Source: Caldimonas sp.
GTDB lineage: Bacteria; Pseudomonadota; Gammaproteobacteria; Burkholderiales; Burkholderiaceae_C
Length of the DNA: 43,388 nt
Assembly: GCA_039933535.1 (NCBI GenBank)
Contig: JBDTNU010000001.1
Coordinates: forward strand, 1 to 43,388
Reading direction: 5' to 3'
Shown: positions 1 to 43,388 of the stretch, one piece after another
Layout of the letters: each line of letters opens with the position of its first letter
Numbering within the stretch: position 1 is the first letter of the stretch
Notes under the pieces: generated by a model
Told to the model about the DNA's origin: nothing
Databases searched by the model: none
What the model saw: the letters and a program-made list of their open reading frames with translations, nothing else
Made by a program: the position numbers and the translations under genes

Positions 1-1090
1 CCGCCAGGGCGTGATGGTCAACAAGGTGAAGAAGCGCCGCATGAGCGGCGGCAAGTCCATCAAGCAGAAGGACATCGCCATCTTCACCCGCCAGCTCTCG
101 ACCATGATGCGCGCGGGCGTTCCGCTGATCCAGTCCTTCGACATTGTCGCCCGCGGCAGCACGAACGCGCGCATGACGCGCTTGCTCGTCGATATCCGCT
201 CCGACGTCGAGACCGGCACCAGCCTGTCAGCGGCCTTCAGAAAGCACCCGCTCTACTTCGACGCGCTCTACTGCAACCTGGTCGAGGCCGGCGAAGCCGG
301 CGGTATCCTGGAAACCTTGCTCGATCGACTCGCCGTCTACCAGGAAAAGACGATGGCGATCAAGAACAAGATCAAGTCGGCGCTGATCTATCCGATCGCC
401 GTGGTCTCGGTCGCATTCATCGTGCTTGCCGTCATCATGATCTTCGTCATCCCGGCGTTCGAGGACGTGTTCAAGAACTTCGGCGCCACGCTACCGGCAC
501 CGACGCTCTTCGTCATCGCCGTGTCGAAGATCTTCGTCGCCTACTGGTACCTGATCTTCGGCCTGGGTGGCGGCGGCATCTACTTCTTCATGCAGTCTTG
601 GAAGCGCTCGATCAAGATGCAGAAGTACATGGACCGGCTGCTCCTCAAGGTGCCGGTCTTCGGCGATCTCATCAACAAATCGTCGATCGCGCGCTGGACG
701 CGTACCTTGTCGACGATGTTCGCCGCCGGCGTGCCGCTGGTCGAGGCGCTCGATTCGGTCGGTGGCGCTGCCGGCAACGCCGTCTTTGCCGAGGCGACCG
801 AGAAGATCCAGAAGGACGTCTCGACCGGCTCCGCCCTCACCACCTCCATGCAGGCGACCGGCGTGTTCCCGGTGATGGTGCTGCAGATGTGCGCGATCGG
901 CGAGGAATCGGGTTCGCTCGACGCCATGCTCGGCAAGGCCGCCGAGTTCTACGAAGACGAGGTCGATGAAGCCGTCAAGGGCCTTTCGAGCCTGATGGAG
1001 CCGTTCATCATCGTCATCCTCGGCACGCTCATCGGCGGCATCGTTGTCTCGATGTACCTCCCGATCTTCAAGCTGGGCCAGGTGGTCTGA
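1..1090 (+). CDS. pilC: Type IV pilus inner-membrane platform protein PilC (GspF family), 5'-truncated by the window
   Basis: Frame open from position 2; two GspF-type repeats (FTRQLSTMMRAGVPL; TRTLSTMFAAGVPL), EAGEAGG/GEESGSLD motifs, C-terminal MYLPIFKLG; upstream of pilD-coaE. Confidence 0.95.
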   Translation, partial: RQGVMVNKVKKRRMSGGKSIKQKDIAIFTRQLSTMMRAGVPLIQSFDIVARGSTNARMTRLLVDIRSDVETGTSLSAAFRKHPLYFDALYCNLVEAGEAGGILETLLDRLAVYQEKTMAIKNKIKSALIYPIAVVSVAFIVLAVIMIFVIPAFEDVFKNFGATLPAPTLFVIAVSKIFVAYWYLIFGLGGGGIYFFMQSWKRSIKMQKYMDRLLLKVPVFGDLINKSSIARWTRTLSTMFAAGVPLVEALDSVGGAAGNAVFAEATEKIQKDVSTGSALTTSMQATGVFPVMVLQMCAIGEESGSLDAMLGKAAEFYEDEVDEAVKGLSSLMEPFIIVILGTLIGGIVVSMYLPIFKLGQVV

Positions 1091-1109
1091 AGTCGATTTC
1101 AGACCCTAG

Positions 1110-1958
1110 ATGCTCGTCACCGAGTTCCTGCTTTCACCCTGGTCCCTGGCCGTTCTCGGCCTTTGCATCGGCAGCTTTCTGAATGTCGTCGTCCACCGCC
1201 TCCCGCTGATGCTGGAGCGCGGCTGGAAGCAGGAAAGCGCCGAGTTGCTCGGCCTGGAAGTCCGCGACACGCCGACCCTTACGCTGTCGACACCGCGTTC
1301 GCGTTGCCCTTCGTGCGGCCACGCCATCACCTGGTACGAGAACATCCCGCTGGCGAGCTGGCTCTGGCTGCATGGGCGCTGCTCGGCCTGCAAGACGCGG
1401 ATCTCGGCGCGCTATCCCGTCGTCGAGGTCGCGACCGGCCTGCTCTTCGCATTCATCGGCTGGCACTTTGGCGCGCAACCTGTCGTGCTGCTCTGGTGTG
1501 GCCTCGTGGCCACTCTCATGGCACTGGCATTCATCGACCTCGACACCCAGTTCCTGCCCGATATCCTGACCCTGCCTCTGATGTGGGCCGGCATCATCGC
1601 CGCAGCGCGCGGCTGGATTCCGGTGACGCTGGAAGCGTCGGTTGGCGGCGCGGTGTGCGGCTATCTTTCGCTCTGGCTCGTGGCCAATGCCTTTCGGATC
1701 GTTCGCGGCAAGGAAGGCATGGGCGCGGGCGATTTCAAATTGCTCGCGGCGCTGGGCGCCTGGATGGGCTGGCAGATGATCCCGCTGATCGTCCTGCTGT
1801 CCTCGGTTGTCGGCGCCCTGGTCGGCATTTCCTTGATCCTGTTCCGCAGCCACGGCCGGGACGTGCCGATCCCGTTCGGACCGTATCTCGCCGGCGGCGG
1901 CGTCGCTGCGCTGTTCTTCGGTGATCAGTTGATGCGACTGTGGATGCCGCGGCTCTGA
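1110..1958 (+). CDS. pilD: Prepilin peptidase / N-methyltransferase PilD
   Basis: GSFLNVVVHRLP, Zn-binding CPSC...CSAC, aspartic motifs FIDLD and GMGAGDFKL, IPFGPYLA. Confidence 0.96.
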   Translation: MLVTEFLLSPWSLAVLGLCIGSFLNVVVHRLPLMLERGWKQESAELLGLEVRDTPTLTLSTPRSRCPSCGHAITWYENIPLASWLWLHGRCSACKTRISARYPVVEVATGLLFAFIGWHFGAQPVVLLWCGLVATLMALAFIDLDTQFLPDILTLPLMWAGIIAAARGWIPVTLEASVGGAVCGYLSLWLVANAFRIVRGKEGMGAGDFKLLAALGAWMGWQMIPLIVLLSSVVGALVGISLILFRSHGRDVPIPFGPYLAGGGVAALFFGDQLMRLWMPRL

Positions 1959-2554
1959 GGCTTCGCGTCGGCCTCACGGGCGGCATCGGCAGCGGCAAGA
2001 GCACCGTCGCGGCGCGACTGGTGCGGCATGGCGCCGATCTCATCGATACCGACGCGATCGCGCGCACGCTGACGCTCGCCGGCGGCAGCGCCATCGACGC
2101 GATTCGTTCCGCCTTCGGTCCGGTGTTCATCGCCGCCGACGGTTCCCTCGATCGCGCACGCATGCGCGAGGCCGCGTTCGCCGATGTCGGCGCCAGGCAG
2201 CGCCTGGAAGCCATACTGCATCCGCTCATCGGCGCCGAGGTCGAGCGTCGAGCCGCGACGTCGAGCTCGCTGGTGACGATCCTCGACATCCCCCTGCTCG
2301 TGGAATCGGGGCGCTGGCGTAGCCGGGTCGATCGGGTCTGGCTCGTCGATTGCGCCGAGGCCTTGCAGGTCGAGCGCGTCATGACGCGGTCCGGCTGGAC
2401 CGAGAGCGCCGTGCGCGCTGTCGTTGCTCAACAGGCGAGCCGGGCGGAACGGCGTGCTGCGGCCGATGCGGTCATCGACAACGACGGCATCGGCATCGAA
2501 GAACTCGGGCTAGAGGTCGATACGCTCTGGCGTCAGGCCATCGCCTTGGCTTGA
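1940..2554 (+). CDS. coaE: Dephospho-CoA kinase
   Basis: VGLTGGIGSGKST P-loop, LEAILHPLI, DIPLLVE, ADAVIDN; conserved pilD-coaE synteny; exact start uncertain (overlaps pilD end). Confidence 0.95.
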   Translation: MDAAALRLRVGLTGGIGSGKSTVAARLVRHGADLIDTDAIARTLTLAGGSAIDAIRSAFGPVFIAADGSLDRARMREAAFADVGARQRLEAILHPLIGAEVERRAATSSSLVTILDIPLLVESGRWRSRVDRVWLVDCAEALQVERVMTRSGWTESAVRAVVAQQASRAERRAAADAVIDNDGIGIEELGLEVDTLWRQAIALA

Positions 2555-2660
2555 AACGCCATCCGATGCAGAGGTCACGAATCGCTGTGAAACAATTGCG
2601 GCGAACAGCGTTGCCAGGCCCTGCCCGCAATGCCCAAGTTGACCTATCCCCGATCCCGCT

Positions 2661-3416
2661 TTGATCCTCTACGAGTACCCGTTCAACGAGAGCATCCGCA
2701 CCATGCTGCGGCTCGAGCACCTGTTCGATCGGCTCGGCCAGCTGATCGAGCGCGACGCGCCGGTCGATCACCACCACGCGCTGGCGACGATCTTCGAGAT
2801 CATGGACGTTGGCTCGCGCGCCGACCTGAAATCCGACCTCCTGAAGGAGCTCGACAAGCACCGGCAGCAACTGGCCGCCTACCGCGGCAATCCCGGGGTT
2901 TCGGAAAGCGTGCTCGACGAGACGATCGGCCGCATCGACGGTGCCTTCGGGCGCCTCAACCAGGTGTCGGGCAAGGCGGGCGCGGCGCTCGCCAGCAACG
3001 AGTGGTTGATGAGCATCAGAAGCCGCATCAGCATCCCGGGCGGCACCTGCGAGTTCGATCTGCCGGCTTACTACGCGTGGCAGCAGCTCGCCCCGAACCG
3101 GCGCCGCGCCGACCTTCTCCAGTGGGTCGGCACCTTGATGCCGCTGGCCGAAGCCTTGCAGGTCCTGCTCGGCCTGTTGCGCGATTCCGGCGCGCCGCAC
3201 AAGGTGATGGCGATCGGCGGACAGTATTCGCAAAGCCTCGTCGCCGGCCGCGTCTTTCAACTGATGCGGGTGCGCCTCGAAACCGGCGCCGAGCTCGTTC
3301 CCGAGATCAGCGGGCATCGCCTGATGGTGCAGGTACGCCTGATGCGCCAGGAACCCGACGGCCGGCTGCGGCCGAGCACGGGCGACACGGGCTTCGAGCT
3401 CACGCTCTGCGCCTGA
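2661..3416 (+). CDS. zapD: Cell division protein ZapD
   Basis: MILYEYPFNESIRTMLRLE N-terminus, IPGGTCEFDLP, PEISGHR; TTG start; coaE-zapD-yacG synteny. Confidence 0.94.
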   Translation: MILYEYPFNESIRTMLRLEHLFDRLGQLIERDAPVDHHHALATIFEIMDVGSRADLKSDLLKELDKHRQQLAAYRGNPGVSESVLDETIGRIDGAFGRLNQVSGKAGAALASNEWLMSIRSRISIPGGTCEFDLPAYYAWQQLAPNRRRADLLQWVGTLMPLAEALQVLLGLLRDSGAPHKVMAIGGQYSQSLVAGRVFQLMRVRLETGAELVPEISGHRLMVQVRLMRQEPDGRLRPSTGDTGFELTLCA

Positions 3417-3426
3417 GGAACACGCG

Positions 3427-3648
3427 ATGGACGAGCCGCGTGGCAAGGGCGAGCCACCGATCCACCGGATCGTTCGCTGCCCGGGCTGCGGCGGCGACAG
3501 CGTCTACGACGCATCGAACCCGTATCGACCGTTCTGCGGCGAGCGCTGCCGCAATGCCGACCTCGGTGCCTGGGCTTCGGAAGGCTATCGCGTTCCCGCC
3601 CCGCCCTCGGGGCAGGACCGCGACGACAGCGAGCTCCCCGACACCTGA
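3427..3648 (+). CDS. yacG: DNA gyrase inhibitor YacG
   Basis: CPGC...YRPFCGERC...DLGAWASEGYRVP zinc-finger signature; follows zapD. Confidence 0.93.
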   Translation: MDEPRGKGEPPIHRIVRCPGCGGDSVYDASNPYRPFCGERCRNADLGAWASEGYRVPAPPSGQDRDDSELPDT

Positions 3649-3674
3649 GCGGGGAAGCGTCGCAAGAGAAGAGC

Positions 3675-5465
3675 TCAGCCTTCGAGCGACTTCAGAAGCT
3701 CGGCAAGGTCGGGATCCATCTCCTCGTCCGAGGCGACGGCTTCTTCGGTCGGCGCAGCGTCGTCGCTCGGCGCCGGTGTGCCGCTACCGTCATCGCCCAG
3801 GCTGGCGAGCAGATCGTCCAGGCTGGTGTCGTCCGAGCTCGAACTCGACGTGTCGGCATCGGCGCTCGCCGCGTCATCCGTGACCTCTTCGGTAGCTTCA
3901 TCGTCGCTCGCCGCGGCCTTGGCCCTGCCGCTCCTGGCCGGCTTCTCGGCATCGGGATCGGGCATCTTGCCTTGCAGCGAGGTCGTGAACGACATTCGTT
4001 GCGCCGGCTTGGCCATGCCCGACAGCGAGATCGCATTGCCGTTCACGGTGTCGAGGCCGGCGATGCGCAGCTCGGGCTGGCCCTTGTGCGCCATCAAGGC
4101 GTCGATGCCGACCCGGCGCAGCATCTCGGCCGACGCCATATTGATGAGCCGCTCCGTCGTCGGCAGTGCCACCTGGTCGCCGTCGCCGTCGACGACATAG
4201 TGAAACGGCAGGTCGCCGATCGACAGCGTGCTGCCGGACGGCGCGGCGAGCAGCGCGGCCGCAAGCAGCGCTGGATGACCCCACAGCATGCCGCGCATAC
4301 CTTCTTCGGGAGTGAACTCCTCGAACGCGAAGGCGCTGATCGGATCGCTCTTCTTGCCGTAGGGATGACGGAGCATGAAGCGCGGCGAGAGCAGGGCCAG
4401 GTGCGAAGCTTCGGGCAGGTCGCGCAAGGCCTCGAGCGCCTGTGCCATCAGGGCGTGAGGAGGGTTTCGGCGATCGGTGAAGGCCTCGCTGCTGATCGAG
4501 GTGATGAAGGGCGCACCCGCGCAGGCGGCGATCTTGGCCATGCGACCGAGCAACTCGGCGTGTGGCGGCGTCGGCTCGAACTGATACAGGCCGAGGATCA
4601 GGGAAACGCCACCGGCCTTGTCCTGCGAAGGCTTGTCGACCAGCATCGAATACAGGCCCGTCTCGGTGAGATCGCTCGCGCCGCTCAGGTCGGCCGCGAA
4701 TTCTTCGGCCGAAACGTCGACGAGCAGCACTTGCAGCGACGGACCCGTCTCGACTCGCCTGAGCACCATGTCCATGCCGCGCCAGAGCGCCTCGAGGTTC
4801 TGGAATTCGGCTTGATGAAGGACCGTGCGCATCGCGTCGGACAGGGCGCTGTCGACGGTGGCCACCAGCGCATCGCGCTTCGGGTCGGGTGCCTTGGTGA
4901 CGAAGGGACCCAGGATCCGCTTGAGCAACGCGTCGACGGGTGCATCGACGTTGACCTCCGGCGCGATGCCGACCAAGCGTGCGAAGTCGGAAAGCTTGGC
5001 GTCCGCCGCAGGAGCGCCGCTCTTCGACCGGCGCCGGCCGCTGCGCGACGCGCGACGCAGTGGCCCGTACATGGCCTGCACCTCGGCCGCGGCCTTCGCG
5101 AAAGTTGCGGTGTTGTTGAGACGCTTCCTCAGGTCGGCAAGCGCCTTGAACATCGGCAGGTCACGGTACAGCGTGTCGGGATGGAAACTGTCGAGGTCGC
5201 CGAACTCGACCTCGACGCCGTCGCCGCCTTCGCCGATCGGCAGGGCCAGCTTGACCTCCAGGCGCGCGAGCGTGTCTTCGAGCGTGTCGAACTCGACCGC
5301 GATCATCTTGCGGCGCGCCAGGTCGTCGCCGGTCTCAAGGCGTCCGGCGGCGGCGCCGGCGCTGAAGTCGCCGAACACCGCGATGCGCACCGGGCGCTTG
5401 GCCGCCCAGGGTGGCGGCGCGGCGTCGAGCGTGCCGAAGTCGGGAGTCCAGTCGTCGTCGCTCAT
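3675..5465 (-). CDS. Atypical T6SS sheath-like protein: TssB-like N-terminus fused to a truncated TssC-like domain, with an acidic disordered tail
   Basis: N-terminal RIAVFGDFS...VEFDTLEDTL...VEFGDLDSFHPD aligns by eye with TssB (VMADLSG...IDVDNFDARM...ITFESMDDFSP); VLHQAEFQNLEALWRGM, APFIT, PRFMLRHPYGKKSDPISAFAFEE align with TssC (IIHHEDFQKLESAWRGL, APFIT, PRFLARLPYGAKTSPVDEFDFEE). Confidence 0.8.
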   Translation of the reverse strand: MSDDDWTPDFGTLDAAPPPWAAKRPVRIAVFGDFSAGAAAGRLETGDDLARRKMIAVEFDTLEDTLARLEVKLALPIGEGGDGVEVEFGDLDSFHPDTLYRDLPMFKALADLRKRLNNTATFAKAAAEVQAMYGPLRRASRSGRRRSKSGAPAADAKLSDFARLVGIAPEVNVDAPVDALLKRILGPFVTKAPDPKRDALVATVDSALSDAMRTVLHQAEFQNLEALWRGMDMVLRRVETGPSLQVLLVDVSAEEFAADLSGASDLTETGLYSMLVDKPSQDKAGGVSLILGLYQFEPTPPHAELLGRMAKIAACAGAPFITSISSEAFTDRRNPPHALMAQALEALRDLPEASHLALLSPRFMLRHPYGKKSDPISAFAFEEFTPEEGMRGMLWGHPALLAAALLAAPSGSTLSIGDLPFHYVVDGDGDQVALPTTERLINMASAEMLRRVGIDALMAHKGQPELRIAGLDTVNGNAISLSGMAKPAQRMSFTTSLQGKMPDPDAEKPARSGRAKAAASDDEATEEVTDDAASADADTSSSSSDDTSLDDLLASLGDDGSGTPAPSDDAAPTEEAVASDEEMDPDLAELLKSLEG

Positions 5466-5501
5466 GTGTGCTCCTGGTGCCGCGCTCGCTTGCGAGCCGC
5501 G

Positions 5502-7394
5502 TCAGTTGATCTCTTCAGCCGTGAACAGTCCCGCGCCGTAGTCGTCGGTACAGGGCTGCTGGCAGACGGGCCGGCCCGCAAAGATCGACGCACTGCTGCC
5601 CTGTGTCTTGGCTGCCGCGCTCGCCTCGTCGGCGGTGGTCTGGGCAAAGCCATCCTTCATCTTGAGACCGAGTCCCGAGAAATCGCGTGGGAACTTCGAG
5701 ACGATCGCAATCAGGTGATCGATGCCCGCGGGCCCGCCGACGCCGATGTCCCAATTGCCCTTGCCCGGCGGCAGCGACAAGGTCGTCTCGGCGCGGATCT
5801 GGTTGTTCTTCGACTCGGCGTTCGGGAACAACTGGATGATCGCGCCGTCGGTGCCGTGCATCAGCACGTAGAGGTGACCCGCCTTCTCGGTCTTCACCTT
5901 GAAGGTCATCTTGTCCTTGTTGATCCGGAGTTGCGGCTTGTCGGCGGCCGCCTCGACCTTGTAGTCGGGCGACTGCGCCGCCGCGACGCGCTCGAACTCG
6001 TGCGCCGGATCGAACGGACCGACCGCGGCGGCCTGCATCGGAACGGCTCGCTCCGCCGGTGCTGCCGGCGTCGTGACGGCCGGCGAAGCCGTTTCCGCCG
6101 ACGCCGGGGCGGCCGGCGTTGCGGCAGCGATCACGGCAGGCATCGTGGCGGGCGTCGCCGCGGTCGTCGGAGCAGCAGACTTGCCTCCGAGGAATGCATA
6201 CAGGCCGCCAGCGACGGCGAGCACGAGGATCACGCCAATACCTGCGAATATGCCAGTGCGGCTCTTGCGCGCAACAGCCGCTCCGGCGGGCAGGCCGCCA
6301 GCGATGGTGCTCGGCGACCGGCTGCGCCGTTCGGTCTTGGCCGGGTCCGGATCGCTTGCGGCCATGCCGAGGTCGCGGCGCAGGTCGTCGATCGATTGGG
6401 TCCGCTGCTCCGGCTTGACGATGAGCGCGCGATCCATCGCCGCAAGAAATCCGGGGCTGTAGCGACCCGCGCCGGCCTGCGTCATCGGCACGTAGTTGTC
6501 GTTCATGAGCCGGCCGACCGAGGTCGGCGGCGTCTTGCCCGTGATCGCGTAGTAGACAACCGCGGCGAGCGCGTACACGTCGGTCCACGGGCCCTGCTTC
6601 ATGCCCGGCACTTCTGCGTACTGCTCGACCGGTGCGTAGCCCGGCTTCAGGATCACCGTGAGCGCCTGCGTCATGTCGCCGATGACGCGCCGTGCCGCGC
6701 CGAAGTCGAGCAGCAGTGGCCGGTTGCTGCCCTTGAGCAGGATCACGTTGTCGGGGGCGATGTCACGGTGGAAACATTGCTCGGTGTGGATCACCGCGAG
6801 CGCCTCGGTGAGCGGCTCCAGCAATTCGCGCAGCCAGTCTTCGTCGGGCGGCGCACCCATCGCCTTCAGCTCGTCCTTGAGCGTGACCCCCTCGTAGAAC
6901 GGCATCACCATGTAGGCCGTGCCGTTCGCCTCCCAGAACCGGTAGACCTTGACCAGCGACGGATGGTCGAACTGGGCCAGCAACCGCGCTTCATTGACGA
7001 AGCTCTTCAGGCCGGCCTCGAAAGTCTCGCGGTGCCGCTCGGACTTCACCGAAACCTGGGTGCCTCCCACGCGCTGGGCCAGCGACGAAGGCATGTATTC
7101 CTTCAGCGCGACGCGCCGGCCGAGCGAATGATCCTCGGCCAGATAGACGATGCCGAAGCCGCCTTCGCCGAGCATCTTCGTGATCTCGAACTCGCCGAGA
7201 TAAAAACCCACCGGGAGATGGTTGCCGCCGTCGTTCGAAGGGGCGCGCGCGGGACGCGGCCGGATCACCGTCGCGTCCCCGTCGGGGGAAAAGGGCTCCG
7301 GCGGCGGTGCGATTTCCGTGCGCGGCGGGGCAGCCTGCGTCTTTGGCGATTGCGGCGGCAGGATGCGGGTGGGCTGATCGTCGTCGTTGCTCAT
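5502..7394 (-). CDS. ppkA: T6SS Ser/Thr protein kinase PpkA-like (kinase, one TM helix, Ala/Pro linker, probable DUF4384 periplasmic domain)
   Basis: LGEGGFGIVY, VALKEY, HRDIAPDN, DFG, YAPVEQ, DVYAL kinase motifs; hydrophobic segment GIFAGIGVILVLAVAGGLYAFL; C-terminal GHLYVL..G.IIQLFPN typical of DUF4384; ATG at 7394 just after the tagF stop. Confidence 0.88.
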   Translation of the reverse strand: MSNDDDQPTRILPPQSPKTQAAPPRTEIAPPPEPFSPDGDATVIRPRPARAPSNDGGNHLPVGFYLGEFEITKMLGEGGFGIVYLAEDHSLGRRVALKEYMPSSLAQRVGGTQVSVKSERHRETFEAGLKSFVNEARLLAQFDHPSLVKVYRFWEANGTAYMVMPFYEGVTLKDELKAMGAPPDEDWLRELLEPLTEALAVIHTEQCFHRDIAPDNVILLKGSNRPLLLDFGAARRVIGDMTQALTVILKPGYAPVEQYAEVPGMKQGPWTDVYALAAVVYYAITGKTPPTSVGRLMNDNYVPMTQAGAGRYSPGFLAAMDRALIVKPEQRTQSIDDLRRDLGMAASDPDPAKTERRSRSPSTIAGGLPAGAAVARKSRTGIFAGIGVILVLAVAGGLYAFLGGKSAAPTTAATPATMPAVIAAATPAAPASAETASPAVTTPAAPAERAVPMQAAAVGPFDPAHEFERVAAAQSPDYKVEAAADKPQLRINKDKMTFKVKTEKAGHLYVLMHGTDGAIIQLFPNAESKNNQIRAETTLSLPPGKGNWDIGVGGPAGIDHLIAIVSKFPRDFSGLGLKMKDGFAQTTADEASAAAKTQGSSASIFAGRPVCQQPCTDDYGAGLFTAEEIN

Positions 7395-7398
7395 CGGC

Positions 7399-8595
7399 TC
7401 ATCGGGCCTTGCCGGTGTCCGGCTCCGCGGGCGGTCCGCCGAACAGGTCGAGGATGTCCGACTTGTTCGGCTGGGCATGTCCCTGTTCTGGCGATTCATG
7501 CGACGCCTGCGTCGAAGACAGGCCGGAAGGGGCCTCGAACATGGCAAGGATGTCGTCGTCCTTGGGTGGGCTCGGAGGCCCAGCGTCGAACGGCGCCGAG
7601 ACGTCACCGGCGCCGAAGAGGGCAAGGATGTCGTCGCCCTCGCGAGCCGGATCAGGGCGAGGGCTTGCAGCGCTGGCCGTCTCGGAAGAAGCCTGGAACA
7701 TCCCAAGCAGGTCGGTTTCTTCGGCCATCGCCCGACGTGCCGTGGCGGCGATGGGCGCGTCCAGGGCCTGCGGCAGGGTAGCCTGCGGATCTTCCTCGAA
7801 GGGCGCGGCACGCGCCGCGGCGCCCCGCATTGAGTCGCTGCCACCACCGAACATGCGCGCGAAGTCGTCGTGGCCGGGCAGGCCCTCGCTGACGAGCAGC
7901 CGCGACCGCGCCGGAGAGTCGTCGATCCAGAAGGCGATGCCGTGCAAGGCGGGCGCCGCAGCGATCGTGTATGCCAGCCCTGATTCAGGCGCGCGCGAGG
8001 AAAACACTGTCGCGAGCTCGGCGCGACTGGTGATCGAAGCGATGTCGACGAAACCGCCGCCGCCGGACACGGCCGCCGCAACCGCGCCGCGCACGGCGGC
8101 GAGACGATCGTCGGAAGAAGCCGCCGCTTCGTCGGTGGGCGGCGACAGGTCCGCGAGTGCGTGCTCGAGATCGTCGATGCTCCAGTCGCCCTGCAAGGCA
8201 TCGAGCGCCGTATCTTCGAGCCGATGCATCCAGCCGAGCAGCGAATCGAATTCGGCCGCGACTTCGGGAACGCGTGGGAGCGAAGCCGCGATCGTGAGCG
8301 GAAAGTAGCGGCCGACACGATCGACCGAGGGCACCAGCACGCCAGCGAAGGCACGCGTGGGTTCGACACCGGGTAGCACGCCCGGCGCGAGCAAGAAGCG
8401 CCACGGCGGGCTGTCCAGGTAGGCCTCGACCCAGGCGTCGCCGAGCGCCTGGCGTTGTACCTGCATTGCGTCGCCAAGCCACAGGTCCCAAGGCTCGATG
8501 AAGTCGGCCTCGAGCCGGCGCGAGGCGAAGTCGCCAAGCGTCGGCAGCTTGCCGTACCAACCCGGAATCTTCGCGACGTCGCTGGTGACGTTCAT
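7399..8595 (-). CDS. tagF: T6SS-associated post-translational repressor TagF with a long low-complexity C-terminal tail
   Basis: PGWYGKLPTLGDF, AYLDSPPWRF, GVLVPSVDRVGRYFPLT; lies between tssM and ppkA; ATG at 8595. Confidence 0.9.
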   Translation of the reverse strand: MNVTSDVAKIPGWYGKLPTLGDFASRRLEADFIEPWDLWLGDAMQVQRQALGDAWVEAYLDSPPWRFLLAPGVLPGVEPTRAFAGVLVPSVDRVGRYFPLTIAASLPRVPEVAAEFDSLLGWMHRLEDTALDALQGDWSIDDLEHALADLSPPTDEAAASSDDRLAAVRGAVAAAVSGGGGFVDIASITSRAELATVFSSRAPESGLAYTIAAAPALHGIAFWIDDSPARSRLLVSEGLPGHDDFARMFGGGSDSMRGAAARAAPFEEDPQATLPQALDAPIAATARRAMAEETDLLGMFQASSETASAASPRPDPAREGDDILALFGAGDVSAPFDAGPPSPPKDDDILAMFEAPSGLSSTQASHESPEQGHAQPNKSDILDLFGGPPAEPDTGKAR

Positions 8596-8602
8596 GGCCG
8601 CA

Positions 8603-11600
8603 TCACAAGGATCCAGGGCAACGAAACTGCTGGATCTCGCGCAGGCGGAAGGGATTGAACACGCTGTTAGACGTGACCTCGAGTCGCGCGCGTCGACCCT
8701 CCAGAAGCATCGGCACGACGAAGCGCTCGGGCTGTGCGGTCGGCTGCACTTCGAAACGATCGAAGATGCGGAACAGTGCCCAAGGTCCATCGGCAGTGAG
8801 TGCCGCGGTGCCCGGCGTGGTGGTGATCTTTATCTGCGACGCGACGCGCGCGCTCGGCCACTGCAAGGTCACCGGCGTCGTGTTGCCGGCGAGGAACTTG
8901 TAGACGGTGCCGTCGACCTCGAGGTTCATCTCCTTCATGCCATCTTCCATCTCGACGGCGCGGATGTCGACCTTGAACGATGGCGTCTTGCCGCCGCTGC
9001 GGAAGAAGACCTCCTTGATGCGCGCGGCGCGCTGGAAGTCGACCAGCGCCGCTGCGTTGACCGGCTTCGAGCCGTCGCCCACGGGCTTGAAGGTCCACGG
9101 ATTTGTGCCGGTGTCGACCAGGGCGGCGAGCTTGCGACTGTAGAAGTCGTCGAGCATGCCGCCGGCGCCGAACAGCTGCGCGAAGTCTTCGGGCAGGACG
9201 TCGCCCTTCGAGCTCGCGGTGAAGGGATAGCGTCCGGTGATGGCGCGATTGCAGAAGTCGCTTATCGGCTTCAGCTCGCTCGTCAGCCCTTCGCGCTCGA
9301 CCGCGCGCCCGGTCGTCGCTGCCGCACCGGCAAGCTTTTCGAGGATCGACCGCGCCGGCTCAGGCAACTGCCCGGCCGCCGCCTTGATTCGCTCGCCGCC
9401 TGCGGCGGGCGGTGGCGCCGACTTGCTCTTCTGCGCCGCATCGACCGCGGCGAGCTGCACGTAGACGTCGTTGAACATCTTGAGGATCTCGTCGATCGGC
9501 GGCGGCTGGCCAGCAACGAGGCGGCGGATCGGCTCGAAGTGGTCGTCGACCATCTGCTCTATCGGCGGCCCGGTCTGGACCGCGTCCGCGCCAGGCACTT
9601 TCACCTTGCCGAGCACTGCCGCCATTTCGCGCTTGGCCTGTGCGGCCTTCTGGTCGATCTGGCCGACCTGTGTGCCGTTGGTCGTGCCGGGCGCCACCTT
9701 GGGTTCGACGAGCGTCGTTTCCCGAGCCACGCCGCGGAGGAACGCGGCGAGTGCCGAATCGACACCAGAGAGCTGGCGAGCGACCTGCAGGCTCTGGTCG
9801 AGCCCGCCCAGCTTGACGATGCGGACGTCGGCGATGTACTTGTCCCAGACCTTGATGTACTCCTCGAAGTACAAGCGGCGCACGCGGTTGGTGAGCTCGA
9901 TGTTCGCCTTGCCGAGGGGCAGCGACTTGTTCGCCTCGGTCGGACGCAGTCCGAGCACCCAACTCTCTTCCGATGCGAGCTGGCGCGTTGCCTTGTCGAC
10001 CGATGTCTCGAACGCCTTGCGATAGCCCTCGCGCGTGAACAGGCCAGGTATGCCCTTGGTCAGCGGCTCGCCGCTGGCACGCTCGAAGACCGTCAGCGCA
10101 GACGGCCCGGCAGCTCCTGCCACGGTGAACGGCGGCAGGTCGGCGCCGACCTGGGCGCGCTTGAGCCGGCTGAAAACCCGGTACTCGAGCGGAAACGCGA
10201 CCAGCATGTCGCGAACGCCGGCGACGAGGTTCTTGTCCATCGGCACCGCAGGCGGCGGTGCGCCGTGGGCAAGCATCGCGTCGAGGTGCTCGTCGAGCGC
10301 CTGACGCTGCTCGGGCGCGAGGCTGCGCTCCAGTGCGGCATCCCAGTCGATGCCGACGTAGGCCTTGAAGGCGTCGGCGTCGAACTTGTCCGGCGTGTAG
10401 ATCATCAGGTAGTTCTTGAGCGCCTCGTAGGCCAACTCGAGGTTGTCCTTGTTGGCGGCACGCAGCCGCTCTTCGAGCCTGCGAACGACGCGCGGCATCA
10501 GGGCGTGATCGAGCAGATGCTGGTAGCCGAAGTCAGCGGCGGCATCGAGCTTCTTGCCCTGGAACAGGCCCAGCGACATCGAAAGCGGAGGCTTGTCGAG
10601 TGAAAACTCGGCCGGCTGCGCGGCGTTGCGGACCGCAGTCAGCACGGGTGGCAACGGCGTCACGTCACCCGAGGTCGCGGGCGGGACGCTTTCCACCGTC
10701 TTCTTCAGATCCGGAAGCTTGGCCTCGATCTCGGCGATGTAGTTCTTGTTGCGTCCATAGCTCACGACCCAGCCGGCGATCAGGCCGATGCTGACCAGCA
10801 GCACGATCGCGAACCCCGCCAGGCGCAGCCGCCCGCGGCGCCGCTCCATCGCCCGGTTCTCGCCGACCAGGCCTTGCTCGGTGAAGACGACGTCCTTGAG
10901 CAACCGGTTCAGAAAGAAGCTCTTGCCGCGCGCTGCGGCCGGCGGCGCGAGCCGACGCTCGATGCCGAAGGTGCGTGCCAGCGTGCCGAGCACGCGGTCG
11001 ATCGGCGTGCCTTCCTGCGTGCCGCTGGTGAAGTAGACGCCACGCAGCAGCGGCCTTTCTTCCATCGTCCCGCCGGCGCTGAAGACCTGTTCGAGAAAGC
11101 CGCCGAGCAGGCCGCGCAACCCGGCGAACTGCTGCGGAAAGTTGAAGATAGCGGCACGCTTCAAGACCTCGTGCTCGGCGTCCATCAACGGCACGACCCG
11201 GTCGCGCAAACGCTTCTCGAGCCCGGAGAACTCGGAGCCGAAATTGACGAGTGGATCGTCGTTGCTGGTTGGCGCGTAGGGGAAGCTGAAGCCCCACACC
11301 TGGTTGCGCTCTTCCTTGCTGAGCGCGCCGAAGCTCTCGTTGAACCCGGCGATCAGGTCGGCCTTGGTGACGAGCACGTAGACCGGCGCACGAACGCCGA
11401 GCTTTTCGGCAAGTTCCTGCATGCGTGCGCGCAACTTGGCCGCGTGGTCCTTGCGCTCGACCGGTGTCTGCTGCAGCAGGTCCTGGATATTGACGGTGAG
11501 CAGGACGCCGTTGATCGGCCTGCGCGGCCGCGACTTGCGCAGCAACGCGAGGAAGCCGTCCCACGCGCTCGCATCGACTGCCGAGTTCGATTCCTGCGTG

Positions 11601-12151
11601 GTGTATCGGCCGGCCGTGTCGATCAGGACCGCTTCGTCGGTGAACCACCAGTCGCAGTTGCGGGTACCACCAACGCCGCGCACGCTGGCCCCGCCCATCT
11701 TCTCCGCAAGCGGAAAGGTGAGGCCGGCATTCATCAACGCCGTGGTCTTGCCCGAGCCGGGTGCGCCAATGAAGATGTACCAAGGCAATTGGTAGAGCAG
11801 CGCGCCCTTTCCCGACCCTTTGCCGGGCGCCTTCTTCAAGACGTCGAGCGCCTGCGTGAAGCGCTCGTTCAGCGTGGCGATCTCCTTGTCGGCACTGCTC
11901 GGACCTTTGGTCATGCCATCGACCAGTGCGGCATTGGTTCGCTTCTGCCTCCAGTAGCGCAGGACGACGCGCAGGAGCAGCAGAGCGAAGAGGACGGCGA
12001 TGACCGTGATCCGGATCCAGACCGGGTCGAGCGGCCTCGATTCGCCGATGGCGATGAGCGGCCCCACCCACCAGACGATCGCCGAGATCGCGAGAACGCC
12101 GACCAGAGCCAGCAGAAGCGGATGAAGCAGGAAGCTGACGAACTTTTTCAT
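8603..12151 (-). CDS. tssM: T6SS membrane complex subunit TssM (IcmF)
   Basis: N-terminal TM helices, LPWYIFIGAPGSGKTT Walker A, GTRNCDWWF, IDTAGRY, RGVYFTSGTQEGTPIDR, C-terminal NPF...FRCPGSL. Confidence 0.97.
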   Translation of the reverse strand: MKKFVSFLLHPLLLALVGVLAISAIVWWVGPLIAIGESRPLDPVWIRITVIAVLFALLLLRVVLRYWRQKRTNAALVDGMTKGPSSADKEIATLNERFTQALDVLKKAPGKGSGKGALLYQLPWYIFIGAPGSGKTTALMNAGLTFPLAEKMGGASVRGVGGTRNCDWWFTDEAVLIDTAGRYTTQESNSAVDASAWDGFLALLRKSRPRRPINGVLLTVNIQDLLQQTPVERKDHAAKLRARMQELAEKLGVRAPVYVLVTKADLIAGFNESFGALSKEERNQVWGFSFPYAPTSNDDPLVNFGSEFSGLEKRLRDRVVPLMDAEHEVLKRAAIFNFPQQFAGLRGLLGGFLEQVFSAGGTMEERPLLRGVYFTSGTQEGTPIDRVLGTLARTFGIERRLAPPAAARGKSFFLNRLLKDVVFTEQGLVGENRAMERRRGRLRLAGFAIVLLVSIGLIAGWVVSYGRNKNYIAEIEAKLPDLKKTVESVPPATSGDVTPLPPVLTAVRNAAQPAEFSLDKPPLSMSLGLFQGKKLDAAADFGYQHLLDHALMPRVVRRLEERLRAANKDNLELAYEALKNYLMIYTPDKFDADAFKAYVGIDWDAALERSLAPEQRQALDEHLDAMLAHGAPPPAVPMDKNLVAGVRDMLVAFPLEYRVFSRLKRAQVGADLPPFTVAGAAGPSALTVFERASGEPLTKGIPGLFTREGYRKAFETSVDKATRQLASEESWVLGLRPTEANKSLPLGKANIELTNRVRRLYFEEYIKVWDKYIADVRIVKLGGLDQSLQVARQLSGVDSALAAFLRGVARETTLVEPKVAPGTTNGTQVGQIDQKAAQAKREMAAVLGKVKVPGADAVQTGPPIEQMVDDHFEPIRRLVAGQPPPIDEILKMFNDVYVQLAAVDAAQKSKSAPPPAAGGERIKAAAGQLPEPARSILEKLAGAAATTGRAVEREGLTSELKPISDFCNRAITGRYPFTASSKGDVLPEDFAQLFGAGGMLDDFYSRKLAALVDTGTNPWTFKPVGDGSKPVNAAALVDFQRAARIKEVFFRSGGKTPSFKVDIRAVEMEDGMKEMNLEVDGTVYKFLAGNTTPVTLQWPSARVASQIKITTTPGTAALTADGPWALFRIFDRFEVQPTAQPERFVVPMLLEGRRARLEVTSNSVFNPFRLREIQQFRCPGSL

Positions 12152-13533
12152 GCGGCGCTCGCCGGGACGATCAAGGTGATTTCGACGCGGCGGTTGCGAG
12201 CCCGGCCCGCCGGCGTCGCGTTGGACTCGACCGGCTCGGCGTCAGCCTTGCCTTCGGCGCGCATCCGCTCGGCCTTGATGCCCGAGTCGATGAGCAAGGT
12301 CTTCACTGCGTTGGCACGATCTTGAGAGAGATGCCAATTCGACGGATAGCGAAGCGTACGGATCGGCTGGTTGTCGGTGTGGCCGGTGATCAGAACGGTG
12401 CCAGGGGTCGCCTTCAGTCCGTCGGCGATACGCGCGAGCAGCGGCTTGGTGCGACCAGCGATCTCGGAGCTGCCCGGCTCGAAAAAACCATCGCCCTTGA
12501 TGACGACGATGGAGCGGTCGGACAGGTCACGTACCTGCACCAGGCCCTGCTCGACTTCGCCCTTGAGGAAATTTGCCAGGCGCGGCGCGGCGGCCGGTGG
12601 CGGAGGTGGCGGCGGCGCGGTAAGCGGCGCGGCCTTGACGTCGAAGCCCTGCAGCGTCGCGAAGACGCTGTCGGATGCGCCGTTGAGGGAAAAACTGAAG
12701 CCGAGGTAGACGCCGAGAAGGATCACTCCGGCGAGCGAGGCCACGACCCACATCGGTAGTCCGTCGCGCAGCCGCGCCACCTTGGCCGGCACCCCTTGCC
12801 AGCGCGGCGAAAGCGTCTTGTCGCCGTCGGCCCGGTTGCCGCGAAGCATCTGCGAGAGGCGGGCGCGCAGGCTTTCGAGCTGCGTCTTGCCGTCGTTGAG
12901 CACGCGATAGCGGCCTTCGAAGCCGAATGCCAGCGCCACGTACATCAGTTCGAGCAGGTTGCGGTTGGCCTGCACGTTCTCGGCCAGCTTCGACATCAGC
13001 TGAAAGACTTTTTCGCCGCCCCAGGTTTCGTTGTGAAACAGGACCAGCAGGCTCTGGTTCGCCCAGACACCCGAGCCGCCCCAGGGCGTGCTCGCTGCCG
13101 ATTCGTCGAGCAGGGTGCAGAGAATGTATCGGGCAGCGATGACCTGTTCGTTCGGCAGTCCTTCGGCCCGCGCCTGCGCTTCGAATTTGCGGACGCCGTC
13201 GGCCAGCGCATCTTTGAGGCCGGCAGGGTTCGCATGCTGGACCATGGCCCGGATTCGCGGCGCCGAACTCAACAAAGGCGAGGCAGCCGAGACGAGCGGG
13301 TTGAGGCTGGCGCTCATCAGAGCGTCGAGTGCCAGCGGCGCTTCCTTGCCGCCGCCCGAGTCTGCACGCGCCGAGTTCCCTTGCGTTCCGCCGCCCTGCG
13401 GAGCGCGGCCCGAGCCTCCCGGCGCGACACCGCCGGTGCCGGGTTGTCCGCCGCGACCCACGCCCGGCTTGATCACCGTGCGGTCGGATTCGAAGGCGGC
13501 GAAGGGATCGTTCTCTCGTCCTGTGTCGCTCAT
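12148..13533 (-). CDS. tssL: T6SS TssL (DotU) with C-terminal OmpA/MotB peptidoglycan-binding domain
   Basis: ARYILCTLLDE, SLLVLFHNETWGGEKVF, LAFGFEGRY; one TM; GHTDNQP, NWHLSQDRA, NRRVEI. Confidence 0.96.
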   Translation of the reverse strand: MSDTGRENDPFAAFESDRTVIKPGVGRGGQPGTGGVAPGGSGRAPQGGGTQGNSARADSGGGKEAPLALDALMSASLNPLVSAASPLLSSAPRIRAMVQHANPAGLKDALADGVRKFEAQARAEGLPNEQVIAARYILCTLLDESAASTPWGGSGVWANQSLLVLFHNETWGGEKVFQLMSKLAENVQANRNLLELMYVALAFGFEGRYRVLNDGKTQLESLRARLSQMLRGNRADGDKTLSPRWQGVPAKVARLRDGLPMWVVASLAGVILLGVYLGFSFSLNGASDSVFATLQGFDVKAAPLTAPPPPPPPAAAPRLANFLKGEVEQGLVQVRDLSDRSIVVIKGDGFFEPGSSEIAGRTKPLLARIADGLKATPGTVLITGHTDNQPIRTLRYPSNWHLSQDRANAVKTLLIDSGIKAERMRAEGKADAEPVESNATPAGRARNRRVEITLIVPASAA

Positions 13534-13595
13534 GTCGTTTCCTGCAAATCTTTCGCCGAGGTCGAGCGAGGACGAGCGCTACGGACGCGTCGGCA

Positions 13596-14933
13596 CTAGG
13601 CGCGGATGGCCCAGAACTCGAGCTCGAGGCCCGGGAATTCGCCGGCGATGTGCATCGCCAGACCGCCCGACGCCTCGAGCTGTTTCCACAGTTCGTTGTT
13701 GCGCGTGTCGAGCTCGAAGTACGTGAAGCCGGCGTGGTACGGGATCTGGCGTGGCGCCACCGGCAGCGGGCGCATCGTCACGCCGGGAAGCTGCAGGTTG
13801 ACGAGGTCGCGGATCCGTTCGACCGGGCCGATCTTGACCTGGGTCGGAAAGCGCGCGCGCAAGGCCTCGCCGGGGAGCTGTGCCGCAACGGCGAGCACGA
13901 AGCTCGCGTTGCGCTGCAATTCCTTGTCGCCGATGATGGCGACGCGAATGCCGTACTTGCGGTCTTGGAGTTCGATCGGGATCGCGGTCTGCTCCATGAC
14001 CATCGAGAGCGACTGGCGCAAGTCGTCGATCACGGCGCGAAAGCAGCGCTGGAGATCGTCGTGCAGATACTCCGGAAACGGCGGTGGCCGGCGCTTCTCG
14101 CGAAAGGTCGCCAGGTCGCCGGCAAGGCTGAGGCAAGCCGCGTACAAGATTTCAGGATGCAGCACCGAGCGCTGCTGCAACTGCATGAAGAGCGGCTGCG
14201 AGCGGTTGACGGCCTCGAGCAACAGGAAGTCGGCAATCTCGGCCACGCCGCCACGACCGGGTTGCGAAAGACGCGCCGCCAGCGCTTCACCGCGCTGATG
14301 CAGAAGCCCGCACAACTCGCGCACATAGCCGTCGAGGATCGGATGGCCTTGCGAATGCAGCATCGGCGGGATGTATTGGGTATCGAGCACGAGCTTGTTG
14401 TCGGCGCGACGCTCGACCACGCGCGCGATGCCGACGGCCACATAGCCTTCGCCCGCGTCGCGCTCGAGCATCAGCCGCAGATTCAGGCGGCCGATCTGGA
14501 TCGCGGTGTCGCGATCGACGTTGGTGTTGCTGTCGCCGACTTCGACTTCAGCGACGCGATAGCGCGGCCCCATCGCGCCGGCCGCCTGCTCGGCGTCGGA
14601 CTCGACGATGCCGGGACGCTGCAGCACAAGAGCAAGAACGACACGCTCGTTGCGCGCATCCATCGGGATGTCGATGGCCGCTGGCGCCGCGTCGTTGCCG
14701 GGGATCGAGAACGCAGTGCCGTCGGGCAAGACGCCTTGCGCCGAATTGACGCTCAGCTTGCCGAGGGCAAGCGCCGCGTCGTCGATCGACACCGCCGTGA
14801 AGCCCCAAGCATGACCGACGGTCGCGGCAAGACGCTGCCGCAGTTGGTATTCCGTGTAGCGGTCGTGCTGCTGGAAGTGCTGGGGCTGCAGGAACATCCC
14901 CTCTGTCCAGACCACCTTGTTGTGCCAGGTCAT
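13596..14933 (-). CDS. tssK: T6SS baseplate subunit TssK
   Basis: KVVWTEGMFLQPQHFQQ, QVKIGPVE, LPVAPRQIPYHAG, FPGLELEFWAIR. Confidence 0.97.
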   Translation of the reverse strand: MTWHNKVVWTEGMFLQPQHFQQHDRYTEYQLRQRLAATVGHAWGFTAVSIDDAALALGKLSVNSAQGVLPDGTAFSIPGNDAAPAAIDIPMDARNERVVLALVLQRPGIVESDAEQAAGAMGPRYRVAEVEVGDSNTNVDRDTAIQIGRLNLRLMLERDAGEGYVAVGIARVVERRADNKLVLDTQYIPPMLHSQGHPILDGYVRELCGLLHQRGEALAARLSQPGRGGVAEIADFLLLEAVNRSQPLFMQLQQRSVLHPEILYAACLSLAGDLATFREKRRPPPFPEYLHDDLQRCFRAVIDDLRQSLSMVMEQTAIPIELQDRKYGIRVAIIGDKELQRNASFVLAVAAQLPGEALRARFPTQVKIGPVERIRDLVNLQLPGVTMRPLPVAPRQIPYHAGFTYFELDTRNNELWKQLEASGGLAMHIAGEFPGLELEFWAIRA

Positions 14934-14975
14934 AGCGATTCGAGTGAACTAGTGCTTCCCATGCGACTGCCCATC

Positions 14976-14991
14976 GGCAAAGCCGGAGCCA
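14976..14991 (-). promoter_or_regulatory. Candidate sigma-54 (-24/-12) promoter upstream of tssK
   Basis: Minus strand reads TGGCTCCGGCTTTGCC: GG-N10-GC with TGGC and TTGC cores, ~45 bp upstream of the tssK ATG. Confidence 0.5.
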
Positions 14992-15156
14992 TTCTTTGTC
15001 GTGCAGAACCGACGAACCGCATTGCCGGTTGAGGCAACGCCAGAGAGCGGCCTCGCACTTTACTTGAATGCGCTCCGGCTCGAAACAGAATCTGTTCGGG
15101 TCGCGCACAAGGCCACGAACCGCATGACCGTCGGTCCGACCGCCCCCTTTTTGGGA

Positions 15157-15184
15157 GTGACGACCACCTGAAACTCGCTATGAT
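15157..15184 (+). promoter_or_regulatory. Candidate sigma-70 promoter for the OmpA-domain gene
   Basis: GTGACG-N16-TATGAT about 100 bp upstream of ATG 15284. Confidence 0.3.
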
Positions 15185-15283
15185 CGCCCCGCTGCTGCAA
15201 CCACGGACGAGCCCGTCGGTTGGAGTGGTCGACGCCGAATGGCCCACCGCCTCGCGTCCTTCCTGGTTCCACGAGGAGTGCAA

Positions 15284-15835
15284 ATGAAGCATGAGTTGAC
15301 CTTGGGCCGCCTTGGCCTCGCCGCCATCGTCGCCGTAGCGTTCGCTTCCGCCCCCGCCTTCGCGCAATCGTCCGTTGACGTCGGTACGTCGGTCCCCGAT
15401 GCGGCAGCTGTGAAGGACGGTCTGTTCCCTGAAGACGCCTGCAAGGAACTCGAAGCGAGCGGTTTCAAATGCATGGGCCTGAAGCCGGCGATCCGCTATT
15501 CGCTGCCCGCGTCGTCGTTCAAGGTCGGTTCCGCCGAGCTGCCCGAGTTGCTGAAGAAGCAGCTCGACGTATTTGCCGACGTGTTGCGCGACAAGAAAGG
15601 CAGTGGCCGCCATGTGCGTGTCGTCGGCCACGCGGACGCCTCGGGTACGCCGGAGGCGAACCAGCAGCTGTCAGTCAAGCGTGCCGAAGCGGTCAAGGAG
15701 TATCTGATCCAAAAGGGCGCCGACTCGAATATGTTGGTCGTCGTCGGGCAGGGTTCCAAGGACCCGGTGAACCCGGCCAATCCGCTGGCACCGGAAAACA
15801 GGCGAGTCGAGATCGGTCGTCAGACGCCGCAGTAG
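15284..15835 (+). CDS. Secreted OmpA-family peptidoglycan-binding protein (TagN-like T6SS accessory)
   Basis: GAGGAG RBS before ATG 15284; signal peptide ending AFA-Q; FKVGSAEL, VVGHADASG, NQQLSVKRA, NRRVEI; no beta-barrel and no lipobox. Confidence 0.85.
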   Translation: MKHELTLGRLGLAAIVAVAFASAPAFAQSSVDVGTSVPDAAAVKDGLFPEDACKELEASGFKCMGLKPAIRYSLPASSFKVGSAELPELLKKQLDVFADVLRDKKGSGRHVRVVGHADASGTPEANQQLSVKRAEAVKEYLIQKGADSNMLVVVGQGSKDPVNPANPLAPENRRVEIGRQTPQ

Positions 15836-15856
15836 CGCTGCACAACGATTCGAACC

Positions 15857-15888
15857 AACGGCCGGGTTGACCCCGGCCGTTTTGCTTT
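15857..15888 (+). terminator. Rho-independent terminator
   Basis: AACGGCCGGG-loop-CCCGGCCGTT 10-bp stem running into a T-rich tract (TTTTGCTTT); lies between the convergent OmpA and DUF4280 genes. Confidence 0.75.
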
Positions 15889-15904
15889 CAGCGCCCGCGC
15901 TCGC

Positions 15905-16294
15905 TCAGGGAATCTGTTCGGTCGTCTGGCCGGCGCTGTTGACCTTGATGACTCCACCCCACATGCACATCAGCGTCGACACGTCGTCGAGCGCCGGCAT
16001 GTTGGCGAGCAGCACCGTCGCCGCGCCCGGTGCCCAGGGTGCGGTGGTCGCGGGGATGCAGGGCATCGGCGTGAGGACGCCGAGCGCGGCAGCCGTCGCC
16101 GCGGCGACGACGGGGTTCGACGGGCTTTGACACATGCCGAACGGCATGATGTTGACCATCGGGATGTTGTCCATGATGTTGGCCGCGGGGACATACGAGG
16201 TCAGCACCTTGTTCTTCGGCAGGACGACGAGCGAACTCGGGGCCACACCAAAGCTGCATTGCAGCATCGCACCCATGCACACGTGATTGGGCAT
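15905..16294 (-). CDS. DUF4280 PAAR-like spike tip protein
   Basis: VCMGAMLQCSFG, NIMPFGMC.S..NP.V, PMPCIP...PW.PG, LMCMWGGVI are the DUF4280 hallmarks; ATG at 16294. Confidence 0.9.
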   Translation of the reverse strand: MPNHVCMGAMLQCSFGVAPSSLVVLPKNKVLTSYVPAANIMDNIPMVNIMPFGMCQSPSNPVVAAATAAALGVLTPMPCIPATTAPWAPGAATVLLANMPALDDVSTLMCMWGGVIKVNSAGQTTEQIP

Positions 16295-16304
16295 CTCGTC
16301 TCCT

Positions 16305-17054
16305 TCAGGGACCCGGCTCGCTGACCCAGACGGCGAGCGCGGTGAAGTTGTCGTGCCGCGGCTTGTGCGATGCGCCATGGAGTACGTTCTGCTCGAGTTC
16401 GTGCAGCCACGCGTGCGGGCTCACCGCCTGCGCCAGCGCAGTCTCCATCTGCGTGTCATCGACGTATTCCCACATGCCGTCGGTGCAAAGCAGGAAGACG
16501 TCGCCCGCCTCCACCGACCAAGGCGGCGCCGAAACGCCGACCTGCAAGTCCTCTTCGCCGACGCCCAGCGCGGAGAGCAGCTCGCTTCGCTGCGGATGCG
16601 AGCGCATGTCTTCGGCGGCGAGCATGCCGCCATCGACGAGCGACTGAACCAGACTGTGGTCACGAGTTCGGGCCGCGATCCTTCCGCCGCGAAAGACATA
16701 GATTCGCGAGTCGCCGCAGTGCCCCCAGCTGGCGACGTTGCCCTCGAGATCCATGAACAGCGCCACGACTGTGCTGTGCATGTTCTGCTGTGCGCGATCG
16801 TCGGAACGGTGCTGGATGATCGAGCGGTTGGTCGAAACGATCATCCGCTGGATCGCTTCGGCGCTTCCCTCGGGCGAAGCGGCGAAGGCGCCGAGGATGA
16901 ACTGGACCGCCAGTTTCGACGCCTTGTCGCCGCCGCCGTGGCCGCCGGCGCCGTCGGCAACGACGCAGCACAGATGGCTGTCCGAATGCCAGTGCCCGCA
17001 GGCGTCTTCGTTGTAGTTGCGGCCGCCGCGGCGCGACAAGGTCGCGAGTTCCAT
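16305..17054 (-). CDS. pppA: PP2C-family Ser/Thr phosphatase PppA-like
   Basis: RNYNEDA, VADGAGGHGGG, GHCGDSRIY, TRDHS, LLCTDG, DNFT; directly downstream of tagH; start may be GTG at 17060. Confidence 0.88.
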   Translation of the reverse strand: MELATLSRRGGRNYNEDACGHWHSDSHLCCVVADGAGGHGGGDKASKLAVQFILGAFAASPEGSAEAIQRMIVSTNRSIIQHRSDDRAQQNMHSTVVALFMDLEGNVASWGHCGDSRIYVFRGGRIAARTRDHSLVQSLVDGGMLAAEDMRSHPQRSELLSALGVGEEDLQVGVSAPPWSVEAGDVFLLCTDGMWEYVDDTQMETALAQAVSPHAWLHELEQNVLHGASHKPRHDNFTALAVWVSEPGP

Positions 17055-17097
17055 CTGCACGATCAACCCTTCCTTTTGCCGTCGCAACGCATCGTCA

Positions 17098-19104
17098 TCA
17101 TGGCCGATCCTTGGCCAGTTGGTCGATGTATTCGTTGTACGCGCGCAGGAACTCCTTGCCAAAAAGCTCATGGAAATCGTCAGAGGCTTCGGACGAAATC
17201 TGACCGTAGAGCTCGGTGAACGCGTCCCACATCTGCGCCTTGCGCTTTGATGCGATGAGCGATGACAACATCGATTTCTTCTGCGTCAGCTTGCCTTCGA
17301 GGATGGCTGGATCGAAGCGCTTGAGGATGCCTTCGAGCGCGGCGCGCATGCCGGCGAGGAATCCGAACTGATGCGCGCGCAGGTCGTCGTAGGCGTCGCG
17401 CATCGCCTTGTCGGACTCCATGAAGCCGCGCACCGGCGGGCTGAGCAGATGGCCGAGCGCGACTTCGGCCGAAGGCGAAAACTTGAGCGGGTTGTTCTCG
17501 CGCGTGACGATCATCGTCACCTCGGCCCGAATCTCGCGCTTCAGTGCGGCGCGCGCCACGAGCAGATCGACCGTACCGCGGGTGGCCTCATGAATCAGTC
17601 GGCCGAGCAGGCGCATCAGCGCCGGCGTGAGGACGAGCGACTCGGGCGGCAGGTTGTGCACGGCCAGCCCTTCGCGCAGCGCAGCCGTGAGCGCCGCGAT
17701 GTCGGCATTGCCAGCAACCGGCGCTGCCGAGGGCACCGCTCCGGCGACGCCAGGGGGCGGTTGCCACGCGGGCGCTCCCGCAGTGCGGGCGGGTGACGGC
17801 GGCGCCGCCGGACGCGAGGCGACCGGGGGCGGTGGGGCAGGGATTGGCGCCGCGGCCCGAGGCGGCGCCGGACGGGCGGGTGACTCGAAGTCGAGCGAGA
17901 GGTCGAGGAGGTCGTCGGGAATCGCCCCGCCAGGCGAGGACGGCGTACCGCGCGGCCGGATGATCGTGCGACTCTCGCCGGAAGGATCGTTCCACGACAG
18001 GACCGAGCCGGGCGGCGCCGCCACCTCGGGCGCGCGCGCCGACGGGACGTTGCTGCGCGCTACCGGCGCGCCGGGCGGCGAAGCGAAGCCAGAGGTGTAG
18101 GTTTCGGTCTGCGGAATCGTGGCCCGAGGCACCACCGGTGCGGCAGGTCGAGCCGGCGCGGCCGCAGGCGCGCTGGGGGCCGGTCGCGCAGGCGCGGTCG
18201 GCATCATCGGCGGCAACATGAAGGGAGTCGACAGCTCCGGCGTCGTGTCAGCCGCTGCCGAGGCGCTGGCGCGGGTCATGCTGTCGAGCGACTTCATCGG
18301 GTCGGCGTGCGCCGCCATGTTCGGCTGTGCTGCCGCCTGGTTGAGGGCCGACCCGAACAGCGGATCCTTTCCGGCACCGCCGCCCGTGCCCGCGCCAAGG
18401 CCGAACAGCGCATCGAGCGAGTCGCCACCACCACCGCCACCGCCCGAACCGAACTCCGGTATCAATGCTTCGGCACGCCCCCCGACGTCGAGCCCGAAGT
18501 TGCTGCCGCCTCCGGATGGCTGGCCGAGCGAACGAGCGAAATCCTTGTCCGGCGAAGCCGAACCCGGATCGGGCGCGAACGGATCCCAGTCTTGCGGAAT
18601 TCCGCCCGGCGATACCGGCGCCGGCGAATGCATCGGAGCGTGCGCAGGTGCCGGCGCAGCACGTGGCGCCGCGCCGAAGCCGGCCAGCGGATCGGTGAAG
18701 GCTGCCGCTGCCGCTGGCGGGCGCCCGGGCGGCGTGGAGGCAAGGCCGGAGAAATCGGCGAACGGATCAGCCACGGCGGCGGATCCGCCCGCAGGTCCGG
18801 CCGCTTCGACGCGCATGGCGTAGCCGCCGATCTGCAATTCGTCACCGGCCTGGATGAACGCCTCCTGCCCGTTCCCAAGCGGGCGGCCATTGACCGATAT
18901 CGGATTGCTGCCGCGATCGACGATGGCATAGCGGCCGTTGCGATACACGACCTGCGCATGGACTCGCGAGATCGTTCGCTCCGGGTCGGGCAGGACCAGC
19001 TGATTGTTTTCGGCGCGGCCGATGTTGCCGCCCATCTCGTCGAAGTGGCCGGAAAGCGGCGCCGTCGACGCGCCGTTGTACGAGGTCACGCTGATGCTGA
19101 TCAC
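17098..19104 (-). CDS. tagH: T6SS FHA-domain protein TagH/Fha
   Basis: FHA motifs IGR..NQLVLPDPERTISRVHA; long Pro/Ala/Gly linker; C-terminal ENNPLKFS, DLRAHQ, FHELFGKEFLRAY. Confidence 0.93.
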   Translation of the reverse strand: MISISVTSYNGASTAPLSGHFDEMGGNIGRAENNQLVLPDPERTISRVHAQVVYRNGRYAIVDRGSNPISVNGRPLGNGQEAFIQAGDELQIGGYAMRVEAAGPAGGSAAVADPFADFSGLASTPPGRPPAAAAAFTDPLAGFGAAPRAAPAPAHAPMHSPAPVSPGGIPQDWDPFAPDPGSASPDKDFARSLGQPSGGGSNFGLDVGGRAEALIPEFGSGGGGGGGDSLDALFGLGAGTGGGAGKDPLFGSALNQAAAQPNMAAHADPMKSLDSMTRASASAAADTTPELSTPFMLPPMMPTAPARPAPSAPAAAPARPAAPVVPRATIPQTETYTSGFASPPGAPVARSNVPSARAPEVAAPPGSVLSWNDPSGESRTIIRPRGTPSSPGGAIPDDLLDLSLDFESPARPAPPRAAAPIPAPPPPVASRPAAPPSPARTAGAPAWQPPPGVAGAVPSAAPVAGNADIAALTAALREGLAVHNLPPESLVLTPALMRLLGRLIHEATRGTVDLLVARAALKREIRAEVTMIVTRENNPLKFSPSAEVALGHLLSPPVRGFMESDKAMRDAYDDLRAHQFGFLAGMRAALEGILKRFDPAILEGKLTQKKSMLSSLIASKRKAQMWDAFTELYGQISSEASDDFHELFGKEFLRAYNEYIDQLAKDRP

Positions 19105-19158
19105 GACGCCATCGCTCCCGTCCAGTCGCCCGGATCCGCTTGCTTTTCGGCGGATCGC

Positions 19159-19965
19159 TCAACGCAGGACATAGATTCTTCCTTCGACCATTGCCAGCCG
19201 GATCGGCCAGGCCTGATCGCCGAGCTCCGGAACTCCATTGCTTGTTCGCAGCGCCGGGCCTCCGGTTGGCGCCAGACATTCGATCAGGCGACCCTCCACG
19301 AGCGGCCGCAGCAAGAGTTCGGCAGCGACCGGCGGCATCACTTTCAACGCTTTCGCAGCATACAACCGCTGCACTTGATCGCGAAAGCGTTGCACGTCGA
19401 GGTTCGTGTCGCTTTGATACGCCAGCGCGAGTTCGTCGAAGCGCAGCTTCGACGCCGCGATCAGGGGATCGGGATTGCCGCGCCCGAGTTCGACTGCGAT
19501 CTGTTGCAGGAATTCGAGGATAGCCCGCTGCACCGCCACGGTTAGGCTGATTGGCGGCGCGTCGAGCCAGCGCCAACGCGGGAAGTTCACGGGCAGGTCG
19601 ACATCGCGGCTGTGCGTCGATGGCGCGTCGTAGGCCTTGCCTTCGGCCGTCGCCCACTCGGCCACGCCGAGCTCTCGCGCACCGGGATCGGCCGGCGATT
19701 GACCGTGACGGACCAGCACGAGTCGCGCCCGCGCCCAGGTCGGCCCGATCGCCACCCGCGGCTGGCTCGGTGCCGATGCGCCAGGCGCAGCAGGACCGAT
19801 GACGAGCGAAAGCTGATTGCGACCGGCGAGCGTGTACTCGTGGACCGCAAGACTGATGCTGCCGCCCGCCGGGCCGAGCGCTGCCAGCGGCATGCCGTTC
19901 AACTGCGCCTCGACTGCACAGCCGCCCGCAGCGAGCTCGAGCATGAGCAGGCGATCCATGGCCAT
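19159..19965 (-). CDS. Hypothetical protein, candidate immunity/accessory protein
   Basis: 268-aa ORF starting 1 bp after the stop of the 592-aa gene, in operon orientation; no signal peptide; no family recognised. Confidence 0.7.
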   Translation of the reverse strand: MAMDRLLMLELAAGGCAVEAQLNGMPLAALGPAGGSISLAVHEYTLAGRNQLSLVIGPAAPGASAPSQPRVAIGPTWARARLVLVRHGQSPADPGARELGVAEWATAEGKAYDAPSTHSRDVDLPVNFPRWRWLDAPPISLTVAVQRAILEFLQQIAVELGRGNPDPLIAASKLRFDELALAYQSDTNLDVQRFRDQVQRLYAAKALKVMPPVAAELLLRPLVEGRLIECLAPTGGPALRTSNGVPELGDQAWPIRLAMVEGRIYVLR

Positions 19966-19966
19966 G

Positions 19967-21745
19967 TCAGCCCGCGCTCCACTCGACGAGCGTCATGGCT
20001 GGAAAAACCTTTCTCGTCTGGCGTGCGCCACCCAGGACCGGGTCGGAGATTTCGGTGACCACCGTCACCGGCTCGGCCCGCAAGCCGAAGAACCACTGCT
20101 GGCCGCCGCCGTCGGCCCGGATGCGAAGACCGCATTCGCCGACGAGCGCACCGGTGATCGGCGTCGGCACGGTGGCCGCGCCGAGCGTTGCAGGCTCGGC
20201 GCCCGCCAGGGGCTCCATCTCGAGCGTGAAAGGAAAGCGCCAGGTGCGCAGTGCCGCTTTCAGGCCCTGCCCTTCGGGTGCCTGATCGCCGAGTTGCGCG
20301 ATCGTCATCCGCATTTCGCTGCGGCCTTTGCAGTGAATGCGGATTCGCGACCGCGCCGTGCCGTCAACCAGCTCGCCGGAAAGACGCATCTCGATCGAGA
20401 GCGCGAGCAGATCGAGCGTGCCTTCGGTCCGCATCACGACGGTCGAGGCGGAGGTCCGTCGCCAGCCCCAGGTGAGACCGGCCTGGCCGACCAGCGGTGA
20501 CGCCTCGACTTCGAGCCGCGTCGCCTGTGCGTCGAGGACGCGAGCCCATTCGTTGTAGAGGCGCTCGAGTCCCGAACGGAACGCGGCATGCAGGCCGACC
20601 CAGGCCCGCTGCCACGCGCTCGCGTCGTCTGGAGCACCGTCCCTCTCGAGACTGCAGGTCGCGCCCGGCGCCGCCGCTTCTGCCGGTGCGGACGCGGGCC
20701 AGAGCATGGGCTGCCAGGCCGGGTGGCGCACTTCCGTCAACCACTGTGTCGCCGGGTAGACGTGGACCTTCAACGCCACGACGCCGAAAGGCGCGCCGGC
20801 ATCGCGCAGACCGCAACTGGTGATCTGCACGGTCTGTGGATCGAACGGCGCCGGCGCAGCGATGCCGGGCGGCGCCGCCTTGGGCTCGAGCGGCAACGGG
20901 GCGACCGCGTAGAGCGCCAGGCTCAGGCGTGCCGCATCACGCCCCTTCCAGGCGAGCCGCCCTTCGGCGCCAGCGTGAATGACTTCCGGATGAACCTTCG
21001 GGTCGCACACTGCCACCGTATCTATGCGCAGGTTCAGGCGAGCCGGCGGGCCGCGGCGCAAGGCATGGCTGGCGACGGCAATGTCGACCGGCGCTTCGGG
21101 CGCGCTTGGCCACTTGACGGGCGGATCGGCAATCTTTGCCGTGGCAACGCGATGCCAGCCGTTCGCCGCATTGCGATACTCCTGCAGGTTCTCCGCCTCG
21201 ACGACCATCATGTCGATCGAAGCGATATCGCAGGCCTTGATCACCACCGGCGCTTCGGCCGACGGAAATACAGCGCGCGCCGCGGCGAGCTTGCTGATCT
21301 TTTCATCGACCCCCGCGAACGCCGCCTCGAACTGCGCTGTCGTGAGTGGTGCCGCAGCACCGACCGCCGGAGCTGCCGCACCCGAGGCGGCCTGGCGATG
21401 TTGCAGTTCCTCGCGCGTGCGATGCGCAAGCTGATGGAGCTTGAGCGCCGATCCGCGTCGCGGATCAGCGAGGATCTCGGCGGCCCATGCGAATGCGGGC
21501 TTGCCGTCGAAGGCCGGGCCCCAGATGCACCACAGGCTCGCGTAGCGGGCCAGATCGCGCGCGTCGCGCAGGCCTGCCTTTCGGCCCTGCAACACCGCGG
21601 CCTCGACGAAAGCCGGCCACCTGTCTTGCAAGCGCTCCGTCAACGCGGGCCAGGTCTCGGCCAGCACGCCGCTGATGCTCGCCGCGTGGCGCTTCAGCGT
21701 CAGCTGTTCGAGCAGGTCGAACTGCTCCCAGCTCAAGCGCAGCAT
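19967..21745 (-). CDS. Hypothetical protein, candidate VgrG/DUF4123-loaded effector
   Basis: 592-aa ORF starting 7 bp after the DUF4123 stop; no catalytic motif recognised. Confidence 0.7.
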   Translation of the reverse strand: MLRLSWEQFDLLEQLTLKRHAASISGVLAETWPALTERLQDRWPAFVEAAVLQGRKAGLRDARDLARYASLWCIWGPAFDGKPAFAWAAEILADPRRGSALKLHQLAHRTREELQHRQAASGAAAPAVGAAAPLTTAQFEAAFAGVDEKISKLAAARAVFPSAEAPVVIKACDIASIDMMVVEAENLQEYRNAANGWHRVATAKIADPPVKWPSAPEAPVDIAVASHALRRGPPARLNLRIDTVAVCDPKVHPEVIHAGAEGRLAWKGRDAARLSLALYAVAPLPLEPKAAPPGIAAPAPFDPQTVQITSCGLRDAGAPFGVVALKVHVYPATQWLTEVRHPAWQPMLWPASAPAEAAAPGATCSLERDGAPDDASAWQRAWVGLHAAFRSGLERLYNEWARVLDAQATRLEVEASPLVGQAGLTWGWRRTSASTVVMRTEGTLDLLALSIEMRLSGELVDGTARSRIRIHCKGRSEMRMTIAQLGDQAPEGQGLKAALRTWRFPFTLEMEPLAGAEPATLGAATVPTPITGALVGECGLRIRADGGGQQWFFGLRAEPVTVVTEISDPVLGGARQTRKVFPAMTLVEWSAG

Positions 21746-21752
21746 GAGGCCT

Positions 21753-22301
21753 TCATCGCGGGGCGGCCATCAGTGGCCGGATGTCTGTCGTGAGCACGCC
21801 GTTTTCCATCGCCAGCCAAGTCCACGCATCGACGGCGGGAAGGACGATTGCCTGGTCAAGCGCAAACACTTCGTCGAGCTGGCCGGCGAGCAGCGTTGGC
21901 AGCGCGGTGCGCAACACGTCCGGGTCGTACCAGCGCCAGGCGCGTCGCTCGCCGTCAGGCGTGATGACCTCGCCGATCCCGCGGCAATGTTCTCGCACGG
22001 CGAGCAGAGGTCGCGTCGAGACACTGATCAAGCCCCAACCGGGATAAGTCGCCGTCGCCTCGCCGAACAGCCATTCGCTGAAGGGCGAGACCTCCTTGAG
22101 CTCGGCAAGGTAGGTGGCGCGTTGCGCGGCCTCGGTGCTCAGCGCGCCACGTTGCAGGCAGTCCCATCCCGCGACATCGGCCGTCTTGAGCTTGTCGCCG
22201 ATGCCCGGAACGACAAGGCCGTCGATCACCGCATGGATGCGCGCGCCTTGCCGTGCCCAGAGCGAGGCACGCAACTGGGCGGCGGAAAATGCGGTGCTCA
22301 T
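21753..22301 (-). CDS. DUF4123 T6SS effector adaptor/chaperone (Tap/Tec type)
   Basis: HAVIDG, YLAEL, WG-L-I-S, REHCR, WRWYDPDVLR (cf. FRFYDPRVL); immediately downstream of vgrG. Confidence 0.85.
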   Translation of the reverse strand: MSTAFSAAQLRASLWARQGARIHAVIDGLVVPGIGDKLKTADVAGWDCLQRGALSTEAAQRATYLAELKEVSPFSEWLFGEATATYPGWGLISVSTRPLLAVREHCRGIGEVITPDGERRAWRWYDPDVLRTALPTLLAGQLDEVFALDQAIVLPAVDAWTWLAMENGVLTTDIRPLMAAPR

Positions 22302-22325
22302 CGAGCAGCAGGCAAGAACACCGGA

Positions 22326-24584
22326 TCAGCTCTCTTTTGCCGGACCGGAACCGCCCATGTCGTCGGCCATCGGATCGTCGAAGGTCTTGTTGTAGTCGGT
22401 CTTCTTCTTCGACGTGATCGAGTCTTCCATCTTGGCATCGGTCGGGGCCACCGGGCTGGCCGCGAGCGCCGGACCCGCGGCTCCGGCTGCCCCGCCGGAG
22501 TTGATCATGACCATCGAGCCCACGATCGACACGCCGGCCGGGCCGATGTCGACGAACGAGCTGCCGGCCTTCAGCGAGAGCTGCGTGCCGGCCTCGATCG
22601 CAATCGTGGTCGCGCCCTTGATCTTGATCGTCATGCCCTCGGCCAGCAGGTCGCCGGAGCTTCCCGCCTTCAACGACAGCTTGCCGCTGCTCGACTCGAG
22701 GACGATGTCGTCCTTCGACTTGATATGCGTCTTGCCGCCGACGTCGAGGCCGAGGTCGGCGCCGATCTTGGCATTGAAGTCCTTGTCCAGCTTGAGCTGG
22801 TAGGTGGCAGCTCCGGTGTAGAAGATGTCGCCCGCGACCTTGACGTGCAGGTCCTTGCCCATGTTGTGCATCACGTCCTTGGTGATGTCCATGAACCAGT
22901 TTTCGCCGATCACTTCCTTCCTGGTCATGACGACCTTCACGGACTCGTTGTTGCCGACCCAGTCGAAGGCGTCGTGCTCGACGAGGCGGTGGAAGTCCTT
23001 CTCGGCGTGGAACCAGATGTACTCCTTGTCCTTCTTGTCGTCGAAGCGCAGCTCGTTGGCGAGCTTGGCCGTGCCTTCCTTGCTGCTCTGGGTCTTGACG
23101 CCGCTGACCGTCGCCTGGTCGGGCAGCTTCCAGGCGGGCATGTTGTCGTTGTTGTAGACCGAGCCGGTGACCAGGGGGTAGTCGGGATCACCGTCGAGGA
23201 AGTGCACGACGACCTCGTGCCCCTTGCGCGGCAAGGCGAACATGCCATAGCCCTTGCCCGCCCAGGGCTGGGAGACGCGGACCCAGCACGAGCTGTTTTC
23301 GTCGTTCGTGCCGAGCCGATCCCAGTGGAACTGGACCTTGATCCGGCCGTGCTTGTCGGTCTCGATTTCGTTGGCGGAGGCGCCGACAACGGTCGCGGTC
23401 TGCGGCCCGTAGATGCGCGGCCTCGGTGTCTTGCGCGCGGAGCGGAAGTCGCCGGCACTCATGCTGGTGACGACGAAATCGCACATGAATCCGTTGCCCT
23501 TGCGGCTGCGCTTCAGGTCGTCGACCGCCTCGTGGTCGGCGAACTCGAGTCGGTAGACCGCCGAGACGACGAGGTAGTTGACGTTCTTCTTGCTGTTCGG
23601 GTGATTGGAGAGCTTGAAGGTCGTTCCCACAGTCACGTCATAGGCGTTGGTCGTGCCGGTGGACGTCTCGGCCAACGAAGTGAGTTCTTCCATCAGGATC
23701 TTGGCACGCTGCTTGGCCGCGTCGGTGACCGGTTGCGCCTGCGCCTCGTCCTTGATGCTGTTCTGAACCGCCTTGCCGGTGTATTCGAAGACTTCTGCTT
23801 TGCCGAGCTTCGCCGTCGTCGCCTTCGACGTTCCCTCGCCCTTGATCTCGGTGGTCGGTGCCAGGTAGTCGAAGTCGCGAACCACCGTCTTCGCCGATCG
23901 CGCCTCCTGTCCGGCGCGCCAGTTGATCGCCGTCCACGAATACTTCATCACGTTCGCCCAGCTCACCGGATCCTTGATCGGCTTGCTCTTGTGCTTGGCC
24001 ATCGCGTCGATCAGCACCATCGTGTGCTTCGAATCGGTGTGCTCGAAGAAGTAGTAGATGCCGAAGTGTTCGAGCAGCCGGCTGACGAAGTCGAAATCGC
24101 TCTCCTGGTACTGGATGCAATAGTCGAGCTTCGGGTACAGAGAGGCAGAGATGAGGCGCCACTCGTAGTCGGTGCTGTAGACGTCCAGCACGTCGCTCAC
24201 GATCTCCTTCACGCTCTTCTTCTGGAAGACCTTGCTGTTGACGGTTCGCGTCGCGAACCACAACCAGGGCTTCAGAGTGGCCGTGTAACTTTCGAACCGG
24301 CCCATCCGGTCGCCCTGCTGCATGCGGGTGATGAGGCCATTGAAGTAGCGCGGGTGGTCATCGTCGATCTTCATCGAGACCGTCGCCTTGGTGCCGATCA
24401 GCGCGTCGAATTCGACGTCCTTCGGCTCTCCCAGCATGTTGAGCTCACCGACCATCTGCACGCGGTACTCGCTCAATCGGCCCAGCTCTTCGTTGCCTTC
24501 CATGCCGATGACGAGAAAGTCTCCACCGGAGCCGGTCTTGATCTCCATCACCTTGCGGGCGCCGCTCAATCCAGGGATGGCCAT
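22326..24584 (-). CDS. vgrG: T6SS spike protein VgrG (TssI), no C-terminal toxin domain
   Basis: YCIQYQESDFDFVSRLLEHFGIYYFF, GPQTATVVG, DKHGRIKVQFHWDR, SCWVRVSQPWAG, FLDGDPDYP, NELRFDD, HAEKD; short C-terminal tail. Confidence 0.97.
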   Translation of the reverse strand: MAIPGLSGARKVMEIKTGSGGDFLVIGMEGNEELGRLSEYRVQMVGELNMLGEPKDVEFDALIGTKATVSMKIDDDHPRYFNGLITRMQQGDRMGRFESYTATLKPWLWFATRTVNSKVFQKKSVKEIVSDVLDVYSTDYEWRLISASLYPKLDYCIQYQESDFDFVSRLLEHFGIYYFFEHTDSKHTMVLIDAMAKHKSKPIKDPVSWANVMKYSWTAINWRAGQEARSAKTVVRDFDYLAPTTEIKGEGTSKATTAKLGKAEVFEYTGKAVQNSIKDEAQAQPVTDAAKQRAKILMEELTSLAETSTGTTNAYDVTVGTTFKLSNHPNSKKNVNYLVVSAVYRLEFADHEAVDDLKRSRKGNGFMCDFVVTSMSAGDFRSARKTPRPRIYGPQTATVVGASANEIETDKHGRIKVQFHWDRLGTNDENSSCWVRVSQPWAGKGYGMFALPRKGHEVVVHFLDGDPDYPLVTGSVYNNDNMPAWKLPDQATVSGVKTQSSKEGTAKLANELRFDDKKDKEYIWFHAEKDFHRLVEHDAFDWVGNNESVKVVMTRKEVIGENWFMDITKDVMHNMGKDLHVKVAGDIFYTGAATYQLKLDKDFNAKIGADLGLDVGGKTHIKSKDDIVLESSSGKLSLKAGSSGDLLAEGMTIKIKGATTIAIEAGTQLSLKAGSSFVDIGPAGVSIVGSMVMINSGGAAGAAGPALAASPVAPTDAKMEDSITSKKKTDYNKTFDDPMADDMGGSGPAKES

Positions 24585-24611
24585 GGCGATTCCTTTCTAC
24601 GGAGATACGGA

Positions 24612-27335
24612 TCAGTCGAACACGTAGCTGAAGTCGTCTTCGGCGACGCCGAGCTCGATCCGCGTCAGCTCCTTGCCTTCGGCCGCACGCGACAGATACT
24701 CGATCGACACCTTGGGCAGGACGGTATTGGTGAGGATCGAATCGATGATCCGGCCACCCGATTCCGCGTTGTTGCAGCGCTTGACGATCAGCTTGACCGC
24801 GTCGTCGGTGTACTCGAACGGAATCTTGTGATTCTCGGCCACCCGCCGCTTGATTCGATTCAGCTGGAGCCTCACGATCTGGCCGAGCATCTCGTCCGAC
24901 AGCGGGTAGTACGGGATCACGACAAGACGGCCGAGCAGCGCGGGCGGAAAGATCTTCTGAAGCGGCTCGGTCATCGCCGTCGCCAGCGAATCCGGATCGG
25001 GCAGCAGTTCCGGGTCCTTGCACATGTTCATGATCAGCTCGGAGCCGGCGTTGCTGGTGAGCAGGATGATCGTGTTCTTGAAGTCGATCATCCGGCCCTC
25101 GCCGTCTTCCATCCGTCCCTTGTCGAAGACCTGGAAGAACAGCTCGTGCACGTCGGGGTGGGCCTTTTCCACCTCGTCGAGCAGCACCACGCTGTAAGGC
25201 CTGCGTCGCACCGCCTCGGTGAGGATGCCGCCTTCACCGTAGCCGACGTAGCCGGGCGGCGCACCTTTGAGCGAGGAGACGGTATGCGCCTCCTGAAACT
25301 CGCTCATGTTGATCGTGATGATGTTCTGCTCGCCGCCATAGAGCGCCTCGGCCAGCGCCAGGGCGGTCTCGGTCTTGCCGACGCCGGAAGTGCCGCAAAG
25401 CATGAAGACGCCGATCGGCTTGTTCGGGTTGTCGAGCCGCGCGCGCGAGGTCTGGATCCGGCGCGCGATCATGTCGAGGCCATGTTGCTGGCCGATCACG
25501 CGCTTGCCGAGTGCCTCGCCGAGCTTGAGGATCGCCTGGAGCTCGTTCTTGACCATCCTCCCGACCGGAATGCCGGTCCAGTCAGCAACCACGCTGGCAA
25601 CGGCCTGCGCGTCGACCGACGGCATGATCAGCGGCTTCTCGCCTTGCAGCGTTTCGAGCCTGGCCTGCTCAGCGCGCAACTCGGCCAGCACCTTCTCGCG
25701 GTCGATCGGTTCGGCATCCAGCGTGGTGCCTGCCGGCTTGACCACGTCACCGCCTTCGCCGATCGCCGGGCGATCGACCGGCTTGTCGCCGCCGCGCAGC
25801 TGCGCGCGCAACGCGAGCACCTTGTCGACGATCACCTTCTCGTCCTGCCAACGCTTCTCGAGACCGACCAGCCGCGCGCGTTCGAGCGCCAGCTTTTCGT
25901 CGACATCGACGCGGCGCGTGCCGATTTCGACGCCGACCGCCGACTCTCGTTCGATGATCCCCGATTCGATCTCGAGCGATTCGATGCGGCGACGGCTGTC
26001 CTCGACCTCGGCCGGAATCGCGTGCTGGCTCACCGCGACCCGCGCGCAGGCGGTATCGAGCAGGCTGACGGCCTTGTCGGGCAGCTGGCGCGCCGGGATG
26101 TAGCGGTGCGAAAGCTTGACCGCCGATTCGATCGCCTCGTCGAGCAGCTGGACACGATGGTGCTTCTCGAGCACCGTCGCGACGCCGCGCAGCATGAGCA
26201 CGGCCTTGAGCTCGTCAGGCTCCGGAATCTGCACGACCTGGAAGCGCCGCGTCAGCGCCGGGTCCTTCTCGATGTGCTTCTTGTACTCGGCCCAGGTCGT
26301 TGCGCCGATCGTGCGCAGCGTGCCACGGGCAAGCGCTGGCTTGAGCAGGTTGGCGGCGTCGCCGGTGCCCGCCGCGCCGCCGGCGCCGACGAGCGTGTGC
26401 ACCTCGTCGATGAACAGGATGATCGGCTTCGGGCTCGCCTGAACCTCGTCGATCAGCTGGCGCAGGCGCTGCTCGAACTCTCCCTTCATCGACGCGCCGG
26501 CCTGCAGCAAACCGAGATCGAGCGACAGCAGCGACACGCCTTGCAGTTGCGGCGGCACGTCGCCGCGCGCCAGTCGCTGCGCGAAACCTTCGACGACCGC
26601 CGTCTTGCCGACGCCCGCTTCGCCGGTGAGGATCGGGTTGTTCTGTCGGCGCCGCATCAGGATGTCGACGATCTGGCGAATCTCGTCGTCGCGCCCGGTC
26701 ACCGGATCCATCTCGCCCTTCAGCGCCTTGGCGGTGAGATCGATCGTGTACTTCTTGAGCGCCTCCTGCTTGCCCATCGCCGCCGGCGCCATCGCCCCGG
26801 AGACTTCACCGGGCTGGCCGCCCGACAGACCGCTGCCGTCTTGCGGGCCGAGGCCCTGCTCGCCGCTCTTGCCGGTGATCGACTCGAGGTTGTCGGCCAG
26901 ATCATCGACCTTGATCTTGCCGAACTCCTTCGAGATGGCCAGCAACGCATTGCGCAAATGGGGCGTCTTCAGCATGCCGAGCAGCAGGTAGCCGCTGCGC
27001 ACCGCGCCATCGCCGAACTGCAGCGAGCCATAGACCCAGGCGCGCTCGATCGCGTCGGGGATCTGCTCGGAGAAGTCGGAGAGCGCAGTCGAACCGCGCG
27101 GCAGGCGGTCGAGTGCTGCGGTGACGTCGCGGGCTAGTGCGGCAGCGTCGAGCGCGTAGTGGCGAACGATGGCGTGGATGTCGGAACCGTTGTTCTCGAG
27201 CAGCTGCGTCAGCCAATGCACCAGCTCGACGTAAGGATTGCCGCGCAGCTTGCAGAACACCGTCGCGCCTTCGATCGTCTTGTAGACGAGCGGATTGAGC
27301 TTGCCGAACAGCGAGACCCGACTGATTTCACTCAT
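24612..27335 (-). CDS. clpV: T6SS AAA+ ATPase ClpV (TssH)
   Basis: [57 protein letters not shown]. Confidence 0.97.
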
Positions 27336-28470
27336 GAGACGACTCCTCTTTTGTATTCGAGCCGCGCTCGGTGGGCTCGATTCGAATGCTTTCCACGTTC
27401 ATCACCAGATCGCGCGCGTCGGTGGAGCGACGTTGCGCGGAATGCCCCGCGATCCAGGCGGTGCGTCCGAGCCGGCCGACCTGAGGATCGCGGCCGCCTC
27501 CGAGCGGCCAACTCGGCACGTCTTCGCGCGCGAGCACCAGACGCAGGTCCCAGGCGAATTCGAAGCCGACATACTGCCTGACCAGCGCACGAAGCTGGTT
27601 TATCTCCGCCCGCCCGGGCAGCAACTGAGAGAACCGGGGCCAGCGCAAGGGGCCGATCTCGATCCGGAACTTGTGCTGGACGTCCCACACCGACTCGCCC
27701 AGGACCGTGCCGCGACCGACCCCGTGCTGACCGAGGCGCATCAGGCGAGAGCGCTGACTCCGCTCCAGGCGCATCCAGTGACCGCAGAACTGCTCGACTC
27801 GCGCCACGACGCCGAGATGCGAAGTCAGCCACGCCGCGAGGCCATCGGCGTCCCGCACCTGACGCGAAAGCCGGCCCACGAAAAACAACTTCGGGAAGTC
27901 GCCCAATGCGTCGCGCCGACGCGCCTGTTGCTCGCCCAGACCGATCCAGGCGCCGACATGGCGGATCAACGGCGAATCGTCTTCGCGGTCGAGGCCGACC
28001 GTGGGCTGCGAGCGCGCCCAGGCGCGATAGAAGAAGAGGCCGAACCGATGCAGCAGGATGTCCAGGAAGCGCGTGAACGTCGGATCTGCCGCGTGGAGTT
28101 TCCGGTCGAGGGCGTACTCGCTGAGGTGAATCGGCAGAGCGCCGTTCGGGCCGAGAAAGCCGATGACGCGCTGCACCAGTCGAGGAGGACGGTCTTCGGG
28201 CCGCTCGAGCGCGGTAATGGCTGCCGGCGCGAAGGTCAACGCGGTGTCGTGCACGAAGCGAATGGGTTCGTCGACAGGTCGACGGGCGTCGCCTAGGCGC
28301 GGCAGGTCGGGATGCGCGCTCTCGATCCGGCGCATTGCCTGGAACAGGTCGAAGCGATAGGGCTCCGCGGTGATGTCGTCGAACACCGCCGTCGGCGTCT
28401 CGTGCGACGACAGCCCTTCCGCGCCTTCGGACGCGTCATCGGCCGGAGGCACCGATCGGACGGCGCTCAA
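27328..28470 (-). CDS. tssG: T6SS baseplate subunit TssG
   Basis: FDLFQAMRRIE, GFLGPNGALP, FLDILLHR..LFYRAW, WDVQHKFRIEIGPL, LGRTAWI. Confidence 0.94.
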   Translation of the reverse strand: MSAVRSVPPADDASEGAEGLSSHETPTAVFDDITAEPYRFDLFQAMRRIESAHPDLPRLGDARRPVDEPIRFVHDTALTFAPAAITALERPEDRPPRLVQRVIGFLGPNGALPIHLSEYALDRKLHAADPTFTRFLDILLHRFGLFFYRAWARSQPTVGLDREDDSPLIRHVGAWIGLGEQQARRRDALGDFPKLFFVGRLSRQVRDADGLAAWLTSHLGVVARVEQFCGHWMRLERSQRSRLMRLGQHGVGRGTVLGESVWDVQHKFRIEIGPLRWPRFSQLLPGRAEINQLRALVRQYVGFEFAWDLRLVLAREDVPSWPLGGGRDPQVGRLGRTAWIAGHSAQRRSTDARDLVMNVESIRIEPTERGSNTKEESSHE

Positions 28471-30338
28471 ATCACGCTCCGCGAGCCCAGCTCGGGTTGC
28501 CAGGTCATGATCTCGCCCCGCGTGAGCGACGTCACCGTCGTCTGGGCAAAGCTGTTCATGGAGACATGGCGGGAAAAATACTGATGCAGCACGGAGGCGA
28601 GCAACACGGCGCTGCCCCCCTCGAACGACAGATCGTCGACGGTCAACCCGACGTCAATGCCGCGTCCGAATGCGATCGGACCCGGTGTCGGGTGACGACG
28701 AACGATCGGCCGAATCTGTACCGAGCGAACACCTTCGACCTGGCGACGCACGCCGCTTTCCGCCCCTTGCGCGAAAACGCCGAGCAGGTCGCGCAGGGCC
28801 AGCGCCCCTTTGTCTGCGTCTTCGTCGAGCAGGGTCACGTAGCTGAGCGAAAGCAGGCTGAGCAAACGCCAGGCCATCGGTCCGTCGCGGGTGGCGGCGA
28901 TAGGACGCGAAGGACCGGCGACCACGCGAATCGATTCCACCGGGGCACTCCGCGTCAGCGTGAGATGCGCATCGGTGTCGCCGAGTGGAATGAACAGCGG
29001 CAGGTCACGGTTCGTGACGCGAACCCGTGCCGCCAGCTGGCGCAGGTCGCGTCGCCATGGCGCGTGCTGCGGGTCGACTAGCGAGACGAAAACCTCGGAC
29101 CCGATGTAGCCGGAGCGCGGACCATCGCGTCGCGAGCGTGCGTTCGGCAAGCGCGGCTCGCGTTCGGCGCAGAAGTAGCCTCCGGATCCCGGCGCTGTCG
29201 ACGGCGCAGCGAACAGCGGAACGAACTCCTGCTCGTTGCTGTCTTCGTCGAAGGCGTGCAGCGACAGGATGTCGAAGACTTCGTAGTCGGCAGGGGCGGA
29301 CCGCTCGGGAACGAGATGGAATGCGTTCGACGTGTCGTTCAGCTCCGGCCGTTCGGCACGCCGCTCGAACAGGTTGATCGCGGGCACGCAATGGAGCAGG
29401 AAGTTCTCAGGACCGACCGATCCCTCGAGCGCGGCCACGTGGCGCTTGAAGAGGAACACGAGCTCCAGGACGCTGCCCGCGGTCTTCGCGAGGGTGGGCG
29501 CCAGCGAGGTCACGTCGAAGAACAGGAAGCGTTGCGCGAATGCGAAATATTCCTGCAGCAGACGCACGCCCGAAAGGCCCCGCAGCGTGATCGGCAGCAT
29601 CGAATGCGCGTCGCTGTAGCCGACCGGCTGCAGGCTCGTCGCCGGCAGAAACTGACGCGGGCGCTCCGCGCCACGCGCTGACGGTGCACCGACGAGCACG
29701 CCGACGCATGCGCCGGCGAGCAGCTCATGGAGCTGCAGCGACACGTCGGTAAGTCCGCCTAGGTAGAAGCGCAGTGCGTCGAGCCGGAGCTGCGAAACCG
29801 TCGCACCGGTCGGCAGCTCCATGCGCACGCGCATGCCGCTCTTGGGTCGCTCCGACAGCGGCAAGGCCGAGAGCGACAGGTCGGCCGCGCTCAGGAAGTA
29901 TTCGACCGAAGTCACGCGCAACGGCGTGAGGACCAGCTCCTGCGCGGTCCGGAATTCGCACCGGGTCGGGCCGAGGGCGCTGGCGGAGCTCATGAGCGCC
30001 GAGCCCTTGGGTAACAGGAACCCTGCCAGCAGGTTGGGATCGTTCCCCGGACGCAGCTGCGCCACCAGCATCGACGGCGTGGGGGCCGTGAGATTCGGGC
30101 AAACCATCTCGAGCAGCCGCTGCGAGAGCTGGGGGAATTCGGCATCCTGCTTGAGCTGCACGCGTGCAGCAAGAAAGGCCGCCCCTTCGATGAGCCGCTC
30201 GACATACGGGTCGGCGACCTCGAGCCCTTCCATGCCGAGCCGGCTGGCAATCTTCGGAAAATCCCGGGCGAACTCGCCCCCCATCTCGCGCAGGTAGCGG
30301 AGCTCCTGGTTGTAGTAACCGAGCAGGCGGGGATCCAT
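28467..30338 (-). CDS. tssF: T6SS baseplate subunit TssF
   Basis: MDPRLLGYYNQEL, DPYVERLIEG, LLQEYFAF, CVPAINLF, TNRDLP, VSMNSF. Confidence 0.96.
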   Translation of the reverse strand: MDPRLLGYYNQELRYLREMGGEFARDFPKIASRLGMEGLEVADPYVERLIEGAAFLAARVQLKQDAEFPQLSQRLLEMVCPNLTAPTPSMLVAQLRPGNDPNLLAGFLLPKGSALMSSASALGPTRCEFRTAQELVLTPLRVTSVEYFLSAADLSLSALPLSERPKSGMRVRMELPTGATVSQLRLDALRFYLGGLTDVSLQLHELLAGACVGVLVGAPSARGAERPRQFLPATSLQPVGYSDAHSMLPITLRGLSGVRLLQEYFAFAQRFLFFDVTSLAPTLAKTAGSVLELVFLFKRHVAALEGSVGPENFLLHCVPAINLFERRAERPELNDTSNAFHLVPERSAPADYEVFDILSLHAFDEDSNEQEFVPLFAAPSTAPGSGGYFCAEREPRLPNARSRRDGPRSGYIGSEVFVSLVDPQHAPWRRDLRQLAARVRVTNRDLPLFIPLGDTDAHLTLTRSAPVESIRVVAGPSRPIAATRDGPMAWRLLSLLSLSYVTLLDEDADKGALALRDLLGVFAQGAESGVRRQVEGVRSVQIRPIVRRHPTPGPIAFGRGIDVGLTVDDLSFEGGSAVLLASVLHQYFSRHVSMNSFAQTTVTSLTRGEIMTWQPELGSRSVI

Positions 30339-30350
30339 CTGGGCAGCCGC

Positions 30351-30881
30351 TCAGGCGCGCATGTCGCGCACGGAGGCCTGCCCCGTGTCGACGTTGACGT
30401 CCGCGCTGAGCAGCAACTCGAGCGGCACCGGCTGGTTCCAGAGCGATCCCTTGATGACCAGGCGCATATTCAGGGTCTGCTGCCCAGGGTGTTCGTTGAC
30501 GACTTCGACCTTCAGGGTTTTCGGGTCGATGCGCGGCTCGAACCGCACGATCGAGATTCGGATGCGCTCTTGCAGGGCCGCGAAGTCCGTGGCAGCCAAC
30601 GACCGCCCCGACAACGCCGGGATGCCGTAGTTGAGGACGGACTCGCGCGCCGCATCAGCGCGCTGCCACATCTCGTAGCGCTCCTCGTCATCGCTTTCGA
30701 GGTCGGCCTCCTCGCGCGTCGCATTGAACAGCCAGCTCATGTCGCGCAGCACGGCGGCACGCAGCTGATTCTTGTTGAGGACGCGGGCTTCGAGCGACTC
30801 GCGAAGCTCGGTGGGCGCGTCGTCCCTCAGGCGATCGAGGAGTGACGGCTGCAGCCGTTCCTGAGAAGCCAGGCCTGCCAT
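30351..30881 (-). CDS. tssE: T6SS baseplate subunit TssE (gp25-like)
   Basis: LQPSLLDRL, VLRDMSWLFN, SVLNYGIP, IVRFEPRI; ATG at 30881 overlaps the tagJ stop. Confidence 0.93.
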   Translation of the reverse strand: MAGLASQERLQPSLLDRLRDDAPTELRESLEARVLNKNQLRAAVLRDMSWLFNATREEADLESDDEERYEMWQRADAARESVLNYGIPALSGRSLAATDFAALQERIRISIVRFEPRIDPKTLKVEVVNEHPGQQTLNMRLVIKGSLWNQPVPLELLLSADVNVDTGQASVRDMRA

Positions 30882-31732
30882 CAGCCGCCCGCGCTCTGCG
30901 ATGTCACTGTCGGCGGCGCTGCGAACTCGATCCGTTGCACGCCAAGGAGCGGAAACTCCCCGGAGTCGGTGGCAAAGATGCGCTGACCGAGGCCGAACCA
31001 GCGCTCGTCGCCAGCGTCCTGCCATTCGGTCTTGCGCGAGAGCAGGATCAGGGGATCGTCGCTCCCCACACTGCCCGGGTAGCGAGCCGGAACGAGCGCC
31101 ACCGTGCCGCCACCGTCATGGAAGGTCAGCTGGGCGGGAGCCCAGACGAAGTCCCGAAGATCGGCGGGCGGATCGAATTCGATGCGCGCGATCCGCTGGA
31201 ACGGAATCCAGTAGTACTGCCCGTTGACGCAGGCTTCGAGCACCGGCCCAACGCGCGAATCGGCGTCCGCGATCCATTCGAAGGGCGCGCCGTCGATGCT
31301 GCCCGGGGTTGCTGGCGCAGCTTCGAATGCTCGCGCCGACAGCTCCGCGGCAAGCGCAGCGTTACCCTGCCCTTGTTGCTGCAAGGACTCGAGCAACTGC
31401 GCCAGCCAGGCCAGAGGCTCGCCGATAACCATCGGCGTCCGCTGGCCCGCGAAGACCTTGGCGCGAACAAGCTCGCTGCGGATCGCGTAGCCAACGGTCT
31501 CGCGCATCGGCCCGGTCGACGGGTCGAGCTCGGCCACGACGTTCAACTGCGTGTGAGCGCGCTCCCACTGTCCGAGCACGCAGAGAAGTTGCGCAAGGAA
31601 TACGCGCAACCCGACGTCGTTCGGCGACCCTCGGACGGCGGAGGTGAGGTGCGCCAGCGCACCCTTGGGATCGCCGCCGCGTACTGCCGCTTCGGCGAGC
31701 GCTTTGATATCGGATTTCTTGGTTTCGGACAT
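30881..31732 (-). CDS. tagJ: T6SS accessory TagJ (ImpE/SciE family)
   Basis: RVFLAQLLCVLGQWERA, FEWIADADSRVGPVLE, YYWIPF, DLRDFVW, PARYP, GLGQR; ATG at 31732. Confidence 0.92.
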   Translation of the reverse strand: MSETKKSDIKALAEAAVRGGDPKGALAHLTSAVRGSPNDVGLRVFLAQLLCVLGQWERAHTQLNVVAELDPSTGPMRETVGYAIRSELVRAKVFAGQRTPMVIGEPLAWLAQLLESLQQQGQGNAALAAELSARAFEAAPATPGSIDGAPFEWIADADSRVGPVLEACVNGQYYWIPFQRIARIEFDPPADLRDFVWAPAQLTFHDGGGTVALVPARYPGSVGSDDPLILLSRKTEWQDAGDERWFGLGQRIFATDSGEFPLLGVQRIEFAAPPTVTSQSAGG

Positions 31733-31775
31733 GGGGCGCGTGACAGGGCGATCGGGATCTCGGACCTGCGGGCGA

Positions 31776-32375
31776 CTAGAAGCCGTGTCCGCAATCGCCG
31801 CAGAAGCGGGCCTCGCGAGGTTGCGTGGCGCCGCAGGATGGACAACTCTTGTGCGTGCTCGCCATGTCGAACCCGCACTCAGCACAAAAACGTCCGCCCT
31901 GAGAGGGAGTCTGACAGTTCGGACAGGCCAGCCCGCCTCCACCTTGACCTGCGTTCCGTTGCGTTCCACCCTTGACGCAGTCGAGACAGAGCCCGCTGCG
32001 CTCGTCGAAGCATTCGTCGCCAACCCACTTTTGGCACGCATCGCAGCAGTGATAGCGATCCTTTGCCAAGGCCATGGCTTCCGCCTGAGCCTCGGCGCGC
32101 GCGCCCGCGGTTCCGGCGTCGGCAAAGGCGCCGACACCTCGACTCGCACGGTAGATGTTCGAGACGACACGGGAGAAGCCGTTCAGCCATCCGCCGAGCT
32201 CCTGCGTCAGCGCGGAGGAGCGGGACAACAGACCGGTGAGCTGACCCTTGCGATACGTCTTGAACGGCGAGCGCCAGGTCTCGCCGCAACGTTCGCAAAA
32301 GAATTCGAACTGGAATCCGGCACCGAGGTCGGACGTCGACGCTGTGACGTCGCGGAAATTTTTCTGCATCGGCAC
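31776..32375 (-). CDS. Cys-rich multi zinc-ribbon protein (double zinc ribbon at C-terminus)
   Basis: 16 Cys mostly in CxxC pairs (CERC, CCDAC, CLDC, CPNC, CAEC, CPSC, CGDC); GFQFEFFC N-terminal motif; start GTG 32375 or ATG 32369. Confidence 0.8.
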   Translation of the reverse strand: MPMQKNFRDVTASTSDLGAGFQFEFFCERCGETWRSPFKTYRKGQLTGLLSRSSALTQELGGWLNGFSRVVSNIYRASRGVGAFADAGTAGARAEAQAEAMALAKDRYHCCDACQKWVGDECFDERSGLCLDCVKGGTQRNAGQGGGGLACPNCQTPSQGGRFCAECGFDMASTHKSCPSCGATQPREARFCGDCGHGF

Positions 32376-32393
32376 GTGATCACCCTGCCGAGT

Positions 32394-33224
32394 TCAGTCT
32401 CGCGACTTCATGACAAAAAGGCTCGTCGTTTGCGCAGCCGCGCGCGCCAGCTTGGCGCCCGCGGTTGCATCGCGGTGAAATCCTTCGGGAGCCGCGCCGA
32501 GGCGACCCTTCTGCTGGTCGACACCGCGCGTGTTGGTATACGAGAACGATATCTCCGAGAACTCGGCTTCCCAATCCTCTTTCATGTCGGCCATGGTGTC
32601 GTCGACTTCGACGTTCAGGTCGTACTTGAGAAAGCGCAGGTTCTTCGCGGTGACAACGATCGTGAGCGGTGCGCTCACCGAACGATGGAAGATCGTGATC
32701 ACGACGCGCGGCAGGATCTCGCCGGCCTTCATGCAATTGAGCATCTGCGTGCTCGCGAAGTCGACTCGCTTGCTGAAGGAGAACTCCAGGTTGCCCAGGT
32801 CCTTCTTCTTCTTTTCCTTCTCGTAATCCTCCATCGCCTGATGGGCCGCCGAAGTGATCACCGCCGCTTTCTTTTTTCCGGACTCCTTCTGAATCTCGTC
32901 GACCTGCAGCATTGCCGCTCGGACTGACTTGGCATCGTCCTTGTTTACACCCGCTAAGACATCCTTGAGGGCTTTGTCGGCCCTCGGGTCGACCAAGTCT
33001 TCCGCGAGAATGTTGAATTCGAGTTTCATCTCCTTGTCGGATTTCGAGAGGAGCTCGGCTTTCGATTCATCCCTGGCACGCTTCTCGACCTCCTCCTGGT
33101 TGACGATCTTCCAGTTCCAGTCGAGCACTTCGACCTGCTGGTTGAAGGGAATGGCCATCGCCTCGCCCAGGATCGGCAACCCCGACTTTCGGATCATCAA
33201 CAGGTAGACCTCTGCGCCGTCCAT
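32394..33224 (-). CDS. Divergent Hcp-fold protein with ~100-aa charged insertion
   Basis: ILGEA...VEVLDWNW, FSFSKRVDFASTQML..M..GE, EDWEAEFSEISFSY match the Hcp strand pattern; residues ~41-142 are a K/E/D-rich insert. Confidence 0.75.
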   Translation of the reverse strand: MDGAEVYLLMIRKSGLPILGEAMAIPFNQQVEVLDWNWKIVNQEEVEKRARDESKAELLSKSDKEMKLEFNILAEDLVDPRADKALKDVLAGVNKDDAKSVRAAMLQVDEIQKESGKKKAAVITSAAHQAMEDYEKEKKKKDLGNLEFSFSKRVDFASTQMLNCMKAGEILPRVVITIFHRSVSAPLTIVVTAKNLRFLKYDLNVEVDDTMADMKEDWEAEFSEISFSYTNTRGVDQQKGRLGAAPEGFHRDATAGAKLARAAAQTTSLFVMKSRD

Positions 33225-33229
33225 GTCCG

Positions 33230-33781
33230 CTACTTCTTGAAGAAGAAGGGAATCGTCGGCGTATGCGCGTTGATGGCGTCCACCTTGCGCATGTACGTGA
33301 TCGAGATCCCGGTGAAATTCATGGTCACGTCCTCAATCAGTTCGGCGCCCATCTGCGAACTCTGCAACTTGATCGACACATCGGAAAAGTATCCACCGGT
33401 CACGGTGAGGTTGTAGCCGGCGTCGCGCACCGGCCCGACCAGGTTCTGGATGTTCAGCACGGTGATCGACGCCAGCACGACCGGAACCTTGTTGTCGAGC
33501 GCCAGCATGATCCACGCAGACGAGGTGTCGACACGCTTCTTGAAGGAGAGCTTGCCGAGATTGATCTGGACCTCGTTGCCGCCGATCCCGAGAAAACTCG
33601 AGGCTGCGCCTGCAAGGCTGAGACCGAATCCCGCCTTCGCCTCCGGATTCTTGTGGGCGGTCATGTCCCACTTGAAGTCGATCAACTCGATCTGCCCGGT
33701 AAAGGGCGGAGCCGCCTGCCCCTCGCCCAGGATCGGGCCGACCAACGTCGTCAGCTGAAGAAAGATGTTCGACCAAGCCAT
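33230..33781 (-). CDS. Divergent Hcp-fold protein
   Basis: ILGEG...IELIDFKWDM, LSFKKRVDTSSAWIM, EDVTMNFTGISITY follow the Hcp pattern; adjacent to canonical hcp. Confidence 0.78.
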   Translation of the reverse strand: MAWSNIFLQLTTLVGPILGEGQAAPPFTGQIELIDFKWDMTAHKNPEAKAGFGLSLAGAASSFLGIGGNEVQINLGKLSFKKRVDTSSAWIMLALDNKVPVVLASITVLNIQNLVGPVRDAGYNLTVTGGYFSDVSIKLQSSQMGAELIEDVTMNFTGISITYMRKVDAINAHTPTIPFFFKK

Positions 33782-33799
33782 CCGCGAACCTCACAGGCA

Positions 33800-33859
33800 G
33801 TCATCGCGGGAGCGGGCACGCGCCGCGATGACATTCGATCCGCCGGCGCAACCGCCGGC
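33800..33859. repeat. Two tandem stem-loops between hcp and its first paralog
   Basis: GTCATCGCGG (33800-33809) / CCGCGATGAC (33823-33832) perfect 10-bp stem; GCCGGCG (33842-33848) / CGCCGGC (33853-33859) 7-bp stem. Confidence 0.65.
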
Positions 33860-33879
33860 CAAGCCCTCGTGGCCGATGC

Positions 33880-34377
33880 TTATTCGACCGAGCCTTCTGG
33901 AATGTTCCAGTGGTACTTCATGGCCGAGTCGAGCTTGCCGGTGTTGAGCTGCGGCTTGTACTCGATGAACACTTCCTTGAAGACGCACTCGATCTTCTGC
34001 GTGACGTTGCCTTCCTCGGTTCCCGAATTCGAGACCTTGGTGATGTAGGTGTTCTTCATGACCATCTTGAAGTACTGCTCGGGAACCGGGCCGCCTGTGG
34101 TCTTGCACATGTTCAACTCGGCCGAGTCGAACGACTTGCCCTGGCAGATGAATCGCATGATCGCCGGCGATGACTTGTCGAAGTAGTGCTCGAAGTTCAT
34201 CTTGCCCGGGTTCGGCTTGCCGACGCTCGCGCCGCCGCCCTTGGTCCAGCTCGACTCGGCTTCGATTTCCCAGTCCCAGCCCTGGATTTCGAACCAGCCC
34301 TTGTCTCCCTCGAAGCCCTTTTGCTTGGACTCGCCTTGCGAGTCGTTGCTGAATTTCATGAATGCGTTGACCGGCAT
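33880..34377 (-). CDS. hcp: T6SS tube protein Hcp (TssD)
   Basis: QGES, EIQGWDW, GGGASVGK, FDKSSPAIM..CQGK, FKEVFIEYKPQ; CAGGAG RBS; directly after tssC. Confidence 0.94.
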   Translation of the reverse strand: MPVNAFMKFSNDSQGESKQKGFEGDKGWFEIQGWDWEIEAESSWTKGGGASVGKPNPGKMNFEHYFDKSSPAIMRFICQGKSFDSAELNMCKTTGGPVPEQYFKMVMKNTYITKVSNSGTEEGNVTQKIECVFKEVFIEYKPQLNTGKLDSAMKYHWNIPEGSVE

Positions 34378-34422
34378 GTCTGAATCTCCTGAAAGTTAAT
34401 TGATTGGCGACGACCGAGAAAA

Positions 34423-35919
34423 TCAGGCGGCGCCCTTCTCCGACGGAAGCTTCGAAACCAGGCGCAAAGACACCGTCAGGCCTTCGAGCTGGTAGTGTGG
34501 TTTGAGATAGAACTTGGATTGGTAGTAGCCGGGTGCGCCCTCGACTTCTTCGACTTCGACCTGCGCCGCCGCAAGGGGCCGCTCCGCCTTGGTTCGCTCG
34601 GACGAGTGCGCCGGATCGCCGTCAACATAGTTGAGGATCCACTTGTTCAGCCAGTCGGACATCGCCTCGCGGTCCTTGAAGGATCCAACCTTGTCACGCA
34701 CGATGCACTTCAGGTAGTGCGCGAAACGGTTGCAGGCGAAAAGGTACGGAAGACGGGCGGCCAGCGCGGCATTCGCCGTTGCGTCGGGATCGTCGTACTC
34801 CTGGGGCTTCTGCAGCGACTGTCCGCTGATGAAGGCCGCGAAGTCGGAATTCTTGCGGTGGATCATGGACAGGAAGCCGTTCTTCGATAGCTCGGCCTCG
34901 CGCCGGTCGGAAATGGCGATCTCCGTCGGGCACTTCATGTCGACGCCGCCGTCGTCTGACGGGAAGCTGTGCGTAGGCAGGTTCTCGACCGCGCCGCCCG
35001 ACTCGATGCCGCGAATTCGCGAGCACCAGCCGTACGACTTGAACGAGCGGTTGACATTGACCGCCATCGCGTAGGCGGCATTCGCCCAGCTGTACTTGGC
35101 GTGGGTCGCGCCGGCGGTGTCTTCCTCGAAGTCGAACTCGTCGACCGGACTCGTCTTCGCGCCGTACGGCAGCCGGGCGAGAAATCTCGGCATGCACACC
35201 GCCAGATAGCGGGCGTCATCGGATTCACGGAGGGAACGCCATGCGGCGTATTCCGGCGTCGTGAAGATCTTGGTCAAGTCGCGCGGGTTGGCGAGTTCCT
35301 GCCAAGACTCCATCTGCATGACGCTCGGGCTGGCACCGGTGATGAACGGCGCGTGCGCCGAAGCGGCCAGCTTCGACATCTCGGTCATCAGTTCGACGTC
35401 GGGCGGCGTATGGTCGAAGTGATAGTCGCCGACCAGACAGCCGTACGGCTCTCCGCCGAACTGGCCGTATTCTTCTTCGTAGAGCTTCTTGAAAAGCGGC
35501 GACTGATCCCAGGCCGTGCCCTTGTAGCGCTTGAGCGTCTTGCCAAGGTCGGCCTTGGAGACGTTCATCACGCGGATCTTCAGCTCCTCGTCGGTCTCGG
35601 TGTTGTTGACAAGATAGTGCAGGCCGCGCCACGCCGACTCCAGCTTCTGGAAGTCCTCGTGGTGGATGATCTTGTTGACCTGCTCGGTCAGCTTCTTGTC
35701 GAGCGCAGCGATCATTGCCTCGATCGTGCGCACCGCATCCGTGCTGCGCAGCGCCGTGTTGGCGAGCGCCTGCTGTGCGAGAGTCTGAACTGCCTGCTCG
35801 ACGGCGCTCTTCGCCTCGTCGGTCTTCGGCTTGAATTCCTTCTTCAGCAACGCCGCGAAGTCGTTGCCTTCAATCGTCACGCCGGCGAGTGCCGAGCCTT
35901 GTGTTTCGAGTTCAGCCAT
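34423..35919 (-). CDS. tssC: T6SS contractile sheath large subunit TssC (VipB)
   Basis: IIHHEDFQKLESAWRGL, EEEYGQFGGEP, PRFLARLPYG, KCPTEIAISDRREAEL, RFAHYLK, PHYQLEGL. Confidence 0.97.
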   Translation of the reverse strand: MAELETQGSALAGVTIEGNDFAALLKKEFKPKTDEAKSAVEQAVQTLAQQALANTALRSTDAVRTIEAMIAALDKKLTEQVNKIIHHEDFQKLESAWRGLHYLVNNTETDEELKIRVMNVSKADLGKTLKRYKGTAWDQSPLFKKLYEEEYGQFGGEPYGCLVGDYHFDHTPPDVELMTEMSKLAASAHAPFITGASPSVMQMESWQELANPRDLTKIFTTPEYAAWRSLRESDDARYLAVCMPRFLARLPYGAKTSPVDEFDFEEDTAGATHAKYSWANAAYAMAVNVNRSFKSYGWCSRIRGIESGGAVENLPTHSFPSDDGGVDMKCPTEIAISDRREAELSKNGFLSMIHRKNSDFAAFISGQSLQKPQEYDDPDATANAALAARLPYLFACNRFAHYLKCIVRDKVGSFKDREAMSDWLNKWILNYVDGDPAHSSERTKAERPLAAAQVEVEEVEGAPGYYQSKFYLKPHYQLEGLTVSLRLVSKLPSEKGAA

Positions 35920-35951
35920 CTGAGTAGCTCCGGTTCAAAGGTCTGTGTCGT

Positions 35952-36446
35952 TCACTCTTGTGGCTTGGCTTCGCTGGTCAGCGTGGCCAGCAGCGCAGGA
36001 TCGGCGAGAACCTTGGAGATGAGCTCCTCGGCGCCGGTCTTGCCGTCCATGTACGTGATGAGGTTGGCCAACTGGGTCCGGGCCTCGAGCAGCTTGTTGA
36101 GGCCGTCGACCTTGCGCGCAATCGCGGCAGGCGAGAAGTCGTCCATGCTCTCGAACGTGATGTCGACTGGAAGGCTGCCCTCGCCGGTGAGCGTGTTCTC
36201 GACCTGGAAGGCGACGCGCGGCTTCATCGACTTCATGCGGGCGTCGAAATTGTCGACGTCGATCTCGAGGAACTTGCGGTCAGCAACCGGCGGCAGCGCC
36301 TCTTCGGGTTTGCCGGAGAGGTCCGCCATGACGCCCATCACGAAGGGCAGTTGCACCTTCTTTTGCGCCCCGTAAAGCTCGACGTCGTATTCGATCTGGA
36401 CGCGGGGAGCGCGATTGCGCGCGATGAATTTCTGACTGCTGCCCAT
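35952..36446 (-). CDS. tssB: T6SS contractile sheath small subunit TssB (VipA)
   Basis: SSQKFIARNRAPRVQIEYDVE, LPFVMGVMADLSG, FESMDDFSP. Confidence 0.97.
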   Translation of the reverse strand: MGSSQKFIARNRAPRVQIEYDVELYGAQKKVQLPFVMGVMADLSGKPEEALPPVADRKFLEIDVDNFDARMKSMKPRVAFQVENTLTGEGSLPVDITFESMDDFSPAAIARKVDGLNKLLEARTQLANLITYMDGKTGAEELISKVLADPALLATLTSEAKPQE

Positions 36447-36514
36447 AGTGACTCCTCGTGAAATCCGTTAGCCGTACAGACGGCCTGAGCCGTTTGTAAT
36501 CGCGCATCTTGCCA

Positions 36515-37594
36515 TCATTCCTGTGCCTGGAGAGCGGAAAGTTCCTCAGCGGAAATCCCCATCACCCGGGCGACTTCGTTCAGCGATTCCGGTGCGAGCT
36601 CGCGTACCAGTTCGACGAAGTTCTTGTTGACGAGCCTCCTCGCTCGTCGGAGCAAGAGTTGCGCCGGGTTGGTCGGCTCGGTGCGTTCCAAATACTCGCA
36701 CACCATGTCGATCGCGCGCAGCGCGTCGTTGCGATTTTCGATCGAGCCACTCAAGGCGGCGCGTGACGCCGCGCGCCGGGGCGAGGAGTCGTCGTCGCCT
36801 TCTCCGCCCTCGCCGGCGGAGGCATCTTCGCCGTCGCCCTGGCCGCCCGGCATCAGGTCGCGGATCCCGGTCAGCACGGTGATCAGGGGCTGGACATCGG
36901 GTCCTGATGCGTAGCCGACCCGGTCGCGCATCACCTGATTGATCGCGCTCACCTTGGCGAGCGCCGCAGTCGGGAATTGGCGCAAGGCCGGGTTGGATTC
37001 CGCGCCATCGCGCAGCATCTGCTCGACGGTGGAGCGGCCGAACGCGGCATCGCCGGATCGAGGCTCGAGCAGGCCGAGCGCGACCTCGATATCGCGGCCG
37101 CGCAGTTCGCCGATCGACCGATCGTTGAGGATTAGCGACTCACGCAAATCACCGAGCACCCCGGCCAGGCTGACCATGTCGTTCAGTGCGTTGACTCGGG
37201 CATAGGCGTCGCCGTCGTCGGGAAGCGGGTGCAGCCCGTCCCAGAACTGGTTCAGCAGGCCCTCGATCAACCGCAAGCCCTCGGGAAGCGTCGCCGCACC
37301 CTCTAGATGGATTTGAGCTCGGCACCAATAGATGGCGACGCGAAGGTCGCGCGTTCGTTCGAACAGGTTCTGCGCGTGGCCGAGAGCTGCCCGCCAATCG
37401 GGAGCGAGACCCTCGGGATCGAACTGGGTCGCCGCACGGCCCGCGGCGGCCTTTTCCATCTCCCGGAACTCGTCGTCGTATTCGAGGTTGTCACCACTCG
37501 GACTGCCCGCAAGCGGCTGCAGCCAGGAGTCGACGATCGTCAACCGCGCAGGCGTACCGTCGCTACCACTCCCACCGCCCGCGCTGTCATCCAT
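36515..37594 (-). CDS. tssA: T6SS TssA (short, ImpA-N type)
   Basis: PSGDNLEYD, RTRDLRVA, WDGLHP, C-terminal YLERTEPTNP..LL.RA..L..K.F.EL. Confidence 0.92.
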   Translation of the reverse strand: MDDSAGGGSGSDGTPARLTIVDSWLQPLAGSPSGDNLEYDDEFREMEKAAAGRAATQFDPEGLAPDWRAALGHAQNLFERTRDLRVAIYWCRAQIHLEGAATLPEGLRLIEGLLNQFWDGLHPLPDDGDAYARVNALNDMVSLAGVLGDLRESLILNDRSIGELRGRDIEVALGLLEPRSGDAAFGRSTVEQMLRDGAESNPALRQFPTAALAKVSAINQVMRDRVGYASGPDVQPLITVLTGIRDLMPGGQGDGEDASAGEGGEGDDDSSPRRAASRAALSGSIENRNDALRAIDMVCEYLERTEPTNPAQLLLRRARRLVNKNFVELVRELAPESLNEVARVMGISAEELSALQAQE

Positions 37595-37653
37595 CGTTGT
37601 TCGCTCTTCGTCGAGGCCGCTCAGAGGCCACCCCGGCTCCGCTGTGGCCCGAG

Positions 37654-37682
37654 GTTGTATAGCGCGGCTCAGAGTGCGTCAA
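37654..37682 (-). promoter_or_regulatory. Candidate sigma-70 promoter for the tssA operon
   Basis: Minus strand TTGACG-N17-TACAAC, ~60 bp upstream of the tssA ATG, in the divergent intergenic region. Confidence 0.4.
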
Positions 37683-37795
37683 GCCGGCTCGCTAAGTCTT
37701 ACTGGGGATGGGCAAAAAAGTCACGCCGGGGTACGCTTCGCACCGCGCCGGCCCCAGACCGGACTCCGTTGCGGACCACGTTGTCGAGGTGACCC

Positions 37796-39520
37796 TTGAG
37801 TCTTTTTTTCAGGCTGCGTCTCGGCCTTGTCGCAGCAGCGATTGGTGCGTTCTCAATATCTGCGCACGCGCAAACGACATCAACGCCAGTACCGCCTCCG
37901 GGGTCCGTTCCGCAGCCGGAAGAGCTTCGGCAACGGACGCTGCCGACACCGACGAATTCCGCCAGCGTACCCGTTGCGCCCGTTGCACGCGAACTCGGCA
38001 AGCCTAGCGATGAACTGACGCTCGACGTCACGGCATACGGCGTCGACGAGAACGCACCGGCACAACTGCGTGCCGCGTTGCCCGCGATCACGCAGCGCTT
38101 CACAGGCACCGGCCGCAGCTACGAGGATCTGGTCAATGCTGCGGCCGCGGTAACGCGCTACTTGCAGCGTGAACTCGGCTTCTACCTCGGCTACGCCTAC
38201 CTGCCGGAGCAGACACCGGTAAACGGCGTCATCCGCATTGCGGTGCTCGAAGGCCGGCTCGACGAGGTGATCCTCAACTGGCCAGAGAAGATGTCGGTCG
38301 ACCGCTCGGTCGTCGAAGCGTATCTGGCGCGCCTGAAGCCCGGCGAGATCCTGCGCGTACGCGACGTCGAGCGAATCGTCTTTCTCGTCAATGACCTGCG
38401 CGGACTGACTGCGCGCTTCGAGGTCAAGGCCGGGCGCACGCCGGGAACGGCTTCGCTTGTCGTCACTGCGCAGCCCGAAGAGCGCTACGCAGCGCGGGTC
38501 GAGGTCGACTCGCTCGGCTCACGCTATTCGGGCGTGCTGCGCGGCAGCGTGCAGGGCACGATGGCGAGCCCCGCCGGTCGAGGCGACGGACTGGTCGTCA
38601 ACGCACTGTCATCGTTCTCGCGCGGCCTCGAATTCCTGCTTGGTGGCTACACGGTGCCGGTCGGATCGGATGGCCTGAAGGTCGGCATCTCGGGCTCCTA
38701 TGTCCACTACAAGCTCGACCCAGGCCTGCTCGACGACACCGATCTGAGCGGCGATGCCACCGCGATCACCCTGTACGGTCTCTATCCGGTCGTCCGTTCC
38801 CGAAACCTCAATTTGTTCGGGCTGGTGTCGATCGATTCGAAGAGATTCAACGACAAGTTGTTCGGCCTGACCCAGAAGAAGACCTCCAACGACCTTCAGC
38901 TGTCAGTGTCTGGCGATGCGCGCGACGACTTGCTGAGCGGAGGCGTCAACACCTTCGAGCTGGTGGTCCTTCGAGGCAACCTGAAGCCGGCAAATCCGGC
39001 GGCCGAGAACGAAAACCCACGCAACTTCACGCTCACCAGGTTCAGCGCGTCGCGGCTGCAAAACCTGATCAGCAATCGCCTGCTCATGCTGACCAGCCTC
39101 AAGGGCCAGTACACCCTGAACAACCTCGACAACACCGAGCAGTTCCAGCTCGGCGGCCCGGAGCGGGTTCGTGCGTTCGGTCCCGGTGAGGGAACGGGAG
39201 ACACCGGCTTCGTCGCATCGATCGAGTTGCGCTATCTGCCACCGGAAGAATGGTTCGGCCGGATTTCCCGCGAGCTCGTGTTCTCGACGTTCGTCGACAT
39301 CGGCACGATCCGCTTCCGACACGAGCCGACTGCCCTGGACCTGCAGCAGACGGCGTTCGTGAACCGCTCGACGCTCTCGGGCGTCGGCATCGGCGCGGTA
39401 TGGGATAGACCGCGTGACTTCTCGGCGCGACTCTCGTTGGCATTCCCGATCAGCGGTGAGGCCGTCAACGACGTGCGCAAGAGTCCACGCATCTATTTCA
39501 CCGCCAACAAGTCGTTCTGA
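37796..39520 (+). CDS. Two-partner secretion outer-membrane transporter TpsB (ShlB/FhaC/HecB family)
   Basis: Signal peptide ending AHA-Q; POTRA motifs (AYLPEQ...GVIRIAVLEG); EQFQLGG..RVRAF loop-6 motif; C-terminal Phe; upstream of TpsA. Confidence 0.92.
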   Translation: MSLFFRLRLGLVAAAIGAFSISAHAQTTSTPVPPPGSVPQPEELRQRTLPTPTNSASVPVAPVARELGKPSDELTLDVTAYGVDENAPAQLRAALPAITQRFTGTGRSYEDLVNAAAAVTRYLQRELGFYLGYAYLPEQTPVNGVIRIAVLEGRLDEVILNWPEKMSVDRSVVEAYLARLKPGEILRVRDVERIVFLVNDLRGLTARFEVKAGRTPGTASLVVTAQPEERYAARVEVDSLGSRYSGVLRGSVQGTMASPAGRGDGLVVNALSSFSRGLEFLLGGYTVPVGSDGLKVGISGSYVHYKLDPGLLDDTDLSGDATAITLYGLYPVVRSRNLNLFGLVSIDSKRFNDKLFGLTQKKTSNDLQLSVSGDARDDLLSGGVNTFELVVLRGNLKPANPAAENENPRNFTLTRFSASRLQNLISNRLLMLTSLKGQYTLNNLDNTEQFQLGGPERVRAFGPGEGTGDTGFVASIELRYLPPEEWFGRISRELVFSTFVDIGTIRFRHEPTALDLQQTAFVNRSTLSGVGIGAVWDRPRDFSARLSLAFPISGEAVNDVRKSPRIYFTANKSF

Positions 39521-39610
39521 AGTTGCGCCGTGGTGGGCGAGCCAGCATGACTGGCATCGACTGCACGGCTCAGCGCCCCCTGGACAAAGTCAAACTCGAG
39601 TGAGCGCCGC

Positions 39611-42600
39611 ATGAAGACCCGCCCGACCAGGATCGCCCGCACCGTCGCACGCCGCGGCCGCTTCGCGTTGCATCCGCTCAGCTTCGCGATCTGCCTTGGC
39701 CTTTCGGGCGCGGCATGGGCGCTGCCGCAAGGGGGCAAGGTCGTCACCGGCGATGCCACGATCAGCAAGCCCAATACGAACACCGAGATCATCCGGCAGA
39801 CGACCGACAAGGCGATCATCGACTGGAAGAGCTTCTCGATCGCGGCGGGCGAGAAGGTTCGCTTCTATCAGCCCTCGAGCACCTCGGTCACGCTCAACCG
39901 CGTCACCGGCTACGACCCGTCGTACATCCTTGGCCAGATGTCGTCGAACGGGAAGATCTTCCTGCTCAACCCCTATGGCGTGGTGTTCGGTGCAGGGGCG
40001 CGCGTCGACGTGGGCGGGCTCGTGGTGTCCACGCTGTCGATGGCCAACAACGACTTCCTGGCCAGCCGCTACAGCCTGACTTCCGTCGATCCGGTCGCTC
40101 CGGCGCAACGCGGGGCGATCGTCAACGAAGGCACGATTTCGGCGCCGGGTGGCATCGTCGTGCTCGCCGGCCCGAGCGTGTCCAACACGGGCACGATCGT
40201 CGCCAACGGCGGCCGGGTCGGACTGGTCGCAGCTAACTCGGTCTCGATCGACGTCGAGGGTGACGGCCTGCTCTTCTTCCAGACCAGCGCGACCGAAGCG
40301 AAGAACCGCCTCGAGCAGCTCGGCCGGATCCAGGCCGACGGCGGATCGGTGGAGCTGCGCGCCGCGGCGCGCGGCGCGTTCGCCGACACGGTTCTCAACA
40401 TGACCGGTGTCGTGCAGGCGAAGACGATCGGCACGCGTGAAGGCAAGATCGTCATCGACGGTGGCAACGAGGGACTGACCGCCATCTCCGGCCAGCTCGT
40501 TGCCTCCGGCCTCGCCGCGGGAGAGCATGGCGGCGCGGTGACGGTGCAAGGCCAATACTTCTTGCTGGACAACGGCTCCAGGATCGAGGCCTCGGGCGAT
40601 GCGGGCGGCGGCGCGATCCGGGTCGGCGGAGACTTTCACGGCGCAAATCCCGACATTCGAAACGCCGAGAAGACCATCGTCATGCCCGGCGCCGAATTGC
40701 ACGCCGACGCGATCACGCGCGGCGACGGCGGCAGCCTGGTTGTCTGGGCGAACGACTGGACGCGCTACTACGGCAACGCCAGTGCCAAGGGCGGCGCACA
40801 AGGCGGCAACGGGGGCAGCGCCGAGGTGTCGGGCAAGCAGTCGCTCGACTACGCCGGCTTCGTGGACACGAGAGCACCCTACGGCGCCGTCGGCACCTTG
40901 CTGATGGACCCGGCCAACTTCACGATTCAGACTGCCGGCGGAGATTCCGGCACGCTGGTCCTCGCCACCAACGTCTACACCGATCCGGCGACCGTCAACT
41001 CGAACATCACACCGACGACTCTGGTGGGGCAGCTCAACGGCGCTTCGATCACCATCGATACCGCCGCCATCTTGCTGGCCGGCGCCGGAACGATCACGGT
41101 CGTCGATCCTGTTTCCTGGAACTCCGCGTCCAGCCTGACGTTGAAAGCCGATTCCACGATCACGGTCAACGCGGCCGGCGGGATCACCAACGCCGGAATC
41201 GGCGGCCTCAATCTCTTCACCGGCAACGGCGTCGCCGGCGGTGTCGTCCTCAACGGTGCGATCCAGCTCGCGGGCGGCAGCCTCGTCGTCGCCGACAAGG
41301 CCGGCACCGGGCGTGCCGCGTCCTTCACCAGCGGCGCGGGCGGAACGATCTCCACTGCGGGCGGCGTCGCGAACGTGCCCGGCGGTGCGATCGACATCCA
41401 GACCACCGGCGCGATCTCGACACGCGCGTTGACGACCTCGGGCGGCACTGCGGTCGCTGCCAACGGCAACGCCGCCGGGTCGGTCACGCTCGACTCGAGT
41501 GCCGGAGCCATCACGACGGCCGGAGCGATCAACGCGATCGGCGGAGCCGGTGTCGGCGCGAACAGGAACGGCGGCGCCGGAGGCACTGTCGCCATCACTG
41601 CCAACGGCCTCGCCACCGTCAACGCGAATGTCACGACGACCGGCGGCGCCGCGACAGGTGCGGGCACCCGAGGCGCGGGCGGCTCCGTCGCCGTTCAAGG
41701 CAACGGCGTCACGGTCGCGGCGGGGCAGACCCTCGACGCCGACGACAACACGATCACCATCAACGGCGGCGGCGGTGCGATCCAGCTCAACACGTCGACG
41801 CTGACGACGGCGAGCAACGCCGCCAACGCCATCACGGTGCGCAACGCCACGACCGCGGCGCTCGGCAATCTGACGACCGGAGCAACCGGAACGACGACGC
41901 TCGGCGTGGGCGGCGACATCACCGGCGCGGTGACGCAGACCGCGGCGACGGCGATCACGACCGGCGCGCTGACAGGCAACACGGCAGGAGCGGTGACGCT
42001 CGGACTGAGCAACGCCGTCGCGACGCTCGGCCCGTTCGCGACGAACGGTGCGTTCACGCTCAACGACGCGGGTGGCGGACTGAACGTCGCCGGCGCAGTC
42101 ACGACCGCGAACAACGGCGTGGCCAGCATCACCACCACAGGCGGTGATCTCGCAGTGGCGGTCGGCGGCAGCATCGCCGGCGCCGGCGTCTCGCTGACGA
42201 CCATCGGGGCGAACGACATCACCCTCGCCGGGTCCGTGAATGGCAACGCGGGGGCCGTCACGCTCGACTCGGGCCAGGCGATTTCGCAGGTCGCGACCGG
42301 AACCATCAACACCACGGGCGCGCTGGTCCTGAACGCCGGCGCGGCCATCACCCTCGACCAGGCCAACACGATCGCCAACCTCGGCGCGGTGACGCGCGGT
42401 GGTGCGTTCACGCTCAACGACACGACCGGCGGGCTGACGCTGACCGGCTCGGTCGGCACCGACGCATCGGCGGTCAGCATCACCACGGCCGGCGGTGCGC
42501 TCGCGCTCGGCGCCAACAACATCGCCGCGACCACCGCCGCCGGCACGATCACGCTGGCCGGCGTCGGCGTCACGCAGACCACCGGCTCGATCACCACCAC

Positions 42601-43388
42601 CGGCGGTGCCACGACCACCGTCAACGCCGGCACCGGCTCGATCGACCTGCAGTCGGCGACCAACGACTTCACCGGCGCGGTCACGCTCAGCAGCACCGGT
42701 GCGAGCGCCGCCGTGCGCGACGCCAACGCCCTCACCCTGGCCGCGCCCACCCTGGGCGCCAACACCGGACTGACCGCCATCGCCGGTACCACGCTCACCT
42801 TGCCGCTCGGCGACATCAGCACCGGCACCGGCTCGATCAACCTTCAGGCCAACGGCGGCACGCTCACTACCCCCGGCACGCTGAACACGACCAGCGGCTC
42901 GATCACGCTCGTCGGCTCGACCGGGCTGACCATCGCCAACGACCTGACGACGACCAGCGGCGCGATCTCGCTCACCGGCGGCGCCGCCGGTGGCCTGACC
43001 GTCAACACCGGTGTCAGCGTCAATGCCGGCAACAACACCATCATCGCCAGCGGCGGCGGCACAGCGATCCAGCTCAACGACAGCACGCTGACGACGACCA
43101 GCAACGCGGCGAATGCGATCACGGTTCGCGATGCGACCACGGTGGCGCTCGGCAACCTGAGCACCGGTGCCACCGGAACGACGACGCTCGGCGTCGCCGC
43201 CGACATCGCCGGCGCGCTCACGCAGACCACGGCCACCGCGATCAACACCGGCACGCTCACCGCCAGCACCGGCGGCGCGATCACGCTCGACAAAGCCAAC
43301 ACGATCGCCAACCTCGGCGCGGTGACGCGCGGCGGTGCGTTCACGCTCAACGACACGACCGGCGGGCTGACGCTGACCGGCTCGGTCG
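39611..43388 (+). CDS. Two-partner secretion passenger TpsA (filamentous haemagglutinin / HMW1-like adhesin), 3'-truncated by the window
   Basis: Absent from the ORF track because it has no stop. ATG 39611 gives MKTRPT...AAWA-LPQGGKVVTG...AIIDWKSFSI...LNRVTG...NGKIFLLNPYGVVFG (TPS secretion domain); GGSAEVSG, GTLLMDP; Gly/Thr/Ala-rich beta-helix repeats in the same frame to the window end. Confidence 0.93.
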   Translation, partial: MKTRPTRIARTVARRGRFALHPLSFAICLGLSGAAWALPQGGKVVTGDATISKPNTNTEIIRQTTDKAIIDWKSFSIAAGEKVRFYQPSSTSVTLNRVTGYDPSYILGQMSSNGKIFLLNPYGVVFGAGARVDVGGLVVSTLSMANNDFLASRYSLTSVDPVAPAQRGAIVNEGTISAPGGIVVLAGPSVSNTGTIVANGGRVGLVAANSVSIDVEGDGLLFFQTSATEAKNRLEQLGRIQADGGSVELRAAARGAFADTVLNMTGVVQAKTIGTREGKIVIDGGNEGLTAISGQLVASGLAAGEHGGAVTVQGQYFLLDNGSRIEASGDAGGGAIRVGGDFHGANPDIRNAEKTIVMPGAELHADAITRGDGGSLVVWANDWTRYYGNASAKGGAQGGNGGSAEVSGKQSLDYAGFVDTRAPYGAVGTLLMDPANFTIQTAGGDSGTLVLATNVYTDPATVNSNITPTTLVGQLNGASITIDTAAILLAGAGTITVVDPVSWNSASSLTLKADSTITVNAAGGITNAGIGGLNLFTGNGVAGGVVLNGAIQLAGGSLVVADKAGTGRAASFTSGAGGTISTAGGVANVPGGAIDIQTTGAISTRALTTSGGTAVAANGNAAGSVTLDSSAGAITTAGAINAIGGAGVGANRNGGAGGTVAITANGLATVNANVTTTGGAATGAGTRGAGGSVAVQGNGVTVAAGQTLDADDNTITINGGGGAIQLNTSTLTTASNAANAITVRNATTAALGNLTTGATGTTTLGVGGDITGAVTQTAATAITTGALTGNTAGAVTLGLSNAVATLGPFATNGAFTLNDAGGGLNVAGAVTTANNGVASITTTGGDLAVAVGGSIAGAGVSLTTIGANDITLAGSVNGNAGAVTLDSGQAISQVATGTINTTGALVLNAGAAITLDQANTIANLGAVTRGGAFTLNDTTGGLTLTGSVGTDASAVSITTAGGALALGANNIAATTAAGTITLAGVGVTQTTGSITTTGGATTTVNAGTGSIDLQSATNDFTGAVTLSSTGASAAVRDANALTLAAPTLGANTGLTAIAGTTLTLPLGDISTGTGSINLQANGGTLTTPGTLNTTSGSITLVGSTGLTIANDLTTTSGAISLTGGAAGGLTVNTGVSVNAGNNTIIASGGGTAIQLNDSTLTTTSNAANAITVRDATTVALGNLSTGATGTTTLGVAADIAGALTQTTATAINTGTLTASTGGAITLDKANTIANLGAVTRGGAFTLNDTTGGLTLTGSV
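42362..43388 (+). repeat. Near-identical intragenic direct repeat in tpsA (42362-42455 vs 43295-43388)
   Basis: 94-bp copies differ at one position (GGT vs GGC); offset 933 bp, in frame; a more diverged ~220-bp pair lies at ~41750-41970 vs ~43035-43260. Confidence 0.85.

Follow-up and report, generated by a model that had tools for sequence, protein, structure and literature searches.

A TssJ-less, H1-like type VI secretion locus of Caldimonas with two minor Hcp paralogs and a TssB-TssC fusion lacking the handshake domain

The window considered here is a stretch of 43,388 nucleotides from Caldimonas sp. (GCA_039933535.1, contig JBDTNU010000001.1, positions 1-43,388; the genome is 65% complete), in which a type VI secretion system (T6SS) locus occupies positions 3675..37594. 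The genes tssA, tssB, tssC, hcp, tssE, tssF, tssG, clpV, vgrG, tssK, tssL and tssM were found once each by Pfam and NCBIfam, all on the minus strand, and TssA-I, TssK, TssL and TssM, which mark T6SS-i, are all present. The sequence-only reading of this DNA had counted 12 of the 13 core genes, with tssJ unrecognizable, together with two divergent hcp paralogs, a TssB-TssC fusion, a zinc-ribbon gene and a free OmpA-domain gene, and this inventory was confirmed. The features are the following.

3675..5465, minus strand: TssB'-TssC' fusion, 596 aa (PF05591 and PF05943)
5502..7394, minus strand: PpkA-type Ser/Thr kinase with DUF4384
7399..8595, minus strand: TagF, with a low-complexity C-terminal tail
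8603..12151, minus strand: TssM (Pfam/NCBIfam)
12148..13533, minus strand: TssL, long form with its own OmpA peptidoglycan-binding domain (Pfam/NCBIfam)
13596..14933, minus strand: TssK, without tssJ upstream (Pfam/NCBIfam)
15284..15835, plus strand: OmpA-domain protein, TagN-like by architecture (PF00691)
15905..16294, minus strand: PAAR-like protein (DUF4280)
16305..17054, minus strand: PppA phosphatase
17098..19104, minus strand: Fha/TagH, with a long low-complexity linker
19159..19965, minus strand: U268, conserved protein of 268 aa with no assigned function
19967..21745, minus strand: U592, conserved protein of 592 aa with no assigned function
21753..22301, minus strand: DUF4123 adaptor
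22326..24584, minus strand: VgrG, the sole copy found in the 65%-complete genome
24612..27335, minus strand: ClpV, H1-type N-domain (Arg6, Asp87)
27328..30881, minus strand: TssG, TssF and TssE
30881..31732, minus strand: TagJ/ImpE
31776..32369, minus strand: zinc-ribbon (DZR) protein, 197 aa, invariant CxxC pairs (PF12773)
32394..33224, minus strand: minor Hcp3, helical insert at 43-143 (PF05638)
33230..33781, minus strand: minor Hcp2, stacking loop longer and altered (PF05638)
33880..34377, minus strand: major Hcp1, canonical GGG loop, strong ribosome-binding site (Pfam/NCBIfam)
34423..36446, minus strand: canonical TssC, with the PF18945 handshake domain, and TssB (Pfam/NCBIfam)
36515..37594, minus strand: short TssA (ImpA_N; Pfam/NCBIfam)

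The locus has features given for group 3, or H1-like, systems in PMC4239648 and in the available parts of PMC13584744, namely TagJ, charged ClpV groove residues, a TssC without LLDEII and a short TssA. These are shared with the H1-T6SS of Pseudomonas aeruginosa (group 3 T6SS-i), including ClpV Arg6/Asp87, as are PpkA, PppA, Fha, TagF and the long TssL, whereas the window is without TssJ and adds the extra Hcps, the fusion, the zinc-ribbon gene and the U268 and U592 genes. The window TssC is 72% identical to that of Leisingera, a genus with T6SS loci assigned to group 3 in the available text of PMC9515649. A promoter and terminator scan of positions 30,000-38,000 gave results no better than chance. 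Two features had been passed over in the sequence-only reading, the lack of the TssC C-terminal handshake domain in the fusion and the U592 and U268 genes after the DUF4123 gene. The latter two proteins matched nothing in Pfam, NCBIfam, PHROGs and PDB sequence searches, and only unnamed clusters in the Atlas.

The fusion carries PF05591 at residues 25-121 and PF05943 at residues 198-406, its residues ~1-480 corresponding to sheath domains 2 and 3 in a single chain, and it ends in an acidic tail of 108 residues with conserved DLDALLASL-like and MDPELAALL-like motifs. The best structural matches of its predicted model (pLDDT 94) were T6SS sheaths, with a Z value of 26.8 and an rmsd of 4.7 over 296 aligned residues against 5N8N. 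PF18945 (handshake domain 1) was absent from the fusion in a Pfam search, the TssC homology ends at TssC residue 357 with the C-terminal arm missing, and domain 1 was found in 0 of 270 fusion homologues (positive control, E 1e-69). Because both domain 1 and the C-terminal arm are lacking, the fusion would be unable to form an ordinary sheath ring. The earlier proposal of a specialized sheath ring or cap thus loses its ring, and on the domain content a cap or helper is the role still open. Residues 11-20 have a pLDDT of 97 in the monomer model, so that this N-terminal arm may fold back instead of being free; a complex predicted for fusion residues 1-30 and a pair of TssC domain 1 copies (372-498) scored 0.00, was run without controls and is evidence neither way.

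The fusion family ranges over Burkholderiales, roseobacters and Pirellulales, with invariant core residues and uniform truncation. Only uninterrupted full-length matches were counted in the phylum-wide profile search, since the profile also picks up ordinary tssB plus tssC. The module is joined to TssA in 4 of 150 representatives, all from one sub-branch, and to canonical TssB in 10 of the 150, and the TssA-joined forms, the TssB-joined forms and the window protein fall within one subfamily (support 99). According to the available parts of PMC13584744, tail assembly is coordinated by TssA, which binds TssB/TssC, and short TssA is reported both at the baseplate and at the growing end, so that the fusion may dock at either end. 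The fusion is located apart from the T6SS in three genomes, in two of them adjoining a kinase gene, a placement that would fit a regulatory role equally well.

TssJ-less T6SSs are known, and the fusion family is already in print as the TssCL of roseobacter group-3 T6SSs, described from loci by Suria et al. 2022 (PMC9515649, available text). In that text, as in the window, an extra sheath-derived gene lies beside normal tssB and tssC in loci without tssJ and encodes a diverged VipA domain and a VipB domain in one chain; the window fusion is 44% identical to the Leisingera TssCL module over 486 aa and belongs to the same tree subfamily. TssCL alone has an N-terminal near-canonical TssB (VipA) and a long acidic linker, reaching ~1,700 aa, whereas the window fusion has 596 aa and one VipA-like domain. 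The window fusion also comes from outside Alphaproteobacteria, where no TssCL was found according to the available text, which holds no mention of a missing handshake domain or of TssA-fused forms; the roseobacter loci examined have one hcp, in contrast to three Hcp-fold genes in the window. TssC40 (ImpD) of Agrobacterium and Rhizobium, essential there for Hcp secretion, is likewise a second sheath-like gene in a locus without tssJ (PMC3702570). Identity of the fusion with TssC40/ImpD was rejected on the tree and on the truncation, which is opposite in the Rhizobium ImpD type (PF18945 kept, VipA part absent). The short fusion, the TssA-joined form and the whole kit were not found in the literature searched (mostly without subscription papers), nor were a fusion of sheath domains 2 and 3 only and the Hcp3 ring-stacking insert described there; Table S7 of PMC9515649 may list further homologues. 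Most parts of the kit have precedent, namely TssJ loss, the TssCL module and minor Hcps.

The two extra Hcp ORFs scored 27.8 and 27.3 bits against PF05638 (cut-off 23.5), and the predicted Hcp3 model had T6SS Hcp structures as its best Foldseek matches, those listed being Hcp proteins or Hcp fusions and not tube initiators. The best PDB match of Hcp1 was PA0085. In Hcp3 a charged insert of ~100 residues (43-143), predicted to be helical, replaces the ring-stacking loop, and the loop at this position is required for ring stacking according to the available part of PMC4650826. Hcp2 and Hcp3 form two separate, fast-evolving sister groups on long branches (support 88 and 86, respectively), both with altered stacking loops. 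One Hcp per proteobacterial T6SS, as assumed in the sequence-only reading, is wrong for the family of the window, as a second divergent hcp was found in 12 of 16 further related loci; a single minor hcp is also common in neighboring tssJ-bearing loci without the fusion. In Azoarcus a tandem second Hcp is secreted (PMC6423157, available part), and in Bacteroides adjacent divergent Hcp pairs make effector-loading heterohexamers, the structures of which have been solved (PMC13213661, PMC13035841). The Bacteroides GA3 T6SS resembles the window in its conserved major hcp, the adjacent fast-evolving divergent pair and the small gene that follows. By this analogy a heteromeric minor-Hcp ring is plausible in the window system, and to that extent the heteromeric tube proposed earlier finds support. 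GA3 is, however, a T6SS-iii and the window system a T6SS-i, and what follows the pair in Bacteroides is a variable toxin gene with immunity, whereas in the window it is a conserved zinc-ribbon gene without an immunity gene. Strong hairpins lie 5' of hcp2 in 5 of 10 loci, the window not being among them, and the folding of the window's hcp1-hcp2 spacer is no better than that of shuffled sequences (z -1.0). In four runs of a single study, with small word shares of 0.05-0.12, RNA-library contigs partly cover the hcp2, hcp3 and zinc-ribbon genes of relatives; they neither show transcription nor rank these genes. A record of an Hcp3-DZR 'fusion' (P0155) was set aside, as it resembles a frameshifted call.

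When 200 family genomes were sampled, the top nine TssC matches (82-89% identity) proved to be the same nine genomes that have the zinc-ribbon gene, which is restricted to the window clade within the sample. The fusion, both minor Hcps and the zinc-ribbon gene are present in all nine, an in-locus tssJ in none, and with the window and a plasmid locus of Eleftheria they form one TssC clade of 11 rows, with support of 97 in a quick tree and 99 in FastTree. Co-occurrence of the kit as a clade in Burkholderiales, which the sequence-only reading had put up for checking, was thus observed. The order hcp-hcp2-hcp3-dzr-tagJ is intact in 9/9 relatives, and the fusion gene is found at varying positions; in one plasmid locus of the clade no tssL, tssM or clpV was found within 20 kb of the fusion. 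Conservation is higher for the zinc-ribbon gene than for the minor Hcps (43-62% identity), no immunity gene lies beside the zinc-ribbon gene, tagJ being next in all nine relatives, and the Eleftheria locus has Hcp2 and Hcp3 without it. Its conservation, the missing immunity gene and its absence from the Eleftheria locus argue against a cargo role like that in Bacteroides.

No match to PF12790 or TIGR03352 was found in the window's own genome (65% complete). In the genome G073 one sub-threshold TIGR03352 match, on another contig (E 0.002), was rejected, as controls ring at the same level. The window locus has no credible lipoprotein ORF, and scanning for lipoboxes in the window and in 16 loci of the clade gave no credible TssJ substitute within T6SS operons. 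The usual tssJ slot, upstream of tssK, is occupied by the divergent ompA gene. Five of the relatives, of 99-100% completeness, are without tssJ, and in the other four the sole tssJ adjoins a second T6SS. Loci without tssJ are known from Agrobacterium (PMC3702570), Xanthomonas i3 (PMC9048695) and roseobacters (PMC9515649, available text), and the systems of Acinetobacter (PMC13584744, available parts) and Xanthomonas i3 (PMC9048695) share with the window the absence of TssJ and a separate periplasmic OmpA-domain protein; no candidate TssJ substitute of the TsmK/TslA type was apparent in the window. The OmpA-domain protein has a signal-peptide-like N-terminus without a lipobox and, as a stand-alone exported protein in a T6SS locus, resembles TagN by architecture. 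Its gene was found in the locus in only 5/9 relatives, elsewhere in 2/9 and not at all in 2/9, so that, unlike the fixed members, it cannot be kept as the fixed part of the kit that it had been taken for. The fusion and tssJ occur together in G171, G195, G045 and G022, and both are missing from G026, G196 and G047; fusion presence and tssJ loss are not strictly coupled.

The reading preferred here, tentatively and with a likelihood put somewhat short of even, is that of an H1-like T6SS in which Hcp2 and Hcp3 form a minor ring and the fusion is a non-polymerizing sheath-assembly factor linked to TssA. TssB/TssC and Hcp1 would assemble an ordinary contractile tail, and Hcp2 and Hcp3 would form a scarce heterohexamer with the task of loading or holding one particular partner, for which the 21-kDa zinc-ribbon protein encoded next to them is the first candidate; since the stacking loops are altered, this ring may be located at a tube end. 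The fusion, which would reproduce the middle and outer sheath layers in one chain, would dock on a sheath end or the TssA ring and stabilize or stop growth, and its acidic tail would bind another T6SS partner. The envelope complex would run without TssJ, like those of other known lineages, presumably anchored by the OmpA domain of TssL itself, with the TagN-like protein optional. How sheath growth is stopped or stabilized in short-TssA systems and how TssJ-less systems work are open questions in the available parts of PMC13584744, and a broad family of one-chain sheath copies without the handshake domain, evolutionarily joined to TssA and TssB, would be a direct candidate for the missing assembly factor. 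The clade would also be a proteobacterial setting for the division of labor between major and minor Hcps, so far shown in Bacteroidales.

The fusion could instead be a soluble decoy or adaptor for ClpV/TagJ recycling, or part of an Fha-PpkA-TagF hub, that never touches the assembling sheath end and whose tail motifs are short binding helices. This is regarded as rather unlikely, even though the fusion retains a helix (LSDFARLVG) where the TssC N-terminal helix sits, together with repeated LDxLL-type motifs, similar motifs occur in the Fha and TagF of the locus, the fusion gene adjoins ppkA/tagF within the clade and, where it is orphaned, a kinase gene, and Acidovorax Fha condensates recruit T6SS parts (bioRxiv 2023.12.21.572528, available part). 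The window ClpV has Arg6 and Asp87, which together are reported to obstruct the groove for helix binding (PMC4239648), and through its joining to TssA or TssB the module is tied to the tail proper. It seems very improbable that the parts are passengers co-inherited by descent, with minor Hcps that are dispensable paralogues or regulators outside the tube and a fusion that is a degenerate duplicate. Kin share genes, so that co-occurrence within one clade counts as one event and is not proof of co-function, the parts separate outside the clade, and the location of the fusion gene varies; against this stand the age and breadth of the fusion family, with its invariant core and uniform truncation, and the gene order kept in all nine relatives.

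Dedicated tail end pieces, with an Hcp2/Hcp3 end ring bearing a helical appendage and a TssA-tethered, non-polymerizing TssB-TssC cap setting sheath length in a system without an outer-membrane lipoprotein, are thought unlikely; if real, they would be a new class of sheath terminator extending from Burkholderiales to roseobacters and planctomycetes. Phage- or eCIS-like ends, in which Hcp2 and Hcp3 would be initiator or terminator rings and the fusion a cap that fixes tail length by giving its N-terminal strand to the final ring of the sheath, are held to be decidedly unlikely. The fusion conserves a beta-strand-like motif with the same spacing as the TssB handshake arm, and an arm without an acceptor domain would end the lattice, as inferred from the sheath structure (PMC5807055); yet the arm region appears packed in the monomer model. 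The Hcp3 insert or C-terminal helices would impede stacking on one face, but the Hcp3 matches listed are T6SS Hcp proteins and not tube initiators, and ordinary tssJ-bearing loci without the fusion commonly have one minor hcp. The kit is fixed in the clade and not variable like effector cassettes, and the plasmid locus without nearby tssL, tssM or clpV would also suit such ends, whereas in the window locus the TssL/TssM complex is complete. The module is present in named environmental isolates, namely Piscinibacter defluvii SH-1, Eleftheria terrae and Leisingera.

A single T6SS was found in the window, on the minus strand apart from a divergent ompA-domain gene, with the following genes:

First half, minus strand: tssA, tssB, tssC, hcp1 (33880..34377), hcp2 (33230..33781), hcp3 (32394..33224), the zinc-ribbon gene dzr (31776..32369), tagJ, tssE, tssF, tssG, clpV, vgrG and DUF4123
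Second half, minus strand except for the ompA-domain gene: the conserved unknown genes U592 (592 aa) and U268 (268 aa), fha, pppA, PAAR, the divergent ompA-domain gene, tssK, tssL, tssM, tagF, ppkA and the TssB-TssC fusion (3675..5465, 596 aa)

The gene set claimed by the sequence-only reading, core genes without tssJ plus three Hcp-fold genes, the fusion, the zinc-ribbon gene and the ompA-domain gene, was located in full. Only one vgrG and one PAAR gene were found in the window's genome (65% complete). TagJ, a short TssA and a ClpV with Arg6/Asp87 (residue criterion as described in PMC4239648) were the H1-like traits of this system. The locus is flanked by the housekeeping genes pilC, pilD, coaE and zapD (11-3416, plus strand), an insertion site also used in many close relatives. 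Divergent from tssA lies a two-partner secretion pair, TpsB (37796-39520, plus strand) and a filamentous TpsA (PF05860; 39611-43388, plus strand, running off the window end); TpsB homologues with 45-64% identity flank the T6SS in genomes G051, G012, G097, G193 and G026, and the pair may serve loci without tssJ as an adhesin or as a link to the outer membrane.

Of 200 sampled genomes from the window's family, all with a completeness of 90% or more, 64 had a TssC-like match. The nine best matches (82-89% identity) belonged to G051, G199, G191, G012, G073, G142, G097, G081 and G193, exactly the genomes of the 200 that carried the zinc-ribbon gene, and all nine had the fusion. In all nine, one or two major hcp were followed by hcp2, hcp3, dzr and tagJ, with the locus split between contigs in G199 and G081. 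The nine relatives grouped with the window and with a plasmid locus of Eleftheria in a single TssC clade, with a support of 97 in a 32-row quick tree and 99 in a 42-row FastTree built after removal of seven long or distant rows and addition of 17 loci. The nearest named fusion homologues were labelled Caldimonas, Piscinibacter or Burkholderiales, and their records are excluded from the clade counts. The proposal that the kit marks a clade was borne out by this tree together with the fusion, minor Hcps and zinc-ribbon gene in the nine best TssC genomes; since clade members are kin and hence not independent, the co-occurrence shows one lineage rather than co-function. Among the 200 genomes the zinc-ribbon gene was confined to the nine relatives, whereas a second hcp, tssJ loss and the fusion each also occurred outside the clade. 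The OmpA-domain gene was a variable rather than a fixed member of the kit, being in the locus in five of the nine, elsewhere in two and not found in two. One subgroup of the clade also carried two major-type hcp, four in total (L033 6340-7505, L037 6888-8017, L042 1122-2191 and L046 4597-5759), and in G073 (L039-L041) about 29 kb separated the fusion/tagF end from tssM. The Eleftheria terrae plasmid locus (NZ_CP106952.1; L087, 3954-21767) held four hcp, U592/U268 and the fusion; tssL, tssM, clpV, tagJ and the zinc-ribbon gene were absent within 20 kb of the fusion, and six RebB R-body genes lay about 14 kb downstream.

The fusion joins a TssB-like part (residues 25-121) to a TssC-like part in which homology stops at TssC residue 357. 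Beyond this point, canonical TssC is described as carrying PF18945, a gp25-like domain, and a strand at its C-terminus, which together build the handshake through which the sheath polymerises (PMC5807055); in the fusion these give way to an acidic tail in which two short motifs are conserved, and a more distant fusion group terminates right after the core, without a tail. The predicted model of residues 1-490 (pLDDT 94) best matched T6SS sheaths (Z 26.8, rmsd 4.7, 296 aligned). Domain 1, the handshake, was found in none of 270 homologues (120 close and 150 representatives; control E 1e-69), which, from structure, argues for a family of one-chain domain-2+3 modules unable to form an ordinary ring. 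The representatives were the best 150 of 981 from a single-protein search at E up to 1e-30, a count that may include ordinary TssC. Among these 150, ten started with a canonical TssB and a long acidic linker, and four ended in TssA (three complete, one cut); in the TssA-joined modules (P0225, P0256, P0284 and P0299) an acidic linker leads to a short TssA, and a Pirellulales-labelled relative sits in their branch. The window fusion, the TssA-fused forms and TssCL made up one subfamily (support 99). The TssB-led form is TssCL, which Suria et al. (2022) reported as confined to roseobacters, a fusion without an assigned function found in group-3 loci that lack tssJ (PMC9515649); the window fusion was 44% identical to the module of Leisingera TssCL over 486 aa. 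The Rhizobium ImpD/TssC40 type was rejected as a counterpart, its truncation being the opposite. In a phylum-wide sample the fusion was present in 2 of 300 genomes, against 63 with any match. Repeated DxLxxLFG-type motifs resembling those of the fusion tail were seen in low-complexity regions of the TagF tail (about 7400-7750) and the Fha linker.

Hcp2 and Hcp3 scored narrowly above the Pfam Hcp cut-off, and the predicted Hcp3 model matched Hcp structures. The major Hcps formed one group (99), and Hcp2 (88) and Hcp3 (86) were long-branched sister groups (jointly 95) in a tree leaving out the cut G073 Hcp3. Both minor proteins kept the Hcp core motifs and lost the GGG loop, replaced in Hcp3 of the window's subgroup by a hypervariable charged helical insert (residues 43-143); Hcp3 of the other subgroup had C-terminal helices rather than an insert. 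Stacking of the rings of another Hcp is reported to depend on the equivalent loop (PMC4650826). Adjacent divergent hcp pairs of Bacteroides are described as giving low-abundance heterohexamers that load a neighbouring effector (PMC13213661, PMC13035841), whereas the gene next to the pair here encodes a conserved zinc-ribbon protein of 197 aa and has no immunity gene beside it; as the Eleftheria locus does without this protein, it is only a candidate cargo. A similar arrangement by description is the tandem hcp2/hcp3 of Azoarcus BH72, both reported as secreted (PMC6423157). A second divergent hcp followed the major one in 12 of 16 further loci (L094-L109) picked from TssC matches of 73-81% identity, ten of the 12 with tssJ on the same contig, and also occurred in G159, G171, G026 and G061; no functional study of this single minor hcp of the family's H1-like T6SS was found in the literature searched. 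In 5 of 10 loci (L033, L035, L037, L042 and L046) the spacer that separates the major from the minor hcp contained strong RNA hairpins (z -2.6 to -4.2), which could step down expression; the window spacer before hcp2 gave no significant hairpin.

No tssJ match was obtained with two models in the window's own genome, which is 65% complete. In five of the nine relatives the TssJ model PF12790 had no match; each of the remaining four had a single match, beside a second T6SS. Fusion-less loci of G026, G196 and G047 also lacked tssJ, and fusion homologues shared a genome with a tssJ-bearing T6SS in G195, G045 and G022 (orphan fusions) and G171 (fusion in the locus). T6SS without TssJ have been reported from Agrobacterium (PMC3702570), Xanthomonas i3 (PMC9048695), Acinetobacter (PMC13584744) and roseobacters (PMC9515649). 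In a second locus type (L057, L059, L062 and L063, from G064, G162, G063 and G166) a tail-less fusion homologue occupied the place that tssJ usually takes, immediately upstream of tssK, with a single hcp where seen.

Each single ingredient of the kit has precedent; the literature searched described neither the clade-wide combination nor the uniform handshake-domain loss, TssA-fused forms or an Hcp3 with a helical insert. The reading tentatively favored is that of an H1-like machine in which Hcp1 and TssB/TssC would build a normal tail, Hcp2/Hcp3 would form a scarce mixed ring at one tube end, and the fusion, as a non-polymerising sheath copy, would act with TssA to stabilise growth or end it. 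Lacking TssJ, the envelope complex would have the long TssL as its anchor and possibly Fha as its starting point, a start reported for Acidovorax (bioRxiv 2023.12.21.572528). Against this reading count the orphan fusions adjoining a kinase gene, the N-terminal arm of the fusion, possibly folded back in the predicted model (residues 11-20, pLDDT 97), and the location of short TssA, described as uncertain (PMC13584744). That the fusion is instead a ClpV/TagJ or Fha-hub regulator seems less likely; that the extra genes are true phage-like end pieces, which would make the sheath module a sheath terminator, is less likely still, and that the accessory genes are passengers is the least likely.

U268 (19159..19965, minus strand) was present in 11 of the 200 genomes, namely eight of the nine relatives, G038, G026 and G183. 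In both the clade and genus g27, it and U592 (19967..21745, minus strand) came after vgrG-DUF4123 (window 19159-21745; L068 of G026; L095 of G183). Neither matched a known family or structure, and their conservation is too high for a typical effector cassette.
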